Below, one piece after another: positions 1-64,000 of a stretch of DNA of 64,000 nucleotides; positions within the stretch are counted from its first letter, which is position 1, and each line of letters opens with the position of its first letter. Source of the DNA: a virus; the IMG/VR virus record IMGVR_UViG_3300028581_000024, positions 1 to 64,000 of that record. One strand, written 5' to 3'. The notes under the pieces were generated by a model that was not told the DNA's origin, ran no database searches, and saw only the letters and a list, made by a program, of their open reading frames with translations. The translations under genes were made by a program, and so were the position numbers.

Positions 1-4
1 ATAC

Positions 5-220
5 ATGGCTATTATATCTGTTGCTGACTTAAAAAATGCATTTGCTGAAGGAGATACACCTACAGGCGGTGATTTTACTAATTTAATTGATACCACGTAT
101 AACTTTCCAAATTCAGCAGCTACAGTTGTAACTGGTCTTACATTAGTACAGACAACCTCAGGGATCCCTGTGTTATTGAACGGGCAAACCTTGTATATTC
201 CCCTATTCCGGGCTAGTTAA
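5..220 (+). CDS. Small hypothetical virion/fibre-associated protein
   Basis: 71 aa. N-terminal LKNAFAEGDTPTGGDFTNLID resembles the FxxGxxPTxxDFxxLID motif seen at tail-fibre N-termini; C-terminal VLLNGQTLYIPLF. Ends before the shared terminator. Confidence 0.55.
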   Translation: MAIISVADLKNAFAEGDTPTGGDFTNLIDTTYNFPNSAATVVTGLTLVQTTSGIPVLLNGQTLYIPLFRAS

Positions 221-246
221 ACTAGTCTTTTTTTATATATTTGACC

Positions 247-277
247 AAAAAAAGAGGCCCGAAGGCCTCTCTTTTTT
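247..277. terminator. Bidirectional rho-independent terminator with C(UUCG)G tetraloop on the minus strand
   Basis: aaaaaaagaggcc-cgaa-ggcctctctttttt between convergent ORF 5..220 and gp23. The minus strand reads GAGGCC-UUCG-GGCCUC followed by a U tract. Confidence 0.9.
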
Positions 278-319
278 ACCAGGACATACTGGAATTTTTG
301 TACTACCGTTGAGTTCGGC

Positions 320-1792
320 TTAGAAGTACACAGATTGTGTACCAGGCGTGAACGCTTGACCGAGACCGCTCAACAAGATGGTATGATAATACAAGTTAGC
401 GCCAAAGATGTTATCAACAACACCGTAGCGGGTCAAAAGACCAACACGGGGGCTGAAATCATTGGGGCCAATTGTACGTTGTACCATAACCGGGATGTAC
501 GGGCAGTAGATGATACCAGTGTCATAAAACTCTGGTCCCTTGTAGCCCAATAGGGCGTACTCTACGCGCGTACCACGCAATCCACCCTCATATTGGGCTT
601 CTGTGCGTGTATCACGGTATACGTTGAAACGACCACCTAGGTTACCAACCTTAGCTACGCCAACAGGTTGAGTGTTGACATTGCCTTGGACGGGTACCCA
701 TTGAAACTCAGGAAGCATTTCGAGAATCGCGCAAACGCGAGGTGTTGCAACTATAAAGTTGGCAGCACCACGACGGTTACGAACTGCGATTCTGTTAGCC
801 TCGATGATCAAACGTTGGTAGAAGTCGCGATTGCGCTCTACTAACCAGCGACCATCCGCGGAAGCGGGAGACCATACAGAATAACCTGTACCGAATCCAG
901 CATTCAGCGAAACTTGGATCATACGAACAATCATTTCGCGATCGATTTCGGCCTGCAACTCATACGACATAGCGTTGGTGAGTTCGGTATCGATATCGAT
1001 GCCATTCATGTTCTTAAGATCCTGTTCGAGTTCCACAGACCAGCGTGCAGCAAGTCTACGAGTACCAGCTTCGACGGCCGTCTTTTCAAACGAAACTTCG
1101 ATCTGAGGGATTTTACCTGTCAATTCGAAGTTAGCGAGGACCTGAGCAACGCCCTGATCAACCCCGATTGAGGGGAAGAGGGAGGCTGCTACGCCATCGC
1201 CACCGGAGAGTTTAGAGCTCGATGTGCCCGTGTAACGGGTATCGAGGTACTGGTAGCCAAGTTCTTTGTTCGCAGCTTGGGCTTGAGGATTGGACATAGC
1301 AGCGCCAGCATTTGTGCCGGAACCGTCTACACCATCATTGCCCAACTGGTTTGCAGAATACTTATAACGTAAAGCAAAGGCAAGACCTACTGGTCCGCCC
1401 ATGGGCTGTACGCCTACAATTTCATTGGTGATTAGCTCGGGGAACGTTCTACGAATCATCGGGATGAGTATCTTGGGCAAGCGAGAATCGCCTGTGGCAT
1501 ACCAGTCACCCTGGGGTGAGGCATTACCAAAAGCGCCACCTTGACCACCCATTCCACCAGTGGGGCTATAGGCGCCGCCAAAGACGGATCCTGTGCCACC
1601 GGCGACGTTCGCCTCACCAATACACCAGGACTCTTGGTTTTCCAAGAGCATGGCTGTATTTAAGCGAGTGTGATCGTCTTCAATGGGCTTGACGTTGTCG
1701 GAAGTGTAATCCAAAACTGGTTTCCACTTTTCGAGCAACGCTTTAGCGCGAGACTCATCAATATAGGCCGTTGTCGGTCTGATTGATTTCAT
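320..1792 (-). CDS. gp23: T4-like major capsid protein
   Basis: LLEKWKPVLD, TAMLLENQ, LIPMIRRTFPELITNEIVGVQPMGGPVGLAFALR, RRLAARWSVELEQDLKNMNGIDIDTEL, YCPYIP, GLLTRYG: all gp23 signatures. SD AAGGAG upstream. Confidence 0.98.
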   Translation of the reverse strand: MKSIRPTTAYIDESRAKALLEKWKPVLDYTSDNVKPIEDDHTRLNTAMLLENQESWCIGEANVAGGTGSVFGGAYSPTGGMGGQGGAFGNASPQGDWYATGDSRLPKILIPMIRRTFPELITNEIVGVQPMGGPVGLAFALRYKYSANQLGNDGVDGSGTNAGAAMSNPQAQAANKELGYQYLDTRYTGTSSSKLSGGDGVAASLFPSIGVDQGVAQVLANFELTGKIPQIEVSFEKTAVEAGTRRLAARWSVELEQDLKNMNGIDIDTELTNAMSYELQAEIDREMIVRMIQVSLNAGFGTGYSVWSPASADGRWLVERNRDFYQRLIIEANRIAVRNRRGAANFIVATPRVCAILEMLPEFQWVPVQGNVNTQPVGVAKVGNLGGRFNVYRDTRTEAQYEGGLRGTRVEYALLGYKGPEFYDTGIIYCPYIPVMVQRTIGPNDFSPRVGLLTRYGVVDNIFGANLYYHTILLSGLGQAFTPGTQSVYF

Positions 1793-1873
1793 AATAGATT
1801 TTGTTCTCCTTAATTTCGACCTGTAGAATATGTAAATTCTACAACATTATTCAGGCAATTGCCTCAACCAAAA

Positions 1874-2749
1874 TTAGTATTTGGATAGTTCAGCAAGGTA
1901 AGGATTAACTCTGACGCTTTCCTCAACAGTTTGAACACCCTCTTCTATGGGGCGATCTACCTGTGTGGCAGCGGCTTCAGTTACAGCCTCTTCCTTGATG
2001 GTTTGAAGCCGTTCTTTTTCTGTCTTGTCAAACAAGCTCAAAGCATAATCAATGTTTTCAGTAATGAACGTGGCATTCTTGTTGTGCATTACTTTATTAA
2101 CATAATCACGCTTACGTGGTGTGAGACCTACTGTCTTCTTTTCGAGAGTAAGTTCCGCATCACGAGCAGCAAGTTGCGCTTTAGCAGCTGCTAGCTCTTT
2201 TGTAACGGCTTCAAGCTTCGTAGAAGCTTCATTAAGTTGATTCTTTCCGTCAACGACGGCTTCGCGAATACTTTCCTTCGCAAGGGCAGCATCAACGCCC
2301 AAAATATTTCTTAACTGTCCAAGAATTTCAAGAGCACGCTTGTTCTTAACAGCATTTTGAATTTCTTCAGTAGGGATAGTTTCATCAAGATAAGCTTCTA
2401 AATATGTGCTAACATTGTTAATAGTCTCTGTCTTAAAGCTCTTGGCTTCAGCACGGATAATGTTAGTATACTTCTCAACAATAGCTTTAAGCTTATCTGC
2501 ATGGTTTGCATCAAGAGCATCAACAACTTTTTGTAATTTGAGAGTATGATCAGCATCGACAGCTTCTAAAAGATGCTCTAACTTCTTGCTATAATCTTCA
2601 TCTTGCTCTGTTAAAGCTTTGGTAACATGAAGCTCAACCTTTTCGTTTACCTTGGCGTTAAACGCCGCTTCGATATCATTAAGAACTTCCTCAGAGAGGA
2701 GATCTTGGGTTGCTTCCTTTAGGATAGATTTAATGGTTTTTGTACTCAT
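1874..2749 (-). CDS. gp22: Prohead core scaffolding protein
   Basis: Coiled-coil, E/A/K-rich 291 aa protein directly upstream of gp23, ending VNPYLAELSKY as gp22 homologues do. Confidence 0.85.
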   Translation of the reverse strand: MSTKTIKSILKEATQDLLSEEVLNDIEAAFNAKVNEKVELHVTKALTEQDEDYSKKLEHLLEAVDADHTLKLQKVVDALDANHADKLKAIVEKYTNIIRAEAKSFKTETINNVSTYLEAYLDETIPTEEIQNAVKNKRALEILGQLRNILGVDAALAKESIREAVVDGKNQLNEASTKLEAVTKELAAAKAQLAARDAELTLEKKTVGLTPRKRDYVNKVMHNKNATFITENIDYALSLFDKTEKERLQTIKEEAVTEAAATQVDRPIEEGVQTVEESVRVNPYLAELSKY

Positions 2750-2753
2750 AAAA

Positions 2754-3152
2754 TTAGAATAGTTTTACACCTTTCACAGAGGCAATACGGCTTTGTAATT
2801 TGGACTCCATAATCTTCTTTAAATATTTATGGGCCTGAGCATAATTTTTTTCGTTTAAATTCTTTAAAAGTTGTGCAATGTCGGCGCGCTCTTTCATAAC
2901 TGTATTATATTTATTCCCAGCAGGCATATAATTTGCTGGATTTTGGACAACTTTTTTACAGCCACACTCTTCATTTTCACCACATTTACATTCATTTGAT
3001 TCATCAGATTGTGTGGACATTTTTTCTGCAGCTGTTTTTGCTAGGGTGGTAGCAATTAATCTACCAGCAAGACCTACACCCAATTCCTCAGCAGCTGCAC
3101 CTGCAAGAGCCCCTGCAACCATTGGTGCAATTTCTTCAATTGGTTGACTCAT
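2754..3152 (-). CDS. Prohead core protein with gp67-like C-terminal domain
   Basis: Lies between gp21 and gp22. C-terminal IAQLLKNLNEKNYAQAHKYLKKIMESKL resembles the gp67 helix pattern. ATGA overlap with gp21. Confidence 0.55.
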   Translation of the reverse strand: MSQPIEEIAPMVAGALAGAAAEELGVGLAGRLIATTLAKTAAEKMSTQSDESNECKCGENEECGCKKVVQNPANYMPAGNKYNTVMKERADIAQLLKNLNEKNYAQAHKYLKKIMESKLQSRIASVKGVKLF

Positions 3153-3823
3153 AAAACTTTACTAATTTTTGAAAAGAACTCCACAATCTGTTCTTTAAGA
3201 TATCCTTCCACATCTTTTCTTGGTAGGTTACGAAGCTTATCGCTAAAAGAATCATAATATTCTTCAAAACGGCCATCACTTGTCGCAACAAATTGTTTTG
3301 ATTCAAGAATACCATTTACAAACGCTTTTGGAAAGCTTGGATCTGCAACACAATCAACAGCCACGAGACGAAAATCTTTTACTTTGTTAACACCATTGCC
3401 CATTTCTTGCAATGAACCTAAGGCACGAGAACTCATACCAACACGGACACCGTCGTTAACTAAGCTACGAACAATTTGTCCCATGGGGGTTGTTAGTACT
3501 TTGGACTTACCGTAATATACATTACCAGAACGATTCATTTCTGTTACTAAGTGACAAGCACGCTCGAGATTGACTTCAGCAGCTGTCGGGTGGTTCAATT
3601 CACCCATGCTTCTGTTTGTCTTAACCATCTCATGAATATAACGATTAACTTCTCGATCCATTTCTCCAGAATCATAAACTCTCTTATTCTTATTAACCTC
3701 TTCACACTGCATATAAGGTCCCTTGATATACATGGTGCTTGACTGACTACCGTTCTTCTCTTCAACCACGTATTCGTACTGATCTTCAGGAGCAGGTGTC
3801 TCAACTAATAGTCTTAAAGCCAT
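3149..3823 (-). CDS. gp21: Prohead protease
   Basis: YIKGPYMQ, NKNKRVY, SMGELNHP, KVLTTPMGQIV, GMSSRALGSL, VDCVADPS. Confidence 0.96.
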   Translation of the reverse strand: MALRLLVETPAPEDQYEYVVEEKNGSQSSTMYIKGPYMQCEEVNKNKRVYDSGEMDREVNRYIHEMVKTNRSMGELNHPTAAEVNLERACHLVTEMNRSGNVYYGKSKVLTTPMGQIVRSLVNDGVRVGMSSRALGSLQEMGNGVNKVKDFRLVAVDCVADPSFPKAFVNGILESKQFVATSDGRFEEYYDSFSDKLRNLPRKDVEGYLKEQIVEFFSKISKVL

Positions 3824-3827
3824 ATGT

Positions 3828-3835
3828 TATTTATT
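3828..3835 (-). promoter_or_regulatory. T4-late-type promoter AATAAATA, 4 nt before the gp21 ATG
   Basis: Minus strand AATAAATA-acat-ATG. Confidence 0.75.
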
Positions 3836-3846
3836 AGTAGTTTAGT

Positions 3847-4302
3847 CTATTTTCTCAACTCTTTTTCTGTTAAAATAGTAAATTCGTACCCTCTTTCTTT
3901 GCACCATTTCTTTGCAGCTTGCCATTTAGCTTGATTTTGAATGTATGTTAACTGTTCATATAAAAGAGTTTTTTTATGCTTACCGGGTGTCTCTTCTGGC
4001 TTTACTGTTTGTTTGTGTGGTTTAACCTCAACAAGAAATTTCTTTATTCCATCTGCTGTTTTTAATTTTATTATTGCGTCGACAATATAACGATGTATTT
4101 TATGATCAATAGGGCTTTCATAGGGAATAACAATGCTCTCACTCCCCCACTCAATCACATTAGGGTTATTATCACACCAGCGAAACAATTTTAATTCCCA
4201 GCTGCTAAGGTAACGTGGCAAATCATGCCCTTTGTATTTTTGTGCATGTGTAGGCTTGAAAATGCCCTGTATGTACTTGTTATTTTTGGGTGTGAACTTC
4301 AT
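3847..4302 (-). CDS. gp4: Head completion protein (TnsA-like nuclease fold)
   Basis: QGIFKPTHAQKYKG, YLSSWELKLFRWCD, WGSESIVIPY, HRYIVD, VEVKPHKQT, NQAKWQAA, FTILTE. Confidence 0.93.
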   Translation of the reverse strand: MKFTPKNNKYIQGIFKPTHAQKYKGHDLPRYLSSWELKLFRWCDNNPNVIEWGSESIVIPYESPIDHKIHRYIVDAIIKLKTADGIKKFLVEVKPHKQTVKPEETPGKHKKTLLYEQLTYIQNQAKWQAAKKWCKERGYEFTILTEKELRK

Positions 4303-5297
4303 CCAACGAAGAATTCAGGTGGGGGTGCATCACCAAACCCTGCTGCACGTTCATATAATTTCTTTTCCAAATCAGCTTTTTCCTCACGACCATTGTTCAG
4401 CATATCATTATAATTAATAGACCCGCCGCCGAACAGCTGGGTGTTTTGATATTTACCACGAACAGATCCAATTGCTATTTTTGTTAGAGCGAGAGCGTAT
4501 TGATAGACCCAAGGCTCTTTAATAATATCGACTAGAGGGCGCTCAACATACGCTGTCACAATACCATAAAAATGTGAACTACTACTACGGGGCGGCGGGA
4601 ACAATTGCATGTATTGTGTGCGACTGTCAAAGTGAAAATCACGTCTCAGGGCCAAAACTTTTTCGCGAGTGTCCAGCCAATTCTTCAAAACATTCCAACT
4701 GACCAAGTCAAATCCATAATTGCCCAGAGCATAGCTGAAATAACTCTGTTGTGCCAATGATTGTTCAATGGTAAACAAAGTGTTTATGCCATTGCTACTG
4801 CCTTCTTCAAATTCTGTGACATCAATGACACGGCGGTAATCATCTAGCAAATAATCGTAACTGTTTAATAATTCTAATTCATTTGGTCTGCTTTGATCAA
4901 CAACTTGATATAGGTATGGGTCTGCTGGGTCACCAATAACCATCCTACCAATTGAGTACATTGATTTAATTTCTGGGGAAACATCTTTAAATTTGGCTCT
5001 AAAGTTAAAATCTTTGGTCAAACTAAACAAAACATCCAACCGCAATCCTTTAAACTCTTCGTAAAGCTTACTATCAAAAACTAGATATTCTTGTGTGTAC
5101 CCTGCAAACTTCGTAAACATTTCACACGCCATACCAATAAACTCATTCAACTGATCTGCATGAATTTCTATGTTTATGAGTGGTGCACCTAGTGCACGAC
5201 AAATACGTTGCCCAAGCCGTTCATAGCTTTGGATCTTTGATTGTAGGTTAGTACTATAGAAAGAACTCACCGGTTCCACATCACTGCAAATCATCAT
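4299..5297 (-). CDS. gp13: Neck protein
   Basis: RALGAPLINIEI, WVYQYALALTKIAIGSVRGKY, GGGSIN, C-terminal PPEFFVG. Confidence 0.9.
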   Translation of the reverse strand: MMICSDVEPVSSFYSTNLQSKIQSYERLGQRICRALGAPLINIEIHADQLNEFIGMACEMFTKFAGYTQEYLVFDSKLYEEFKGLRLDVLFSLTKDFNFRAKFKDVSPEIKSMYSIGRMVIGDPADPYLYQVVDQSRPNELELLNSYDYLLDDYRRVIDVTEFEEGSSNGINTLFTIEQSLAQQSYFSYALGNYGFDLVSWNVLKNWLDTREKVLALRRDFHFDSRTQYMQLFPPPRSSSSHFYGIVTAYVERPLVDIIKEPWVYQYALALTKIAIGSVRGKYQNTQLFGGGSINYNDMLNNGREEKADLEKKLYERAAGFGDAPPPEFFVG

Positions 5298-8200
5298 ATA
5301 ATAGTTATTCCATCTCCACCAGAATAAGGCACACTTCCACCAAGAGTTAACCCATATATGGGCGTTATTGTGTCTGTTGTGTTTGCACCAGCTGGCATTG
5401 GATCTAAACTTATGCCAGGCCCATTATAATATGTGTAATCTGCATTCAAATTATAATAGTACTTGGTGGGCTTGCCATGCAGCTTGCTGCCATTGCTTGT
5501 GAATCTAATCACAGTCACACTGAGAGAAGAAGGAGCAATAACAGATGTGGTGCCACTAGATAGTTCATATACTTTTGTGGAAAATACATAATCTGAATCA
5601 AATACAAGGGTGCGGCCACCTGGGTCATCTTGCTGTACTACTAATGTATAATCACCCCCTTTCTTTTTTGTACCAACAGGCACAATATTTTGCACAAAAG
5701 CATTTGCCGACAAATTGACAAAGGCAACTTGATTGGCAGAAAGATTCCAATTGAACAATTCGATTTGATTTACATTGGTATACTCTTGAGCGGAGAGTGT
5801 TAAGAATTTTAATACAGCATTTGACAATCGTTTGGGGTAATAACCAAATCGTCTGATATAGCCAGTAAACCCATCCATGCCCCCTGCAGCTGACGCTCCA
5901 ATAAACCCACTGCTCAAATTGCCTGGCACCAAGGATACAATACTAGTCCCTACAATATTGCCTGAATCAGCCAGAGTAACATTGTTCACAGCGTAGCTTA
6001 ATGCAAGTGCACGTGGGTAATCAATTCTATTGTTAGGCGAAGTTAGATTATAACCAAGCGCTACTGAATCATTAACTGTGCCCCTGACATTTGCAGTGTA
6101 ATTGTTTTTATATCTTAAGGCAGTTGAATTGCTTGAACTATCATTAGTGAATCTGTACAATGAGAAGCCGCTTGCCGATGCTGCTGTGGTGCTAGGAATC
6201 AATCTTGTTTCAAATAAAAATGTTCCCTCGGTATTATTGAGAATGGCACCAGACACAAAGCCGTATTCTGTATCCCTTGTGTAGTATGAGGAGCTAATGG
6301 TGGGTATGTAGGATGATGGCACAACATTGGGAACATCTATATTTTGTTCCAATTGTGCACCCCACACATAAACAGTTCCATTGGAATTATTAAAATTGTA
6401 TGCAGGGGCTATGCGAATGGATGTATTAGTGGCAGAGTAGTAGGGCAACACAATTCGATACCATTGTGCCTGTGGAAACGCATATGAAAACGATGACAAT
6501 ATGCTTGTGTAACTGGACAGGGTATCCAGAGTTGTACTGTCCACAATTTTTATTCCATAGTCTGCTGCAGATAATGTGCCAAGCTTCACATACAATGAAA
6601 GAATATAATCTGCACTTGGGTTGATGGGTATTGTGTAGGAATATACTGTGTTGGATGTGATGGGGGTAACAACAGTGGCAGGTAAATTGTAAGCAGGCGA
6701 GGCTCCACTCTCAGCAAGTGGTGTTTCAGTGAAAAATGTTGTCATGGCGCGGTCTGTGCCATCATATGCAAATGCAACAAACAAGCCATCCCAACCACAA
6801 GTGACAGTGCTCCATTGGTTTGCAGCTGCTGCCACATATCCACGCCAAATCTTACCATTGCGCGAGTACATGGTACGTGTTGTACCGTCAAGAGAAACAG
6901 CAACAAAAATGCCATTGCCATAGGTTACTGAGCGCCAACTGTTTTGTTCAATGGAATCATATGTGCTCCAGTTCACACCATCAGCAGAAATCATTACTCT
7001 GTGTGCACCATCAGAGGCAACAGCAACAAACAACCCATTGCCGTAAGCTACACTTGTCCAGCTATTATTCTCAGGCACCGGGTATGCAGTCCATGTTTCA
7101 CCATAATCTCTTGACACCATGACGCGATTTGTGCCAGTATTAGATATGGCAACAAATATACCATTGCCATATGCTATTGATTGCCAACCATTCCCTTCTG
7201 CTGCAGCTGCCGACAGCCATGTAACCCCAAGATCAGACCGCATGACTTGACACAAGTCTGTGCCGTTTACAGCTATGGCATCAGCAACAGCAACAAACCA
7301 CCCATCACCATATGTAACTGATGTCCATGTGGCTGGTTCTGGTGCATCCCGCCCAACCCAAACTGAGCCTGTGTTTGAAGTGTTTATTCGATTGACATCA
7401 CCAGCGCTTGCCACAATCACAAACGAATTGTCACCAAAAGCAACGCCACACCAATCAGAACTGGTGGTGGATGCTTGAGTTGTCCAACTAATACCATCCA
7501 ATGAGGTGGCTAATGTGCCACCAGTGCTGCATGCAACAAATGCTGGTGTTGTGCCACTGAATAGACCTGAAACAACCCCTGTCCAGGTAGTCAAAGCAGG
7601 GGTACTAGAAGCCCAGGACATGCCGTTAGCTGGTAGCACCTCCCAATTTACAATTTCACCTCCATACGGTACAAAATTTGTTCTTGATCGCTCAAACAAA
7701 GATCCTTCACACTGCCAAACACTCAGTATGTTGCTATATTCATGATTAGAGCGGGGTAAATTTTCTCCTACAAACCGTATTTGCCCATTTTTATCTATAT
7801 AGCTTGCAGATGAATTTCGAACATAGGTAAGAAATCCACCTGTGAGGATATTGGCCGTTGTATTGCCGCCCATGAAGTCACCATACAATATTGCTGAAAT
7901 TGTTTGTGGTGCCAAAGTTGTGCCTTTAAAATTATGCGCTTGTGTTGACTCTTGTGGTGTGGGCAATCGATAGGTTGTAGCTTCAAATGGCCAGTCAGCA
8001 CTATAGGTGTTTGTTATGGTGTATGTATTTTCATACCTGGCTGATGTTTGGCTGTAGGTAGTGGCAAAACTAGCAACGTTTTGCCAGTTTGAACTTAATG
8101 CTGTTACTGTGTTATATGTTGTTGGATACAGGAAATAGTCTGCACTGTTACTGCAAAGGGCGGTGTAGGCCGATTGCCACCTGGTACTGTTTGTGGATAT

Positions 8201-8356
8201 GGCAGGGGTGTAGGATGGTATTACATTGTAGAAAGTTCCTACAAAAGGATCATCTGCACCTGCTATGGGGTCAATACCACTGTCAACATACCCGTGTGTT
8301 GATACCGAGTGATGATTGGTACTGTGAAATTTGTTGTGAAATGGTGTATTGCTCAT
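5294..8356 (-). CDS. Tail fibre/adhesin-like protein with WxSVxYGNGxFVAV beta-propeller repeats
   Basis: About six tandem W..V.YG.G.FVAV repeats, a carbohydrate-binding-like sandwich (VYVWGAQLE), 14-residue SxxWxxxYTT repeats, and a His-rich N-terminus shared with the next ORF. Confidence 0.75.
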   Translation of the reverse strand: MSNTPFHNKFHSTNHHSVSTHGYVDSGIDPIAGADDPFVGTFYNVIPSYTPAISTNSTRWQSAYTALCSNSADYFLYPTTYNTVTALSSNWQNVASFATTYSQTSARYENTYTITNTYSADWPFEATTYRLPTPQESTQAHNFKGTTLAPQTISAILYGDFMGGNTTANILTGGFLTYVRNSSASYIDKNGQIRFVGENLPRSNHEYSNILSVWQCEGSLFERSRTNFVPYGGEIVNWEVLPANGMSWASSTPALTTWTGVVSGLFSGTTPAFVACSTGGTLATSLDGISWTTQASTTSSDWCGVAFGDNSFVIVASAGDVNRINTSNTGSVWVGRDAPEPATWTSVTYGDGWFVAVADAIAVNGTDLCQVMRSDLGVTWLSAAAAEGNGWQSIAYGNGIFVAISNTGTNRVMVSRDYGETWTAYPVPENNSWTSVAYGNGLFVAVASDGAHRVMISADGVNWSTYDSIEQNSWRSVTYGNGIFVAVSLDGTTRTMYSRNGKIWRGYVAAAANQWSTVTCGWDGLFVAFAYDGTDRAMTTFFTETPLAESGASPAYNLPATVVTPITSNTVYSYTIPINPSADYILSLYVKLGTLSAADYGIKIVDSTTLDTLSSYTSILSSFSYAFPQAQWYRIVLPYYSATNTSIRIAPAYNFNNSNGTVYVWGAQLEQNIDVPNVVPSSYIPTISSSYYTRDTEYGFVSGAILNNTEGTFLFETRLIPSTTAASASGFSLYRFTNDSSSNSTALRYKNNYTANVRGTVNDSVALGYNLTSPNNRIDYPRALALSYAVNNVTLADSGNIVGTSIVSLVPGNLSSGFIGASAAGGMDGFTGYIRRFGYYPKRLSNAVLKFLTLSAQEYTNVNQIELFNWNLSANQVAFVNLSANAFVQNIVPVGTKKKGGDYTLVVQQDDPGGRTLVFDSDYVFSTKVYELSSGTTSVIAPSSLSVTVIRFTSNGSKLHGKPTKYYYNLNADYTYYNGPGISLDPMPAGANTTDTITPIYGLTLGGSVPYSGGDGITII

Positions 8357-9108
8357 TCAAGGTATTTGGTTACATCTCCATACATCAGGGTTCCATCACT
8401 AACAAAAGTTATAACTGTTCTGCGATTTGGTGTAATGTCAATGATACCAGATTGCAGTGGGGTGTCATTGAAGCGGTAAGCTGTATCAAACGATGCATCA
8501 TTACCAGCAATGGCAGGCTGCAGACATGTCAACACATATGTGCCACCCTTTTTCATGTTGAGAGGATTGGATACAAAGTAGCTGCTGATCATTCTTATGA
8601 AGGTACATTGATCTGCATTTAAATCCCAAGATAACGTAAGTGGTGAGTTGTTGTTGGCGAGATTCGTGCCGCTAAATGTCTTGGAAGCAGTGTATTCCTG
8701 GGCAACGCCTAGATACATAACACCCGGTATATTCCATTGCGCGCTAAATGTACTAACAGTAGTGTAAACAGACTCATATTTTGAACTGTTTGCCTGAAAT
8801 ACTGTGTATGCCACATAAGCATTATTCCAATTATCAGAAAGGGTATTAATTGTTGTGTACATTGAGCGGGTATTTGCCCAATTACCAGAGAGAGTATTAA
8901 CAGTATTATATGTGGACCACCACTCAAAACTATTGGTTGGTATATTATATGAGCCAGCACCATCTGTTAATATAGTATAAAAGACCCCTTTAAATGGTAA
9001 TTCTTCTGAAGCAATAGGATCAGTATTAGAATCAGGTATAGTTATAGATGGAGCAGTATGATGACTTGCTCGATGTAGCTTACTATGAAATTTAAATGTT
9101 CCTGCCAT
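8353..9108 (-). CDS. Short fibre protein, paralogue of 5294..8356
   Basis: FHSKLHRASHH...DPIA...PFKGVFY N-terminus, WxSTYNTVNTLSGNW repeats, and a C-terminal KKGGTYVL...VITFVSDG domain. Confidence 0.7.
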   Translation of the reverse strand: MAGTFKFHSKLHRASHHTAPSITIPDSNTDPIASEELPFKGVFYTILTDGAGSYNIPTNSFEWWSTYNTVNTLSGNWANTRSMYTTINTLSDNWNNAYVAYTVFQANSSKYESVYTTVSTFSAQWNIPGVMYLGVAQEYTASKTFSGTNLANNNSPLTLSWDLNADQCTFIRMISSYFVSNPLNMKKGGTYVLTCLQPAIAGNDASFDTAYRFNDTPLQSGIIDITPNRRTVITFVSDGTLMYGDVTKYLE

Positions 9109-9114
9109 AAAGCC

Positions 9115-10932
9115 TTATATAATAATTATGCCCGAACCACCGGTATAAGGGGCAAGATTAGAAATTGATATGCCACTATCATTGACAACGCCATCAGTGT
9201 TGCTGTAAGCTTTGAACACAGTTGGCTTCAATGATATGCCATCCCCTTGGTAGTAAATTGTGAAATCAAACATAGCATTATTGCTAGCAACTGATTTGGG
9301 TAGTAAGTTTGCATTGATATTATCCTGGTTAATAATTGAATTGAGAATTTGTACCTGGTAGTCATAGATTTTTTGCAGATTTCTGTTGATTGCTGCACCT
9401 TGGAAGTTTTCATTTATACAGACATTAGCAAATGTATTGACATCCAGCACAGTGTCTGTAAGAAAAAACGTATTGTACTGTTTTGAAACATAAGTTGTAA
9501 GTCCAGTAGTAGTTTTTCCTTCAAAAAATCTATACCCAGTGTTGCTGTTTAATAGTATTGTATTGTAAAGAAGCTTTTTAAATGCTTTATTATAAACCCA
9601 TGCTTGGTTATACTCATCTTTATTAATAAAAATATCTTGTAATGTGTAGATAGAAAAATCCTCATCCCGTTGCAAAGAGAAAATATTCAAGCCATCCTCA
9701 TACAGCAGAATTCTACCACTGGATAAAGTAGAGTGGTTAGCATACCACAGAATCTGATCTGTGGACACGTTTGGCACAACAGTTAGCCATTTACTAACTC
9801 CTGTTTGATAGGATATGCCAATTGTGGAGTTTGGTTTGGTTGTCCATTTTTTAATTATGGCATTGTTTGCTGTTAGTATGTAGAAGATTTGTGAATCATA
9901 GTTAGCAAATTTTAAATCAACAATTCTATCGCCACCCAGCACGATGTTTGAAAAATCATAGGATGTTGCAGACAGAACAGTATAATCCGAGGTTACATTC
10001 ATCACATACAGTGATTTGTCATTACAGGCAAATAGCTGATTGTCCCGAATGTTGTATGCCATTGCATTGAACCGACCAGCACGTTCAAACAAGGTCTTTA
10101 ATACTGTGGTGTTTAGCCAGTTTAGGTTTTTATCAAACGCTTTGATGCACTTGTTGCCAGTATCCTCTGCAAACAAAATCTCTCCAGTGTAAGCAATTTT
10201 ATTTAAGGAATTAAATTTGGTACGGTCAACTGATGTTCCCTTGCCCCCAATATAATTTGTCAGAAAGAATTTTTGTGCTGTACTGAACAATGTATCAGTA
10301 ATATCATATGTGTAGATATTATTAAGATTTTGATCAGCCACAAAAAGAATATCTTTATTTGTATCAATGGCTATGCCTGTAATGTTATTAAACCCAAGGC
10401 TACCCGACAGCGGATCTATGTTGCGTTGTGTTACTACAAATGGGCTGCCATTCACAACCAAGGGGTTAGTGTACTGGCTTGAGAAAGGTACAATTGTTAG
10501 AGTGGTTGGGCTTGCAGTAATTAAGACTGGAGAATTAAAGGTAGGTGCAATGTATGACAATGCCAGAGTACTATCACTGATTGACGCATATTGCTTGCCC
10601 CCACTCACAAAACTCACAGCATTGGTCGGATTTACTGATGGTGAGAATAGTTTAAATTCAAAAGCAGAAGTTGGCATGGCACCGGTGCCAGTGAGTCCAA
10701 ACCAACCAGAGTAAGTACTGGGTATGCTGTACCCTGCCACATTGCATAGTTTGTAGAGATATAAAAGATTGAAATACAATTTTTCAAGCTTAATGTTCAG
10801 AGTGCTTGCAACTGCCAACTCATTGGGCTGCAGTTCAATTTGATCGTAAGTAAACGGCAAGCTAAAAACATCATCAACAGACCGATCAAGCACCAACCCA
10901 TATTTTATGGCCTCATTTGCAATGCTATTCAT
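9115..10932 (-). CDS. Virion structural protein with NHL-like beta-propeller
   Basis: ITGIAIDTNKDILFVADQNLNNIY and LFAEDTGNKCIKAFD blades. Start moved to the second Met (10932), which follows AGGGAG and overlaps the upstream stop. Confidence 0.65.
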   Translation of the reverse strand: MNSIANEAIKYGLVLDRSVDDVFSLPFTYDQIELQPNELAVASTLNIKLEKLYFNLLYLYKLCNVAGYSIPSTYSGWFGLTGTGAMPTSAFEFKLFSPSVNPTNAVSFVSGGKQYASISDSTLALSYIAPTFNSPVLITASPTTLTIVPFSSQYTNPLVVNGSPFVVTQRNIDPLSGSLGFNNITGIAIDTNKDILFVADQNLNNIYTYDITDTLFSTAQKFFLTNYIGGKGTSVDRTKFNSLNKIAYTGEILFAEDTGNKCIKAFDKNLNWLNTTVLKTLFERAGRFNAMAYNIRDNQLFACNDKSLYVMNVTSDYTVLSATSYDFSNIVLGGDRIVDLKFANYDSQIFYILTANNAIIKKWTTKPNSTIGISYQTGVSKWLTVVPNVSTDQILWYANHSTLSSGRILLYEDGLNIFSLQRDEDFSIYTLQDIFINKDEYNQAWVYNKAFKKLLYNTILLNSNTGYRFFEGKTTTGLTTYVSKQYNTFFLTDTVLDVNTFANVCINENFQGAAINRNLQKIYDYQVQILNSIINQDNINANLLPKSVASNNAMFDFTIYYQGDGISLKPTVFKAYSNTDGVVNDSGISISNLAPYTGGSGIIII

Positions 10933-13900
10933 TTCGTCTCCCTGCATTAGTTAGTGTATTGCCTGGAAAATATGGTTGTAAATATGTTGCACTTTGACTT
11001 GGCAGTGTTGTGATCCACTTGAGATTGTTGAGCTTTGAATAGGCAGGTGTTATATCTTTTATTCTATTAATGATGGCAACATTCAATCTGTCACGGCAAG
11101 TGTTGTCAAGCACATTGTCGTTTATGTAAATATTATAAAGCGTACTCTTAGCGCCAGGCACACCTTGCTTGAAATAACGGGATGCTATGTCCAGGAAGTT
11201 GCGCTTACCTGAAGGCATGTCAAATGTTAAATCATTGGGCATGATCCGCTCTTTATAATGCATGCCAATATCAAAATAGTCGAGCTCTCTGTTATACAAG
11301 TAGAAATTTTGTATTTCAAAATCTTTCACAAAGTAGCTAGTTTTTATGCTTTTTGCGTTGTCAAGATAGTCGCTCAACAGCAAACCATTATAATATGGTG
11401 TTGCACCTGCAAATACTCTGTCTGTGAGTAGAGGCATAAAGTTGTATTTGTTAGGCTCAAATGATGTTGTGCTGTATAATTCTCCATCCAAATAAAGCTT
11501 CAATGTGCCTGCTGGTGGATTGAGAGCAATAGCGAAATGATGATACCCGCTGTCCAGATCACTACCTTGCACAGTTACAGAAGGAATTGCTATATCTTCT
11601 GTATTAAACTGATTATACAATCGAGCTTTGAATGTCAAGACACCTGTGCCATACCGATACTTTAAATAGGAGTAATTAAAGTTATGATTACAAGGTTCGA
11701 TCTTGGAGTTAAAGCTACCGTTCACATCAATGAATGTGGTATCAATCACGTTACCGTCATAATCTAATTTAAATCCTACTGCTTTGCTAACATCAGATCC
11801 GCTTGCCGTAACTAATACTGATTGTTCCAATTCACCATTATAAAAATTTTCTATAAAAGTAACATTCTTTATGTTAACAGGTTGTGTAGAAAACGCTGAA
11901 GCTGCTACAAGGGCAGTAGTAAATGCTAAGGTCTGATGGGGGCCGTAGACTGCTATAAAATTACTGTCACCAGCCCATATGTTATTATTCATATCAATAT
12001 TAAAAAACGAAAATGTACCTTTGGTGCCAGCAACAGTGCAGAGTTGACTTGTTGTTGTGTTGTATTTGCATATAATGCCTGAGCTAAGAAAAAACAAACC
12101 ATCACTCCTGACAATACTATTTGTACCGTCCACAAGAATAATTCTACCATCCAACAGCCTGGATACCTGTAATGCGTCAACTGGTTTTCCAATAATTAAG
12201 TCTGCAGATGCAGGATATACCAGATTGGATGTCAAGTCTATTGCACTCAGCCCCCTATCAGAATACAACACATACCCTCGGGCCTCATCATTAGATGCAT
12301 GAATTATGTTGTACTTAGAGCTAGAGAGAGCTGGTGTTGCATCAACAATGGTTTCACGTATGTCATACTCCACTACCTGCATTCTATCGGTAATAACGTG
12401 AAATGAATTAAGAGCGTCACGGCGAAGAACAAAATCAATATTTCCAAAAGTAGATAGAGCTGTATCATAAGTGTCCACTGCATCCAAATCAGCATTATAT
12501 GCAACAAGAGCACCATTCTTACCATAAAACAGCAAAGGCGTTACTTGAGAGTAATTAAAAATCCCGAGACCATAATCATTGTAATTGCCAAAAATTTCAT
12601 ATCCCAGGGGTTTATTCCAATTGGAACTGTTTGCCCACAAAGTCATTGTAAAGGTGTTGGTATCTAGCTTGATGTTATTAACGTCAAAATAACTATATCG
12701 ACGCCCATCAAAGGCGTATGAGGTAAGATTCTCATTTATGATAGGATCCACATTAGTACCATTCCATATTGAGTAGTATGTAAAGTTTTTTTGTTTCAAC
12801 GTCTTTGACAAACTATTGATATTATTAATTGCATCAATTTTTCCAAAACGAGAATATGCATACCAACACCCTGGTTCCAGAGTTAAACTAGATGGAGTAT
12901 CAACAATGCCAGTTTTTAAATTGTATCCGTCAAAAGATGTAATGTATGTTACATTGCCATCAATAGCACACAGAGCTTGAAATGCTGTATTTTTTGTGGG
13001 TGTATAGTATCTATCCATCCACACAGGTCTCACATTTTTATCATTACCACCAGATAACCAGCTGCAAAGCCACTGACCTGTTTGTTCTCCTGTGGCATCA
13101 CCTTGATTGCTTGTGTACTTGTAATTGGCTTGCTTTTTGAAAATCTTATCACTCTTCAAGGGGTGGTTACCTGCAACTGCACCTGCCTCAACTAATTTTG
13201 ACGATTTAATGTTGAGTCTTTTGTAAGGGTACATATCCTGAGGTGTATGAAACCATGTTGTTTTACCTTGGTCGAAGGTGTATGGGGTTGAATAACAATC
13301 ATACTGGAGATGAAGCTTTTCATATCCTTGCTCTTGCCGTCTTCCTGAAAAAATGGTATTATAATTTCTGTAAAAAGTTGCATTTTCATTAATGAACACA
13401 TTACCTCTGCCTTGCTGATTTTTTATATTCAGTTGATTCTTCAAGGTTAAAATATTGGTCTTTAGAGTGGAGCCTTCAAGGTTCTCAAACTCACTATGCA
13501 ATAGGAAGTTGTTATCTATGCCAAAAAAACTATCCGCAACATTTATGTTTAAATTATTTTGATTGAATCCTGTCTCATATGTACCCCAGTCGTTGGTAAT
13601 CTCTGGAGCAGTAGGAACATCAAAAAAATCCATATAAAACCCTTTTCTTACACTATTGAATGCAATATCACTAGTGCTGGACAGGGATAATTTTCGATTA
13701 TTAACATCGTTTATAATATAGTATGCAAATCCTCTGATTCTCACTTGAAGAGTAAGCTCTCTTGTGGTTTTATCAAAAGTATACACAAACTTTCTCGTAT
13801 AATCATTAGAAGCACTAAACGCACTCAACACTAAGAAATCTAAACTCAATGAGCTAGGATTAAATGACAAATAGTATCTATTGTTGTTGGTTGTGAGGTT

Positions 13901-14338
13901 GGATATAGTAGCAAGGTATGGATTGATCATATCCACCTCAAAAATACAATTGTTTGCAATACCGGACAGCGTCACAGTCATGGAGTTGGTAAAAGACAGT
14001 TGCGATAAACCAGCAGGGGTGTTTGTAGGTATGTTTGTAAGACTCAGGTGTCTGTTTACACCGTCTACAGTATTATATATGGTGCCAAATAATACATTAT
14101 TGAGCTTTTCTGGAGTTTTAAAATCTGTAATTGAAGCCAAATCCAGAGGTTTTGTCAGGTGTAGAAAACTATAATTGTTGTTATTGAAGTCATGTGTTTC
14201 CAGGAAAATAGGGGAAAAAAAAGTAGACAGATTACCATCAATACATATGCTCTTATTAGTGAAATCTATTTGATTATCATATATATAGGAAGCACTCAAT
14301 CCCTTATAATTACTTGGTGTTACAAAACTGGTAAGCAT
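10925..14338 (-). CDS. Large virion protein with split LamG-like domain and beta-propeller
   Basis: FTMTLWANS... and GYHHFAIAL...LKLYLDGEL halves of a LamG/concanavalin-like fold flank beta-propeller-like repeats. Late promoter upstream. Confidence 0.65.
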   Translation of the reverse strand: MLTSFVTPSNYKGLSASYIYDNQIDFTNKSICIDGNLSTFFSPIFLETHDFNNNNYSFLHLTKPLDLASITDFKTPEKLNNVLFGTIYNTVDGVNRHLSLTNIPTNTPAGLSQLSFTNSMTVTLSGIANNCIFEVDMINPYLATISNLTTNNNRYYLSFNPSSLSLDFLVLSAFSASNDYTRKFVYTFDKTTRELTLQVRIRGFAYYIINDVNNRKLSLSSTSDIAFNSVRKGFYMDFFDVPTAPEITNDWGTYETGFNQNNLNINVADSFFGIDNNFLLHSEFENLEGSTLKTNILTLKNQLNIKNQQGRGNVFINENATFYRNYNTIFSGRRQEQGYEKLHLQYDCYSTPYTFDQGKTTWFHTPQDMYPYKRLNIKSSKLVEAGAVAGNHPLKSDKIFKKQANYKYTSNQGDATGEQTGQWLCSWLSGGNDKNVRPVWMDRYYTPTKNTAFQALCAIDGNVTYITSFDGYNLKTGIVDTPSSLTLEPGCWYAYSRFGKIDAINNINSLSKTLKQKNFTYYSIWNGTNVDPIINENLTSYAFDGRRYSYFDVNNIKLDTNTFTMTLWANSSNWNKPLGYEIFGNYNDYGLGIFNYSQVTPLLFYGKNGALVAYNADLDAVDTYDTALSTFGNIDFVLRRDALNSFHVITDRMQVVEYDIRETIVDATPALSSSKYNIIHASNDEARGYVLYSDRGLSAIDLTSNLVYPASADLIIGKPVDALQVSRLLDGRIILVDGTNSIVRSDGLFFLSSGIICKYNTTTSQLCTVAGTKGTFSFFNIDMNNNIWAGDSNFIAVYGPHQTLAFTTALVAASAFSTQPVNIKNVTFIENFYNGELEQSVLVTASGSDVSKAVGFKLDYDGNVIDTTFIDVNGSFNSKIEPCNHNFNYSYLKYRYGTGVLTFKARLYNQFNTEDIAIPSVTVQGSDLDSGYHHFAIALNPPAGTLKLYLDGELYSTTSFEPNKYNFMPLLTDRVFAGATPYYNGLLLSDYLDNAKSIKTSYFVKDFEIQNFYLYNRELDYFDIGMHYKERIMPNDLTFDMPSGKRNFLDIASRYFKQGVPGAKSTLYNIYINDNVLDNTCRDRLNVAIINRIKDITPAYSKLNNLKWITTLPSQSATYLQPYFPGNTLTNAGRRNE

Positions 14339-14342
14339 ATTT

Positions 14343-14350
14343 TATTTATC
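14343..14350 (-). promoter_or_regulatory. Late promoter GATAAATA, 4 nt before ATG
   Basis: GATAAATA-aaat-ATG(14338). Confidence 0.75.
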
Positions 14351-14356
14351 CAGTTA

Positions 14357-15331
14357 TTAGGTATATCGAATATCAATGCCTTCAGCAGCAAAGTATGGGG
14401 GACCGTCACCACTAATGGTCACCCCCGATGTAACATTATTGTATGGTATTAGATCCTCAGATGGAACCAATTGAATATAACTTGGCACCAGGTCAATGCC
14501 TTCACCTTCAATATAATTAAACCCTATTTCTGGGGCTATCACAGGATTCTCTTGTACAGGTTGATCAAATTGCTTGGGAACCAGTGCGCTTACCTGTGGT
14601 TTATTTCGCGATGGCGGTACTGGCTCAACTAAATTAGGCAGTGTAGATAATGATGGTACAGCAAATTCAAGATCACTAATATTGAGTGCGTTCTTAAATA
14701 TTTGTCTATCATTTTTCTTTTCCAGTGTAAGAATTATATCAAACCCAGCAGTCTGCTGTGCATTAAGCAACACAACATCCTCATATATATCTAAAATACC
14801 ACATCTGAATGTGCTCAATGTTAAAGTGTATGTGTTGACACAACAATCATTCCGTATGACACTTATTGTTGGTGTGTATGTGGTAACAAGTGTGTTTGTT
14901 GGGTAGTAGGTCCTGCTAACAACTGTATTAATTGGGGAATATATCACCCCGTCAATGGCTGAGAAGTCAACCGTGTACATTTCACTGCCATCTCCAAAAT
15001 TATATATTACCTTGATAACACGGGAATCAGTTTCATCAATGCCGCTCAACCTAAAATTAACTGTAGTGTTACAAAATAATTTAAATGCACCAATCTGGTA
15101 AGTTTTATAACAGTAATCCTGGAAGCACACATCATACATTGGGCCACCAGAGGTAACACTGTCAAATGTAACACCACCTAGTGCAGACAAGGGCCCGCCA
15201 AACGCAGTTAATGGGTAAAAAATATTCACACCACTTATTGGATCTTTAAAAATATAATGATCAAGATAGTTGCAGTATCCTAGAGCAGATATTGACGCAG
15301 AAGTTATGTAGATGTTGGCTTCAGCACTCAT
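14357..15331 (-). CDS. PKD-like domain virion protein
   Basis: VIYNFGDGS PKD motif and the shared C-terminal tag. ATGA overlap with the upstream gene. Confidence 0.65.
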   Translation of the reverse strand: MSAEANIYITSASISALGYCNYLDHYIFKDPISGVNIFYPLTAFGGPLSALGGVTFDSVTSGGPMYDVCFQDYCYKTYQIGAFKLFCNTTVNFRLSGIDETDSRVIKVIYNFGDGSEMYTVDFSAIDGVIYSPINTVVSRTYYPTNTLVTTYTPTISVIRNDCCVNTYTLTLSTFRCGILDIYEDVVLLNAQQTAGFDIILTLEKKNDRQIFKNALNISDLEFAVPSLSTLPNLVEPVPPSRNKPQVSALVPKQFDQPVQENPVIAPEIGFNYIEGEGIDLVPSYIQLVPSEDLIPYNNVTSGVTISGDGPPYFAAEGIDIRYT

Positions 15332-17289
15332 GAGTTAATTAGGCAGCTTAAATTAAGCATATATGTGTTGTTCTCTAGGTCAATGACAAATCCACTCTGA
15401 TCTATGATAGATATAGCACAGTCGGGAATTGCCAAATGGGCCGGTGGGGCGTTGAATAAGCAGTCTGTGTTGTAAATGCAGAGATAAGATTTGGTATACT
15501 TTGGAGTATATGGTGCAACCACTGAAACAAAGTTATCATATGCATTGACAGATTGTCCAAAAAACATATATTTCTCTCTAAAGCCAGAAGCCGGTGTAAT
15601 GGTGGTTGCTTGTGTGAAAATACCATCATCAGCTCTTCGAAACACATATACCCGTCCTACATTAACTGCTTCATATGTGCCTCCAGGGTTCAAATAAGCC
15701 TCACCAGGTGCACCCACTACACATATCTTATTATTGACGGTAACATCTGTGCCAAAATTACCTGCTATACTATTAATATTATAAAACTCTCCCAACCCCA
15801 TGATTTTATTCCAATTATTTGTAGTTGTAGACAGATAGTAATGGTACACTTCACCTTGCCCTGGATTAGAGAATGATGGCTTTTGGGCAACTGAGGCACC
15901 CACCATCAGATCTCTGCCATAAAGACTTGTGGTGTAGCCAAACCGACTTATGCCAGATGCTGGAGACAAAATGGTTTGCAAATAATTCCAGGAGCTTGTT
16001 GTGTCGCGCTGAAATGCATGCACATATTGATTTGAATTACCAATTATTAGATTGTCACCGTACAGTTGAGTACTTACACCTAGCCCTGTGCCAGATAGCA
16101 CAAAGGATGGAAGTATGGTTTGATATAAACTCCAGGTGCCAATAATTGTTGGGTTGTTACTAGTCTCAATGTAGGTATAGATAAAAATACCACCAACTGT
16201 GCCAGTATCTTCATTAGCTTGTGTGCATATTACCAAGGTGTTTCCATCAATATCTGCAGAAACAGGTGTTGAGTTGTCTGGAGTGGGTATGGTATTAACC
16301 CTAACAAGCTTTTGCCCCAAGTACTCCAGCAACACAACATCACTTGTGTTGTTGAGCTTGCCAACAACTGTTGTATCATCTTGCCCCAGTATAGTAATAC
16401 CAGCGCCAGTGTATATGGTATTCTGAAGTGAGTAGCTATTTAAATCTGTTGTATAGTTTTCAATCTTTCGACTCACAGGTACTGCAATGAATTCTTGACC
16501 CATGCCAAGCTTGCTTGATGGGCTGTGATTGTCCAGCTCTATTATTTGATCACAGGTAGGTATTAGATCCAGGGACCGCTCGATCCCCGGGAACCCTGCA
16601 ATATTAAAATTTCTTATTAAAAATTTTGTTGTGTTATCGTCAGTTGTGTTTGTGAGCGCAACCTTGAATGTTTTTCTGGACATGCTGGGTCTAGTAATTT
16701 TCAAAACATCAACAAAGTCCTTTTCTCTAGGATTTTGCTTCAGCTGGACTCTCACATCTTCAAATTGCTTGCTCACAATTATACGAACAGATCTATAATT
16801 GTCATCATTTATGGCACTTACCTGTTGATCAATAGTAAAAGTCTCAAGACCAGGCACATCAACAATGTTCTTGTGATCTGCTAAATTGTAGAGAAGGTTG
16901 AAATTGTTTTGAATGCCATCACGCACAATGATACTGGGTTGTGGTCTGAGGGCAGACAGCGCTATGCCATCCACCATGTCTGTGGCAAGTGCAAATCTAC
17001 CTGAAGAATCAAAACCAATTCCGAGAATTGCACCTTGTATTCCACCATAACCACCTAATCTGCAGGAATCAGAAGATCTACTTGAAGATGTGTAACCGAG
17101 ACTTTGGCCAGGTCCCCCATCACGAGGCATATCTATGATGCTATCAAAAAAAACTACAGCAAATCCACCAGTTGGTAGCTGTTGTGGGTTGTATCTTGCA
17201 TATTCAAAGGAAATAATAGCATCAGAAAAACTATCCAGAGGCTGATTATTATAAATCGCTATATTTTTATCAGTTTCTGGGGTGTTCAT
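15328..17289 (-). CDS. L-type lectin plus FG-GAP repeat protein (putative receptor-binding protein)
   Basis: GGFAVVFFD...GQSLGY...LGIGFDSSG legume-lectin-like N-terminus. FG-GAP-type repeats FGYTTSL..DLMVGA, FGTDVTV..VVGAPG, VGRVYVF. Confidence 0.75.
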   Translation of the reverse strand: MNTPETDKNIAIYNNQPLDSFSDAIISFEYARYNPQQLPTGGFAVVFFDSIIDMPRDGGPGQSLGYTSSSRSSDSCRLGGYGGIQGAILGIGFDSSGRFALATDMVDGIALSALRPQPSIIVRDGIQNNFNLLYNLADHKNIVDVPGLETFTIDQQVSAINDDNYRSVRIIVSKQFEDVRVQLKQNPREKDFVDVLKITRPSMSRKTFKVALTNTTDDNTTKFLIRNFNIAGFPGIERSLDLIPTCDQIIELDNHSPSSKLGMGQEFIAVPVSRKIENYTTDLNSYSLQNTIYTGAGITILGQDDTTVVGKLNNTSDVVLLEYLGQKLVRVNTIPTPDNSTPVSADIDGNTLVICTQANEDTGTVGGIFIYTYIETSNNPTIIGTWSLYQTILPSFVLSGTGLGVSTQLYGDNLIIGNSNQYVHAFQRDTTSSWNYLQTILSPASGISRFGYTTSLYGRDLMVGASVAQKPSFSNPGQGEVYHYYLSTTTNNWNKIMGLGEFYNINSIAGNFGTDVTVNNKICVVGAPGEAYLNPGGTYEAVNVGRVYVFRRADDGIFTQATTITPASGFREKYMFFGQSVNAYDNFVSVVAPYTPKYTKSYLCIYNTDCLFNAPPAHLAIPDCAISIIDQSGFVIDLENNTYMLNLSCLINS

Positions 17290-17293
17290 ATAT

Positions 17294-17301
17294 TATTTAA
17301 T
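17294..17301 (-). promoter_or_regulatory. Late promoter variant ATTAAATA, 4 nt before ATG
   Basis: ATTAAATA-atat-ATG(17289). Confidence 0.65.
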
Positions 17302-17303
17302 CA

Positions 17304-20300
17304 TTAATAAAGATACGCGGAAATAATTCTATTTGTGGTTATTGGTATGCGCACTTCTCCGTTAGATATTCTTATATTACCACTGGAAACATATGGTGCA
17401 CCAGTGGTGTCTAAGCTCAAGCTAGCATCTGACAGCAGAAGAGACTCATTTTCAATTAGTTCTGCAGTGATTGATGGTGTAAATGTTATGCCGGCACCTG
17501 CAGCATATGGGTATATGACACCATCTCCAAAGTAAGCACTGACCTGACATGCATTGGTAAGAGTAGTTTGCACAGAGGCAAGAGTACCTGCAGCAAACAC
17601 TGCTGTGCAAATAGGGCCACCAGCAGGTCCACAATTAATCCTAGGCGGCACACTGGATGTTACACCACAATTAGTACCAAATCTTTGTATTTGTAGTGTG
17701 TAGAAGTTACCAGCGCTGAAGGTTGCCACCATGGTAACATCTGTATCCATTGTAATGGGTATGGCGCTAATGCCAAATCCCAACACAGTGGTTCTACTCG
17801 ATAATCCCATTGTGGTATTACCTGCAAATGCAGAAGCATATAATGTTAAAACGGTACCACTCAGTATGTTGTACTCAGTAGCAAAATTAGGATTCTCAGC
17901 CTGGGCATATATGCCTAGTGTATCGTTCTTCACATAACCAACACCGCCACCGCTAAAGATAATGGACAAAGTATAAAATCCAATATCAAACACTGCAGAT
18001 AAAGAAACATCAGAGGCTATTACAAATGATGTGGCATCTTCAACAGTGGTTGCATATGATGGAGTATTTGTCCATCCCTTGAATTGATATCCCCTTGCAG
18101 GTATGGCACTCAACACCACTGCAGTGCCAATGCCATTGATTTGTCCAGTACCTGTGAAGGGATACGTGCAGGTACCAGTCTGTCCACCTATTGTTCTTCC
18201 AGAACAATTGATATTGTATGTATTATCAAATTCAGTGGTGGATATAACACGACCATAATCTATTAGATCGCTTGCTGTTGTGACTGTATTTACAGTCACA
18301 TTGTAATCATAGTAACGCACATAATATGCAGACACACTGGCTGGCTCTGTTACAGAGAACGAACAAATATACCTGTCAGATATGCCTGCACAAGGTCCTC
18401 CATCCAATCCCATGAACCACCACCCTGATATTGCAGGTTGTGCTGATAGAGATATATTGGCATTACGCTTGTAAGAATGAGAGAAGGCAATGGGTGTGCT
18501 TATGATGCCATCAGTTGTCGTTACTCTACCCACATCAATCACGTAATCTGGTGTTACATAATATCCTAATGAAAATGCTTCAATAGTATAAAACGGAATA
18601 GCATTAAACACAGCTGTTATGATTTGACTGGATGTAATGTTGAATGCACAATCAGAAAATATTGAACCATCACATGGCCCGCCAACCCAACCACCAAATT
18701 CACTGACAGAATTAGCAGATGCTATAATTGATACAGTGCTACTGTAAGGAAATTGATTGAAACAAATACTTCCACAATCAATGCAATATGGATCGGTTAC
18801 TACTACACCACTACCGGTGCCTGTTTTAGTAATGTATACATCTCTGTATATACTCTGGGGATCGTTGCAAAAAGGTATACTATCAACAGATGATACAGGT
18901 GAAGTGAATATAAATTTAAGAACACTTGGATCGGGATAAGTTGGACGTATGATCTCACAATTGATAGGTGCGGTAAAATTTACATAATCTGCATAAGGGT
19001 AGAGGTATATGGCTGCAGAAAGAGTATACCCCAATGATGTAAATGGCGGGTCTACAACCCCTGCAAAGGTATCTCCTGATACAGCTGTAACTGTCAGCAT
19101 ATACGAATATGTTTGGATAGTCGCGTTAAATTCTTCTATAGTTAAGGTTGGCAAGGTAGACACTACCCATTTATTATAATCACCGTAAAGACTAGGAATG
19201 AGTCCATAATTGGTTTGACCTGGCAGGGAATTGAGCTGCTGCCCACTGATTGTATTAATAGATAAAATATCAGCCATTGCAGTCAATACTGGGTAATATG
19301 ATATAGCGGACAAGCTAGTCACAGTGGCGTATGTAGTAGAAAACGCAATGGCTTCACCTATTGTTTCTCCATAAGTATCTAGCACCACAGCATTCTGGGT
19401 ATTGCTATTGAAGATTAAATTGTTGCCAATGTTTTTAATAGGGAACCCTGAGCAACCTACAAATACAGTCAACTCATTATAGGACTCCCAATCAAATTGC
19501 ACTATGTAGGTTCCAATATTATTCATCTGCACTGGCTTGATACCATCAGCAAACAAATATGTTAATTCTTTGTTTTCACCTGCAAACCCAACATCGAAAT
19601 AACCAGATTTTATGAATTGACCACCCATTGTACCACCAACTGCACCAACATACTTAACAAGAAAGGGCATTGATGGATTATAGTAATTGTTATCATAAAC
19701 AAAATAATATGGTCTGAACATTCGAGGGTTAAATGTCTCAAGAAATCGATCCCAGTCCCCATCTTTAAGCTGCTCATTAACAAACAAAGGCATACCATTG
19801 AGATTTTTAGCCAAGTATGTGAAATTAAATAAGCTCTTTTTTTCTGATTTGGTAAAACTAACACCATCTATTTCTACTATATTAATCTGTGGTGGCTCAG
19901 CAAATCCTGCACTCAATGAATATGAATTAATTGAAAAATTTGAAGTAATTGTGGAGGGGTATATTTTTTCCACATTAATATTTGTGAGTGGTGTTTTGTA
20001 TATGGTTGGATATAATATTTTATAGTTTGAACCAGACAAATAAGGTAGTAGATTTAAGAATGCCACATATAATGTATTTTCCCTTTCTGAATACCATTCA
20101 CCTGCAAACCGCTCAAGCTTACTATCTGTAAAGTACTTTGGCATGTAGAATCCAACTGTATTATTGTTAATAATCTTGCTTGCGTCAAAATCATAAGATA
20201 ATGAGTCTATTATAACATAATTAGCAGTTTCTAAGACAAATGTATCGTAATACATGTTAAAATAGAGCACTGAACTGGACATCTCTTCTCTAACTTGCTC

Positions 20301-22100
20301 TGGGTACTTGATAAATATTGCACTCAAAGCAGCACTAGCAGGTGTAACTAAGGAGTCTACACCGCGGAAATAAAATATACCTGGTATTGTGTATTTTCTA
20401 TCGTACGTACTTTTCAATGATATGGGCTGGCTTGATAATATTACTGTATTACTGCCAGGCATTATACTTGCGTCATCATAGTCTATGGCTGTAAGAGCTC
20501 GTAATGGAAATATATTCTTAAGAACCCCATACTCATTGCCAAATATGTCACTACCCCAATAGGCAGGGGTGAGAGAGCCAGTTAATAGAGAGTTTTGTCT
20601 TTCCTGCAAGGGTAGAGTATCAACCTGATCTAAGCCAGACCAAATATCCGGATTGGCCCATGTACCCTGTCTATCGCCAGTCCAAAACTGAATATTATCC
20701 ACAGCTTTAGAAAAACCAGAAATATCTTTTTGCAAATCCTGCGATTGGCTTTGATAACCATAATAGAGTTGATTGTAGCTATTGGATAAGACATCACCAA
20801 ATGCAAATTGGTTTGATCTATTAATTTTATTCCATTCCACATTTATGGTGTACGCTAACGGCACATGTGTTGCATCGTCATTACTATTATATGACACGTT
20901 ACCAACCACCGCGGGATCAGGGAAAGCATAAATTGTGTTGGGTGCTATTTTAGTAGTATCAATGTCAAACGTTTTCTCTGGAGTATTATGAATGAGCAGA
21001 CCTGTGTACTGAGGTAAGAAAAATCTTCCTAGCTGATATTGAGTATATAGTGAATTTAGATTAGGTACAGATGCTGTAGTAGGGTACTGTTTGTTAAGAA
21101 AATTTAATGTGGGCGAGCTTGTGGTGGATCTTGTTGTGAATAGTATGCCACTCACTATATCTGTAATAGTGTTACCAGTACTGAGATAGTAGAAATCTGT
21201 ACCCACATACTTTGGAGCTAACATTTTCAGTACGTTCAATTTTAATTCTTCTGTACCACCACTCAAGTAAGAAACAAAATCTCTATTCTTTAAATAATAT
21301 AATTCATCACCTGATAATATGGGGTTAATTGTAAAATTACTTGTGCCTAGCGTTCTTAAGAAAAAGGGATATTGCTTGATGGCATCTATAATTGCATTTT
21401 TAAAGTTTATATATACATTAGGATAGATGGCATGTATATTCGCTGCACTCAATGACTGTCTGCTTGAACTGTATTGCTCAAAAATTCCAGTCGCGCTTAA
21501 CGGGCTAATGTTATAATATGTGTCCGTTGTATCATACAATTCTTCAACATAGACACTGAGACCTCTTGCAATGGCCGATACAGGTGGGAAGCTACATGTA
21601 TATTGGGTATAATCGATTTGATTGGTTCTCGCAGCATCAAAAATTAACTTCTTGATAAGATTCTCAACGCCTAAATTGCTGCCGCGTAAATTATGTTGAA
21701 TAGGCGCTGTTTTTATTTCCTCCCTAGTATTTGCATAAAATAGACAAATACTCTTTATTTTTTGAATAAAAAACGGCAGGATAACATCAAGATCGAGTGA
21801 GTCAGAGAAGTTGGCATTACTAATAAAGCGCTTCTCTTCTTCTGTACTAAAGTTCACAACAATTTCCCGTAAGATCTGTATATAAGAATCCCGAACAATA
21901 TTTTGCGCTTCAGTCTTATTCTTGCCCTTGTACGCACTCCACTCTAGAATATAGTTTTTATAGCTTTGAAACGTTACATTGATATCGAAGTTAATTAGGT
22001 TTTGTTGATTGAACCATTGCAAAAATGTAACTGGTGCATAATAATCCAGAGGCTCTTGCGATTCATCTAGAATACTATATTTAAATGCATTTGTACTCAT
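17304..22100 (-). CDS. Large baseplate/fibre protein with C-terminal InlB B-repeat-like domains
   Basis: Repeated KTGTGSGVVVTDP..IDCG..C, VVLSAIPARGYQFKGW, SEFGGWVGGPC motifs typical of divergent InlB B-repeats. Confidence 0.7.
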   Translation of the reverse strand: MSTNAFKYSILDESQEPLDYYAPVTFLQWFNQQNLINFDINVTFQSYKNYILEWSAYKGKNKTEAQNIVRDSYIQILREIVVNFSTEEEKRFISNANFSDSLDLDVILPFFIQKIKSICLFYANTREEIKTAPIQHNLRGSNLGVENLIKKLIFDAARTNQIDYTQYTCSFPPVSAIARGLSVYVEELYDTTDTYYNISPLSATGIFEQYSSSRQSLSAANIHAIYPNVYINFKNAIIDAIKQYPFFLRTLGTSNFTINPILSGDELYYLKNRDFVSYLSGGTEELKLNVLKMLAPKYVGTDFYYLSTGNTITDIVSGILFTTRSTTSSPTLNFLNKQYPTTASVPNLNSLYTQYQLGRFFLPQYTGLLIHNTPEKTFDIDTTKIAPNTIYAFPDPAVVGNVSYNSNDDATHVPLAYTINVEWNKINRSNQFAFGDVLSNSYNQLYYGYQSQSQDLQKDISGFSKAVDNIQFWTGDRQGTWANPDIWSGLDQVDTLPLQERQNSLLTGSLTPAYWGSDIFGNEYGVLKNIFPLRALTAIDYDDASIMPGSNTVILSSQPISLKSTYDRKYTIPGIFYFRGVDSLVTPASAALSAIFIKYPEQVREEMSSSVLYFNMYYDTFVLETANYVIIDSLSYDFDASKIINNNTVGFYMPKYFTDSKLERFAGEWYSERENTLYVAFLNLLPYLSGSNYKILYPTIYKTPLTNINVEKIYPSTITSNFSINSYSLSAGFAEPPQINIVEIDGVSFTKSEKKSLFNFTYLAKNLNGMPLFVNEQLKDGDWDRFLETFNPRMFRPYYFVYDNNYYNPSMPFLVKYVGAVGGTMGGQFIKSGYFDVGFAGENKELTYLFADGIKPVQMNNIGTYIVQFDWESYNELTVFVGCSGFPIKNIGNNLIFNSNTQNAVVLDTYGETIGEAIAFSTTYATVTSLSAISYYPVLTAMADILSINTISGQQLNSLPGQTNYGLIPSLYGDYNKWVVSTLPTLTIEEFNATIQTYSYMLTVTAVSGDTFAGVVDPPFTSLGYTLSAAIYLYPYADYVNFTAPINCEIIRPTYPDPSVLKFIFTSPVSSVDSIPFCNDPQSIYRDVYITKTGTGSGVVVTDPYCIDCGSICFNQFPYSSTVSIIASANSVSEFGGWVGGPCDGSIFSDCAFNITSSQIITAVFNAIPFYTIEAFSLGYYVTPDYVIDVGRVTTTDGIISTPIAFSHSYKRNANISLSAQPAISGWWFMGLDGGPCAGISDRYICSFSVTEPASVSAYYVRYYDYNVTVNTVTTASDLIDYGRVISTTEFDNTYNINCSGRTIGGQTGTCTYPFTGTGQINGIGTAVVLSAIPARGYQFKGWTNTPSYATTVEDATSFVIASDVSLSAVFDIGFYTLSIIFSGGGVGYVKNDTLGIYAQAENPNFATEYNILSGTVLTLYASAFAGNTTMGLSSRTTVLGFGISAIPITMDTDVTMVATFSAGNFYTLQIQRFGTNCGVTSSVPPRINCGPAGGPICTAVFAAGTLASVQTTLTNACQVSAYFGDGVIYPYAAGAGITFTPSITAELIENESLLLSDASLSLDTTGAPYVSSGNIRISNGEVRIPITTNRIISAYLY

Positions 22101-22103
22101 TTG

Positions 22104-25100
22104 TTATGCTCCATAGGTTAGGTCTTGTGTATTGTAATTTAATAGTTGAGATAGATATTGTAAGTCTTTATTTGCGGGAATAGGCACTGGGGCGACTGGA
22201 CTATCAACTACAACTGGCACCTTGAACAGCTCCAATCCCTCATACAGGGCACGGGCAAGTACTGTTTCCATGATTCCACCATATTTTTGCCACTCCTGAT
22301 AATTGTTGTCTGTTGACAGAATAGTGGTAAGCGGGTTATTAAAATCAATTACATTATCAACCACATTGTTGGCAGCATAGGGGTTGTATTGATAAAACAT
22401 ATAGTATGGTTTAATATCTATGCCCGATTGTGCCTTATTTCCAGTAACTAACCCCCATCCCCAGTAATAATTTACACCACTTAGCGGGTATTGCTCACCT
22501 ACAACAACTGGGACACCGTTTGTCTCTGGTATTATAGTATTGCTTATGAGTTTGTACTTCTCGCTAAACTTCTCGTATGCCACAACAGGCTGACCTACCG
22601 TAAATGCACCTGTGTCGATCGATATCTCCGCGCCAAGATTACTCCCCAAATCATATCGAAAAGTGCTCAATCCAAAATTTTGATTGTATTGATTTGTACT
22701 GCCAAATAATTTTGAGTGATTGATACTAAGCAAATCCACGCTTCGTTTCAATTTAGAGGGGTACCCTGAAGTGAAATCGTAATACTGCAGCCCATACTGT
22801 TGAGCTAAACTTTTTAGAGACTCTGTTGTACATGTCTCTGGGTCAGAGGTGTTTGCATTGAAATTGGCTATTCTTTCGTAAATAGTTTTACCTAAAACCT
22901 CTGGTGGGCTATTGTAGTCTCCAACTATCTGTCCAATAAAATCATCCAACAATATATTCTTATCAAATAGAGATTCCTGCAGAATGTAACTCTTATAACT
23001 GGCAGCTTGATCAAAGTTTTCATTTATTTTATTGATAATAGGGGTGTTTTGTATTATATTAAAAAGATTGCTTGTGCCTCGTATAATTCTTGGAAGTGGG
23101 TTTATTATAGAGGCGTACTTGTTGACCCACCGAACACCTGTCCAATCTCCAAATACACTGTAAAATGCTTGCATGCCATCAGGCGCAGTCAATTGAATAT
23201 CTGGTAAATTTAAATTATATAATGATGAAAGTGGCGGTTGGGTAGCAGTATTTTGAGGAAAGAAGTAAATTTTTCCCTCGTAGTTATGGAGAATCCAGAC
23301 ATACCCTTCATTATCAGCAGCCACACCATCTATGCCTTGGTAATATCGTGAGTCAAAATTAGAGCTACCAATGAAATATTCTTGCACATCATTAGTTGTG
23401 GAGTGAATACGAGAGAGATTGGAGAATGCATGATGCACCCAGATATTCTGATACAAGTCTATGGTAATATTGCCAATGCTGTTGAATTGCAGTGGGTAAC
23501 CTGATACTAAATTCAGATTGGAATCCCACTTGTATATATTATCATAATTTGCAAATGCGTTCGGGTCATTTTCATTTAAATTCTTAGCAAAAGCAATTAA
23601 ATGGTTATTCTTATCTACAATAATCTCTTGTATTGATAGTGGAGCTTCAAAATTAATAACACTGAGTTGTTTTCCTGAACTACTATATTTGACTAAAAAG
23701 CTTTTAACAGGGTGACTATAACCTACCCACACATTATCTGCTGTGTCAGTATCAATGCATGATGGAAGAATTAAATTTTCACCTGTAAACCCACTCAATG
23801 TATCTTTTGATGATATGTACAGCGCAGGATCTATCAATACAGTATTTTCATATGATGGTACAGCAATTGCATCCACCACATCTGTGTTGGTATTGATGCG
23901 AATTGTTGAAATGGCGTCATACAGGGTCACCCAAGCGTTGCCCTTACTATCAATAGCAATATTTGAAGGGCTGGCGCTGTCGAGATCCCCTAGATAGGAT
24001 CTTGCCTCTGGAGCTGTGAAATTATCTATAAAAGTTGGAACAGCAGAAAGCTTGAATGTATTTAATATTGTTCCAGACAGTGTATATACATACACAATAT
24101 CTTCATCTGAATCTGCCACCCATACTTTATCAATATTACCCATGCTATACGATTTGAGTGGGGATATACTCACTGGCATAGTTGAGCTTGATGGTGTGAA
24201 GTAGGTTTGATAATTGCCTGTCAAATCAAAGTGCAGATCTTCATAATGGGCATGAGTAAAGATGGGTTCCTTGCTGAAGCGCTTTATATTCTTAAAGCCA
24301 GGCTGTCCTGCAAATCCATAACTAGCTGCTGAATTTATAACAGGACTATCTTGTATTAGAACTGCTGCACTTATTGCTACAGTTGATGCTGGGAATGCTT
24401 TGTTTAGAACACCACAAAAGTAAGCTCCGCTGCGCTGGTATTGTGGGGCATTGGTGTTTTGTCTGAAAATGGCATCATCAAGTTTGTATGTACTGAGGGT
24501 TGTAAATGCTGCTGTTGGGTCTTGTGCAACAATTCTATATAATCCCAAGCTAACGGTATTGAGATCTGTTGGATCGGACCCATCAAATTTAAATCCCGTT
24601 ATTGGTGGGTAGCATTTTGTGGTGAATTGATCCACGTCCTTAAATGTGACTACAAATGGTATATCAGTATTACACCATTTCACTGGATATATACTAAACG
24701 AATGTATGAGTTGGCTTGATAGCGGTCCTATATTTTGCTGGGTACCTTCAGTGGATATACCATTGCTTGTAATGGCAAGACTCTCTGCAGGGTTAAAAAT
24801 GGATTTCAAGTAACTTACTTGGGTTGGATAATTTACATACCCATAGGGATAGTTAGCAGTATTAAATTGCCGATCATCAATCGAGGGATCAAGTTCTAGA
24901 AATCCTTTTGTATTAAAGTTTGCATATAAAAATATTAGTGTATCGTCATTGGATGACGGGCGCTGATCAACATAAGAAACATTATAGTCAATAGATGTAC
25001 CAGTTGTACCTGCAAAAGCAGTGCCTGTCTTTTTAAAATTATAAAATTGTAGTTTGCTATAATCATCCGACCACCCAGCAAACACACTAGTACTAGTTGT

Positions 25101-25724
25101 TCGTGTGCTATCAATAAGTCTTGAGCTACCAATACCCTCTGGTGTAGTGTATGTTTCTATAAATCCAAAATAACTTCTCAAATGACTCCATTTACTTGTA
25201 TAATACGATGACACCGACATAAAATCACTATGACTACCACTTGCATACAACATGACTGTGTAGTCGTTGTCATTCAATAAATCATTATTTTGCCAAGAAT
25301 TATAGCGCCATATCTCAAGTGGATCACTTTTTTTACCCGCGGGCAGAGTGTACACACCAAGAGTTCCTGCTGGTTGTAAATTGTTAAATATGACTAAATC
25401 AGGTAACGCATTTTGCACAGTAACTGAGGCGACTGTAAGATCTGGTGTTATGCTAGCAGTTTGTGCATTTCCTAAATTATCATAAACTACTGCAGTTATT
25501 GAATATGTGCCTGGGTATTTGTAAGAGTGAATGGCACTAGGACCTGTAAACGTTGTACCATCACCAAAATTCCACAAAATACGAAATCGATTGTAGGTAT
25601 CATCGAATAAAATGGGCTTAATATAAAAAGGTGTGCTTGGCAGCGTATAACTTGTATATGTTCTTGGAGCTGTACCGGTGTCAGCTGTAGTGATTTGTAT
25701 TCTTACGGCCGTTAACGGCAACAT
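22104..25724 (-). CDS. Baseplate wedge gp7/P2 gpI-like protein with PKD and beta-propeller domains
   Basis: ILWNFGDGTT..HSYKYPGTY PKD; PSNIAIDSKGNAWV blades; DPETCTTESLKSLA gpI/gp7-like motif. Directly downstream of gp6. Confidence 0.65.
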   Translation of the reverse strand: MLPLTAVRIQITTADTGTAPRTYTSYTLPSTPFYIKPILFDDTYNRFRILWNFGDGTTFTGPSAIHSYKYPGTYSITAVVYDNLGNAQTASITPDLTVASVTVQNALPDLVIFNNLQPAGTLGVYTLPAGKKSDPLEIWRYNSWQNNDLLNDNDYTVMLYASGSHSDFMSVSSYYTSKWSHLRSYFGFIETYTTPEGIGSSRLIDSTRTTSTSVFAGWSDDYSKLQFYNFKKTGTAFAGTTGTSIDYNVSYVDQRPSSNDDTLIFLYANFNTKGFLELDPSIDDRQFNTANYPYGYVNYPTQVSYLKSIFNPAESLAITSNGISTEGTQQNIGPLSSQLIHSFSIYPVKWCNTDIPFVVTFKDVDQFTTKCYPPITGFKFDGSDPTDLNTVSLGLYRIVAQDPTAAFTTLSTYKLDDAIFRQNTNAPQYQRSGAYFCGVLNKAFPASTVAISAAVLIQDSPVINSAASYGFAGQPGFKNIKRFSKEPIFTHAHYEDLHFDLTGNYQTYFTPSSSTMPVSISPLKSYSMGNIDKVWVADSDEDIVYVYTLSGTILNTFKLSAVPTFIDNFTAPEARSYLGDLDSASPSNIAIDSKGNAWVTLYDAISTIRINTNTDVVDAIAVPSYENTVLIDPALYISSKDTLSGFTGENLILPSCIDTDTADNVWVGYSHPVKSFLVKYSSSGKQLSVINFEAPLSIQEIIVDKNNHLIAFAKNLNENDPNAFANYDNIYKWDSNLNLVSGYPLQFNSIGNITIDLYQNIWVHHAFSNLSRIHSTTNDVQEYFIGSSNFDSRYYQGIDGVAADNEGYVWILHNYEGKIYFFPQNTATQPPLSSLYNLNLPDIQLTAPDGMQAFYSVFGDWTGVRWVNKYASIINPLPRIIRGTSNLFNIIQNTPIINKINENFDQAASYKSYILQESLFDKNILLDDFIGQIVGDYNSPPEVLGKTIYERIANFNANTSDPETCTTESLKSLAQQYGLQYYDFTSGYPSKLKRSVDLLSINHSKLFGSTNQYNQNFGLSTFRYDLGSNLGAEISIDTGAFTVGQPVVAYEKFSEKYKLISNTIIPETNGVPVVVGEQYPLSGVNYYWGWGLVTGNKAQSGIDIKPYYMFYQYNPYAANNVVDNVIDFNNPLTTILSTDNNYQEWQKYGGIMETVLARALYEGLELFKVPVVVDSPVAPVPIPANKDLQYLSQLLNYNTQDLTYGA

Positions 25725-25725
25725 A

Positions 25726-27597
25726 CTAGTACTCCCTTACACTTGCAGCTTGTATGTCTGGTGTAACAACCTTGATTTGATTTAAAAGAGTATCAACATT
25801 ATACATGTACGGTACCTTGAAGTAAGGCAAAGGCAAACTTTGTGTAATAATTTGAATATCTTCACCAGGATTACTATACACAGGGTTAAAGACCAAGAAG
25901 CTTAATCCATTTCTAATAACTTCCACACCATTCACTGTTCTGGTGCAATACAGGGATACTGTGCCATCGATGTCCAGGATGGTTGTTGTTAGTTGGTCCA
26001 GACTCACTAATTGACCCAAGGTAACATTCTGGGGATCAAAATAATCTTTAATTATTTTAAAGATTTGGCGTCTAAGTTCATCTTCACTGAATCGCGAATT
26101 TGGATTTCTGGTAACAACAAGCTCAGTTCCTGCTATAATATCGGGTGTGAGCTGTTTATCATTAATTTCAGATCCAGCTGCAACACCTAGTCCGAATGCA
26201 GTATAAACAGGGTCCATTATAACAACTTCTGATGTGGCCATTTTTATATTCTGCAACCCTCGAATAATATAATCTTTCAAGCCAGTGGATAAAAAGTTAT
26301 TATTAATTTGAACACTGTTAGTTTTTTGTAGTTTAGGCACAATGTAGACGTATATGTTGTTAAAATCACAACTATCGGAAAAATTAACCTGGTTCAACAG
26401 CACCCTACTATCGGTGTTGGGCGACTTTAAACCGATATTATAATAATATCGCATATGGTCAGCAACATAATCCCAGTTATTCACAACAGCAACATCATTA
26501 ATGAAATTATCATATTTGTTTCTAATAAAAAGCTCAAAATCAGACGTTGTGATAAGTCTGTATTGGGTTTTGAAAGTATTTGCAGCGTTATTTCTCATGC
26601 TCTCTGCTGTTTCAAGTTGTGCAAAGTCTGTGGAGGCGTTTGTATTAGAAAATACAAGTGAAGCTGCTTGTGGAGAAGTTAGATACGATTGATTAGCATT
26701 TTTTGTGTTATTAAAGATGCTGGTAAATTGTGGTGTGTTGTAAATGAACAAAGTATTACCATCTAAGTTGCCTGGCCCAACTTGACCAGGTGCCCCATCA
26801 CTTTTGAGATAATACACAGCAACCAAGTAATTAGGTAGCAATTGCTGTCCATTTACATTATTACCAAATTTGATGGCATATCGTTGATTTTCATTTAATC
26901 TGCATTCAAAGCTCTTGCTAGTGGGTCCCTCAAGATACAAGCTATCCACCCGGTTCCATTGTGCCCATACACCTGACTCATCAAGCACATACACATGAAT
27001 ATTTGTATGGTCAACCAATTCATTGTTATTATCAGGTCCTGTGGCAGCAAGTGAAAACTGTTCAAAAGGCGACCCAGTGGCAATATATATTGGGTATTCT
27101 TGGAATAATCCTTGATAGAGCAAAGCTGTCTGTCCTAATTGTGTCAATAGCTCTGTGCCAGCTTCTGTTTTAATGAAAGTTGTATCTTGAGTAAAGGAAT
27201 AATTGAGACCATTAACAGTAAAGTATGAATACCTAGGAATTGTATATATGCCAGTTGGTAGCGTTGCAGGCGCAGTAGCATTAAAATTGAGAATACTTGT
27301 TTGAAACCCAATTGGATTGTAATTTAAAGCCTTGACAATTTTATTCATGTTCTCATAAAGCTGTGCTTGGTTGTACATACTCTCACTTGCTGTTTTGTTG
27401 AGATAAAATAATAAAACATGATAGCTATATGCAATAATGTCGAGTAAGCTATTAAAATTACTACCTTCGTAAATTTGATCGGTAAACACGCCGCCCTGTG
27501 TTAAACGCTGCTGCATTAATGATTTGAGAGTAGTGGCGTCAAACGCAGCATATGCATTAAACGGCAAGTCAAATTGATTGCTAGTTATTGTTTTCAT
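25726..27597 (-). CDS. gp6: Baseplate wedge subunit
   Basis: FTDQIYEGSNFNSLLDIIAY, IVKALNYNP, IKFGNNVNG, VYYLKSDG, ETAESMRNNA, RLITTSDF. Confidence 0.92.
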   Translation of the reverse strand: MKTITSNQFDLPFNAYAAFDATTLKSLMQQRLTQGGVFTDQIYEGSNFNSLLDIIAYSYHVLLFYLNKTASESMYNQAQLYENMNKIVKALNYNPIGFQTSILNFNATAPATLPTGIYTIPRYSYFTVNGLNYSFTQDTTFIKTEAGTELLTQLGQTALLYQGLFQEYPIYIATGSPFEQFSLAATGPDNNNELVDHTNIHVYVLDESGVWAQWNRVDSLYLEGPTSKSFECRLNENQRYAIKFGNNVNGQQLLPNYLVAVYYLKSDGAPGQVGPGNLDGNTLFIYNTPQFTSIFNNTKNANQSYLTSPQAASLVFSNTNASTDFAQLETAESMRNNAANTFKTQYRLITTSDFELFIRNKYDNFINDVAVVNNWDYVADHMRYYYNIGLKSPNTDSRVLLNQVNFSDSCDFNNIYVYIVPKLQKTNSVQINNNFLSTGLKDYIIRGLQNIKMATSEVVIMDPVYTAFGLGVAAGSEINDKQLTPDIIAGTELVVTRNPNSRFSEDELRRQIFKIIKDYFDPQNVTLGQLVSLDQLTTTILDIDGTVSLYCTRTVNGVEVIRNGLSFLVFNPVYSNPGEDIQIITQSLPLPYFKVPYMYNVDTLLNQIKVVTPDIQAASVREY

Positions 27598-28064
27598 TAA
27601 TTAAAATAATATCCGGAATCACTTAAAACCCCTTTTAAACTGACTCCTGTAATATTTAACTTCGGAACATCAATTAGCATAAAGATGTTGTATTGATTAT
27701 TATCTTCATCAACTTCAACGTTAAGCTTTCTCATTGTTATACGAGGTTCATACTTACTTACACCTTTTAGGATAGTTTCTCCTATAATTCTGCCTTGTTG
27801 TCGAGTAGCTTGGACGAATAGATACTGTGTTAAGTTTAACCCATAAACGGGGTTAAGAATTTTTTGACCAGGCATAGTAGTGAAGAGATTAAATAGACTA
27901 TTTTTTATTGCACCAATATCTTCCGAAATTTGAATATCTTTTACTTCCCTTCGCTTGAGAAGCTGAGTATTTCGTGTATAGTCTATTTTCACGTCCAGTA
28001 ACAAGTCTTTATAGAGAGAGCCAGAGACAGATGAGGTTACGGAATTGACTACTATTGCTGCCAT
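27597..28064 (-). CDS. gp25: Baseplate wedge/sheath initiator
   Basis: DIGAIKNSLFNLFTTMPGQKILNPVYGLNL..LF, KYEPRI. Confidence 0.92.
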   Translation of the reverse strand: MAAIVVNSVTSSVSGSLYKDLLLDVKIDYTRNTQLLKRREVKDIQISEDIGAIKNSLFNLFTTMPGQKILNPVYGLNLTQYLFVQATRQQGRIIGETILKGVSKYEPRITMRKLNVEVDEDNNQYNIFMLIDVPKLNITGVSLKGVLSDSGYYFN

Positions 28065-28069
28065 AGTAT

Positions 28070-28108
28070 TATTTATATAAGGATAATTGTTCTATAAGAA
28101 CATAAATA
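28070..28108. promoter_or_regulatory. Divergent pair of late promoters
   Basis: Minus TATAAATA (28070-28077)-atact-ATG gp25; plus CATAAATA (28101-28108)-ctatat-ATG 28115. Confidence 0.8.
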
Positions 28109-28114
28109 CTATAT

Positions 28115-28720
28115 ATGAATAAGTTTGTTAAGCTGTATGAGTCAGCAATCCAGAGGTATACACGTGGTGGGTTTCTAACGGGAGATTTGGTAAAATTCAT
28201 AGATTATGCATTTAAAGATGATTTCTTCAAAAAACAATCACCAAACTATGTTCAAAAGGCTAAAGCTTTTAGCGAAGGCGGTTTAAACATAAGAGTTAGT
28301 GCTGTGAAAGCTGTAAGACCTACGATCCATTCTGGTGACGTACAGAACGAAGCAGATGAGTTTCTAATTGATATTGTGCAAGAGTTAGCACCCGGGTGCT
28401 ATAAAGAATTTATAACAATACCAGCTCATTTACTTTCGCCTATTGATGTTTATCCGAATCTATTACCAGTACCAGATAGCTTAAAAAGACACAATCACAC
28501 CATAGTTAAGCCTCAAGAGGTTGATATTAAGGACGAAGAAGAATTATGCCTATCCCCACACCGTCAAACTCTTACTAGCGATGTTGGTGACAAGAAAGAT
28601 TCTGAAGGCGATAGAAAGCTCAATAACTTCAATACAAAAATTCCTAGCTTACCAGCAAAAGATGAATCTAATCCAAGCGTTGATTCAGGTACTCACAGAT
28701 ATCTACCTAAGAAGCGCTAA
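28115..28720 (+). CDS. Hypothetical late protein (candidate head-internal protein)
   Basis: 201 aa with its own late promoter; N-terminus MNKFVKLYE. Confidence 0.7.
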   Translation: MNKFVKLYESAIQRYTRGGFLTGDLVKFIDYAFKDDFFKKQSPNYVQKAKAFSEGGLNIRVSAVKAVRPTIHSGDVQNEADEFLIDIVQELAPGCYKEFITIPAHLLSPIDVYPNLLPVPDSLKRHNHTIVKPQEVDIKDEEELCLSPHRQTLTSDVGDKKDSEGDRKLNNFNTKIPSLPAKDESNPSVDSGTHRYLPKKR

Positions 28721-29642
28721 TATCAGATAAAGCCAGCACTAAGCAATAAAAATTAATTTCTTGATCAACTACAAACGCTGATCTATACATATACTCACCA
28801 ATAGTAATCAGCCATAGCTTTTTTTGATGCTCCCCTAAAGAGTAGTTGCCATTGCAAGTAGAATCAAACAGTGATTTCATTAATAAAGAATAATCGCCTT
28901 GAAATGCTGCCTCATTTTCAATAATTAACTTTCGAACAGCCTGAGCTTTCTTGCTAGTAATTAAAGTGATTATCTTATCGGTAAATTCATCTTGAATATT
29001 TAAATCGGGTATTGATAAAGTACCAGTAATACTATATTTTTGCATTTCATTAATGCACTTACGTATATCAGGAAAATATTTTCGAACTAACCCTACTAAC
29101 TTCTTCTTATTACCCTCATCAACAACAATATTTTCCATCTTAAGAATAGTATAGCATCTCTTAAGAACATCTGGTAAGCTTGGTTCTAAATCTATAAACT
29201 GACACCGGCTTTGCAGAGGTCCAATGACTCTATGCTTATAATTACAGGTTAAAATAAACCTACAATGTGCGGCGTACTCTTCCAAAACATTGCGTAACGA
29301 TCTTTGAGCCTCCATGGAAGCCATACCATCTACTTCATCAAGCAAAACAATTTTCTTTTTTCCATTAAAACTCTTTGTTCTACTAAACCCGGTTATATCA
29401 TTTCTTACTGCGTCAATTCCAACTTCAGAACAATTCTGATAGATATGCTCTGCATCTAGAGCCGCAATTAAAACCTTTGATGTAGTTGTCTTGCCTATGC
29501 CTTGATGGCCACAAAACATTAAATTAGGAATTTCCTCGTTCTTTACAAACGAATTAATTATTTTTCTTGTATTGTCGGATAAAACGATATCACTAACGTT
29601 TTTAGGGCGATATTTTTCTACCCAAAGCTTATCTACATCCAT
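28707..29642 (-). CDS. gp44: Clamp loader AAA+ subunit (RFC-like)
   Basis: LWVEKYRP, GHQGIGKTT, LLDEVD, FILTCNY, PLQSRC, FPDIRKCIN. Start set to Met32 (29642), 1 nt after the dUTPase stop. Confidence 0.93.
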   Translation of the reverse strand: MDVDKLWVEKYRPKNVSDIVLSDNTRKIINSFVKNEEIPNLMFCGHQGIGKTTTSKVLIAALDAEHIYQNCSEVGIDAVRNDITGFSRTKSFNGKKKIVLLDEVDGMASMEAQRSLRNVLEEYAAHCRFILTCNYKHRVIGPLQSRCQFIDLEPSLPDVLKRCYTILKMENIVVDEGNKKKLVGLVRKYFPDIRKCINEMQKYSITGTLSIPDLNIQDEFTDKIITLITSKKAQAVRKLIIENEAAFQGDYSLLMKSLFDSTCNGNYSLGEHQKKLWLITIGEYMYRSAFVVDQEINFYCLVLALSDISAS

Positions 29643-29643
29643 A

Positions 29644-30087
29644 TTATTTACCGCTGCTACCAAATCCCTTTTCACCACGATCAGCCGCCTGAACTGCACC
29701 CCAATCAACCGACATTTGAATATTAAAATGCACAACTAGCTGTGCAATCCTATCACCTTTATTAACCTGGTATGGTTGATCATTATGATTGTACAGTAGT
29801 ACTCCTAAATCTCCCCTATAGTTCTGATCGATAACACCGGGATGTGCTAAGACACCGCTCTTAAAGCTTAGCCCCGATCTCGACTCCACACTTATCCAGT
29901 ATCCCGGTTCAATATAAGCTAATTTTAAGCCTACCGGCACCACAACACGGTCATTCGCTGGAATTACTGTACTTTCTACAGCTGAAAGATCCCACCCTGA
30001 ATCGGACGGGTAATTCTTCTGCGGTAAAACAGCATCCTGGTGTGTTTTCTCAAATTTCATAAAAGGATTATAGGTGGGTAGTTCCAT
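29644..30087 (-). CDS. dut: Trimeric dUTPase
   Basis: SGWDL, SRSGL, GVIDQNYRG, GDRIAQL, RGEKGFGSSG (motifs I-V). Start at the second ATG, inferred from promoter spacing. Confidence 0.96.
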   Translation of the reverse strand: MELPTYNPFMKFEKTHQDAVLPQKNYPSDSGWDLSAVESTVIPANDRVVVPVGLKLAYIEPGYWISVESRSGLSFKSGVLAHPGVIDQNYRGDLGVLLYNHNDQPYQVNKGDRIAQLVVHFNIQMSVDWGAVQAADRGEKGFGSSGK

Positions 30088-30093
30088 AAACAT

Positions 30094-30131
30094 AATATAA
30101 CGTATGGTATATCGAATTCAATAGATAAATA
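30094..30131. promoter_or_regulatory. Back-to-back sigma70-type (minus) and late-type (plus) promoters
   Basis: Minus TTGAAT-16-TATATT-6-ATG(30087); plus GATAAATA(30124-30131)-taat-GTG(30136). Confidence 0.72.
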
Positions 30132-30135
30132 TAAT

Positions 30136-30630
30136 GTGGACGAAAAAGAATTTAGTGTCAATGATCTTATTAATGAACTGAACATTAATACCAAGGAAAA
30201 CAAAGCTCTTCTAAAGAACGAAGAGTTCAATCTACCTAAAGATAAGTTGGAAGAATTTGTATTGAATAGTACAGGTAGATTGGTAACACAAGGGCTCGAG
30301 ATTGTTGAAGGGGTTAAGGAATATGTTATGAATAATCCAGAGAGCAGAGAAGTACTAGCTCTATCAGATGCGTTAAAAGCGGTAGCAAGCGCACTTTCAG
30401 TAGTTAAGGATATACATGTATCTCAAATAAAGCGAGATAGTGCTAAAGATCTCAAGACTATGGAAATCGAGGCAAAGAAAAATATTAAGGAAGAAGAAGC
30501 TAGAGTTGGTCTGTTTATTACCCGGGATGAGCTTTTTAGGAAAATAATGGAAGATGCTAAAGTGATAGAAACAGAGGCTTCTGTAATTACGAAACCCCAA
30601 GCACTTTCCGAGTCGTCACCGAACTCGTAA
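30136..30630 (+). CDS. Probable terminase small subunit (gp16-like)
   Basis: LVTQGLEIVEGVKEYVMNNPESREVLALSDALKAV helical hairpin plus a C-terminal LFITRDELFR segment, matching the T4 gp16 layout. 164 aa; late promoter. Confidence 0.55.
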   Translation: MDEKEFSVNDLINELNINTKENKALLKNEEFNLPKDKLEEFVLNSTGRLVTQGLEIVEGVKEYVMNNPESREVLALSDALKAVASALSVVKDIHVSQIKRDSAKDLKTMEIEAKKNIKEEEARVGLFITRDELFRKIMEDAKVIETEASVITKPQALSESSPNS

Positions 30631-31432
30631 CCTCTTTTAGCTGGTTGAATAGCAGATCTTGATTCAAAGTATTACCCTCAACATTAACAGAAATATTAGT
30701 TTTAGGTACAAATTGTATGTTATTAGTAGCAGACCGTGGATTATAATTACAGTATAACTGTATAACGTTGTATAACTCTTTGAATTCTGATTGTATTTTT
30801 TCATTTAAACTAGGAATAGCATTTTTCATACGAACAAAATGTTGGGTATCAGGTGTTAGATTGCTTCCCTGGGAAACGTTTCCGCTCTGTACTGTACTCT
30901 GTATGTTTTGAATATTCTTACGAAATACCATATTTGTTTTTTTACTAAGTTCAGCGTGTAGCAATTGTGTCGAAGGACTCATTTTATTTGTTAAACTTGC
31001 ACCATAGCGTAATGGTGTCATCATCTTACTACCAGTAACATCACTTACAAGCTGTAGGGAGTCATCTAGATAGTTTTCTAGCCGCGCCAAACTACCTATG
31101 CTATCACTGAATTGTTTATAAAAAGTACCTTCATTAATCTCTACTCTTACTTGATTCTTTACCTCATTAAGAGCAGTATTAAATTTAGAAATCCAATCTG
31201 CAGCAAATTGAGGTTGCATGGATTTCATTTGATTGTCTAACTTAATAAAGAAATCTTTTTGTGATGTAATAACATCGTTCTGTACCTTTGTTAGATTGTA
31301 ATCAATAGAGGTTTGTAATTCGGTAGAATAATTATTAATAGTAGATAAGAAGTTTGAAGCTTTATCGTAAAAATCTTTTTTATAAAAAAGATTAATTTGT
31401 GTTAGTTGAGGGTCTATTGTTTTAGAGTTCAT
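30587..31432 (-). CDS. Hypothetical protein (baseplate operon)
   Basis: 281 aa helical ORF coupled by ATGA to the upstream gene. Confidence 0.6.
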   Translation of the reverse strand: MNSKTIDPQLTQINLFYKKDFYDKASNFLSTINNYSTELQTSIDYNLTKVQNDVITSQKDFFIKLDNQMKSMQPQFAADWISKFNTALNEVKNQVRVEINEGTFYKQFSDSIGSLARLENYLDDSLQLVSDVTGSKMMTPLRYGASLTNKMSPSTQLLHAELSKKTNMVFRKNIQNIQSTVQSGNVSQGSNLTPDTQHFVRMKNAIPSLNEKIQSEFKELYNVIQLYCNYNPRSATNNIQFVPKTNISVNVEGNTLNQDLLFNQLKEVTSSVTTRKVLGVS

Positions 31433-32973
31433 ATGGATGTGTCGTTATTATTACTTTTATTAAAATTATAAGTTTTAACAGCAACTATATTGTTAAAATA
31501 TGTACCAGCTCCAAATACATGTTCAACTGTAGTTATCATATACATACCTAAGGATTTATTATCAAACTCACTATTGGTTTGACTATCAGACCGTGAGATA
31601 GTAATAAATTTGCCTGGGTTTCTCACAACATTGCCGCGACACCTAAAAGATATAGTAGTATTAAGAAAGATACTCGAGAGCAAGAATCTGTTTCGTCCTG
31701 AGTTTAGTCGCGATATCGGATCTGTATTAGGATTGTATTTGTTAATAATATTTTTTTGCTGGAGTCTTGTTTGATTTAGAGGAAGGTTAGATGTAGGGTT
31801 AAGACCTATGCTACCTTTTAAGGTATTCACAAAGTTTTTCTTATACGTTTCTATATTTTTATTAATATTATTCTCTGTTATATCAATACTAAAAACTTTC
31901 TTATTTGCGTCATAGTTATGTACCATATGAGATACAAGATTATTAGTTACATCAACTGAAGCGGGGTTTGATATTTGAAAATTATCAACTAAACAATAAT
32001 CGGTCAAATCATATGAAAAGATTGATGAAGGGGTTCGCTTAGGTTGATCGCTTGCTGCACCACTATCAGTTTGCTGTTTTCCAAGAATAAAGTTTTCTAT
32101 TAGTCCTGGTCCCCCTAAATCACCAAAAGAGTTATTCCCGCGATAATACGCACTTTTAAATAATTGTGCGATTGGTATTAACGACCACACCTCATTATGC
32201 TTCATTAATATAGCAGGAGAATTTTGATTAGCTGAATCACTTACATGGTTATCAAGTAAATACTGTAGATCATCAATAGCTTTATAGTGAGATGGGCTAC
32301 TATAAAAAATTTTTGTACCGCCTTGGTCCCAGTCTCCCGTTTGCAATGTTAGGTTGTATTCCTTGTAGATTTCCTCTAGAAGTTTTTTTATTGCATCACC
32401 TGTATACATACTACGCTCGCCATCTCCAATGCCTTTGCTATATCTTCCTGTACTAAAGTAAGAATTTTTTTCTTTTAAAAGTTGATAAGTATAATCATAT
32501 AGAAAAAGCTTTTTTTGCTTAATAGTTTTATCTTCATAGATAAGATCTTCTGAATCGTATACTGAAAAAAGATAATTTATGGATAAATCAGGATTTTTAG
32601 TTTTGTAATTATTGAGAGTACCAGTATCATCACGATCGATAAACGGTTCAATTTGAACTAACAATAAATCTCTACCATCGCCACGAAAAGTGTATGGTTT
32701 AAACGATTTGTTTATCTCCCCGTCTGTATTACTTCCAATACTATCAAAGCTTTCTAAAGCATCCAACTGATTATTAAAAATAATATAGCCATCAGTATAA
32801 AAGGAAGTAATTCTATCTGTCATTTTAAAATCGACAATAGCGGAATAATTTATTTTAGCAAAATTTCCATTTGTATTTAATAATATTACATTAAAGCGGT
32901 ACTTATTATCTGATATCGTTACAATATCATCATCAAAAGAATTAAATCCAAGATTTTGTAGTACAGGGTGCAT
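31429..32973 (-). CDS. Baseplate hub protein (gp27/VgrG-N-like)
   Basis: C-terminal ISFRCRGNVVRNPGKFITI...LGMYMITTVEHVF, typical of hub proteins. Follows gp53. Confidence 0.65.
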   Translation of the reverse strand: MHPVLQNLGFNSFDDDIVTISDNKYRFNVILLNTNGNFAKINYSAIVDFKMTDRITSFYTDGYIIFNNQLDALESFDSIGSNTDGEINKSFKPYTFRGDGRDLLLVQIEPFIDRDDTGTLNNYKTKNPDLSINYLFSVYDSEDLIYEDKTIKQKKLFLYDYTYQLLKEKNSYFSTGRYSKGIGDGERSMYTGDAIKKLLEEIYKEYNLTLQTGDWDQGGTKIFYSSPSHYKAIDDLQYLLDNHVSDSANQNSPAILMKHNEVWSLIPIAQLFKSAYYRGNNSFGDLGGPGLIENFILGKQQTDSGAASDQPKRTPSSIFSYDLTDYCLVDNFQISNPASVDVTNNLVSHMVHNYDANKKVFSIDITENNINKNIETYKKNFVNTLKGSIGLNPTSNLPLNQTRLQQKNIINKYNPNTDPISRLNSGRNRFLLSSIFLNTTISFRCRGNVVRNPGKFITISRSDSQTNSEFDNKSLGMYMITTVEHVFGAGTYFNNIVAVKTYNFNKSNNNDTSI

Positions 32974-33365
32974 TATTGTTTTAACTGAACGTTAATATTG
33001 TTAATAATTGACGGGACAAAGCTAGGCTTTATAATATTGAGACGAGTACCTGCAGGTGGGTATAATATAGGATTGTAGATGTTATTTGCCAATACAATCA
33101 ACCACCACAGATTCATTGTCTTGTATTCATCGTAACTAATAACAGTCCATGGCATAATCCTATTTAAAGTAATGGTATAATAGGTTTCCGGTTGCAGCGG
33201 CGTGGGTATGTATATGCTATTAATAAGATTATAGTAGAGAAACGGTTTTGTGTTCGCATCTTCTACAGGATACATTCTAAAGATATTTTCATAGCTATTC
33301 TGTGGCAGTTGCGCTAAAGCCGCTATGTCTTGTCTAAAAACGCCTAATGCTGATAATCCAATCAT
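32973..33365 (-). CDS. gp53: Baseplate wedge subunit (LysM-like)
   Basis: WTVISYDEYKTMNLWWLIVLANNIYNP...GTRLNI. Confidence 0.85.
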   Translation of the reverse strand: MIGLSALGVFRQDIAALAQLPQNSYENIFRMYPVEDANTKPFLYYNLINSIYIPTPLQPETYYTITLNRIMPWTVISYDEYKTMNLWWLIVLANNIYNPILYPPAGTRLNIIKPSFVPSIINNINVQLKQ

Positions 33366-34750
33366 TGTGTTGCTACCTCTGTTGCTTGGCTGAACAACCT
33401 ACGGCGGTTTCCACTAAACTGGGTAGGTACCCCAATTATGCCTTGTGTCTCTTGTAGAGTTCTAGTCGAGGAAGTAGATATAATATTGTACTTATCGTAT
33501 AACATAGAATAGAGGAAATTCTGGGATTCCCTTACTAAAGCTCTAAGAGTTATTGTAACGTCATAAGCATCAGGGATAATAGATTCAATCTTTATTGTCC
33601 CAGTACCATATGGAACATCAATTAACATTTTTCTTACAGAGCCAACAAAGGCAACCTTCATAGTCTCAATGTAAGCGTAGGGATAATAACGAGACCCCGG
33701 TATGCTAACCTCGTAAATTACAGGTGGATCAATTAAATCTCTACTACGTCGATTGGGTCGATTTTGATAAGCTAGTAAGTACAGTAATTGCCAATTACGT
33801 AATACGTCAGTGTACGTTGCCCACCCGGTGTTAACAAGAGGAAATTTAAATATTAAAGCTTCACCATCTTCACTAAAATTATAAAATTTTGGTTTTTCTA
33901 TATATATTCCCGGTGCATTCATGTTTGCATTAGCAGCTACAGTCAGTGCAGCGGATCCTAAGTTTTCTGATAAGCCGTAAAATGCTCCACCTGGGCCTCC
34001 TATTTCTGCAGGATTAAGATTTGGTGTACTACTGAATTTGTTGCTAATATCATTCAAAGTATTAACAAAGTATGGAAATCTATAATAAAATTCTGTATCT
34101 TCAGTCAAATAAAGACCCTCATAGGGTAATAAGTATTTGCTATTTAAACTTTCAACATTTAAGTTTGCGCCAGCGGTTTGTGCTACATCTAGTCCAAAAC
34201 CTGCAAGTCGGCTTAAATTATTGAGAGCCCCTGCCCCACCCACAGCGGCACCGACTGCCGCACCTCCCAATTGTGTAGCGCCTGCGATAAAATCAGCAAA
34301 TGGGGCTGTTGTTGGAAACACCTCTGAGGTTGCTCCTGCTGCTCGTCCTAATTGTCTACCTCCAAATTGATTTACGAGAGTAGCACCAAGAGCCGCGTCA
34401 ACTAACCCACCAGCAAGAGGAAATTTTGCTTTAAAGTTATTAATAAAATTAGTTGCATCAGTAACCGATTCCTGAATTGCATATGTGTAGTATGCAGCTT
34501 GTGCAACAAAAGAGTTAGTTATTAATCTCTTTTCTTTTAAATATATCTCTGGTACTCCGACTTTACTTTCAGCAGGAGAAGTTGTCCAGTGAAAATCATT
34601 AATAATATCGTATAGAGAAAATCCTGTTGCGGCATCACTTATACAGTTTGCGCCACCTGTAGACGACCCCCTTCGTACAGGTACGGCTTTTGGTGCACCA
34701 AATCGTTTTTCTTGCTCTTTAAAAGAGTATAGTTTATTAGATAAGTTCAT
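33362..34750 (-). CDS. Baseplate tube cap-like protein (gp48-like) with Gly/Ala-rich insertion
   Basis: LIFKFPLVN, PPVIYEVSIPG, AYIETMKVAF, YDVTITLRAL tube-fold pattern; position upstream of gp53. Confidence 0.5.
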   Translation of the reverse strand: MNLSNKLYSFKEQEKRFGAPKAVPVRRGSSTGGANCISDAATGFSLYDIINDFHWTTSPAESKVGVPEIYLKEKRLITNSFVAQAAYYTYAIQESVTDATNFINNFKAKFPLAGGLVDAALGATLVNQFGGRQLGRAAGATSEVFPTTAPFADFIAGATQLGGAAVGAAVGGAGALNNLSRLAGFGLDVAQTAGANLNVESLNSKYLLPYEGLYLTEDTEFYYRFPYFVNTLNDISNKFSSTPNLNPAEIGGPGGAFYGLSENLGSAALTVAANANMNAPGIYIEKPKFYNFSEDGEALIFKFPLVNTGWATYTDVLRNWQLLYLLAYQNRPNRRSRDLIDPPVIYEVSIPGSRYYPYAYIETMKVAFVGSVRKMLIDVPYGTGTIKIESIIPDAYDVTITLRALVRESQNFLYSMLYDKYNIISTSSTRTLQETQGIIGVPTQFSGNRRRLFSQATEVATQ

Positions 34751-36180
34751 TAGATTGTAAATCCTGGCATTGAAGTGCGGCTATTATTAATATCTATAAT
34801 ACCTCTGCTAGCCTGCTTTCTGTAATCATCTCTAAAGCTTTCAATTAAACCTGTATTGATTGGTTGGGACTTTTGTTGTTCTCTATTTTGTGAAACTGTA
34901 AGACTATTTGACGGCTGTATACTGGGTAGATAGGCTAAAATCTGCCCAGCAATGGACTTTAGTTCATCTATTGATCCTTTTAATTCCTTAGAAGATGTTG
35001 CCGTTGCTTTTGCCATATTTGTTAGATTTTCATTCATTGATTTTAATGCATTTTCTGAAAGACTGGTCGCTGGTGATACTGGCTCCTGTACTGGGGCATT
35101 CTGCTGAGGATACTGCTTGGCTATATTAGCAATTATTTCATTTATATTCTCCTCTGCAGCCGGGTACTTTTCTGCTTCATTAATAGGCGACATCGGTTCT
35201 TCAGTAGGTTTAGCAATTGGTGTGGGCGGCGTATTATTAACCGGTGATGGGTTTACAGTTTCAGGCATAGTTTGTAAGGGTTCTATATTCTTGTTCTGCA
35301 AAACTGGAGCTTCAACAGGTGTGATAGGCTCAGGCAGCGCAACATTTAAGGTAGCTTGTTGTGCCTTCTTTTCATCTACCTGTGTTACCAGATTTCTTTT
35401 AAGTGTTTGCAGGGTGTTTGCTTCTTCTACATTTTCTGGCAACTTATCAAAGTCAAAAAATGGATATTCCTCACGTAGCTGACGTTCTTGTTCTACAGTA
35501 ATAGGTGCATTTTGTTTATCTTCGCGCAAAACATCATTTAAATCTGCAGGGGGTTTCATATTATTGGATGTAGCTGGCTCGTTGCTTGGAGCAATTACAG
35601 GTATGTTTTTAGAGGTATTATTCTGCCTACTATTCAACTGCGATAATAAATCTTTCTTAAACGTTTCAAATCGTTTTGCTTGCTCTTCGCTTTCTGGAAG
35701 CTTATCAAAGTCGAAAAAAGGATATTCTTTACGTAACTGACGCTCTTGCTCTGTAGTAATGTTTTGTTCTATGAGAGGCTTAATCTCTTTAGAATTATCA
35801 GAAGTAGTAGATAATATTTGTGTGGGTGGAAGTGTATCAGTATTCAGAGGTGTTTGGGGTTGAATCTCCTGTTTTTCTAATGGAGTAGTAACAGGTGAAG
35901 GCTCTTCAGTTTTTATACTAACTGGTAGCTCTACTTCTTCTACCTTAGGCAGAGTTACATCTTTTGATGTTGTAGTAACAGGTTTAGGACGATTTACAGG
36001 TTTAATATCTGCAAAAGTAACTTTGCGAGTACGCTCGGTGAGCGTTTTTTCTAGAGCGTCCAAGTCTTCTTGACTCATATTATTAAGCTGCTCTCTTGGC
36101 ACACTATATGTTTTTGCATACAGATCTTTATAAGAGCTTTGTGCTTTATCTAGAGCATCACTATTAACATCATAGTCCAT
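34750..36180 (-). CDS. Pro/Glu-rich low-complexity virion protein, candidate tape measure
   Basis: 476 aa with an internal duplication; own late promoter; sits in the hub gene cluster. Confidence 0.45.
   Translation of the reverse strand: MDYDVNSDALDKAQSSYKDLYAKTYSVPREQLNNMSQEDLDALEKTLTERTRKVTFADIKPVNRPKPVTTTSKDVTLPKVEEVELPVSIKTEEPSPVTTPLEKQEIQPQTPLNTDTLPPTQILSTTSDNSKEIKPLIEQNITTEQERQLRKEYPFFDFDKLPESEEQAKRFETFKKDLLSQLNSRQNNTSKNIPVIAPSNEPATSNNMKPPADLNDVLREDKQNAPITVEQERQLREEYPFFDFDKLPENVEEANTLQTLKRNLVTQVDEKKAQQATLNVALPEPITPVEAPVLQNKNIEPLQTMPETVNPSPVNNTPPTPIAKPTEEPMSPINEAEKYPAAEENINEIIANIAKQYPQQNAPVQEPVSPATSLSENALKSMNENLTNMAKATATSSKELKGSIDELKSIAGQILAYLPSIQPSNSLTVSQNREQQKSQPINTGLIESFRDDYRKQASRGIIDINNSRTSMPGFTI
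35434..35760 (-). repeat. Two-copy intragenic repeat (ITxEQERQLRxEYPFFDFDKLPE)
   Basis: Copies at about 35692-35760 and 35434-35502, similar at both DNA and protein level. Confidence 0.9.
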
Positions 36181-36184
36181 AATA

Positions 36185-36192
36185 TATTTATA
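36185..36192 (-). promoter_or_regulatory. Late promoter TATAAATA, 4 nt before ATG
   Basis: TATAAATA-tatt-ATG(36180). Confidence 0.82.
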
Positions 36193-36203
36193 ACAAAATT
36201 ATC

Positions 36204-37049
36204 TTACAGGCTTACAGAGCTATCTGTAGTAGCTGACTCCTTTTCTGTATTAAAGATATTAAGATAGATATCACACTCCGAAGGTGTTAAATTATTAATA
36301 GTATTACTGTCCAAATTTAATTTTGTAAGTAAGGTATATTTCTTTTTATAAAGACTTTGTGCTTGAGGAATGAAGGTCGATTTCAAGAATCCAAACAGTG
36401 TATTTCCTAGAAGATTAAACCTGACTGAATAAAAATCTTTTAGTTGTTTGTCATTATTAATAATGTAAACAGATTCAAATGCTTGGTCATATTTACGAAG
36501 ATGATTATAAATTTCCGTAATAGCGGTCTTATCAATAGTATTAAAGAATTTTTCTTTTGTATTTTGGTCAAAAGCTCCTGGATAAAAATCTTTATTATTG
36601 ATACGAATTTTAAAGATACTTTCATGCAAATAATTAACTGAATATAACTCCTTAACAGGTGTAAATGCAATCTCTATATCATCTAATTTTAAATTTTCAA
36701 TAGTAGGAATTACAAGTTCTGATAAATCTGTAAGTATATCGAAAAGATTAAATGTAAGAGCACATGTACTCTCATCTGTATTTTTAGCACGGTAAAACAA
36801 CTGACCTGATACAGACGAGGCTCTTAAAAATAGTAATAAAAACCATTTATCATAGCGAGTGAGTTTATAGAAAAGTTCTTTTTGTTCTAAATTTTCTTGA
36901 AGAATATCGTTAAATGTTTGATTTAAACTTTCATCATCTTCATTTAGTATGTATTTACTAATTATCTCTAACTGATACATCTTTAACTCAGCAATTTTAA
37001 GATATTGCTTTAAACTTGGGGCCCAGCAATTAAGATAAAAAGAGTGCAT
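36204..37049 (-). CDS. Baseplate hub assembly chaperone (gp26/gp51-like)
   Basis: LTRYDKWFLLLFLRASSV (gp26-like) and C-terminal INNLTPSECDIYLN (gp51-like MxPWERxIY pattern). Confidence 0.55.
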   Translation of the reverse strand: MHSFYLNCWAPSLKQYLKIAELKMYQLEIISKYILNEDDESLNQTFNDILQENLEQKELFYKLTRYDKWFLLLFLRASSVSGQLFYRAKNTDESTCALTFNLFDILTDLSELVIPTIENLKLDDIEIAFTPVKELYSVNYLHESIFKIRINNKDFYPGAFDQNTKEKFFNTIDKTAITEIYNHLRKYDQAFESVYIINNDKQLKDFYSVRFNLLGNTLFGFLKSTFIPQAQSLYKKKYTLLTKLNLDSNTINNLTPSECDIYLNIFNTEKESATTDSSVSL

Positions 37050-37987
37050 TAGAAGAATCCTGCAAGATCTAAGGTTCGTGAAGCGGCATCTTGAAGAGGA
37101 GAAACTTGTGGTGTATAATTACCATTTGTAATGCCGCTCACTGTGTTAATAATATCTGCTAGCGGAAAATACATACTATTTTCTATTGTATAGTTTGTGT
37201 AGATAAAATTAACATCATATATTGTTGCAGCGTTAGGCTCGTCGTAGCTAAGATTTATATTGTTTACAAGTGTTGGGACACAATTATAGAATCTAAACAC
37301 CTTTCTAGGTATTTGACTTATATTTTGATAGCTTCGTGTATAGCAAAGTAGGGTAATATTACTTTTTACATTACGTATATCCTTTTGCCCGGGCGTATCA
37401 CCCGGGTAGGCTACTAACCCTAGATGATTTGCCAGCATAACCCATGGACGAAATACATTATCTACAATACTAGTATTTGTTTCAAGGAAGCCTAGACGGA
37501 GCGGTTTACCTGCATAGCCCATTCTGTTTTCAGCCATAATACCAGGTATAAATCCACGACTCTTACCGCTTGAGCCGATAGTAATATCACCCACAAAGAA
37601 AGATTCTTGCGGTATCATAGCAGTTTGCGCAAATACACAACCAATTACTTTTTGAAAAGGAAAACTAGTTAATAATGTCTTTGCTTGATCTATATCATAG
37701 CCCTTTTTAGCACCATCAACACGTTCTAATTGCTGTAAGATGTTTGTGTTGAGAAGACGTGGAAAAGAATCTATTACGGCAATCCATTGCGATTGAAGAG
37801 GTATTGAAGTTAACCAACTTTGTAATTGTAATAAGAAGTAATCCCGTGTACTAATTAATGGTACCCCTGGAATATTGAATCCAAGTACGTTTGTTATTTG
37901 TGGTTGACTGAGAGGGTTGGTTCCTCTTCCGATGCCAATAGCGTTATTGGTTAATCCTTCGAATGCATTAGTTAGCGGATTATTCAT
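37049..37987 (-). CDS. Tail tube initiator-like protein (gp54-like)
   Basis: LRLGFLETN...FRPW and FRFYNCVPT...LSY...YDVNFIY tube-fold motifs; next to gp19. Start at ATG 37987 after GGAG. Confidence 0.6.
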   Translation of the reverse strand: MNNPLTNAFEGLTNNAIGIGRGTNPLSQPQITNVLGFNIPGVPLISTRDYFLLQLQSWLTSIPLQSQWIAVIDSFPRLLNTNILQQLERVDGAKKGYDIDQAKTLLTSFPFQKVIGCVFAQTAMIPQESFFVGDITIGSSGKSRGFIPGIMAENRMGYAGKPLRLGFLETNTSIVDNVFRPWVMLANHLGLVAYPGDTPGQKDIRNVKSNITLLCYTRSYQNISQIPRKVFRFYNCVPTLVNNINLSYDEPNAATIYDVNFIYTNYTIENSMYFPLADIINTVSGITNGNYTPQVSPLQDAASRTLDLAGFF

Positions 37988-37992
37988 CAACA

Positions 37993-38020
37993 ATTACTCC
38001 AATATATTTATCGGAGTAAT
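37993..38020 (-). promoter_or_regulatory. SD-sequestering hairpin with a late promoter in its loop
   Basis: Minus strand ATTACTCC-GATAAATA-tatt-GGAGTAAT-tgttg-ATG: an 8 bp stem pairs the GGAG. Confidence 0.75.
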
Positions 38021-38026
38021 GTTATT

Positions 38027-38572
38027 TTAGGACTGGCGAGTAAAATAATGGTAGGCTAGCTTCACGTCAAACGAAACAATATCGCCTTTACCAGCTGAGA
38101 AATCATACTTAATGCCGCCAACTTCTCTAATGCTTACACCGATTAATTGATATTGAGCAACTTTCTCCATCTTAGTATCGAGTTGAACTAGATCGATTAC
38201 ACTTGCTTGTGTTGGGGTGAAGTAATTGCCTGTGCTATTGGTATCGTTAAAGGTATCACGCGTCCAATCTTCAAATTTCTGTCTGATGTTATTTTTAGCA
38301 TCATTGTAGAATGTTAATGAGTAATTAGCACTGTCTGGGTATGCAGCAACACCAGGAAGGTTAAAATTTAACCCCATGTAGCTTGTTGTTACATTGTTAA
38401 TTTGTCTAGCGGGTAGTGAAGCAGATCTTGCGTAAACTAAATCATTCTCATCAAAGGTGGTTGTGGTGCCTCCGGGGGAGATACTCAATACCCTGAATTG
38501 AATATCGCGTTGAAAATCACGCGCAGAAGCTACTCTATAAAAATCCGAGATGAGTTGTTTTACGGCTGGCAT
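38027..38572 (-). CDS. gp19: Tail tube protein
   Basis: ARSASLPAR, YMGLNFNLPG, YSLTFYND, IRQKFEDW, LVQLD, FDVKLAYHYF; downstream of the sheath gene. Confidence 0.9.
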   Translation of the reverse strand: MPAVKQLISDFYRVASARDFQRDIQFRVLSISPGGTTTTFDENDLVYARSASLPARQINNVTTSYMGLNFNLPGVAAYPDSANYSLTFYNDAKNNIRQKFEDWTRDTFNDTNSTGNYFTPTQASVIDLVQLDTKMEKVAQYQLIGVSIREVGGIKYDFSAGKGDIVSFDVKLAYHYFTRQS

Positions 38573-38601
38573 AGTATTATTATTTATTCTCCTTTTTTAG
38601 T

Positions 38602-40992
38602 TTAGGCTAATAACTCCTGGAAGTTTTGGCTAGTACGAGTTGCGTAGAAGCTTACCAAGATAAACTCTGCAGCACGTACTGGCTTGAGATAGATATCTAC
38701 CTTCATTTCGTTATTATCAATAACATCTGGTGTATTATTTCGCTCATCGCAAATAATGAGGTAGTCATAAACACCTTCTGTGTTCTTGGCATTCTCAAAA
38801 ATTGGAGTGAGCGTATTAATTACTTGAGTTCTCGTAAACAATGTATTAGGTTCAAATATGAAGAACTTAACTGTATCACGAGTTGCAACTTCAAGATTGA
38901 GGAACAATCTACGTACATTAATACGATCAAACGCACTGGGTTTCTTTAGCAGTGTCTTTTGACCGAAGATTACAAAACCTTCAACGGGGAAGAAGGCAAC
39001 TGGATTCAAGCCAAATTTATAAAGCTGATCGCGTTGCTTCATCTTAGGATATACACCCAAATCATTAACACCAAGAAGAACTCCTCTTGTGAATCCAGCT
39101 GGTGCAAACCAAGGTTGGAAGTTAGCATCAGTATTACCCATTGCAGCAGCTGCAAAGCCACTAAATGGTACCCATACTTGTCTATTTGTAGCAGGATCAA
39201 TTACTTGAGCTACTGTTGCATATGTACAAGCATAGCTCGAATCAATTAAACTAAATTGATGACGTAGCGGCCAGTAGATGTGCTGACTGAAGTTTGTAGA
39301 GCTATAACCATCTGCTGCAGGATCTGGATCGAGACCCGCATTGGGTCCCCATAATTTCTTTGTATTGATTACTTTATTATTGTCACCTTGGACAAATATA
39401 TGTCTTAGCGCATCAAGAATAACCAAGAAATCTTTTCTTTGATTCTGCGCTTGTTGTACGAAGATACTAGCAATACTATTGTATGTTGAGCGAATGAGTA
39501 AACCATCTCCGTCGAGATTCTCTGAATTAGTAGTATATAGAGCACTCAATGCATTAACAGGCCACGTATCAACATAAGGGCCATTTGCAGATAATGGTAA
39601 ATTGCTATTCAGAGTCTGATATACTGAACCGATGTAAATAGAACCTAGACCAGCTTCACATGCAATATTAATAGGATAAAGATCTGGGTTTTCCACAAGC
39701 TCAAATACTCTCTCGAGCTTCTGGGGTAGATTACCAATATTTTTATCAGCAACTACTGTATTCGAATAGATACCAAACGGAAACAATGCATTAGTTGTAC
39801 CAAATGCTTGTAGGAGTGATAATACTGTAGCAGACGAGGCACCAACACGTGTGGTATAAGAAGTATTATCATCTACAAATCCAGGGTTGTTAAATGGTGT
39901 TGCAAGCACTGGTGATAGCATTCTTGCTTTCTTTGTGGGGATACCGTCATTACCCAGCCAAGAGTCACCATAACGATTGCTGATATACGGGTTAACAATT
40001 ATTCGTGCATTAGGTGAGTTGGATACCTGACTACCTAAGAAGAAACTAATAGCAGGGCCACCATTTTGACTAGCGATTTGTCTGTGCCAGTCAAGCGAAC
40101 CAGCATAGCTTTCTGCGAGTACATAATCAAGAGCAATAACATCAGGTGAAAAGACGCTCTGACGTAGTTTAAATACACCAAGCGAAAGGGTATCATCAAA
40201 TGTACGAGGGCTGAGATCGTAATTACTAATATTTTCCATTACTTCACTGATGCTAGACCCATCACCAAACTTAGAAGCACTTAATGTAAAGTTTAATCTA
40301 GCTGGAGGAACATCCACATAGGTGTTAATGGATGTTGCATTACTAGCAATACCAGCAACACTCAAGACTCCGTCAAAAGGTGTTGCAGGGTTATTGTTGT
40401 TATTATCTGTTAGAGCAACATAATACCCTTCAAACTTATTATTAACTGTAGTTTGGGAGCGATTCAAAACAATAACAGCTGCATCGTTTAAAGTATCGTA
40501 AGTGTACTTTACACCACTTTGAGGTAGAATATTGCTATGCCAGTTAACATTGTTGTTTAGTAATTCTTGATACTGCTCTATGCTTAATTCTAAATGTGTT
40601 GGTGTACCCAAGAAATATGTATCAGCTGAAGAAACATTCGATGTATAGGTACCATTCTTAGTGAATGCAGCAGGATAGACCAGGGCACTATATCTCCACT
40701 CAGCAAACCCCTCACCTTTAGCTACACCGTAAGGTAGTCTCGAAACTTTTAATTGAATGGGCGATTGTAAGGAGGCTTTTACTGTATGGTAAAAATATCT
40801 TTCTGCGGCATTTGTAGGTGTACCATAAATAGCTTCAAATTCGCCCATGCTTGTTGGTTCGAGAACCTCGTCTATTGGACCTTGAGCAGCAAAACCTGTA
40901 ATAAAAACGCTTGTACCTTGATTGACCACCGGGCGAAGCGTAAGATCAACTTCTCTGATCTCTACCCCGGGACTTTGAATTGTTCTGGCCAT
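38602..40992 (-). CDS. gp18: Tail sheath protein
   Basis: SPGVEIREVDLT, GFAAQGP, PWFAPAGFTRG, FGQKTL, SAFDRINVRRLFL, FEPNT, ICDERNNTP, YLKPVRAAEFI. Confidence 0.97.
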   Translation of the reverse strand: MARTIQSPGVEIREVDLTLRPVVNQGTSVFITGFAAQGPIDEVLEPTSMGEFEAIYGTPTNAAERYFYHTVKASLQSPIQLKVSRLPYGVAKGEGFAEWRYSALVYPAAFTKNGTYTSNVSSADTYFLGTPTHLELSIEQYQELLNNNVNWHSNILPQSGVKYTYDTLNDAAVIVLNRSQTTVNNKFEGYYVALTDNNNNNPATPFDGVLSVAGIASNATSINTYVDVPPARLNFTLSASKFGDGSSISEVMENISNYDLSPRTFDDTLSLGVFKLRQSVFSPDVIALDYVLAESYAGSLDWHRQIASQNGGPAISFFLGSQVSNSPNARIIVNPYISNRYGDSWLGNDGIPTKKARMLSPVLATPFNNPGFVDDNTSYTTRVGASSATVLSLLQAFGTTNALFPFGIYSNTVVADKNIGNLPQKLERVFELVENPDLYPINIACEAGLGSIYIGSVYQTLNSNLPLSANGPYVDTWPVNALSALYTTNSENLDGDGLLIRSTYNSIASIFVQQAQNQRKDFLVILDALRHIFVQGDNNKVINTKKLWGPNAGLDPDPAADGYSSTNFSQHIYWPLRHQFSLIDSSYACTYATVAQVIDPATNRQVWVPFSGFAAAAMGNTDANFQPWFAPAGFTRGVLLGVNDLGVYPKMKQRDQLYKFGLNPVAFFPVEGFVIFGQKTLLKKPSAFDRINVRRLFLNLEVATRDTVKFFIFEPNTLFTRTQVINTLTPIFENAKNTEGVYDYLIICDERNNTPDVIDNNEMKVDIYLKPVRAAEFILVSFYATRTSQNFQELLA

Positions 40993-40993
40993 T

Positions 40994-41029
40994 TTAGTTT
41001 ACACCTCTTACAAGAAATTGTTGACTCAT
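40994..41029 (-). CDS. Putative 11-aa upstream mini-ORF (MSQQFLVRGVN) before the sheath gene
   Basis: TATAAATA(41038-41045)-8 nt-ATG...TAA-a-ATG(gp18). Not in the ORF track. Confidence 0.4.
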   Translation of the reverse strand: MSQQFLVRGVN

Positions 41030-41083
41030 ATCGTTTATATTTATACCTTTGCCGACCAACTTTTACAGAATTTTTTCTCTTTT

Positions 41084-41668
41084 TTACAGCAAGGACATTT
41101 TTAACTGATGATATGCAAATTGAAACCCACATTCCATTTCACTTGAATCCCTATCATTATAGTTTACACCTTCAAGACCAATAGGAAAAGTTCTAATATA
41201 GTCAAATCTAACAGTTTGCTTGTTATATTCGTCCAAACCGTATATAGATATATCTGTCATATATTCAGAGGTGTTTGAATCTATGTTTTGATTACTAGGA
41301 TCAAAAATACCAGTGGACGAATTATTAAAAATATCTAACCATTTAAATAAAACCCAATAATTGTTAAATTGATTATCTACAGTAAAGTTAATCTTCAAGC
41401 TTGGAAATTCGGGTCTAGCATAGGATGTTACTTTGAGTGTTTGGCCACCGTAAGGTACTAATACAGGGGGTATTTCTACTGGTGGTGCAATTGCTCCAAA
41501 CACGCTAAACTGCAAAGTGTTGAAGTTTACGGAAGAGTTTCTCCTTGCAACTTCAGCAACTTTATCTTTTAGAATAGTAGGTATAGTTAGTACACATAGA
41601 AATTTATCCCTACGTTGTTTATTGAAGGGGCTCTGAAAAACTGGTTGCTGGTTTACAGGTGTTGCCAC
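41084..41668 (-). CDS. gp3: Tail tube terminator/completion protein
   Basis: QFSVFGAIAPPVEIP, LKINFTVDNQFNNYWVLFKWL, FPIGLEGVNY. Late promoter TATAAATA(41673-41680)-actc-GTG inside the 3' end of gp17. Confidence 0.75.
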   Translation of the reverse strand: MATPVNQQPVFQSPFNKQRRDKFLCVLTIPTILKDKVAEVARRNSSVNFNTLQFSVFGAIAPPVEIPPVLVPYGGQTLKVTSYARPEFPSLKINFTVDNQFNNYWVLFKWLDIFNNSSTGIFDPSNQNIDSNTSEYMTDISIYGLDEYNKQTVRFDYIRTFPIGLEGVNYNDRDSSEMECGFQFAYHQLKMSLL

Positions 41669-43392
41669 GAGTTATTTATATCATCATCAGATTGCTGGTT
41701 GGGAAATTCCCACCCCTGCTGTTTTAAGGTCTCTATATCACTATCCAAGTCTTTTGCATCGTTTATTACGACGGGAAGAATATTTTGATCACTATTGCCA
41801 AGCTTTTCATTAGAGTACATACTAAAAGGGCTTATAACCCCTCTAATACCATAGTCTAGGGGCTTAATAACTTGTGGTCGGTCACAATCATCAAGTGAGA
41901 TAACATCAAAATATTTTACACAAATTTCATTCTCCAGGCTTATTAATGCCCATATTAAGGACATGATTCGATCATCCCAACTATCTGCACCAGGTCGAGC
42001 ACCCCACGTATTATTAGGGTACCGAATAAAGTTTTTTAGCTCCTTTAAAGTATTAACATCGCGTATTCGAACTACTTTGAGTTCGTTTACCCAATACCGC
42101 ATATTCATTACACCTCTATACTTGGTGTTGGTGTGAGCTAGAATACCAACACGTTTTGCTTCATTTTTATCACCAGCTTTAGCACCCCAAGAGATAATAT
42201 TTTCATATCTATGTGTGAATTTCAGTTGTTCGACAACCTGGGCACCACAATTATTTCTCTCTATACTCACTGGCGGGCGGCCCCATTGATTTAAAATTTC
42301 TAATAATTTTGCAGTTAATTGAAATGGGACTGTATCCCGTGTATGATATACTGCAACTTGTTCTATGGAAGTTAGATCAGTAATATCTAACACCTGTACT
42401 ACACTTGCAGCTTCTCCTACACCTTCACTTATATCTACACCAACAGTATATATTCTACCTTCACGGGGCTCTTCCCAGACAAGATATTTACCGTCATCAA
42501 AAATAAATTCTGGTTCCCGTATCTCTCTCTGTAAACTATTATACAAAGCTTCATCAACTGTGCTTTCACCACCATGAATAAACTCATTACCAAATTCTTG
42601 TGAGAAAGCTTCAACGCTTCCTAAAGTTCTAATTGTATCGTTTTTCCATTTTTCATCACGGCCTGGAATTTCCCACCAGTCAATTCGTTCCGAAACCCAA
42701 TTGTTATCACCAGCATGAGCACCTGTATACAGTTTATAAAAAAGATTATCCGTCCCATTTGGCGTACTTGCAATAAAAATTTTACTTTTCTTACTACTAG
42801 AAATAATAGGGTATACGGATTCCCAGAATTTTTCTACAATATGATTATCAATAAATGCCAACTCATCAAGAATTAAGCAATTGCAGCTATCACCTCTACC
42901 TGCATCACTACTTGTAGTGCTAATCCCTATACTACTACCATTAGTCAGGGTCATACTCGTTTGACCGTACTCTACAACCCCCGGTTTTAAGAAATTGGGT
43001 AACATTTCATATGCCATTCGAACTCTTTTAAAAATATTTTTTGCTGTCTGCTCTTTATTTGCTACAATTAAAATTCTTTGATCTTCGTTAAAACATGCAT
43101 TCCATAAACAGTATATCGTCATTAATGTTGTTTTACCTATCTGTCGTGACGCTAGCAAAATAATAAATCTACCGTCTCTAAGAGTTCTTAAAACTTTCTT
43201 TTGACAGGAGTATAAACTAATTTTCTCTTTACCGCGGTCTAGATTGATAATAAAGAAATAATTTTCAGCAAAGTGTAACAAGTTTCTTTTGCATTTTTTG
43301 AGTTCATTAACCATTTCTGGCGTATACTCATGCTTTGTATCTGATGTTGGCAGCTTATCATTACCAAGATAATATTTTTCTTTTTTCATCAT
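41653..43392 (-). CDS. gp17: Terminase large subunit
   Basis: YLGN, ASRQIGKTT Walker A, LILDELAF Walker B, IASTPNG, QEFGNEF, GVDISEG, IERNN, DDRIMSL. Confidence 0.97.
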   Translation of the reverse strand: MMKKEKYYLGNDKLPTSDTKHEYTPEMVNELKKCKRNLLHFAENYFFIINLDRGKEKISLYSCQKKVLRTLRDGRFIILLASRQIGKTTLMTIYCLWNACFNEDQRILIVANKEQTAKNIFKRVRMAYEMLPNFLKPGVVEYGQTSMTLTNGSSIGISTTSSDAGRGDSCNCLILDELAFIDNHIVEKFWESVYPIISSSKKSKIFIASTPNGTDNLFYKLYTGAHAGDNNWVSERIDWWEIPGRDEKWKNDTIRTLGSVEAFSQEFGNEFIHGGESTVDEALYNSLQREIREPEFIFDDGKYLVWEEPREGRIYTVGVDISEGVGEAASVVQVLDITDLTSIEQVAVYHTRDTVPFQLTAKLLEILNQWGRPPVSIERNNCGAQVVEQLKFTHRYENIISWGAKAGDKNEAKRVGILAHTNTKYRGVMNMRYWVNELKVVRIRDVNTLKELKNFIRYPNNTWGARPGADSWDDRIMSLIWALISLENEICVKYFDVISLDDCDRPQVIKPLDYGIRGVISPFSMYSNEKLGNSDQNILPVVINDAKDLDSDIETLKQQGWEFPNQQSDDDINNSWQHL

Positions 43393-43398
43393 TTATGT

Positions 43399-43416
43399 TA
43401 TTTAGAGGTATAAATA
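43399..43416. promoter_or_regulatory. Divergent late promoters for gp17 and the 43422 ORF
   Basis: Minus TCTAAATA(43399-43406)-6 nt-ATG; plus TATAAATA(43409-43416)-gatat-ATG(43422). Confidence 0.72.
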
Positions 43417-43421
43417 GATAT

Positions 43422-44321
43422 ATGACAAGAGTAAGTTCAATCAAAGATATTGGCCTAGTATATGAAGAGGTGCTAAAACAAAGTAGACCAGCACCCGAAA
43501 AGCAAGTAGAAGTGGTTGAAGAAAAAGCAGTTAAAAAGCTTGACACCTTTCCTCGCGCTACTGATAAGAAGATAGACGTAAAAAAGATTACTGCCAAGGG
43601 TTCTGACAAGAATGCCTTTGTGCATAAGGATTCAGGTCCTGAGGCTAAGCTCGGAAGTAAGAAGGAAATCATTGACCCTAAGACGGCCAAAGAAGATAAT
43701 CATTATCAGCCACAAAAATTTTCTGATAACACAAAAAAATTAAACCAAGAGAATATAAATAATAGTATGAAATCAATTTTTGATAAATTATATGAAGATG
43801 TAATGGGTGACGACAAACTCGATGTCGGCATTCAAGCTGGCCCTGAAGGAGAGGCCGCCGATGCTAAGGATCTAGATCTTAGCGGTGGTAGCGAAGATAC
43901 CATCACGGTAAAGCTCGATAAAGATACTGCTCATAAGCTACATGATGCTTTGATGAGCGTCCTTGGTGCTGATGAAGCCGCTGATGACGAAGCTGCTGAT
44001 GAAGCCGCAGATGATATTGAGTCTGCTGACGATGTTCAAGCTGCTGAAATGGAAGAGATTCCAACAGAAGTGGCTGGTGAAGGTGTTGATATTAAAGAAG
44101 TGCCTGCTTCTGCTGGACAATCCTTACAGAAGAAGGGTGGATTTCCTACAGTCGGAACAAAGACAGGTCATGCTAAAGGTTCTAAAGCATCTGGTCAAGT
44201 TGCAACAGAGATTGATGCCAAAGGAACACCTCTTGCTGATGCCAAAGGTCATTCTTTAACTGCTAAGAGCGCCAATAAAGTTAACGCTCCCGGTTACAAA
44301 GCTGGTGACTTTTTTAAATAA
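43422..44321 (+). CDS. Acidic/Lys-rich late protein, candidate head-internal protein, with a nested in-frame start at 43767
   Basis: Start moved to ATG 43422 from the promoter position. DEAADDEAADEAADD tract. Internal TATAAATA at 43754-43761. Confidence 0.7.
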   Translation: MTRVSSIKDIGLVYEEVLKQSRPAPEKQVEVVEEKAVKKLDTFPRATDKKIDVKKITAKGSDKNAFVHKDSGPEAKLGSKKEIIDPKTAKEDNHYQPQKFSDNTKKLNQENINNSMKSIFDKLYEDVMGDDKLDVGIQAGPEGEAADAKDLDLSGGSEDTITVKLDKDTAHKLHDALMSVLGADEAADDEAADEAADDIESADDVQAAEMEEIPTEVAGEGVDIKEVPASAGQSLQKKGGFPTVGTKTGHAKGSKASGQVATEIDAKGTPLADAKGHSLTAKSANKVNAPGYKAGDFFK

Positions 44322-44344
44322 ACAATAGTTACATTTAAAAATAG

Positions 44345-44371
44345 AAAAGCCGTCTTTATGACGGCTTTTTT
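44345..44371. terminator. Rho-independent terminator
   Basis: aaaagccgtc-tttat-gacggctttttt, followed directly by TATAAATA(44374-44381)-atag-ATG. Confidence 0.88.
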
Positions 44372-44385
44372 ATTATAAATAATAG

Positions 44386-44781
44386 ATGAGTATTTTTAGA
44401 GAAGCATTTCTACAGGCTCTTCAAGAAGATTTAATTAATTCTGCCACAACATGGAATACGGGCATAGGGCAGCTACATTATTCTGGTGCTATCTTTCCAA
44501 AAGTTAATCTAGACAAGCCAAAAGAACGACATAGAAAGGTTATTAAGGATCCAAAATTCAGAAAACATGCTCAAACAGTACCAGACATGCATAAAGCAGA
44601 TCATACAGCTATACAGGCCGTCAATAATATGAGTGGTAAAAAGTTATCAGAAGACGAATTACAACAAATTTGTAAAAAATATGGCATTTCTAGGCTCAAT
44701 ACCCAGCAATCTAAAAATTTAGGTAATACTGGCAAAGTCTTACGCTTCGATCCTAATGTACGGGGCTATGTACTACAATGA
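44386..44781 (+). CDS. Hypothetical late protein
   Basis: 131 aa with late promoter; N-terminus MSIFREAFLQALQE. Confidence 0.7.
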   Translation: MSIFREAFLQALQEDLINSATTWNTGIGQLHYSGAIFPKVNLDKPKERHRKVIKDPKFRKHAQTVPDMHKADHTAIQAVNNMSGKKLSEDELQQICKKYGISRLNTQQSKNLGNTGKVLRFDPNVRGYVLQ

Positions 44782-45533
44782 ACAGTATAGACAAATACAC
44801 TGGTGTTAACTGTATACGAAAATACCCTCTAGAATACACAACTAGTACCCTAAGATTCACGGATAAAGAGAATAATCAAAATGAACGACAACTTTTTAGT
44901 AATTATTGGCGAGAGCAAATAGATTTATACGGCCAAAAAATTGCTTATTACAGAAATACATACAGCACATTATGTGCAGATAATATATATGGTGAGCAAC
45001 CGTTATCCAAATTTGAAGACCCTAAAGAGTTTGTAATGTTGGTTAGGTTAACCGAAAACGCTCTCGTACTAAGTAAATTTGGATTTCAAAGTGATGATCA
45101 AATAACAGCTTATGTACACATAAGCTCTTTTTATGCAGTTTACCCACCAGAGGTAGAACCTAAATCTGGTGACGTCTTTAAATTAAAAGAATATGGTAGC
45201 GATAGACCTGGTGAACGTGATGGTAAGCTCTTTGAAATAACTGAGCGTGTAGATGAAGATAATTCTGCTATTAACCCGTTGATGGGTCACTATGTTTGGA
45301 TGTTAAAGGCTAAGCGATTTGATTATTCCTTCCAGCCCAATATTCCTCCAGAAAGAGGAAGTACACAAGTACAAGATAGCACACAATATGGTACGATTAG
45401 TGCTGCATTTGATAATGCAGGTACATTAACACCGCGTGGAAGTGCGTATCCTTACGATCCAAATACTGTTAGTAAGACTAAGGTATTTGATATGACGCAA
45501 AACAATACTCTTGAATACGGTGGGTACTACTAA
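44778..45533 (+). CDS. gp14: Neck protein
   Basis: EQIDLYGQKIAYY, IYGEQPLSKF, LSKFGFQSDDQIT, PKSGDVF, LFEIT, YVWMLKAKRFDYS. Confidence 0.85.
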   Translation: MNSIDKYTGVNCIRKYPLEYTTSTLRFTDKENNQNERQLFSNYWREQIDLYGQKIAYYRNTYSTLCADNIYGEQPLSKFEDPKEFVMLVRLTENALVLSKFGFQSDDQITAYVHISSFYAVYPPEVEPKSGDVFKLKEYGSDRPGERDGKLFEITERVDEDNSAINPLMGHYVWMLKAKRFDYSFQPNIPPERGSTQVQDSTQYGTISAAFDNAGTLTPRGSAYPYDPNTVSKTKVFDMTQNNTLEYGGYY

Positions 45534-45871
45534 GGCTTAATAATTTCTTGCAATTCGGCTTCAGGTATTTCCTCTTCGATCTCTACAACTTCATCCTTAT
45601 CAATAAACTTGGGAATACATGTTGCAATAATATCTTTCTTAAATTCCTCACGTTCAATATCTAGCAACATAGTCTCCATACGCTGCTCAATATACTTTTG
45701 AAAAGCTAATGGTTTAACCCAAAAGTCATCCGATATCATATCTGCTTTAAGTTCTGCGGCTCTACGCTCTACAACATCAATAGCCTCAATCAAGCAAAGC
45801 CACCTAGCGTACTCGTCTTTTTTTAGATTATGCGTTTTATTTCCAACAACCGTAATATTATTTTCGTTCAT
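45530..45871 (-). CDS. Hypothetical protein
   Basis: 113 aa; promoter TTGAAC-17-TACCAT-6-ATG (45878-45906). Confidence 0.7.
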   Translation of the reverse strand: MNENNITVVGNKTHNLKKDEYARWLCLIEAIDVVERRAAELKADMISDDFWVKPLAFQKYIEQRMETMLLDIEREEFKKDIIATCIPKFIDKDEVVEIEEEIPEAELQEIIKP

Positions 45872-45915
45872 TTATAAATGGTATAAGAAATACTAAACCC
45901 GTTCAAGCACTTTAT

Positions 45916-46308
45916 TTAGCGCATCTTGCCGAGAACAAACCCAATAAGGGTGCTATAAAAAGTGAGGGTGTCAAACTCAACACCACTTTTATGAAGTAGC
46001 TTAAAAGTACTTCTCAATACATCGAAGGCATCTTTTATAAAGAGAGCCTTGTCTAAATTATTCTTTTCTTTTAACTGAAGTCTTAATGAAGACTCTAAAA
46101 CATCAAAAAAGTTTTCAACAAACTCTGCTGTAGTTTTGTTAATGCCTGTAGAGCTTGCAACAGCATTTTTATATATTTTATAAGGGACTTGCCCCTTTGC
46201 GAAAAAAAAGTCATTTGCTTCAGACTTAATCTTACTAAGACTCATAGGCGTATCATACCCAGAGACAGGCATAATTTGACTAGCAGGTACCTCTATATAC
46301 TCCATCAA
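45916..46308 (-). CDS. Hypothetical protein
   Basis: 130 aa; ATGA-coupled, AGGAGG upstream. Confidence 0.65.
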   Translation of the reverse strand: MMEYIEVPASQIMPVSGYDTPMSLSKIKSEANDFFFAKGQVPYKIYKNAVASSTGINKTTAEFVENFFDVLESSLRLQLKEKNNLDKALFIKDAFDVLRSTFKLLHKSGVEFDTLTFYSTLIGFVLGKMR

Positions 46309-46733
46309 ACTTCCTCCTTTACATTTTCAACTTGTTGTAAAAGTACTTGCGGGTCAGTAGCTACCGGTATAGTGGACAGTACTGTTTTTAATTTAACTAA
46401 AACATTAACCGTCTTATTACAACCCGGGCAGTTATATTCGTTCCGCTCATTTAACAAAATAGGGACAAAGCTTTTCACCCCACGATCGCAAGGACACGTA
46501 ACTGTTGATCCTTGCTTACTCAACTCAGCCTCTCGCTCAACTATCAATCTTTCCTCTTCTATAGCTAACTTTTTCTCTGTATAGTCTCTATAAAAATAAA
46601 AACAAACAAACTGTAGCGCAACAAAAAAACCTAATGCGCTTAGAAAGTTAACATGCAAAAAGGTAAATGGCCAAGCAAGTACACTACCGACTAGAAATGT
46701 AAGGCCGAAACTCGATAAGAGCCTAGTAAACAT
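46305..46733 (-). CDS. Two-TM membrane protein with C-terminal zinc ribbon
   Basis: Two hydrophobic N-terminal helices, then CPC...CPGC. Promoter TTGAAA-16-TATTAT-6-ATG (46740-46767). Confidence 0.7.
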   Translation of the reverse strand: MFTRLLSSFGLTFLVGSVLAWPFTFLHVNFLSALGFFVALQFVCFYFYRDYTEKKLAIEEERLIVEREAELSKQGSTVTCPCDRGVKSFVPILLNERNEYNCPGCNKTVNVLVKLKTVLSTIPVATDPQVLLQQVENVKEEV

Positions 46734-46753
46734 GTATTAATAATATACGAAGC

Positions 46754-47128
46754 TTACTCTTTTTCAACTATCTTATTAAGCTGTTCTGTACAAGAAAATA
46801 TAGCATCTTGTATGGCTTCCATTTTCTTGTTTAACTCTCTAATAGCTTTTATACCTTCTACATTATCTTTGACAACAGGGTTCACTAGACTATTTTGCAG
46901 TTGACGTCTAAAATCAGCACATTTCACAAAAATATCCCCAAGATAATCTAAGGCAAGTTCTAAGGGAAATGGTAGTCTTTTTGGAGCATTTGTGGTATTT
47001 CTATATCTATTAACAATATCCGCAACCGTAATAACCTCGGGCTGTAAATCACGAGTAGCTATGCCGCTTACCCATTTATTATATAATTTCTGTGAATCTT
47101 CACTTAAAACACTAGGCCTTTTGCTCAC
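46754..47128 (-). CDS. Hypothetical late protein
   Basis: 124 aa; ATTAAATA(47133-47140)-atat-GTG. Confidence 0.65.
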   Translation of the reverse strand: MSKRPSVLSEDSQKLYNKWVSGIATRDLQPEVITVADIVNRYRNTTNAPKRLPFPLELALDYLGDIFVKCADFRRQLQNSLVNPVVKDNVEGIKAIRELNKKMEAIQDAIFSCTEQLNKIVEKE

Positions 47129-47178
47129 ATATTATTTAATAAAGCTCTAATATTATTATCGTAAATAATAAATATAAT

Positions 47179-47595
47179 ATGAGTCTTTTCCAAAAGGAGT
47201 TTTTAGCCGTTCTAGAAGCAGATGAAAACCAAGCCGCACCAACAGATACTGCTGCAGCTGAGCAAGCAGCAATGCAACAGCAGCTAGATCCAACCACCGA
47301 TCCTAAGGCACTTGATGCAAATGCGCCACAAGGTGTTGATCAAGCACGTGCAGGTCATAACGCAGCACAAAAGAAAATTCTCGGTACATGGATTAAGCAA
47401 GTAGCAGATTTTGTTGAGTTTTTAAATGGTGTGAGTCCTAATAGCGTTCAATCACAACTTTTCAATAGCAGCTGCGATACACTTTTCGAGCGCATTTCTA
47501 CAAGTGAAAAGAAAAGAATTTCTCGCGTTGCTATGGAATTAAGTTCCTTTAACGAATCGTTAAAAGGCTATCTCATATCTGGTGACGAATCTTAA
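47179..47595 (+). CDS. Hypothetical late protein (candidate head-internal protein)
   Basis: AATAAATA(47167-47174)-taat-ATG; N-terminus MSLFQKEFLAVLE|ADE. Confidence 0.7.
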   Translation: MSLFQKEFLAVLEADENQAAPTDTAAAEQAAMQQQLDPTTDPKALDANAPQGVDQARAGHNAAQKKILGTWIKQVADFVEFLNGVSPNSVQSQLFNSSCDTLFERISTSEKKRISRVAMELSSFNESLKGYLISGDES

Positions 47596-48632
47596 TTTAT
47601 TTGCGCAAGCGTAACACTACCCTTCAATCCACTATAGGTATGTTCAAGAATAAATTTCTCTGATATTTCTGTTATATTGTGCTTGATACAAACATCATTA
47701 AGATCTTTTATTTTGCCTAATTCTGTTGGCCATAGAAAGACACTGTGACCCTGCTTAAGTAAAAAAGCGGTCTTCTTTTTACTAGCTTTATCAACACGCT
47801 GATTGTCTAATATCCATATTTTGTTAAGTAGATTAAACTGACTTAATTGATTTTCTTGCTTCTGTGTGAATACTGAACCCTTGCCTTCATTAATACCGGC
47901 AACAGCCACACCGTTTTTTACGAAGCATGCATCCAAAGGACCCTCCGTAATAAAAATAGCTTTCCGCTTCACATCTACTCTATCGATACCAAACAAAGTC
48001 TTTTCACTATTTTGCTTTGAGAGGTACTTCGGCATAGGGTGTGCATTATTTTCTATCAAGGTGCGAGATTGATAGTGTACTATTTTACCATCAACGTCAT
48101 AAAAAGGAATAATCAATCTATTTTTATGAACTTTATCTGTAAGACTAACCCAGAAAGTCTCCGGTCTATTGCAGGCATTGCTAAGGCGTCTTGTAGTCAG
48201 TAACTGTAATGCTGCTTTTACATATCTATTATCTTTATGGTATTGTATTTGTATACTATCTGAGAGGTTAATACTATCTTCAGGAAGTACACTAGTAACA
48301 TTTTCAACAGCAGGCTCCTTAATATCGTGCACTAGATCTTGTGTATAATTGTCAGGGGTAGCGGAGAACTGATTGTTCTCTCGCATTATCTCAACATAGG
48401 TAAGATTAGCCACAGTCTGGATCCATCTCACAGGTCGTACACTTAAGCCGCAATTATGACAGAAGACTAAGTTCTTTTTTATAATATAATATAGACGTCG
48501 CTTCTTACCCCATGAATTGCCCTCACGACATGTAGGACAGCCACCGCTATACGACTTGGTTATCTTATTATATTTCGGATACCCAGCGTATTGGTAGAAT
48601 TTAGAAACAATATAATCTTCGTTTAGTAGCAC
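47592..48632 (-). CDS. gp61: DNA primase
   Basis: CPTC...CHNC zinc finger, RLIIPF, QSR, PKYL, TOPRIM ITEGPLDA, LDN, KDLND. Confidence 0.93.
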   Translation of the reverse strand: MLLNEDYIVSKFYQYAGYPKYNKITKSYSGGCPTCREGNSWGKKRRLYYIIKKNLVFCHNCGLSVRPVRWIQTVANLTYVEIMRENNQFSATPDNYTQDLVHDIKEPAVENVTSVLPEDSINLSDSIQIQYHKDNRYVKAALQLLTTRRLSNACNRPETFWVSLTDKVHKNRLIIPFYDVDGKIVHYQSRTLIENNAHPMPKYLSKQNSEKTLFGIDRVDVKRKAIFITEGPLDACFVKNGVAVAGINEGKGSVFTQKQENQLSQFNLLNKIWILDNQRVDKASKKKTAFLLKQGHSVFLWPTELGKIKDLNDVCIKHNITEISEKFILEHTYSGLKGSVTLAQIN

Positions 48633-48638
48633 TACTAT

Positions 48639-48670
48639 AGTATAAAGGAATAATTGATAATATCAATTAT
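48639..48670 (-). promoter_or_regulatory. Sigma70-type primase promoter overlapped by a 21-bp palindrome
   Basis: TTGATA-16-TATACT-6-GTG; ATAATTGATA-A-TATCAATTAT at 48650-48670. Confidence 0.75.
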
Positions 48671-48855
48671 CAATTAGCTTCTGGCTTAATATCTTCGATA
48701 CTAACTAAACCCTTACGGATAAAGGTACCGCTGGCGGGATCAATCCAATGTGCTTCTTTATGCAATTTATTACCAACAATACGTTCAACAATTCTAGGCT
48801 CCACAGGCTGACCGCTAATCGGGCTAGCTATCTTACAAGGTCTTACGTAATCCAT
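48670..48855 (-). CDS. Small hypothetical late protein
   Basis: 61 aa; AATAAATA(48860-48867)-atgt-ATG. Confidence 0.65.
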   Translation of the reverse strand: MDYVRPCKIASPISGQPVEPRIVERIVGNKLHKEAHWIDPASGTFIRKGLVSIEDIKPEAN

Positions 48856-48858
48856 ACA

Positions 48859-49197
48859 TTATTTATTCTCAACCACTGCCTTATCAACAGATTGGGCTCG
48901 CTTCTGAGACCTAGTCTTTTTATATTGTTCTATACAAACTGTATAGATGTCAGAGGGTAGTTGCTCTACTAAGGTTAGAATTTTAGATTTAATGCTTGAT
49001 TCGAATACCTTTTTAGGTACTTCTCTAATATGCATTTTTGGTAAACTCAAAAACATATATACTTCATTTTGTTCTTCTGTATATACAAAAAACTCGCCAA
49101 TATAATCACCAGTAGTAACGGCAAAAATATCCCTCTTACGTGGCTTTGATTTATTTCGAAAGAACATTTCTTGCAAAAAGCGAAATATCTCGCTCAA
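48859..49197 (-). CDS. Hypothetical protein
   Basis: 112 aa ORF in the operon; exact start uncertain. Confidence 0.6.
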   Translation of the reverse strand: MSEIFRFLQEMFFRNKSKPRKRDIFAVTTGDYIGEFFVYTEEQNEVYMFLSLPKMHIREVPKKVFESSIKSKILTLVEQLPSDIYTVCIEQYKKTRSQKRAQSVDKAVVENK

Positions 49198-50023
49198 GTG
49201 ATGTTATGGCTGAGGGCAATTCTAAATTATAGCTACGCAACTTTTCTGTACTTAAAACACAGTTGCTTCTATTAGCGACCGTGTTGAGTTGCTCAATATC
49301 AATAAACTGCCAATCCAGATTTACCACATCATACTTCTTTAATAAATTAGTTATTTCTTCCGCATTAAACGCTCCAGGATTGACCACGTTGATAGGACCG
49401 GACGGTATTTGTTTATAGATGTAAAGGAACTTACAAATAAATTCATTTAAATCATTCGTACTTGTTAAACTGTTTTTCATGCTTATAAGATTACTGTATT
49501 TGTAAAGCTTATTAAGATAATTTTTTGAAGCTAACGAACTGTCAAAGGGCATTCTGATACGCAAAATATAACCATAACAGTTTTGAAAAATTGTTTCACA
49601 TGCATGCTTGCTCTTACTATAAAAGCTACTTTCATTATTAAAAAGACCGAAATTAGGTTCATCTTCTTCGGTGAATTCTTTTTCATAACCGCTATAAATA
49701 CAACCGCTGCTAACTTGAATAGTTGGTATAGCAAAAGCATTACTCGACAGGACAATATTTCTCGGAACTATAACATTCCAAAACCAACACGCTTGTTTAT
49801 TTTTCTCACAAGCATCGACATTCGGAGAACCAGTATAACCTGAACAGTTGATTACTGCTTCATATTCATTCGAGTGTTCTTTTAAATATTTTTGTAGAAT
49901 TACTGGTGATGTGTAATCGAGCTGGTCTCTACTAAAAAAATCTACCTTAACATTATTGCGTAATAGTGTCTGCTCTAAACTCGTACCAATATAGCCTCTT
50001 CCCAACAATAAAATTGACTTCAT
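49151..50023 (-). CDS. NAD-dependent nucleotide-sugar reductase/epimerase (RmlD/UER1-like)
   Basis: LLGRGYIG Rossmann motif, INCSGYTGSPNVDACE, SSGCIYSG, FYSKSK (YxxxK), LRIRMPF, RSNCVL. Confidence 0.88.
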   Translation of the reverse strand: MKSILLLGRGYIGTSLEQTLLRNNVKVDFFSRDQLDYTSPVILQKYLKEHSNEYEAVINCSGYTGSPNVDACEKNKQACWFWNVIVPRNIVLSSNAFAIPTIQVSSGCIYSGYEKEFTEEDEPNFGLFNNESSFYSKSKHACETIFQNCYGYILRIRMPFDSSLASKNYLNKLYKYSNLISMKNSLTSTNDLNEFICKFLYIYKQIPSGPINVVNPGAFNAEEITNLLKKYDVVNLDWQFIDIEQLNTVANRSNCVLSTEKLRSYNLELPSAITSLERDISLFARNVLSK

Positions 50024-50370
50024 TTCTCGTCAGCGCTACCCGGGTTACCTACTACATTAAAAATAAAACGATTTATAGCTGCCGATAATGCATCTGCATC
50101 CATTTGATTTTTTGCATGAATTATATTAACTGGCATACCATTAATATCATATCCTAAGACAATAAACGCGCTCAAATACTCAGAGATTAAACCAGTTAAG
50201 TTCTGAAGATTTTTAGATTTTTCATTCTTAAGTTGACCATGCTGCGCCATGTAGTCTTGTATAACAGAGCGAATGAGATCGTCAACCTGACCTTTATTCT
50301 TATGAAGATTTGAATCTGTTTGCTTCATATTTTTAGAGTCTTCCTTGTTATTTTTTTTGGGATGCTTCAC
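50020..50370 (-). CDS. Hypothetical protein
   Basis: Start placed at GTG 50370 (CCTAAATA-tagta-GTG); ATG 50328 is an alternative. Confidence 0.55.
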   Translation of the reverse strand: MKHPKKNNKEDSKNMKQTDSNLHKNKGQVDDLIRSVIQDYMAQHGQLKNEKSKNLQNLTGLISEYLSAFIVLGYDINGMPVNIIHAKNQMDADALSAAINRFIFNVVGNPGSADEK

Positions 50371-50716
50371 TACTATATTTAGGGCGCTCAGCATAATAAG
50401 GAGAATTTTGAGGTGTATTTGCAATACCTTTACTAAGCAGATAGGAGATAATAACTTCAATGCTGTCAGTTTTAATACTGAAGTTACGAGGAATTGCTAA
50501 CCCACCATCATTCAATTCAAACATAATTTCATTCATGAAGTGTTTATTGTGGAAACATGTAATAAACAAACTAGTAGACCCCGGATTAACAAGCACTGTC
50601 CAGCGACGGGGGTCATGCTCACCGAAACCATTGAATAATTTTAACGCAATAAAACCATTATCACGTAATCTCTTCATGAAGTAACCGGGTGTTGTTATTT
50701 TATTTTTTGAGCTCAC
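50348..50716 (-). CDS. Hypothetical protein
   Basis: 122 aa, coupled to the clamp gene. Confidence 0.65.
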   Translation of the reverse strand: MSSKNKITTPGYFMKRLRDNGFIALKLFNGFGEHDPRRWTVLVNPGSTSLFITCFHNKHFMNEIMFELNDGGLAIPRNFSIKTDSIEVIISYLLSKGIANTPQNSPYYAERPKYSSEASQKK

Positions 50717-51441
50717 TTGATTAAAGATGACGCTATATAGCGAGTTTTTACAGGACCGTCGAGTAGTTGAAATAATACGACCCCTAATTTTTGATTAATT
50801 TTACACTCTAACTGCTTTACTCTCACACTACTAATTATTCTTATCAATTCGAAGTTCAAGCATAAATTTGTTAATTCCTCTCCTTTGTATTCACTAAGGG
50901 GTATCGAAATACTGTCAACATTTTGACGAGCTCGATCCGTAAGGTCACCAAAGATCTTTCCTTCTTTTGAATATAGATATAATTTGTTACTCTCTGACGC
51001 AAAGGTAGACCCTCTAAGCAGTTCGATTAGTGATTTATATTGAATAACAAACTCAATTGGAAAATTTAAACTAGCTATTTTTGATACATTTACCTTGGGC
51101 GCAGTAATGATACCATCTTCAAGCAAATGATATTTAAAGCGTATCTCAGGACCGCTGTAGTTGATATTATTTTTATCTACAGTAATCGTAAAGCTATCTG
51201 TACTGATACACTCAAATGCCTTGATAACCTTTTTAATGTCTGAAATATTTAAATGAATAGGAACATCAATATTAGTATCAACTTTGTACTGTGAATGAAG
51301 TATTACTGAGGTATCAGAAGTACAAACTAGGCTTGAAAAACCTTCCCCATCCAAAGTTACGACACAACTATCATTTAGCTTGCCTAATGGCTGTAGAAAG
51401 CCATTTATAAAGAGTTTTTTATCAGGAATATTTACATTCAC
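50713..51441 (-). CDS. gp45: Sliding clamp (gp45/PCNA-like)
   Basis: 242 aa with a two-domain alpha/beta pattern (LNISDIKKVIKAF, FKYHLLEDG, C-terminal RYIASSL) in the replication cluster. Promoter TTGCTT-15-TATAAT-7-GTG. Confidence 0.7.
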   Translation of the reverse strand: MNVNIPDKKLFINGFLQPLGKLNDSCVVTLDGEGFSSLVCTSDTSVILHSQYKVDTNIDVPIHLNISDIKKVIKAFECISTDSFTITVDKNNINYSGPEIRFKYHLLEDGIITAPKVNVSKIASLNFPIEFVIQYKSLIELLRGSTFASESNKLYLYSKEGKIFGDLTDRARQNVDSISIPLSEYKGEELTNLCLNFELIRIISSVRVKQLECKINQKLGVVLFQLLDGPVKTRYIASSLIK

Positions 51442-51475
51442 AAGGATTATTATATACTACAAAAACGAAAAGCAA

Positions 51476-51904
51476 TCAGGTTGTTTTAAATAAGTCAACA
51501 ATACGGTCTAACCTATCAAGAATACGATCTAACTTATCATTGATAGTGGTGGGTGTTATCGGCTTATTAAAATCAAAAACTAATTGATTTGGATCTTCAG
51601 CAGGCTGCTGTACTGTAACTGCAACTGGTGGCGCTTGTTGTGACTGTATTACAGGCTGTTGTACAACCTGGATAGGATTAAATTCAATTGTTGGTTGAAG
51701 GTTAGGCTGTTGAGGCGTTGTCTGATCTGTAGTTATTCGGAAAACATTCTGCAAATCTGTTTTAACACCAGAAATGTTCTTAGAGGACCCAACACTTTGG
51801 CGGTCGATTTGCTTGAGCTCAGCTAACGTAGTACCAAGTAATGCCATGATGGCATTCTTGCCTTCTACACTATTAGGATCAACTGCAACAAGACCGTCAG
51901 ACAT
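51476..51904 (-). CDS. Hypothetical protein (Gln/Pro linker, C-terminal coiled coil)
   Basis: 142 aa, TAATG-coupled to SSB; QLVFDF resembles a clamp-binding motif. Confidence 0.6.
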   Translation of the reverse strand: MSDGLVAVDPNSVEGKNAIMALLGTTLAELKQIDRQSVGSSKNISGVKTDLQNVFRITTDQTTPQQPNLQPTIEFNPIQVVQQPVIQSQQAPPVAVTVQQPAEDPNQLVFDFNKPITPTTINDKLDRILDRLDRIVDLFKTT

Positions 51905-52737
51905 TAATCAAGCCCCTCAAGCAACTTTTTAACAGTGTCATCTTCGAGAACATCTGTTGAATCGGTCGCAGAGGGGGTTGAAGCTTCAGACTTATTCGCT
52001 TTAACCGGCTTGGCATCAGTGTCAGACGCCTCCGATGAACAATAGTAATGCTCATCGAGCATCGATTTCAACTCTTCGTAACTCTTTACAGTAAAGACTG
52101 ACTCGAGATCGATAATATTTTTATAGGTATCATCAATCTTACCCTTATCTAACCCTTCAACAGCTCTAGGCATCATAAACTTACTACTAACATAAGTCGG
52201 GTAATCCCCCTGCTGCTCTACTTTAATCTTTAGATTACAGCCCTTATCGGTAAGATCAAAAATACGAGCACCGAGATCTTCAGACCCCTCACCTTCAATA
52301 GCGTCCATAATAATTTTATGGAGTTGCTTACCATAGCGTACAATCATTACCTTACCGTTATTATCTGGATTAACGGGGTCGTTTACGACATAGGCATTTA
52401 CCAGCCACTTTTCAGATCGCAAAATAGCACGGGCTTTAGTCTTCTCATCTTCTGTTCCAGTCTTAAGAGTTTTATAACGAACCTCGGCAATAGGATCACG
52501 AGCACCAAAAGACGTCGGGCTCACCGTATAAACATACTGACCGGTACAAAAACTAGTCCAGCCAAAAGTATAATAGTGAAAGAATGTCTTGGTTGGATTA
52601 CCGACATTAGGAAGTAAGCGGACAGTATATGTATTGCCTACTTCAAGTTTCAAAATATCCTTATTACGGGATACGGGGTTATTTTTAGCAAGAGCACCTT
52701 TAATGCTCTCGAACATCGAATTGGTAATTGTACTCAT
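51904..52737 (-). CDS. gp32: Single-stranded DNA-binding protein
   Basis: TVRLLP, DPIAE, LVNAYVVNDPVNPDNNGKV..YGKQL, IFDL..GCNLKIK, YPTYVSSKF, acidic tail. Promoter TTGATT-16-TATTAT-7-ATG. Confidence 0.92.
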   Translation of the reverse strand: MSTITNSMFESIKGALAKNNPVSRNKDILKLEVGNTYTVRLLPNVGNPTKTFFHYYTFGWTSFCTGQYVYTVSPTSFGARDPIAEVRYKTLKTGTEDEKTKARAILRSEKWLVNAYVVNDPVNPDNNGKVMIVRYGKQLHKIIMDAIEGEGSEDLGARIFDLTDKGCNLKIKVEQQGDYPTYVSSKFMMPRAVEGLDKGKIDDTYKNIIDLESVFTVKSYEELKSMLDEHYYCSSEASDTDAKPVKANKSEASTPSATDSTDVLEDDTVKKLLEGLD

Positions 52738-52768
52738 ATTGTTTATAATATATGATTAGTTTTTAAAA

Positions 52769-53406
52769 TCAAGCAAGATTTTTTTTAATTTTTCGCAAAC
52801 CAGCAATGGCCAGCTGTTTGGCGGACGTACTGCCTAAAAATTTAGTTCGGAAGACAGAAATGTTGTCGTAGATATCTCCTAAAGTAAATCTAAGCAAATC
52901 AGGGTCATGTAATTGCAATTGTTTTTCAAAATTGGCAAATACAAACAGATTATAGATGCTAACATTATGATTTTTAAGATGTGTAATAAAGGCATTTTGA
53001 ATCCCATCTTTGTAGTTAGGGTAATCATCAACAGCAATTGCCTTTTCGTCACAAAACTGTTGTATGAACTTTAACCCCTTGACAATATTCTTAAGATGAT
53101 AGCTATCATCAGGTGGTAGTAGCAGCTTCTTCTTTAGTGACATGGTATAAACCTTTATTGCTTTTGGTGAAGAGTAAAAATTTAAATCAAAGCCGCTCTC
53201 ACCGGGGTAAATTGTATACGGTGCATTAAAAAATTCTGTTACATCAACATTTTTATTTCGTGTAAAGAAGTTTTTGAGACGTAGCACGTGGGATATACAA
53301 TTGACTCTTCAAAACCTTCCCACTGCTTTCTGAATCTGAAGGGTAAACCACTCTGGGTTCTAGAAATCTTTAAATATGTATTGTAAATTAGCTTATCTAG
53401 TGTCAT
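52769..53406 (-). pseudogene. gp59-like helicase loader split by a one-base frameshift (or assembly error)
   Basis: ATG 53406 (ATGA overlap) gives MTLDKLIYNTYLKISRTQSG...VYP, then the 172-aa ORF continues in the -1 frame. The joined product is about 212 aa and lies upstream of gp32. Confidence 0.6.
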
Positions 53407-53666
53407 TTTTTGCGGTGATTAAGATATTTCATTATATATTTGCTCTTACACAAGGTAGGATCAAACTCTAAGAATATTCTAACCGCTGATACATCATCTT
53501 CAACATCCATAATACTTTTAAATAAGTTTTTTACTCTAAGATCTTGAAGATAAAGAAGCAAAATGTTTGCAAGATTGTATTTTTTGTTAAAACATATACA
53601 AATATAACTGCAAAAGCATCTAAAAAGATGATCTACTTCCTCGCGATGTAAATTACTAAAATTCAT
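53403..53666 (-). CDS. Hypothetical protein
   Basis: 87 aa between the helicase and the gp59-like gene. Confidence 0.55.
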   Translation of the reverse strand: MNFSNLHREEVDHLFRCFCSYICICFNKKYNLANILLLYLQDLRVKNLFKSIMDVEDDVSAVRIFLEFDPTLCKSKYIMKYLNHRKK

Positions 53667-53717
53667 ACAATTTCAATGACTTACTGAGATTTATAACGTG
53701 TTTAATCAAAAGCTAGC

Positions 53718-55082
53718 TTAGGGATTCTCGCTCATTGACGTCAGTGTCTTTGTAAACTGTATAGCCTCCTCACTCTCATTTATTGTATCATCTTCTGTAA
53801 TTACTAGCGTGTTATAATCAATCTTAAGGGCAATACTACCGAAATTAGGCCCGAAACGATTTTTTGACATGCCAATATTAATAAGACCGAGTTCTTTATC
53901 TTCATCTTTTTGCCAAATAGATATAATTGCATCGGACGTTGTAGCAAGACCGATACTTTCAGAGATAGTTTCCAATCCAGGATTATCTACATTATACCCA
54001 GACCGATTTAACTGTGTCGCAGAAACAATTGGACACATAATATCATAACTAATTGCCCTAACTTGCTGTGCACAATACAGAATTCGTTCATAACTATTAT
54101 TGCCTAGAGGACTGTGTAGCAAATTAAGATAATCGAGCACAATTAAATCAATCTTAATACCTTTCTGCATTAACTTTTTAATAAAACCTTTGAGCTGAAA
54201 CGGAGTTAATGTGGATGGTGGGAATTCCTTAATAATAATTTTAGATTTTTTACCCTTAGCTATATCTTTTATCTGCTGTTTAAGAGATTCTGACTCTTCT
54301 TTAAGATGACTAAGCGGAATACTCGTAATAGCTGATGAAAGTCTTCTTGCATACATCATCTCACTCATTTCTAGTGATACAAGCAATACATTTTTACCCT
54401 GCATTGCGACATTTGTTGCAACGTTACCAAGGAAAATACTCTTACCAACGTTAGTTTCACCGGCAAAAACGTACAACGACCTACCATTTTCAAGAAACCC
54501 CCCACCTAATTTGTTATCTAACCACCTCCAACCCGTCTTTACACATGGTTCTTCTCTGTGTAAATCAGAAACAAACCTATCAACCTCGCCAAACAACTCC
54601 AAACCCATATTTTGAGTTAAGTTTACACCTACAGCCTTTTCAAATTTCTCTAAAAGTTCTGCTGTATTAAGCTGTTTACTGTCCAGCCTCTCGGCTGCTT
54701 CAAGTAGCGCGTTATAGACACCCTTTTCCTTGAGAAAAATCTCTGTATTTTCTACCAACTCACTTCTATTGAACTTTTTATCTATATCGGTAAAGGATAT
54801 TACAAGCTTTTTGAAATTTTCTTTTAATTCATCCGTAGTTAAGTACGCTTTTAACTCGGTATGAGTGGGCACAGTACCATGCTCTTTGAAAAAGCTTACA
54901 ATAATACGTACAATATTCTTTGTATCAATATTTTTAAAGAACTTTACATCTAAATGATCTATCACAGAAGATAGAAACACAGGATCAACCAAGCAATTAT
55001 ACGCAATAATGTGCTCGTAAAAATCTAGATCTAGAGTTTTCTTAGATGGGCTCGTTATTCCATTTTCGAATGAAGGCTTCAT
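53718..55082 (-). CDS. gp41: Replicative DnaB-family helicase
   Basis: AGETNVGKS, VSLEMSE, IKEFPP, VLDYLNL, SATQLNRSG, SESIGL, KNRFG. Confidence 0.96.
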   Translation of the reverse strand: MKPSFENGITSPSKKTLDLDFYEHIIAYNCLVDPVFLSSVIDHLDVKFFKNIDTKNIVRIIVSFFKEHGTVPTHTELKAYLTTDELKENFKKLVISFTDIDKKFNRSELVENTEIFLKEKGVYNALLEAAERLDSKQLNTAELLEKFEKAVGVNLTQNMGLELFGEVDRFVSDLHREEPCVKTGWRWLDNKLGGGFLENGRSLYVFAGETNVGKSIFLGNVATNVAMQGKNVLLVSLEMSEMMYARRLSSAITSIPLSHLKEESESLKQQIKDIAKGKKSKIIIKEFPPSTLTPFQLKGFIKKLMQKGIKIDLIVLDYLNLLHSPLGNNSYERILYCAQQVRAISYDIMCPIVSATQLNRSGYNVDNPGLETISESIGLATTSDAIISIWQKDEDKELGLINIGMSKNRFGPNFGSIALKIDYNTLVITEDDTINESEEAIQFTKTLTSMSENP

Positions 55083-55707
55083 TACTCTTATTCCACTCCT
55101 TATCGTTTAAATCCCTTAATCCTGGGCTCTGATGATAGATTAATATAGGCCATACACCTAGTTTAAGCCGGTTCGCGTTGCAAGTCAAGCTAAAATCAAT
55201 GTCATAATGGTGCCACATGAATTGTTCATCAAATCTAGCTCTGGCACCACGTATTTTTCTGTTATCTAAAGCTAAAAAGACACCATCTAGTACAGCAACC
55301 CGTGCAGGTGATGGTCCGAATGTTGTAATAGCCATACTTTCCTCTGAAACTGGGTGAGCTGCAAAGCCTCTATAGTATTCCTTTGAAATCATCCAATGCC
55401 ATAGATTCTTTTCTTTAATTGTTGGGTTTAAACCACCAGCAACCCCGACAATATCAAAGCGCTTTAAAGCTGCCCTTAATGTTTGCAGATTACAATACTC
55501 TAGACTTATGTCATGATGACATAAAATGATAATATCGTATATAGAATTCTCTTTATTTGTTATAACACTATTGTAATACTCTGATAGACCTATAGTTTTG
55601 TTATTATAGACGATATGTAGGTCTATATCTTTTAAATCCTTACAGCTACGTTCGAGTAAACAGTCAGAATCAAGCGGACTTATAGCGAAAATACCTATTT
55701 TACTCAC
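55042..55707 (-). CDS. Glycosyltransferase, GT-A/GT2-like
   Basis: GLSEYYN, ILCHHDI, IVGVAG, VLDGVFLA, FDEQF.WHHYDIDFSL, HQSPG. Confidence 0.85.
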   Translation of the reverse strand: MSKIGIFAISPLDSDCLLERSCKDLKDIDLHIVYNNKTIGLSEYYNSVITNKENSIYDIIILCHHDISLEYCNLQTLRAALKRFDIVGVAGGLNPTIKEKNLWHWMISKEYYRGFAAHPVSEESMAITTFGPSPARVAVLDGVFLALDNRKIRGARARFDEQFMWHHYDIDFSLTCNANRLKLGVWPILIYHQSPGLRDLNDKEWNKSNEAFIRKWNNEPI

Positions 55708-55713
55708 GAATAA

Positions 55714-55741
55714 ATATTAATAGATAGATATAAATAATCAA
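55714..55741. promoter_or_regulatory. Overlapping divergent promoters
   Basis: Minus TTGATT-16-TAATAT-6-GTG(55707). Plus TATAAATA (55729-55736) lies inside its spacer and serves ATG 55747. Confidence 0.72.
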
Positions 55742-55746
55742 GTATT

Positions 55747-56619
55747 ATGAATTTAGATAGCAAACTAATGTTTGAAGCGTATATCACTAGTAAACAACAG
55801 ATTTTAACTGAAGCTCCAATTGAAATGGGTGGGGATATTAATGTCGAGCCTGTAACAAAAAAGACTTTACCTGGCCAAGGCAAGGGGTATGGTGCCGGTG
55901 CTATTACTAAAATTGCAGCAGCGCAAGGTAAGTCTGAAGAAGATGTTGCAACAGAGATGGCAAAAACGGTTCTAGATTATACAAAAGAGAAAAAAATGGT
56001 TGATGGTAAGGAGGTTTACTACTTCCCTGGTGATCCAAAGACATTCATTAACGAACTAACACCAGTTTTTAAAGATAAGTTTGGTATTCCTGCTTCCATG
56101 GCCGGATTTACTGTGAATTATATTTTAATATATCTATTAAATGCTAAAAAGACTTCTGGTGGATTAAAAATGGATGCACAAAAAGTAAAAGCTGCAAAAG
56201 AAATGAAAGCTGCTACAAAAGCCGAACCAAAAACAGAGACTGTGTATGAGATTGATAAGGCTGTACGTATTCCTGAGAAAAATTTAAGAGCTCTTGTGCT
56301 TAGTCTGCCTGATGATGATGTGCCTGAGCGTGAAATCCTGTCAGTTGTAAAAACAGCTTTGCAAGAGTATAATGAAACACCTGGCTTGGCAAAAGAAGAT
56401 GCAATTAAAATGAGGTCTCTTGAAGTTGTAGACAAATTAACAGAATATGGTGTACTCAAAACAAAACAAATTGAAAAGGCCCAAGCTGAAGGTGAAGGCT
56501 CTGGAGAAGTAGAAACTGTTGAAGATTTTCCTGAAGGTGATGACATTTACTCAGCAGCCAAACAAGAATTTCGCTTGAGAGATACACCAGGTGATAAGAA
56601 TTACGGTGACTTCAGTTAA
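55747..56619 (+). CDS. Late protein, candidate head-internal protein
   Basis: 290 aa, K/E-rich; MNLDSKLMFEAY...ILTE|AP fits gp21-type cleavage. Confidence 0.65.
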   Translation: MNLDSKLMFEAYITSKQQILTEAPIEMGGDINVEPVTKKTLPGQGKGYGAGAITKIAAAQGKSEEDVATEMAKTVLDYTKEKKMVDGKEVYYFPGDPKTFINELTPVFKDKFGIPASMAGFTVNYILIYLLNAKKTSGGLKMDAQKVKAAKEMKAATKAEPKTETVYEIDKAVRIPEKNLRALVLSLPDDDVPEREILSVVKTALQEYNETPGLAKEDAIKMRSLEVVDKLTEYGVLKTKQIEKAQAEGEGSGEVETVEDFPEGDDIYSAAKQEFRLRDTPGDKNYGDFS

Positions 56620-57305
56620 CTGAAGAACGGGCTATTAAAATCAAAATTTGCCACTGAAGTTAGTCCCTCTGGGGTTACCTCATACACAACACCTTCTTCA
56701 ACAGCTTCACTTCCTTTGAACTTTACACTACTAAAGGTATTATCAATTTTATTTGCAAACAAAGTACTGCCACACCTGGCTATATATACCCCCCTGTAGT
56801 CAGTGTTTATAATCCATAAACCAAAAGTGCCTTCAAGGTGTGAGAGAGCAGTTGAAATTATCTCAACTGAATGGCCCTGTGAATTGACAGCTTGCTGGAT
56901 CTTGTATAACATAAGTGGAATGGTGCTCGAATCTACTGGGTTCTTCCACTTTGGATCAAACTGTTGCTTAATTTCATCAAAATTTGTCAAAACACCATTG
57001 TGTGCTACAATCCAATTCTCTGTATTGAAGGGGTGAGACGTTTCCCGGGAATACTTTCTCTTCGAAGAGGTTGGTGCTTGTGTATGTCCTAGTAAATAGA
57101 GCGGAGACATCCCAGCATCTTTCAAGCTTTTCTTAATTTCTTTGTCCATATCTTTAACAGCAACAGTACCACTCCAGCGATGTACAATAACATTGCTGTC
57201 TGTGGTTAAAATGGCTAAAGATGTGGAGAAAGTGCCGCGCTTGCGGTTTAAATCGTAAAGATCTAAGAATTGTTCTTGCTTAACAGCGCCAAAAATACCG
57301 CACAT
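56616..57305 (-). CDS. Class II (Ntn) glutamine amidotransferase
   Basis: MCGIFG catalytic Cys, RKRG, LGHTQAPT, HPF, AHNGVLTNF, VDS. Starts immediately after the queC stop. Confidence 0.9.
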   Translation of the reverse strand: MCGIFGAVKQEQFLDLYDLNRKRGTFSTSLAILTTDSNVIVHRWSGTVAVKDMDKEIKKSLKDAGMSPLYLLGHTQAPTSSKRKYSRETSHPFNTENWIVAHNGVLTNFDEIKQQFDPKWKNPVDSSTIPLMLYKIQQAVNSQGHSVEIISTALSHLEGTFGLWIINTDYRGVYIARCGSTLFANKIDNTFSSVKFKGSEAVEEGVVYEVTPEGLTSVANFDFNSPFFS

Positions 57306-58049
57306 TTAAGTATTATAGTCATCATAATCGATTTTTCTACAATTATACTTCTGCCACACGTGAGATAAGTCTTGTTTGTATGATTGTGGGTCAATGAAAC
57401 CTGCATTAGCAAAGCCTTTAATACGCAAAGCGCTGCTTGCAGAATTAGCATCCGCTTCAGTTTCTCCTGAATAGCAAGTATATGTCTTACTAAATTTAAC
57501 TTTTAACCTTACACCCTCTTTAATAATGTCAGCCTTGACCATCTTTATTAACGGTGCTTCTATTTTAATTTGAACTTCACGATTTAGCGCAAGCACATCG
57601 TTAATCGTAGGCAAAAATTCTGGACTTGCATCCCAATAACCGGCCAAGCTGTCAACTCCCGTCGCGCCATGATATACTTTAACCGCACCCACCGCTTCAG
57701 CATAAGCAGCAGCAACACTCAAAAACATCATGTTACGGTTAGGCACATACGACTTGGGTTGCGCCTCACCAGCAACCTCTCTTATATCAGGCGTATCAAT
57801 ATCATTGTTTGTAAGGCTGCTTGTTGGAGCTATATCTCTTATAAACCGTACATCAATAGTCTTAAACGCACCGCATTTTTTTTCATTGGCATGGTATGCT
57901 GCTAATTCCAATTCACGTAAATGGCGTTGACCATAATTAAAGGCAATTGCAAATACATTCTCTGATCCCGCCTCTTCACATGCTTTGTATAACAAAACTG
58001 TGCTATCCATTCCACCACTTATTGGAATTACAATTTTATTTTGGCTCAT
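57306..58049 (-). CDS. queC: 7-cyano-7-deazaguanine synthase QueC-like protein (zinc site degenerate)
   Basis: ISGGMDS PP-loop, FNYGQRH..EL, SSLT, YVPNRNMMFLSVA, YWD.SPEF, IEAPL, TYTCY. Confidence 0.9.
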   Translation of the reverse strand: MSQNKIVIPISGGMDSTVLLYKACEEAGSENVFAIAFNYGQRHLRELELAAYHANEKKCGAFKTIDVRFIRDIAPTSSLTNNDIDTPDIREVAGEAQPKSYVPNRNMMFLSVAAAYAEAVGAVKVYHGATGVDSLAGYWDASPEFLPTINDVLALNREVQIKIEAPLIKMVKADIIKEGVRLKVKFSKTYTCYSGETEADANSASSALRIKGFANAGFIDPQSYKQDLSHVWQKYNCRKIDYDDYNT

Positions 58050-58527
58050 GAGATATTTTTGTAAGTTCTGGCGAATATTGTGGAATTATTACACCATCTT
58101 GTGCATCTTTTATATTCTCAAATTTTGCTGTACGTGCTCTTAGCTCGCTCGAGGAGTATACATGCTGTCTTTTATGGTAAAAAAGCTCAATACCATTTTC
58201 AATACAATACTGTTTGCCAGTAAAGTCTCGATCTTTATATTCCTCACTTAAGAAGCGAATGTGTATTGTTTGTGTCTTAAGAAGTTGGAGCAAATCAAAC
58301 TCCGTTTCATAAACAATTATTTCATCAACATATCGACATGCTTGTAATTGTACAAATCGTTCATAAGAACTTTGCACAGGCCTATTTTTTATACCAGGCC
58401 TATCAATTGTTGGGTCTATCTGTAAAGCAGCAATCAAATGATCGCAATGCTGCTTTTCCATCTTTAGCATCGTTACATGACCAGCATGCAACAAGTCAAA
58501 GGAACTACAGTTAAACCCTATTTTCAC
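58036..58527 (-). CDS. Cytidylyltransferase (TagD-like)
   Basis: FDLLHAGH (HxGH), DPTIDRP..KN.PVQ...ER, YVDEI, RQHVYSSSELR. Confidence 0.9.
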   Translation of the reverse strand: MKIGFNCSSFDLLHAGHVTMLKMEKQHCDHLIAALQIDPTIDRPGIKNRPVQSSYERFVQLQACRYVDEIIVYETEFDLLQLLKTQTIHIRFLSEEYKDRDFTGKQYCIENGIELFYHKRQHVYSSSELRARTAKFENIKDAQDGVIIPQYSPELTKISHEPK

Positions 58528-59651
58528 ACGTCTTCTTTTGAAGATTTAGCAGCTTTTGTACTCTTAGGGGACTCCACAACAACGTCCCCAGTAGCATTAC
58601 CATACTTGTAAGCAGCTTCCAGCTTTTTATCAAGAAGCGGGATCAACTCTTCATAGAATTTTGAATCTTTAGTAAAGTTCTTTGCATACCCTAACTTAGT
58701 GCCATCAGGTTTTTGGTATGTGGCACCAGTTTGAATAATGAGGCCATGATTGACTGCCATCTCAAGCAAACCACTATATTTGTCTAAACCGGTTAGATAA
58801 TTTAACTGAATACTTGCTTCTAGAAATGGTGGAACAAAACGATTTTTCACAGTTAATGCTCGCAATGTTGCACCGCTGTAGTTTTTTGCTTCTGGAAGAA
58901 TAGTATCATCTTCATTATTTGCATCTTGCTTTTCATTTCTCTTGGCCAACTGTACAATGACACTAGCCATATACAATGGACCACTACCACCACTCTGACT
59001 TTGTACTAAAGAAGGATACAATGAAGCAGGATCACTGTAAGTGTGGTTAGTCATTAAGATAGTAACACCAGCACGGCCCGCTTTATAGGTCAAAAGACGT
59101 AACAAACTCTTTAGCCCCTTCGCTCTTGTGCCCATGTCAGAAGCTCCCTTGTCTTTCTCAGCATCAGATACTTCTTTACTACTTGCAAGATTGCCCAAGC
59201 TATCCAAGCTGATAATAAATTTACCTTGCATGTTGTGCTCAACAATACTATCAAGGAATGTACTAATCTGATTTCGTGCATTTTCTACTGTATATACCGG
59301 CACATATTTGGTTTTATCGGGGTCTAGACCAACTCCTGCAGTGGTATTCTTATCAATGGCAAACTCTGTATCAAAAATAACTGGAGTTATGCCCTTCTTC
59401 TGGGCAATACCAAGAATTTTATTGACCAACAGAGTTTTACCTGTCTGCGAGGGGCCAGCAAAGATAACTAGACGGCCCTTCGGGACACCACCGTCCTTTA
59501 ACTTACCAGACACAATTGCGTTTAATGCATAGCACCCGGTATCATACCAAGTATCCACGTTACAAAGCGCATTCTCCGAGAGAAATGTTGCTTCTGGGTT
59601 AAGCGCGTCTAACGATTTAAATGCTCTTGAGAGTATTTCGTCTTGGTTCAT
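58524..59651 (-). CDS. uvsX: RecA-like recombinase
   Basis: DTGCYALNAIVSG, GPSQTGKT, FDTEFA, LDSLGNL, DMGTRAK, TNHTY, SGGSG..Y.AS, KNRF. Confidence 0.95.
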   Translation of the reverse strand: MNQDEILSRAFKSLDALNPEATFLSENALCNVDTWYDTGCYALNAIVSGKLKDGGVPKGRLVIFAGPSQTGKTLLVNKILGIAQKKGITPVIFDTEFAIDKNTTAGVGLDPDKTKYVPVYTVENARNQISTFLDSIVEHNMQGKFIISLDSLGNLASSKEVSDAEKDKGASDMGTRAKGLKSLLRLLTYKAGRAGVTILMTNHTYSDPASLYPSLVQSQSGGSGPLYMASVIVQLAKRNEKQDANNEDDTILPEAKNYSGATLRALTVKNRFVPPFLEASIQLNYLTGLDKYSGLLEMAVNHGLIIQTGATYQKPDGTKLGYAKNFTKDSKFYEELIPLLDKKLEAAYKYGNATGDVVVESPKSTKAAKSSKEDV

Positions 59652-60004
59652 TATTCGTCAAATAGCTTAATTACTGGTGCGTCTTTGCCTTTGCCTTCGT
59701 TAACCGGCTTTGCAGCGGCAAAGATTCTTGTATACTGTTCGCCGATCTTTGGATCTAGCTTTACAGCAGACGTGACAATGCTATTTTTCGAGAAATTAAA
59801 TACTGCTCCTTCATTTCTCGATTTCTCCTCAATAAATTCCTTAAAAAATAATGGAATCAATTGAACTTGTAATTGTCCGCTCTGATTAGGGCTAACATGA
59901 AGTACTGCTGGATTCTTTACAGAAAGACCAGCTGCATCTTCAGATACCTTCTCAGCTAGGACTGTTTGACCGACATGATTAATGAATACTGTTATATTGC
60001 TCAT
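59651..60004 (-). CDS. Hypothetical protein (small beta-rich)
   Basis: 117 aa; promoter TTGATT-16-TATATT-6-ATG (60011-60038). Confidence 0.7.
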   Translation of the reverse strand: MSNITVFINHVGQTVLAEKVSEDAAGLSVKNPAVLHVSPNQSGQLQVQLIPLFFKEFIEEKSRNEGAVFNFSKNSIVTSAVKLDPKIGEQYTRIFAAAKPVNEGKGKDAPVIKLFDE

Positions 60005-60034
60005 AAGATTAATATAATGGCTCTTTTGAGAAAA

Positions 60035-62626
60035 TCAAGCACCAAGTAGCTCAAAAAGATCACATTGTGTGGCTTCACCGGGTTTTCTTGGTGACCAACT
60101 AACACATTCATAAAATCTTTCTACAGCACTATAGATAATTTTTTCAAACATTAGCTCTGTATCTGGCTGGAAGATCTTCTCAAACTCTTCAGGGTAATAA
60201 TATTTGTAAGCAATTGCATTAATACCGTATCTATTCGGCTGCTTTACATAAAAATATCTAATCTTGTCACCACTACCAATAGATTCATATTTTTTATCTA
60301 CGTTAAGGGTCTTCAGAAGCATATTATGGTGATATGCTGCTTTTACGTGTATAGGCATTGACTTGACCGTCCTAAACCCATCACATTTACTAGAATACTT
60401 CTCATACCCTTTCAATCCTGTTACGAAAGAAAAATCGCTAATCGGAAGCCCTTGGAACACATCATAAGCCTCTGTAATCACTTCATTAGTCTTTTGCTGA
60501 TCTTGTGTGAGTAACATAGTCTCTACAATTTTCTTAGCTAGCGGCTTGATTGGAGCAGGCATAGTAGTACGGGCAATCTCTACACCTGTGTACTTGAACT
60601 TATTACATGGTATACCCTCTTCATCTAGCACACGAATAACATAGCGTTTTTTCTGTAAAAATAGACCAACATCACAAATTACCTCACGCTTAAAAGTAAT
60701 TCTACTATCAAGACTGTTGAGATTTTTTTCACACCATACTTGTATTTGCTGATTGAGATGCGTTTCAATACCATTTACTAAATTATGAAATTCTGGTGTA
60801 ATTTTAGACTTACTGTCTATCGCATTAATATTGAGAGTCTTGACTAAGCTCTCTAGAGAAATATAACTAGAATCCGTATCATTATAGATAATTGGCGTAT
60901 TTTTTTCAATCTCTTCAGCACTTAATCCAGACTTTTGTTGGATATAATCTGTTAAAATCTTATTGCCCTGTTTAATAACCGCTTGACCAGTCAGAGTAAT
61001 GCTTCTGGCCAAATCATCATCGCCTAGAGGGAAAACCTTATTACCTAACGCACCGTAGACCGTATTAATAAAAATCTTGATTGTATGTTGTTTGATATTC
61101 AAAACAGAGAGTTTGTCTTTCAGTTCTTGATACATAGGGTCCTTTTTATCTAGTTCTGATAATTGTCTCTTAATTTTCTTATGCTCCTTTCTCACCTGCA
61201 CACGAAGCTTATAGTACTGGTCAACCATTTCCGGTATAATGCCCTTATGCTTCTGACTAAAGAGTACTTTTGCTTTACTGATAGCTAACTTTTCCTCTTG
61301 AACAAGCTTTGCAAACTTAGCCATAGGAACAACTACCGTTCTACTATTAACATCACGAATAGTAACATCTTTATCCGTTTGTGATTCTATTACACCCATC
61401 TTAGTTTCAGGTGAAAGATTGAGAGTAATCATAACAGATGGGTACAGGCTATTGGCGTCAAAACTCACAATGTATTTTTGAAATCCACGCTTTGGATCCC
61501 CGACATACGCACCTTCATTCTGCTTACCGTCATCCGCACCACGTATAAAAGTAGGTATTTTTTTATTTCTATAGCGTGCTCGAATAGCACATGCACCAAT
61601 AATTACACTCATACTGCCCATCGCAGCTTCCATGGTCGTCAAGCCGGTATAACTTAGCATTCGGAGTAGTTCAAAGTATTGCAGCTTTTCTTCAAGCTTA
61701 ATCAAAAGTCGAACGTCTTGTACGTTATATTCAACAAAGGTATCCCAATCTGTGTCGGCCAGAGTACTTAAGTTAGTATTACCAAAATCTATTTTAGATT
61801 CTCCTAACTCAATTATGGCAATATTATTAAGCTTATAGTTTTCTCGCAAAACCATGCAAAATCTCTTGTAAATATCAAGATAATCTAAACAAGAGATACC
61901 GTCTATATACCATCGAACCTGCTCTCTACCGAACTGGCCTTTCAGGGTTCTACTATGGACTCTACCCATGGGGCTCAGGCGACGCACCGTGTCATCATCA
62001 AACAACACCCTGATGCGATTAATTAAATACGGTAAGTCAAACAAAATAGAATTCCAACCCAAGAGTACATCTGGATAGTCACTCTCTATATATGTAATGA
62101 ACTTTAAAAACATTTCTTTTTCTGTTTTACAGAAGTAGAATTTATGATCCGCAGCAGTCTTGGTATAAGGTTTTGTACCCCAGGTTATGTACTTTTTACT
62201 TAGACTGTCATAAATTGTAATAACATTTACAGCATGATTAGCTGTCTCTACATTAGGAAAGTCATCAACAGAATATGTTTCGATATCAAGAAAGAATAGC
62301 TTAAGAGGGAACCTTGAAAACTCTGTCGATTCATTATGTTCCCAGAAATTATCAATTAAAAATTGCTGACCTGGTGAAAGATTTTCAAATACTCTAACTG
62401 TATCTGTTTCTTTTAAATATTTTGACTTTTCAAATTGATTCTTAAAAACTTTTTTCTTAAGATTAGTATTGAAGATACTAACTGCGTCCTTTGCATTGTT
62501 AGATTCTAGGTAAATATAGGGCTTGAATGTAGAATCAATAGCAATTCTATTACCTGATGCATCCCAGGTGAACAGCCGAATAAGCTCCTGCCTAGGGTCG
62601 TATGCAATATTTCTATAGCCTATCAT
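60035..62626 (-). CDS. gp43: Family B DNA polymerase
   Basis: ExoI LDIET, GWNSILFDLPYL, YNVQDV; SFDANSLYPS, KIFINTVYG, YNDTDS, KKRY. Confidence 0.98.
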   Translation of the reverse strand: MIGYRNIAYDPRQELIRLFTWDASGNRIAIDSTFKPYIYLESNNAKDAVSIFNTNLKKKVFKNQFEKSKYLKETDTVRVFENLSPGQQFLIDNFWEHNESTEFSRFPLKLFFLDIETYSVDDFPNVETANHAVNVITIYDSLSKKYITWGTKPYTKTAADHKFYFCKTEKEMFLKFITYIESDYPDVLLGWNSILFDLPYLINRIRVLFDDDTVRRLSPMGRVHSRTLKGQFGREQVRWYIDGISCLDYLDIYKRFCMVLRENYKLNNIAIIELGESKIDFGNTNLSTLADTDWDTFVEYNVQDVRLLIKLEEKLQYFELLRMLSYTGLTTMEAAMGSMSVIIGACAIRARYRNKKIPTFIRGADDGKQNEGAYVGDPKRGFQKYIVSFDANSLYPSVMITLNLSPETKMGVIESQTDKDVTIRDVNSRTVVVPMAKFAKLVQEEKLAISKAKVLFSQKHKGIIPEMVDQYYKLRVQVRKEHKKIKRQLSELDKKDPMYQELKDKLSVLNIKQHTIKIFINTVYGALGNKVFPLGDDDLARSITLTGQAVIKQGNKILTDYIQQKSGLSAEEIEKNTPIIYNDTDSSYISLESLVKTLNINAIDSKSKITPEFHNLVNGIETHLNQQIQVWCEKNLNSLDSRITFKREVICDVGLFLQKKRYVIRVLDEEGIPCNKFKYTGVEIARTTMPAPIKPLAKKIVETMLLTQDQQKTNEVITEAYDVFQGLPISDFSFVTGLKGYEKYSSKCDGFRTVKSMPIHVKAAYHHNMLLKTLNVDKKYESIGSGDKIRYFYVKQPNRYGINAIAYKYYYPEEFEKIFQPDTELMFEKIIYSAVERFYECVSWSPRKPGEATQCDLFELLGA

Positions 62627-62632
62627 CTTTTT

Positions 62633-62660
62633 ATTATAATGGAACTTCTGTATTTGGCAA
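62633..62660 (-). promoter_or_regulatory. Sigma70-type promoter of the DNA polymerase gene
   Basis: TTGCCA-16 bp-TATAAT-aaaaag-ATG(62626). Confidence 0.85.
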
Positions 62661-62672
62661 ATAAATTATTAT

Positions 62673-62864
62673 ATGGAAAAAATCATGCAATTCTTTAATT
62701 TTGAATTACCTTGTCCATCAGAAATACCGGAGTGTGATCGTGTCCGAATTGAATATGTAGATGAGCTCAATAATTTAAAACGCCAAGGTGGTTGTGGCAG
62801 ATGTGCAGAAAATACGTTAAAAAATAAATTTATTATTCGGCTTCAAGCTATACTTAAGTCGTAA
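62673..62864 (+). CDS. Small Cys-containing protein
   Basis: 63 aa, C-x6-C...CGRC; fills the gap between pol and the glycosyltransferase; TAAAT box upstream. Confidence 0.6.
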   Translation: MEKIMQFFNFELPCPSEIPECDRVRIEYVDELNNLKRQGGCGRCAENTLKNKFIIRLQAILKS

Positions 62865-64000
62865 TATTATTAATTTTATTTAACTTCTTGCGCTCTGGGC
62901 TACCGTACGGGTATTTAAATAGTTCTTCGTAGCAATCTATATTATCCTCCATCCATCGGGCTTCGGCCCTCTTATATGCAGCTGCGCACAAATTCATATA
63001 TCTGCCCTTCTTGCTTAAAACATCGCGAATTACCTTAATCATTTCTTCGCCTGTCTTAAATTTAAATTCTGCATCTTTATATGTACATAGATCTTGACAC
63101 GCGATTGGTAATCCCAAGCAATTGGCCTCGATCCACTTTAGATCTGATTTACTCTTATTAAAAGTATTATCTTGTAAGGGGGCAACTAGCATATTAATTC
63201 TAAGATTTTTTAGCTTTTCACCGTAATGGTAGAGATTTATCCATGGATGGAATTCAACTAATCCTTGTTCAACTAAAGGTCGAAGAGGGAGAGGGAACGC
63301 ACCGAGAAACACCCACTGAAACTCTCTATGAGTCTCGTATATAGCCTTAATGACATGGGCAAAATCGTCATTTTGATTCACCCGATTTTCCACATCAAAA
63401 TGTGCTCCAGAGCCTGCATATAGAATTCTAGGCTTACTCTTATGAGCGTCATAGTTACTGCTTATTGTCTTCTCATCATAAAGTCTTCCGAGCCAAAACT
63501 TTGGTGGGAAGTTAGGTATAACTGTTACACATTTATGCCCCGTCTTTTCTTTGTAATACTCCTTCATGAAATCACAGGTCACAGTTATCTCATCACATAG
63601 AGACATAATCTCTTGCGCATTCTTACGAATCTCTGGATCCACGAAAGCGGTCTTAAATTTGTTATAATCGGGGATATCTTCACTAAACACAAGATCATCT
63701 ATTTCGTATACAATTCTAAATCCATGTATCTTTGATACGTCTCTTAAGAATTTAACAAACTGTAATTGTGAAGCTGTGGCTTGTCGCTGTACTCTGACAA
63801 CCTTGACGTTTGTATACCAGCGAGGGTCTAAAACCATAACTGTACTGCCGTGCACGGTTATGCTGCCAAAAGCATTCAAAAGCTGTTCCGGCCAAAGCAT
63901 ACGCCAGAAGCCGCACCCAGAATAATCTGCATAATACTGCACCACGCGTGGTAGGTTCACATCAGCAGGTGGTGTGTTATCGGCTTGTAAGGTGGGCGCT
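62854..64000 (-). CDS. GT-B fold glycosyltransferase (5' end probably beyond the window)
   Basis: ADYSGCGFWRM, QRQ, VYEIDD, CDEITVT, VIPNF, ILYAGS..H, VAPLQDNTFNKSKSDLK..E. The frame stays open to position 64000. Confidence 0.87.
   Translation of the reverse strand, partial: APTLQADNTPPADVNLPRVVQYYADYSGCGFWRMLWPEQLLNAFGSITVHGSTVMVLDPRWYTNVKVVRVQRQATASQLQFVKFLRDVSKIHGFRIVYEIDDLVFSEDIPDYNKFKTAFVDPEIRKNAQEIMSLCDEITVTCDFMKEYYKEKTGHKCVTVIPNFPPKFWLGRLYDEKTISSNYDAHKSKPRILYAGSGAHFDVENRVNQNDDFAHVIKAIYETHREFQWVFLGAFPLPLRPLVEQGLVEFHPWINLYHYGEKLKNLRINMLVAPLQDNTFNKSKSDLKWIEANCLGLPIACQDLCTYKDAEFKFKTGEEMIKVIRDVLSKKGRYMNLCAAAYKRAEARWMEDNIDCYEELFKYPYGSPERKKLNKINNITT

Follow-up and report, generated by a model that had tools for sequence, protein, structure and literature searches.

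Why one three-residue unit recurs so often in the outer tail proteins of a phage is the question raised by this locus. The window, i.e., the whole stretch of 64,000 nucleotides that was analysed, belongs to a 92-kb fragment from a distant T4-like myovirus; its lineage is uncultured, and the closest isolates show 23–26% identity in gp6. A preliminary description had reported that [LIVF][ST][AG] (here the class motif) saturates the outer virion proteins and had proposed an O-glycosylation system encoded by the phage. The analysis confirms and sharpens the over-representation, which reaches about five times chance for L-S-[A/G], the lineage-specific part of the class motif. Most likely this unit is a structural signature of repeated beta modules, while a signal for sugar attachment is a weaker possibility. 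All features given below with coordinates lie on the minus strand.

The motif excess and its carriers

The pooled tail set comprised nine baseplate and fibre proteins (7,422 aa), and expectations for single proteins were obtained from composition shuffles, protein by protein. The enrichment outlasts this correction both in single proteins and in the pool, where the class motif occurs 91 times against 47.9 expected (z 6.6) and L-S-[A/G] 34 times against 6.7. LSA ranks first of the 8,000 tripeptides (21 vs. 3.28, P 6e-11) and LSG second; under a first-order Markov model, 7.9 LSA are expected where 21 are observed. The tripeptide comparison extends the lineage-specific signal to L-S-[A/G/S/T], whereas the other [LIVF][ST][AG] sites amount to 1.38x, which is also the level of the two outgroups, a pelagiphage and a cyanophage. 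Serine strongly prevails over threonine (LT[AG] is found only 10 times at the same expectation as LS[AG]). Permuted residue orders of the class motif are not enriched in the tail set, except for SAH (1.6x), the tripeptide analysis revealed no enrichment of the helix-cap forms LSP, LSE, and LSD, and non-tail proteins contain 94 class sites against 89 expected. Codons at the motif sites are heterogeneous, thus placing the signal at the protein level rather than in a DNA motif. With about 1–2 sites per 100 aa of the tail proteins, the word “saturates” was, however, too strong.

The main carrier is a peripheral baseplate or fibre protein of 1598 aa (17304..22100) with 33 class sites against 11.1 expected (z 6.6), 13 LS[AG] in total, and nine LSA against 0.69 (z 9.8): PLSAT 201, SLSAA 217, ALSAI 592, SLSAG 729, SLSAI 930, TLSAA 1027, SLSAQ 1218, VLSAI 1330, and SLSAV 1367. 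Class sites are also in excess in the 1206-aa wedge protein at the gp7 position, which has a PKD domain (22104..25724; 15 vs. 6.9, z 3.3), in the 324-aa tail protein (14357..15331; 8 vs. 2.0, z 4.6), and in a 610-aa tail protein with a propeller hint (9115..10947; 7 vs. 3.8). Half of the eight sites in the 324-aa protein (ISA, ISG, LTA, LSA, LSG, FSA, VSA, ISG) are kept in relatives. LSA itself occurs five times (0.58 expected) in a 1020-aa tail protein with EPTP and Asp-box-like signatures (5294..8356), whose N- and C-terminal modules are common to a 251-aa tail protein (8353..9108), and three times (0.41 expected) in a 1137-aa tail protein with LamG-like and WD40-like turn features (10925..14338). 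A 653-aa tail protein with an FG-GAP hint (15328..17289) has four class sites and no excess. The tail sheath (38602..40992) bears three LSA against 0.46 expected (TLSAS, PLSAN, ALSAL), all in its clade-specific N-terminal and middle part, and the sites 237 and 482 are kept across most of the clade.

The motif counts given earlier for the 1598-aa protein, the 324-aa protein, and the sheath, as well as the single LSA of the polymerase, were reproduced exactly, and the recurrence across unrelated proteins stands as well, since a cross-comparison of the tail proteins detected no homology between most of these outer virion carriers. The gp6-like wedge protein (25726..27597), serving as an internal negative control, has no class sites where three would be expected, and LS[AG] is missing from its orthologs in far lineages. 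In the capsid protein, LSA is absent and the three class sites equal the 2.96 expected from composition shuffles.

An excess of L-S-[A/G] of 3.4–8.9x was found in all of the approximately 58 related baseplate loci tested, which span deep lineages and include some at only 24–31% identity. It is absent from T4, one cyanophage, and one pelagiphage, and in T4, even the generic excess of the class motif is missing.

A possible structural role of the motif

The reading tentatively preferred, at somewhat less than even probability, is that L-S-[A/G] serves as a structural micro-motif peculiar to this lineage and belongs to the modules from which the peripheral tail proteins are built. These would be blades of beta-propellers, beta-sandwich repeats of the InlB-B-like type, and units of a similar kind. 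The leucine would hold the end of one secondary-structure element in the core, the serine hydroxyl would satisfy backbone groups where the next strand or short helix starts, and the tiny glycine or alanine would allow a tight turn of the chain. Repeated duplication and shuffling of modules during the assembly of these proteins may account for the recurrence of the motif, the modules having since diverged past sequence recognition except for the L-S-[A/G] unit. The leftover [IVF][ST][AG] sites would represent the ordinary grammar of amphipathic beta-strands.

This structural reading is favoured by the pattern of conservation. In the family of the 1598-aa protein (40 sequences), 22 motif columns are conserved against 1–6 for control patterns, and the whole excess is located in such positionally conserved columns; after strict filtering, newly gained lineage-specific sites show no surplus, with isolated sites at 0.89x and 0.78x of expectation. 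The residue preferences point in the same direction: position 3 is glycine (50%), alanine (36%), or serine (9.5%), and threonine is rare at position 2 (6.7%). So do the recurring sub-patterns LS[AG]-x3-5-[IL]YP, which puts sites 217 and 688 in register on alignment (P 35%), and N-h-[ST], which is mildly associated upstream of LS[AG] (15% vs. 6%, P 7.5e-4). Core proteins of other folds, i.e., gp6 and the capsid protein, are unmarked, and the outgroups have comparable tripeptides, equally extreme and lineage-specific, that stem from repeated modules (FEG 14 vs. 1.0 and TLT 38 vs. 10 expected in HTVC008M tail proteins; GSG 26 vs. 5.7 in those of S-MbCM100).

Modules of this kind are recognisable in one region of the 1598-aa protein and probable in a second. 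About six InlB-B-like (Flg_new_2) beta-sandwich repeats occupy its C-terminal residues ~1060–1598 (17304..18923): PF18998 matches residues 1306–1372 (E 3.1e-14, 53 bits against a cut-off of 23.6), profile self-comparison of residues 1021–1560 with hhalign links windows at P 86–98%, and hmmsearch with a single repeat recovers 114 copies from the 40 members of the family. Fourteen of the 33 class sites fall at consensus positions of these repeats and are therefore paralogous copies. The middle position is most likely semi-buried, since it is occupied by isoleucine, valine, or cysteine in 34 of the 114 repeats. The second region, residues ~500–800 (19701..20603), is propeller-like. In the one usable AF2 model (residues 500–1060, pLDDT 72.5), its top-50 PDB matches by VIA-align are all propellers, with Z only 6.8–8.4 over ~160–235 residues, and propeller-type Pfam hints occur in four other tail proteins. 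The leucine of all five modelled LS[AG] sites is in coil directly before a strand or a short helix (the latter at site 592), with a binomial P of ~0.03 given that ~49% of the model is coil. In this model, the LS[AG] sites lie in loops, and five of the seven other class sites are inside strands.

Several observations count against the structural reading. Most carriers lack mutual homology, and the flanks of the motif are weakly patterned. The serine is an island of conservation (0.71, against ~0.50 in the flanks and a protein mean of 0.57), stricter than an ordinary conserved serine. Its commonest replacement is threonine; it almost never changes to aspartate or asparagine, which are typical caps, or to alanine or glycine, which are merely small. 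Three of the five modelled LS[AG] sites are in precisely the locally low-confidence loops, although their serine is near-invariant. Non-clade InlB-B repeats tend to have threonine (S 5, T 12) where the clade has serine (S 66, T 7), and the helix-cap forms are not enriched.

The phage enzymes and the alternative readings

Some of these points also fit a second reading, less probable than the structural one, according to which L-S-[A/G] would be an acceptor signal for a Ser-directed post-translational modification of the outer tail proteins. It is the original glycosylation proposal narrowed to serine and L-S-[A/G]. Virion O-glycosylation by phage glycosyltransferases has been described in mycobacteriophages (Freeman et al. 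2023, Cell Host Microbe 31:1216, cited in PMC12801897). The most plausible form here would be cytoplasmic O-glycosylation by a conserved GT-B enzyme, perhaps together with a GT-A-like enzyme and an RmlD-like SDR.

Profile or cluster matches support each of the four enzymes that had been noticed in the genome. The GT-B “group 1” glycosyltransferase (62854..64000; the 413-aa ORF runs past the window to ~64095) matches PHROG 7162 (E 8.5e-23) and viral atlas clusters named “GT group 1”; its gene always adjoins polB in the replication module and has an early-type (sigma70-type) promoter. The 221-aa GT-A-like protein (55042..55707; Glyco_tranf_2_5, PF13712 clusters) is likewise encoded among replication genes behind an early-type (sigma70-type) promoter and was present in all six lineages checked. 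Up to an E-value of 5, Pfam gives no match for either glycosyltransferase, the T4 glucosyltransferase families included. The RmlD-like SDR (49151..50023), whose score is well under the equivalog cut-off, is present in five of six lineages. A HIGH-family nucleotidyltransferase (RfaE-II/TagD-like) lies in a QueC cassette (58036..58527); it is missing from G002, a complete motif-rich relative, and so is not conserved with the motif. Both glycosyltransferases occur in every excess-bearing lineage whose contig reaches that region and are absent from cultured T4-likes without the excess; this co-occurrence, which the preliminary description had suggested checking, is perfect but represents a single phylogenetic contrast.

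The premises of the glycosylation proposal (enrichment, non-homologous carriers, enzymes) therefore hold. A modification signal would explain why the motif marks the outer sheath and no fewer than nine peripheral proteins, most of them non-homologous, while gp6, the capsid protein, and the enzymes have no excess, as well as the invariance of the serine amid variable flanks, its replacement chiefly by threonine, the loop position of the modelled sites, and the shift from threonine to serine in the clade's InlB-B repeats. It also speaks for this reading that no partner enzyme for DNA glycosylation (hydroxymethylase or TGT-type) was found in the complete relative. Against it stand the early promoters and replication-module position of both glycosyltransferase genes, the unmarked capsid, and the lack of conservation of the nucleotidyltransferase (the cytidylyltransferase of the original proposal). 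Moreover, newly gained sites are not in surplus, serine greatly exceeds threonine, position 3 is tiny, paralogs carry Ile, Val, or Cys at the same repeat position, and comparable outgroup excesses are structural. In the tail set, the sequon of Bacteroidota general O-glycosylation, D-(S/T)-(A/I/L/V/M/T), occurs 32 times against 29.2 expected (1.09x), and that of HMW1C/NGT-type N-glycosylation, N-x-(S/T), 94 times against 108 (0.87x).

It is unlikely that the excess lacks a single cause and arises from several unrelated structural signatures coinciding in [LIV]-S-[AG], such as the strand consensus of InlB-B, Asp-box-like S-x-D-x-G-x-x-W, turns of the WD40-like kind, and starts of short helices. 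Suitable contexts can be picked out by eye (SDLGVTW-LSA and ISA-DGVNW in the 1020-aa protein, W-LSG-GNDKNVRPVW in the 1137-aa protein), the InlB-B positions and the helix start at site 592 fit, and the class-level enrichment is generic and shared with outgroups. However, chance overlap would not put LSA at the head of all tripeptides or sustain the excess in every baseplate locus across deep lineages, and T4, the cyanophage, and the pelagiphage lack it despite their beta-rich tail proteins. Less probable still is recognition of L-S-[A/G] by an assembly factor particular to the lineage, for instance a chaperone or a partner for docking that serves all peripheral tail proteins: it would give non-homologous late components one common cause and suit conserved sites in variable flanks, but no candidate factor was identified, up to 13 sites spread over the full length of a protein and even inside repeats do not resemble a docking tag, and the likely docking element is already present as a distinct C-terminal module that is shared.

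Comparison with known systems

Like the T4 alpha- and beta-glucosyltransferases, the phage GT-B is a putative GT-B-fold enzyme, encoded among replication genes and probably expressed early. Glucosylation of DNA hmC as in T4 is not supported: PF00303 (hydroxymethylase, thymidylate-synthase fold) is absent from G002 (100% complete) and G006 (88%), where positive controls were detected, the T4 glucosyltransferase families are unmatched, and no TGT-type partner was found in the complete relative.

Among adhesins that are rich in beta structure or in Ser and Ala, GtfA/GtfB O-glycosylate serine-rich-repeat proteins, and the heptosyltransferases Aah/TibC act on AIDA-I/TibA, both in the cytoplasm. These GT-B enzymes modify many serines of large surface proteins ahead of export or assembly, and the acceptor serines are beside small residues or at beta-strand-loop-strand elements. 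Sequence searches of Pfam, NCBIfam, and the PDB did not link the phage GT-B to the GT9 or GtfA families. The RfaE-II-like enzyme could make ADP-heptose for an Aah/TibC-type reaction but is missing from G002; the host could supply the donor.

In mycobacteriophages, capsid and tail-tube subunits are reportedly modified on Ser/Thr-rich C-terminal extensions, as seen by mass spectrometry. There as here, phage glycosyltransferases are proposed to work inside the cytoplasm, with structural proteins of the phage itself as substrates; in contrast, the present capsid is unmarked, and the candidate sites, known from sequence, are L-S-[A/G] units dispersed over the outer sheath and the proteins of baseplate and fibres.

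Asp-box and WD40 turn motifs are short module signatures of a comparable kind. So are two lineage-specific signatures of repeated T4-like tail-fibre modules seen in this analysis, the cyanophage “GSGY” domain signature and the pelagiphage “[IV]FEGSTxDSFETTLT” repeat. L-S-[A/G] differs from both in sharing three residues only, with nearly unpatterned flanks, in having at least nine carriers without detectable mutual homology, and in a serine stricter than an ordinary conserved one. It resembles them as a short invariant unit, over-represented (P 1e-10 to 1e-12) in the tail proteins of a single lineage and located where beta modules turn or a strand ends, and its flanks, as in the GSGY case, have diverged.

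Phage and tail module

The linear IMG/VR contig to which the window belongs measures 92,062 bp, and CheckV puts its completeness at 43%; the window covers its bases 1-64000. Judging by Pfam and PHROG matches, its source is a distant T4-like myovirus: among them are the gp23 capsid protein, gp21 protease, gp25, a gp6-like wedge protein, the sheath, the large terminase, gp32, a gp41-type helicase, primase, clamp, clamp loader, UvsX, a family-B polymerase, QueC, and an amidotransferase. The nearest cultured phages, T4-like cyanophages and the pelagiphage HTVC008M, are 23-26% identical in gp6, and the lineage is therefore uncultured. In the head module, a TnsA-like endonuclease ORF (3847-4302; PF08722, E 1.2e-21) has a 332-aa ORF on one side and the prohead protease on the other, and resembles an insertion of the homing type.

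The peripheral baseplate/fibre module (5294-25724, minus strand), downstream of gp25 and gp6, consists of eight large late genes. Most of the tail proteins have no relationship to each other. The only shared modules found among them are in proteins of 1020, 251, and 610 aa (within 5294-15331, minus strand): the 1020-aa and 251-aa proteins have N- and C-terminal modules in common, and the 1020-aa and 610-aa proteins share a C-terminal match of 50 aa. The end of the 324-aa protein from the same region is similar by eye (GxGI...PY..GxGI), and such an end could be a common docking element.

A strong L-S-[A/G] unit within a broader class

The preliminary description reported, from counts made by eye, that [LIVF][ST][AG] tripeptides saturate the outer virion proteins; every count was exact on recount, and under composition-matched shuffles the excess persists in tail proteins and is absent from non-tail ones (94 sites vs 89 expected). 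With each protein shuffled at its own composition, the main carrier, the 1598-aa protein (17304-22100, minus strand), has 33 sites of the class vs 11.1 expected (z 6.6) and nine LSA vs 0.69, the 324-aa protein 8 vs 2.0, and the 1206-aa protein 15 vs 6.9. Pooled over the tail set (nine proteins, 7,422 aa), the class reaches 91 vs 47.9 (z 6.6), while permuted residue orders show no enrichment; when all 8,000 tripeptides are ranked, LSA comes first (21 vs 3.28, P 6e-11) and LSG second. The shuffle and tripeptide tests rule out a pure composition effect. A DNA-level motif is ruled out as well: codon choice varies from site to site, with all six Leu codons and both families of Ser codons in use, so that the signal is at the protein level.

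Enrichment in the tail set is highest for Leu-Ser followed by a small residue (LSA 6.4-fold, LSG 3.8-fold, LSS 2.8-fold, LST 2.1-fold) and weaker for the variants [IVF]S[AG] (about 2-fold) and LT[AG] (1.4-fold); LSP, LSE, LSD, and LSN are not enriched, nor are the patterns S[GA]xT, [ST]GxT, DxS, Gx[TS][GA], and DS[AD] (0.65- to 1.15-fold). Without LS[AG], the class retains 57 sites vs 41 expected, i.e., 1.38-fold, which is also the figure for tail proteins of HTVC008M and the cyanophage S-MbCM100, in which LS[AG] itself is enriched just 1.2- to 1.4-fold; T4 tail proteins have no excess of either (LS[AG] 6 vs 5.3, class 40 vs 44). Because the residual excess equals that of the outgroups but the LS[AG] excess does not, the single motif proposed initially merges two things: a strong lineage-specific L-S-[A/G] unit, which stands, and a remainder that amounts to generic beta-strand grammar. 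A generic property of T4-type tail proteins is thus ruled out for LS[AG] and accepted for the residual class excess.

Distribution and conservation of the sites

Among related baseplate loci, all 39 whose gp6 is 41-94% identical have LS[AG] in 3.4- to 8.5-fold excess (one locus at 34% has too few sites to judge), and the excess is 3.0- to 8.9-fold in 18 loci of far more distant lineages, in which the homologue of the 1598-aa protein is just 24-31% identical. The gp6-like wedge protein (25726-27597) has no site of the class vs 3 expected, and its orthologs (~600 aa) in far lineages have no LS[AG], an absence that may indicate depletion. In the complete 229.7-kb relative, the most LS[AG]-enriched proteins are all large structural proteins, some encoded at other loci. 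The three LSA sites of the sheath all lie in a clade-specific part to which outgroup sheaths do not align, and two of them are kept across most of the clade.

A small 146-aa protein (50020-50460) adjoining the RmlD-like gene has three LSA vs 0.06 expected and a hydrophobic N-terminus, and is 62% identical to its counterpart in the complete relative. That relative also encodes an 813-aa subtilase-family protein (L027:7554-9995; PF00082, E 1.2e-29), whose gene lies 1.25 kb from that of a 2179-aa LS[AG]-rich structural protein, with a 417-aa ORF between them.

In the 1598-aa family, roughly half the sites persist in 19 or more of 25 sequences, and in every tail protein Ser/Thr is retained better within the motif than outside it. 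At conserved sites, the first position is L (58%), V (19%), or I (13%) and the third G (50%), A (36%), or S (9.5%); the second is S in 85% and T in 6.7%, compared with 68% and 14.5% for ordinary conserved Ser. The motif Ser forms an island of conservation (0.71), with flanks less conserved than the protein mean. Proximity to indels, used as a proxy for loops, is neutral for motif sites.

Readings of the motif

We tentatively favour, with a confidence approaching an even chance, the reading of L-S-[A/G] as a structural micro-motif. Residues ~1060-1598 of the 1598-aa protein form about six InlB-B-like repeats, and the motif falls on two positions of the repeat consensus. Less in keeping with this reading, non-clade proteins with this repeat have Thr there (S 5/T 12 and S 0/T 10), as against S 66/T 7 and S 41/T 51 in the clade. 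Ile, Val, or Cys is also found at the motif position in paralogous repeats. In an AF2 model of residues 500-1060 (45-sequence input, pLDDT 72.5), all five LS[AG] sites are in coil directly ahead of a strand or short helix, three within locally low-confidence loops, and five of the seven other sites of the class are within strands. The structural matches of this region are all beta-propellers, with moderate Z. A separate model of residues 140-780 is too poor over 140-480 (pLDDT 30-40). Longer patterns (LS[AG]-x3-5-[IL]YP; N-h-[ST] upstream) accompany a subset of sites. A search of residues 1-1060 for hidden tandem repeats found a single in-register pair (sites 217 and 688, P 35%), and sequence-level paralogy of the N-terminal sites is weak. 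A helix N-cap or hydrophobic staple was rejected as a general cause, given the lack of LSP, LSE, and LSD enrichment and the fact that Asp and Asn almost never replace Ser. A structural L-S-[A/G] would be a compact, easily searched marker of a previously unrecognised module family, would also define a wide uncultured T4-like lineage, and would flag residues holding giant adhesin-like tail proteins together.

Possible, if doubtful, is a modification reading: in these low-GC aquatic T4-like phages, a large and abundant group with no cultured member at all, Ser on baseplate, fibre, and outer-sheath proteins would be O-modified, probably glycosylated, with L-S-[A/G] as an undescribed sequon. Candidate enzymes would be the orphan polB-linked GT-B (413 aa; 62854-64000, minus strand, its ORF continuing to about 64095 of the contig) and a GT-A-like partner (221 aa; 55042-55707, minus strand), both members of virus-wide glycosyltransferase families. 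GT-B adjoins polB in 7/7 relatives' contigs that reach it, and the GT-A-like gene is present in 6/6 lineages (the RmlD-like SDR, 49151-50023, minus strand, in 5/6). The supposed cytidylyltransferase, a nucleotidyltransferase of the QueC cassette (58036-58527, minus strand), is absent from the complete relative. In four closer relatives, GT-B is more conserved (84, 83, 72, and 62% identity) than polB (78, 77, 61, and 55%). GT-B occurs on about 551 IMG/VR contigs; those among the matches listed are all from the same broad lineage and give no independent replicate. Cultured matches are just about 25% identical, and cultured T4-likes lack it. Two far-lineage copies have one in-frame TGA. Both glycosyltransferase genes share the sigma70 type of promoter with polB and gp32, while tail genes have T4-late boxes. 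The 7-deazaguanine genes QueC and amidotransferase are present (56616-58527), and in the complete relative no Pfam TGT/DpdA-type transglycosylase and no thymidylate-synthase-fold hydroxymethylase were detected; the usual partners of DNA glycosylation are thus missing too. Site turnover was rejected as evidence for a sequon: an apparent 2-fold surplus of lineage-specific sites did not survive the exclusion of L/V/I swaps and near-column misalignments, the entire motif excess then falling in conserved columns, and turnover is therefore not claimed. Were L-S-[A/G] a modification signal, it would provide the first case of a myovirus host-recognition apparatus decorated under the direction of a sequon. 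Such a case would bear on host range and on protection against proteases or antibodies, as well as on what two orphan families of phage glycosyltransferases, present on hundreds of environmental contigs, do.

The excess is unlikely to be a composite of several signatures. A recognition element for an assembly factor is very improbable.

The structural reading may be set beside the outgroups, whose tail sets have equally extreme tripeptides: FEG in HTVC008M (14 vs 1.0 expected), GSG in S-MbCM100 (26 vs 5.7), and HSH in T4. Their source is repeated modules, with a signature [IV]FEGSTxDSFETTLT in three paralogous fibre proteins of HTVC008M (L094) and, in S-MbCM100 (L095), GSGY in two proteins of 6064 and 1009 aa. 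Lineage-specific structural signatures are therefore normal in such proteins, and whichever reading holds, this calibration, like the loss of apparent turnover under the strict filter, bears on the many similar sequon-like claims.

What the first reader, a model, noticed from the sequence alone, without database searches (positions are those of the whole stretch)
30087..62660. Sigma70-type promoters place +1 on the start codon: leaderless early/replication mRNAs
Seen in the sequence, nine minus-strand genes share one layout: pol TTGCCA-16-TATAAT-6-ATG; 60004 TTGATT-16-TATATT-6-ATG; glycosyltransferase TTGATT-16-TAATAT-6-GTG; gp32 TTGATT-16-TATTAT-7-ATG; gp45 TTGCTT-15-TATAAT-7-GTG; primase TTGATA-16-TATACT-6-GTG; 46733 TTGAAA-16-TATTAT-6-ATG; 45871 TTGAAC-17-TACCAT-6-ATG; dut TTGAAT-16-TATATT-6-ATG. 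None has room for a Shine-Dalgarno sequence. Established: sigma70 initiates about 6-7 nt after the -10 hexamer, so +1 would be the A/G of the start codon. Seven of nine have a 16-bp spacer rather than 17. Inference: replication operons start with leaderless mRNAs, unlike T4. This points to a leaderless-proficient host, or to a strategy that lets phage mRNA escape shut-off of leadered translation.
Basis: partly seen in the sequence, partly recalled or inferred. Interest (0 to 1): 0.8.

Follow-up and report, generated by a model that had tools for sequence, protein, structure and literature searches.

The report
Promoters fused to phage start codons
An uncultured lake relative of phage T4 puts ordinary bacterial-type promoters so close to the start codons of its DNA-replication genes that their messages should begin at the start codon itself, with no ribosome-binding leader.

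Summary
All nine layouts are at the stated coordinates. For dut the layout holds only for the second ATG (30087), and relatives support that start.

The geometry is far beyond chance:
- On the 92-kb contig, 12 of 94 gene first starts carry TTG-15/17-TAnnnT-6/7, against 3 of 729 internal ATG/GTG codons (Fisher p = 9e-10).
- Relatives with 59-95% polymerase identity keep the hexamers and distances while the bases between them drift.
- Distant T4-like contigs show no case at 5-7 nt and peak at 19-24 nt.

The layout also heads UvsY, QueD, thymidylate kinase and other genes beyond the window. In a complete 229.7-kb relative it heads 46 of 324 genes. T4-type late boxes also abut start codons.

Best reading: real sigma70-type promoters that give leaderless mRNAs, followed by translationally coupled genes.

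Limits:
- No RNA data exist: no RNA run was listed.
- The host is unknown; the DNA comes from lake water.
- Nearest parallels in print are Thermus phage phiYS40, Cluster O mycobacteriophages and Deinococcus-Thermus genes.
- This scan has already noted the same layout in other lake T4-like phages.

The parts
62624..62660 (-). Promoter-start unit of DNA polymerase gp43 (gene 60035-62626): -35 TTGCCA 62655-62660, 16-nt spacer, -10 TATAAT 62633-62638, 6 nt, ATG 62624-62626.
   Evidence: Searches give the sequence. In one search, 18 of 21 relatives show TTG-16-TAnnnT-6/7-ATG or GTG with different spacer and 6-nt sequences, and the other 3 (L016/L017/L022) show TTGTAC-16-TATAAT-6-GTG. PHROG DNA polymerase, residues 15-849 on profile 20-844.
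60002..60038 (-). Promoter-start unit of a 117-aa unknown gene that heads the coupled run to UvsX, a cytidylyltransferase-like gene, QueC and an amidotransferase (60004 down to 56616). -35 TTGATT 60033-60038 overlaps the pol stop codon; -10 TATATT 60011-60016; ATG 60002-60004.
   Evidence: Best PWM hit on the contig, 21.9 bits. The layout is kept in all 22 relatives printed. Downstream genes overlap by 1, 4 or 14 nt or abut.
55705..55741 (-). Promoter-start unit of a 221-aa gene (weak glycosyltransferase-like hit) that precedes the DnaB-like helicase: -35 TTGATT 55736-55741, -10 TAATAT 55714-55719, GTG 55705-55707.
   Evidence: In relatives the start is GTG or ATG at the same distance. Pfam Glyco_tranf_2_5 scores only 18.6 bits against a cut-off of 27.
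52735..52772 (-). Promoter-start unit of gp32 single-strand DNA-binding protein: -35 TTGATT 52767-52772 overlaps the upstream stop codon, -10 TATTAT 52745-52750, 7 nt, ATG 52735-52737.
   Evidence: All 15 relatives printed keep TTGATT-16/17-TAnnnT-6/7-ATG. PHROG ssDNA-binding protein, residues 9-254 on profile 14-268.
51439..51475 (-). Promoter-start unit of the gp45 sliding clamp: -35 TTGCTT 51470-51475 directly after the upstream stop codon, 15-nt spacer, -10 TATAAT 51449-51454, 7 nt, GTG 51439-51441.
   Evidence: GTG is the start in all 15 relatives printed. The TTG-to-start distance is the same 34 nt as in the 16/6 units. PHROG processivity factor.
48630..48666 (-). Promoter-start unit of the primase: -35 TTGATA 48661-48666, -10 TATACT 48639-48644, GTG 48630-48632.
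   Evidence: By my reading of the printout, 27 of 35 primase loci down to 45% identity keep TAnnnT 5-6 nt before the start (26 GTG, 1 ATG) and 8 do not.
46731..46767 (-). Promoter-start unit of a 142-aa unknown gene: -35 TTGAAA 46762-46767 lies in the end of the upstream ORF, -10 TATTAT 46740-46745, ATG 46731-46733.
   Evidence: An in-frame stop lies 6 nt upstream of the ATG. No PHROG or Pfam family.
45869..45906 (-). Promoter-start unit of a 113-aa unknown gene: -35 TTGAAC 45901-45906, 17-nt spacer, -10 TACCAT 45878-45883, ATG 45869-45871.
   Evidence: An in-frame stop lies 3 nt upstream. This is the weakest -10 of the nine. No family hit.
30085..30121 (-). Promoter-start unit of dUTPase: -35 TTGAAT 30116-30121, -10 TATATT 30094-30099, 6 nt (which contain the first ATG, 30091-30093), ATG 30085-30087.
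   Evidence: By my reading, 16 of 20 dut loci keep TAnnnT-5/6-ATG. The first ATG is lost in relatives (AGG in L135, CTT in L136-L138), so 30087 is the supported start.

Best explanation
These are genuine bipartite sigma70-type promoters, with consensus TTGATT, a 16-nt spacer and TATAAT. They are read by the host RNA polymerase, possibly after modification by the phage. They sit so that the favoured initiating purine, 7 nt after the -10 hexamer, is the A or G of the start codon.

Each unit therefore makes an mRNA with no 5' leader, or at most 1-2 nt, and no Shine-Dalgarno sequence. Ribosomes must engage the 5'-terminal AUG/GUG of the first gene directly. Downstream genes are then translated by coupling, through 1- or 4-nt stop/start overlaps.

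Shown:
- the geometry and its enrichment at true gene starts;
- its conservation through sequence drift across a clade of lake T4-like phages;
- its absence from other T4-like phages;
- the near absence of SD motifs.

Inferred:
- the transcription start position;
- that the leaderless form is the translated one;
For: 1. Position. The distance from the -10 end to the first start codon peaks at 6 nt: 11 hits on the contig and none at 10-23 nt. 12 of 94 starts carry the geometry against 3 of 729 internal ATG/GTG codons.

2. Both boxes occur together. 11 of 13 genes with TANNNT at 6 nt also have TTG at 16-18 nt. That fits a promoter, not an AT-rich translation signal.

3. Independent model. A PWM built only from relatives' 28-nt promoters, with no start-codon information, gives 10 hits of at least 14 bits on the contig. 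Eight lie 5-8 nt before a gene start. One touches an ATG with a GTG 6 nt on. One is internal.

4. Conservation.
- In 13 non-redundant relatives plus the contig, 70 of 352 starts fall in the class, from 18 protein families, and 60 of the 70 have a 16-nt spacer.
- The hexamers and distances are kept while the spacer and the 6 nt vary.
- A wider clade (primase 45-51% identical, 65 loci not de-duplicated) again peaks at 6 nt, with 89 hits.
- A complete 229.7-kb relative has 46 of 324 genes in the class.

5. Control. In 26 distant T4-like loci (327 genes) there are 0 hits at 5-7 nt, and the peak is at 19-24 nt.

6. Initiation rule. +1 is always a purine: 52 ATG, 18 GTG and 0 TTG, against 32 TTG calls among the 282 other starts. 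ATG and GTG interchange within families. Position -1 is a pyrimidine in 34 of 48 16/6 units. In the 7-nt units, -1 is T in 9 of 12.

7. The starts are real. In-frame stops lie 3-42 nt upstream. N-termini match PHROG profile starts within a few residues for pol, gp32, UvsY, QueD, QueE, Tmk and a glycosyltransferase.

8. No alternative ribosome site. SD-like 4-mers occur upstream of 15 of 95 genes on the contig and 22 of 257 in close relatives (about the 8% background), against 87 of 326 in controls. About 33 of the 59 remaining genes overlap the upstream gene by 1 or 4 nt.

9. Precedent. Promoters placed like this give leaderless mRNAs in Deinococcus-Thermus (PMC12340547 abstract). They are predicted to do so in Cluster O mycobacteriophages (PMC4351075 passage). 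phiYS40 is reported to make mostly leaderless middle/late transcripts (PMC3594737 passage).
Against: - No transcript 5' ends, ribosome data or proteomics exist for this phage, and no RNA run was listed.
- Promoter-like hexamer pairs are common in this AT-rich DNA (82 against 68.9 +/- 9.1), so any single site is weak evidence.
- Terminator-like hairpins are not enriched between the units (15 against 11.0 +/- 3.1). Read-through polycistronic RNAs that carry these starts internally probably coexist.
- 5'-GUG leaderless initiation is inefficient in E. coli and Caulobacter (review passage). Yet gp45 and primase always use GTG, so translation efficiency depends on an unknown host.
- The first 35 nt of these genes are no less structured than those of other genes (mean MFE -2.34 against -2.26 kcal/mol, p = 0.41).
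- Some late genes do use a leader plus SD (sheath), so the host ribosome is SD-competent.
Confidence: 0.72

Rival explanations
1. The promoters are real, but the TTGATT box marks a phage-specific delayed-early or middle class. It would be read with the help of a phage-encoded factor, in the manner of T4 MotA/AsiA sigma appropriation, and not by unmodified host sigma70. The mRNAs would still be leaderless.
For: In the complete relative the -35 flavour depends on genome region. TTGATT occurs in 0 of 18 class members in the terminal regions (small genes, median 102 aa; 8 of 18 are TTGAC.) but in 16 of 28 in the central replication and metabolism region (p = 6e-5). The preferred 16-nt spacer and the T-rich -35 (A 34, T 37, T 32 of 48 at hexamer positions 4-6) differ from the TTGACA-17 consensus, which I recall and did not test. 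T4 replication genes use middle promoters (recalled).
Against: TTG with a 16-17 nt spacer and TATAAT is within normal sigma70 range. No AsiA (PF09010) or MotA C-terminal domain (PF09158) was found in the contig or in the complete relative, although these searches had no positive control. None of the 70 proteins scanned against PHROGs was named MotA or AsiA.
Confidence: 0.15
2. The promoters fire, but the leaderless transcripts are translated poorly. Most protein would come from longer read-through transcripts, by re-initiation or coupling after the upstream stop codon, which lies 0-45 nt before these starts. The abutting layout would then simply reflect genome compaction: promoters squeezed into roughly 30-nt gaps.
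For: Gaps to the upstream same-strand gene are only 4-47 nt for 9 of 15 class members. -35 hexamers overlap or touch upstream stop codons at 60004, gp32 and gp45. Terminators are not enriched.
Against: Compaction does not explain why the distance is fixed at 6-7 nt. It also does not explain why units with long gaps (227-5743 nt, 6 of 15) or divergent neighbours (pol, 55707, dut) keep the same 6 nt. Nor does it explain why +1 is never TTG, or why equally compact T4-like controls keep 19-24 nt.
Confidence: 0.1
3. The pattern is not a promoter at all. It would be an AT-rich translation-initiation context, or an artefact of calling the first start codon in AT-rich DNA.
For: Upstream regions of starts are AT-rich everywhere. 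TANNNT also piles up at distance 0 (15 genes) because of the late-box context.
Against: TTG co-occurs at a fixed 16 nt. A start-blind PWM recovers gene starts. Composition-preserving shuffles of the upstream stretches give a mean of 0.4 against 12 observed. Controls called by the same method show no peak at 6 nt.
Confidence: 0.03

Closest known systems
Leaderless middle/late transcripts of Thermus thermophilus phage phiYS40 (Sevostyanova et al. 2007). The paper is not held here; I know it from a review passage (PMC3594737) and from recall.
   Same: A lytic phage that relies on host RNA polymerase and makes most of a temporal class of mRNAs without a leader.
   Different: phiYS40 is not a T4-like phage. 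Its leaderless classes are middle and late, and its host belongs to a phylum where leaderless genes are common. The review says infection raises IF2 and lowers IF3. Here the units have a clear -35 box and head core T4-type replication genes, the host is unknown, and nothing is known about initiation factors.
-10 region adjacent to ORFs in Deinococcus-Thermus (PMC12340547; abstract, outline and passages read)
   Same: TANNNT a few bp upstream of the ORF acts as the promoter -10 for leaderless genes, with a spacing requirement relative to the ORF. Adding a -35 raises transcription.
   Different: That is a cellular, phylum-wide pattern that is mostly -10-only. Here it is a phage, with a conserved -35 TTGATT at a fixed 16 nt. 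No experiment has been done.
Predicted SigA promoters of Cluster O mycobacteriophages (PMC4351075, passages)
   Same: Phage promoters of the host primary-sigma type, predicted to put +1 on the first base of the start codon, including divergent pairs in AT-rich gaps.
   Different: Only three of 8-9 promoters per genome in siphoviruses of a high-GC actinobacterium. Here there are about 15 units on a 92-kb fragment and 46 in a complete relative, in T4-like myovirus-type genomes.
T4 early and middle promoters (T4 promoter details are recalled; the late-promoter review PMC2988020 was read in passages)
   Same: The same gene set (43, 32, 45, 61, uvsX, uvsY) and the same reliance on host polymerase with -10 TAnnnT. 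gp55 and TATAAATA-type late boxes are present.
   Different: T4-type controls keep 19-24 nt between the -10 and the start and use SD (87 of 326 genes). This lineage keeps 6-7 nt and has SD at background level. The leader operators T4 uses for gp32 and gp43 autoregulation (recalled) have no room here.
PeSL promoter-early stem-loop cassettes of T4-type phages (Arbiol et al. 2010). I know these only through earlier notes of this scan and did not read the paper.
   Same: Repeated early promoters in T4-type genomes. Earlier notes describe leaderless versions in lake T4-like phages.
   Different: Those are arrays of small accessory genes with near-identical repeats. Here the units head conserved core genes and share only the hexamers and the spacing.

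Membership tests
Leaderless genes driven by a primary-sigma promoter that abuts the start codon | -10 element (TAnnnT) ending about 5-8 nt before the start codon | tested here: met
   All nine sites. Sharp peak at 6 nt on the contig, in relatives and in a wider clade.
Leaderless genes driven by a primary-sigma promoter that abuts the start codon | Primary transcript 5' end mapped at, or within a few nt of, the first base of the start codon | not testable with these tools
   No RNA run was listed for this DNA. Read laying was not used because only DNA contigs were on offer.
Leaderless genes driven by a primary-sigma promoter that abuts the start codon | The codon next to the promoter is the true translation start | tested here: met
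   It is the first start after an in-frame stop 3-42 nt upstream. N-termini match PHROG profile starts. ATG and GTG interchange at the same position in relatives. The dut first ATG is lost in relatives. This is computational evidence only.
Leaderless genes driven by a primary-sigma promoter that abuts the start codon | No Shine-Dalgarno sequence available to the first cistron | tested here: met
   The 6-7 nt between the -10 and the start are A/T-rich, with G in at most 5 of 48 units at any position. 0 of 15 class members on the contig have an SD-like 4-mer at -18..-5.
Leaderless genes driven by a primary-sigma promoter that abuts the start codon | Protein is made from the leaderless mRNA | not testable with these tools
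   This needs ribosome profiling, toeprinting or reporter assays in the unknown host.
T4-type early promoters with leadered, SD-bearing mRNAs | -35 and -10 hexamers of sigma70 type | tested here: met
   TTGATT-16-TATAAT consensus from 48 units.
T4-type early promoters with leadered, SD-bearing mRNAs | A leader of roughly 15-30 nt carrying an SD before the first gene | tested here: not met
   6-7 nt here, against 19-24 nt between the -10 and the start in 26 distant T4-like loci. SD is at background level in the lineage.
T4 middle promoters (sigma appropriation by MotA/AsiA) | MotA and AsiA homologues encoded by the phage | tested here: inconclusive
   No PF09010 or PF09158 match in the contig or in the complete 229.7-kb relative, but the searches matched nothing in the control genomes either, so they lack a positive control.
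T4 middle promoters (sigma appropriation by MotA/AsiA) | A MotA box replacing the -35, centred near -30, about 12 nt from the -10 (recalled definition) | tested here: inconclusive
   The box here is TTGATT at the normal -35 position with a 16-nt spacer. In the complete relative it is confined to central-region genes while terminal-region units use TTGAC.. That suggests a separate class but does not show one.
Actinobacteriophage (as a test of an actinobacterial, leaderless-rich host) | WhiB-like gene, a common marker of phages of actinobacteria | tested here: not met
   PF02467 is absent from the contig and from five relatives' records, including the complete one. The control matched in Corynebacterium glutamicum. 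Absence does not exclude such a host.

The most novel reading that the evidence does not exclude
A whole clade of lake T4-like phages has largely given up 5' leaders. Both its sigma70-type promoters and its gp55-type late promoters fire on the start codon, core genes keep 5'-GUG starts, and followers are translated by coupling.

In this reading, phage protein synthesis runs mainly through 5'-end (70S-type) initiation. The phage supports it by supplying its own initiator-like tRNA, which was seen in the complete relative. The T4 leader-based autoregulation of gp32 and gp43 has been replaced by something else.

The layout would then be a readable signature of a host group with efficient AUG/GUG leaderless translation, and could serve to predict hosts for uncultured phages.
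Probability: 0.25. Interest if true: 0.75.

Novelty: new member of a known kind. Interest (0 to 1): 0.55.

Why it matters
T4 is the textbook for phage gene expression. Its early, middle and late mRNAs have leaders, SD sites and leader-based translational operators. Here the same core genes appear to be expressed with no leader at all, and the arrangement is conserved across a large uncultured lake clade.

If RNA mapping confirms this, several things follow:
- Leaderless initiation, including 5' GUG, can carry the whole replication programme of a large lytic phage.
- Start-codon and operon annotation of such phages could be corrected by a simple rule, as shown for dut.
- There would be a sequence-only clue to the translation biology of the unknown host.
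- Compact, well-defined promoter-start units would be available for testing leaderless translation.

My full-text searches found no description of leaderless early promoters in T4-like phages. These searches cover only the held open-access library.

Tried and rejected
RNA evidence: the look-up of sequencing runs listed no RNA holder.

Host identification led nowhere:
- Scans of genome contigs with pol, with a pol alignment and with GTP cyclohydrolase found no relative.
- The protein atlas on the epimerase gave mixed taxa.
- There are no tRNAs on the contig.
- WhiB is absent.
- One literature search on T4-like phages of Nanopelagicales gave one paper, which mentions only an apparent false-positive pairing.

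Other checks without result:
- Megablast of 18 kb against cultured phages found no match. Pol is about 30% identical to cyanophage and Caulobacter phage Cr30 polymerases.
- A generic sigma70 and terminator scan was not enriched.
- Rfam found no family in the window.
- 5' structure shows no difference between class and non-class genes.
- The idea that the class is -10-only was rejected: 11 of 13 have TTG.
- Thirteen TTG-start 'members' appeared in the wider clade. One search printed the 8 distinct ones: 7 are copies of one gene whose real TATAAT lies 14 nt before a downstream ATG, and 1 (L101) is a 75-aa ORF with a loose TATCCT match.
- AsiA and MotA searches found nothing, but had no positive control.
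- The phiYS40 primary paper could not be read.
- Supplementary files were not consulted. Promoter tables in the supplements of PMC12340547 and PMC8244752 might refine the spacing comparison.

Full report
WHAT THE DNA IS

The window is the first 64 kb of a single 92,062-bp viral contig. CheckV rates it 43% complete. It is a distant T4-like phage:
- Its family-B DNA polymerase is about 30% identical to those of cyanomyoviruses and Caulobacter phage Cr30.
- PHROGs identify gp43, gp32, gp45, primase, a DnaB-like helicase, UvsX, UvsY, SbcCD-like nuclease subunits, the gp55 late sigma factor, sheath, tube, baseplate wedge and large terminase. They also identify a deazaguanine set: QueC, QueD, QueE and GTP cyclohydrolase.
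- No close cultured relative exists.

The stretch is held at half or more of its sampled words by 7 runs not flagged as a possible source. They come from 5 studies and are labelled lake water (6) or aquatic (1) metagenome.

THE OBSERVATION

Eight of the nine start codons are the first possible start after an in-frame stop 3-42 nt upstream. For dut the geometry holds for the second ATG (30087), and the first ATG (30093) abuts the -10.

Several controls that differ in what they hold fixed show the pattern is not chance:
- The fixed pattern occurs 8 times in the window against 2.86 +/- 1.75 in shuffles. On the contig it occurs 16 times against 3.6 +/- 1.9, with no other spacer/distance combination above 10.
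- 12 of 94 gene first starts carry it, against 3 of 729 internal ATG/GTG codons (p = 9e-10). Composition-preserving shuffles of the 40 nt upstream give a mean of 0.4 and a maximum of 3.
- Measured from loose promoter-like matches (502 with a gene start downstream; 520 in all), the distance to the next gene start has a spike at 6 nt (11 hits) and nothing at 10-23 nt.
- The two boxes go together: 11 of 13 genes with TANNNT at 6 nt also have TTG 16-18 nt upstream.

A generic sigma70 scan is not enriched (82 against 68.9 +/- 9.1). What is special is the register with the start codon.

COMPARATIVE EVIDENCE

IMG/VR holds 25 loci with 59-99% polymerase identity. Upstream of pol, of the 117-aa gene, of the 221-aa gene, and of gp32, gp45, a glycosyltransferase and UvsY, the relatives keep TTG(ATT), a 16-17 nt spacer, TAnnnT and 6-7 nt before ATG/GTG. 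The spacer and the 6-7 nt themselves differ freely.

Pooled over the contig and 13 non-redundant relatives:
- 70 of 352 starts are in the class. They fall into 18 protein families, and 60 of the 70 have a 16-nt spacer.
- The unconstrained positions give the consensus TTGATT and TATAAT, an A/T-rich stretch upstream of the -35, and no extended -10 TG.

A PWM trained only on relatives' promoters, without start-codon information, finds 10 sites of at least 14 bits on the contig. Eight lie 5-8 nt before a gene start and one is the dut-like case at contig 70769. There is some circularity, since several of these are orthologous promoters.

The layout extends further:
- A wider clade (primase 45-51% identical; 65 loci, not de-duplicated) peaks at 6 nt with 89 hits, and 70 of 111 have a 16-nt spacer.
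- A complete 229.7-kb relative has 46 of 324 genes in the class.
- As a negative control, 26 distant T4-like loci analysed in the same way have no hit at 5-7 nt and peak at 19-24 nt. That is the usual leader with SD.

WHY THIS POINTS TO LEADERLESS mRNA

By established knowledge of sigma70 initiation, which I recall and did not test here, the start lies about 7 nt after the -10, with a purine preferred at +1 and a pyrimidine at -1. The sequences fit this rule:
- +1 is always A or G: 52 ATG, 18 GTG and 0 TTG. There are 32 TTG calls among the other 282 starts, though some of those are probably miscalled.
- ATG and GTG interchange within families: pol 7 and 4, the 221-aa family 3 and 3.
- Position -1 is a pyrimidine in 34 of 48 16/6 units. 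In the 7-nt units, -1 is T in 9 of 12, which pushes initiation onto the start codon.

There is no room and no sequence for an SD. G is rare in the 6 nt. SD-like 4-mers are at background level in the lineage (22 of 257 against 8%) and clearly enriched in the controls (87 of 326 against 6%). Of the 59 genes on the contig with neither promoter type abutting the start, about 33 overlap the upstream gene by 1 or 4 nt. The expression unit is therefore a leaderless head followed by coupled genes.

The N-termini implied by these starts fit the PHROG profiles within a few residues. For dut, relatives lose the first ATG but keep TAnnnT-5/6-ATG in 16 of 20 loci, by my reading. The geometry picks the correct start there.

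WHAT SPEAKS AGAINST, OR LIMITS, THE READING

- There are no RNA data.
- Terminators are not enriched, and several units sit 4-47 nt behind the previous gene. Read-through RNAs that carry these starts internally are likely. On such RNAs the starts have no SD either.
- GUG at a 5' end works poorly in E. coli and Caulobacter, according to a review passage (PMC9031893). Yet gp45 is GTG in all 15 relatives printed, and primase is GTG in 26 of the 27 loci that keep the layout. This either points to a host that handles 5' GUG well, as actinobacteria do in that review, or means these genes are translated weakly.
- The host could not be found.
- WhiB, a common marker of actinobacterial phages, is absent from the contig and from the complete relative.
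- 5' structure does not distinguish the class.

A leaderless-proficient host remains the simpler idea. Escape from a block on leadered translation is weakened. The late sheath gene keeps a TATAAATA box about 40 nt upstream and GAGGTG 9 nt before its ATG, so SD-led initiation seems to work late in infection.

The layout is also not confined to early or replication genes:
- 11 of the contig's 32 ATAAATA boxes end exactly 4 nt before a gene start, and 20 end within 4-11 nt. In the controls the distances are 14-35 nt.
- In the complete relative, 38 such boxes end 4-6 nt before a start.
- By the T4 rule the box spans -13 to -6 (review passage mentioning A(-13)). A 4-nt gap would then put +1 one base past the A, so the exact late start needs mapping.

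A POSSIBLE SECOND LAYER

In the complete relative the -35 flavour follows genome region. TTGAC. occurs in 8 of 18 terminal-region units, which head small genes. TTGATT occurs in 16 of 28 central units and in 0 of 18 terminal ones (p = 6e-5).

The window's nine units belong to the TTGATT-like group. This may mark a delayed-early or middle class, perhaps factor-dependent. No AsiA or MotA homologue was found, but without a positive control.

COMPARISON WITH WHAT IS KNOWN

The mechanism is known:
- Deinococcus-Thermus genes with a -10 next to the ORF (PMC12340547, abstract).
- Predicted SigA promoters of Cluster O mycobacteriophages (PMC4351075).
- phiYS40 middle/late transcripts (review passage; the primary paper is not held).

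phiKZ, mapped by dRNA-seq, has no leaderless transcripts (PMC8244752 passage). My full-text searches found no account of such promoters in T4-like phages.

This scan has already noted the same layout in other uncultured lake T4-like phages, mostly in arrays of small early genes. The present case adds that the conserved core replication and recombination genes use it too.

VERDICT

- Leaderless expression is the best-supported reading, at about 0.7. It is a new member of a known kind.
- It is of moderate interest, mainly because it overturns the T4 template for a large uncultured clade and may carry host information.

Noticed in passing
window 3823, 14338, 17289, 28064, 28115, 36180, 41668, 44386, 47128, 47179, 48855 (start codons; both strands): T4-late-type boxes ((T)ATAAATA) end 4-6 nt before many start codons. 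11 of 32 ATAAATA boxes on the contig are exactly 4 nt from a gene start, against 14-35 nt in distant T4-like controls. The gp55 late sigma is encoded at contig 66978-67574. Late mRNAs may therefore be leaderless too. By the T4 rule, +1 would fall one base past the A.
   Followed up: partly
window 55705-55749; also 30085-30138 and 62624-62675: Early-type and late-type promoters overlap back to back. The TATAAATA box for the + strand gene at 55747 (box 55729-55736) lies inside the spacer, and touches the -35, of the - strand 55707 promoter. The combined sequence is conserved in all 16 relatives printed. Similar pairs sit at dut/30136 and pol/62673. This could act as a built-in early-to-late switch by occlusion.
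   Followed up: partly
L162:14333-14406 (-), complete relative G001 (229,717 bp); not on the window's contig: The complete relative carries 8 tRNA genes. One CAT-anticodon tRNA is 88% identical over 67 nt to the E. coli tRNA-Met gene between argG and rimP-nusA. That is metY, the initiator, by recalled gene order. It keeps the A11:U24 pair, the initiator-type T loop and two of the three anticodon-stem G:C pairs, and it has a weak U1-G72 end. A review passage says extra initiator tRNA strongly boosts leaderless translation. The exact 35-mer occurs in 5 IMG/VR contigs.
   Followed up: partly
L162-L173 (G001), class members listed: There are two -35 flavours by genome region. TTGAC. is at the genome ends (8 of 18; small genes). 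TTGATT is in the central replication and metabolism region (16 of 28, against 0 of 18 at the ends). Several terminal units have G-rich discriminators such as AGGAGG directly before the ATG.
   Followed up: partly
L162-L163 (G001 7195-23732): The relative's tRNAs read A/U-ending codons (Glu-TTC, Leu-TAA, Arg-TCT, Thr-TGT, Gln-TTG, Ile-TAT, by anticodon). This hints at a host with higher G+C than the phage's 35%, which argues against very AT-rich hosts. It is an inference only.
   Followed up: no
window 44345-44388: A strong terminator hairpin (10 pairs, then a T run) is followed at once by TATAAATA-ATAG-ATG of the + strand gene at 44386. That gene can hardly be read from upstream, which supports promoter use right at the start codon.
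   Followed up: no
window 57303-57342 (-): The amidotransferase gene (ATG 57305) has TATAAT exactly 6 nt upstream, directly after the QueC stop codon, but no TTG at 15-18 nt. It is a possible -10-only internal promoter inside the coupled operon.
   Followed up: no
L052:8735-8780 (+) = contig about 70735-70780, beyond the window: A dut-like case. TTGACT-16-TATAAT abuts the first ATG (70769), and a GTG lies exactly 6 nt after the -10. The annotated start may be two codons too early.
   Followed up: no
contig 64095 (-), just beyond the window end: The glycosyltransferase gene has TTGATT-16-TAGATA-6-ATG. The geometry is the same but the -10 ends in A. Relatives show TATATA or TATAAT at that place. 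My TANNNT rule missed it.
   Followed up: partly
window 54901-54928 (-): The only strong promoter-like site (14.3 bits, TTGATA-16-TATTAT) that is not next to a start codon lies inside the helicase gene. It may be chance or an internal or antisense-unrelated promoter.
   Followed up: no
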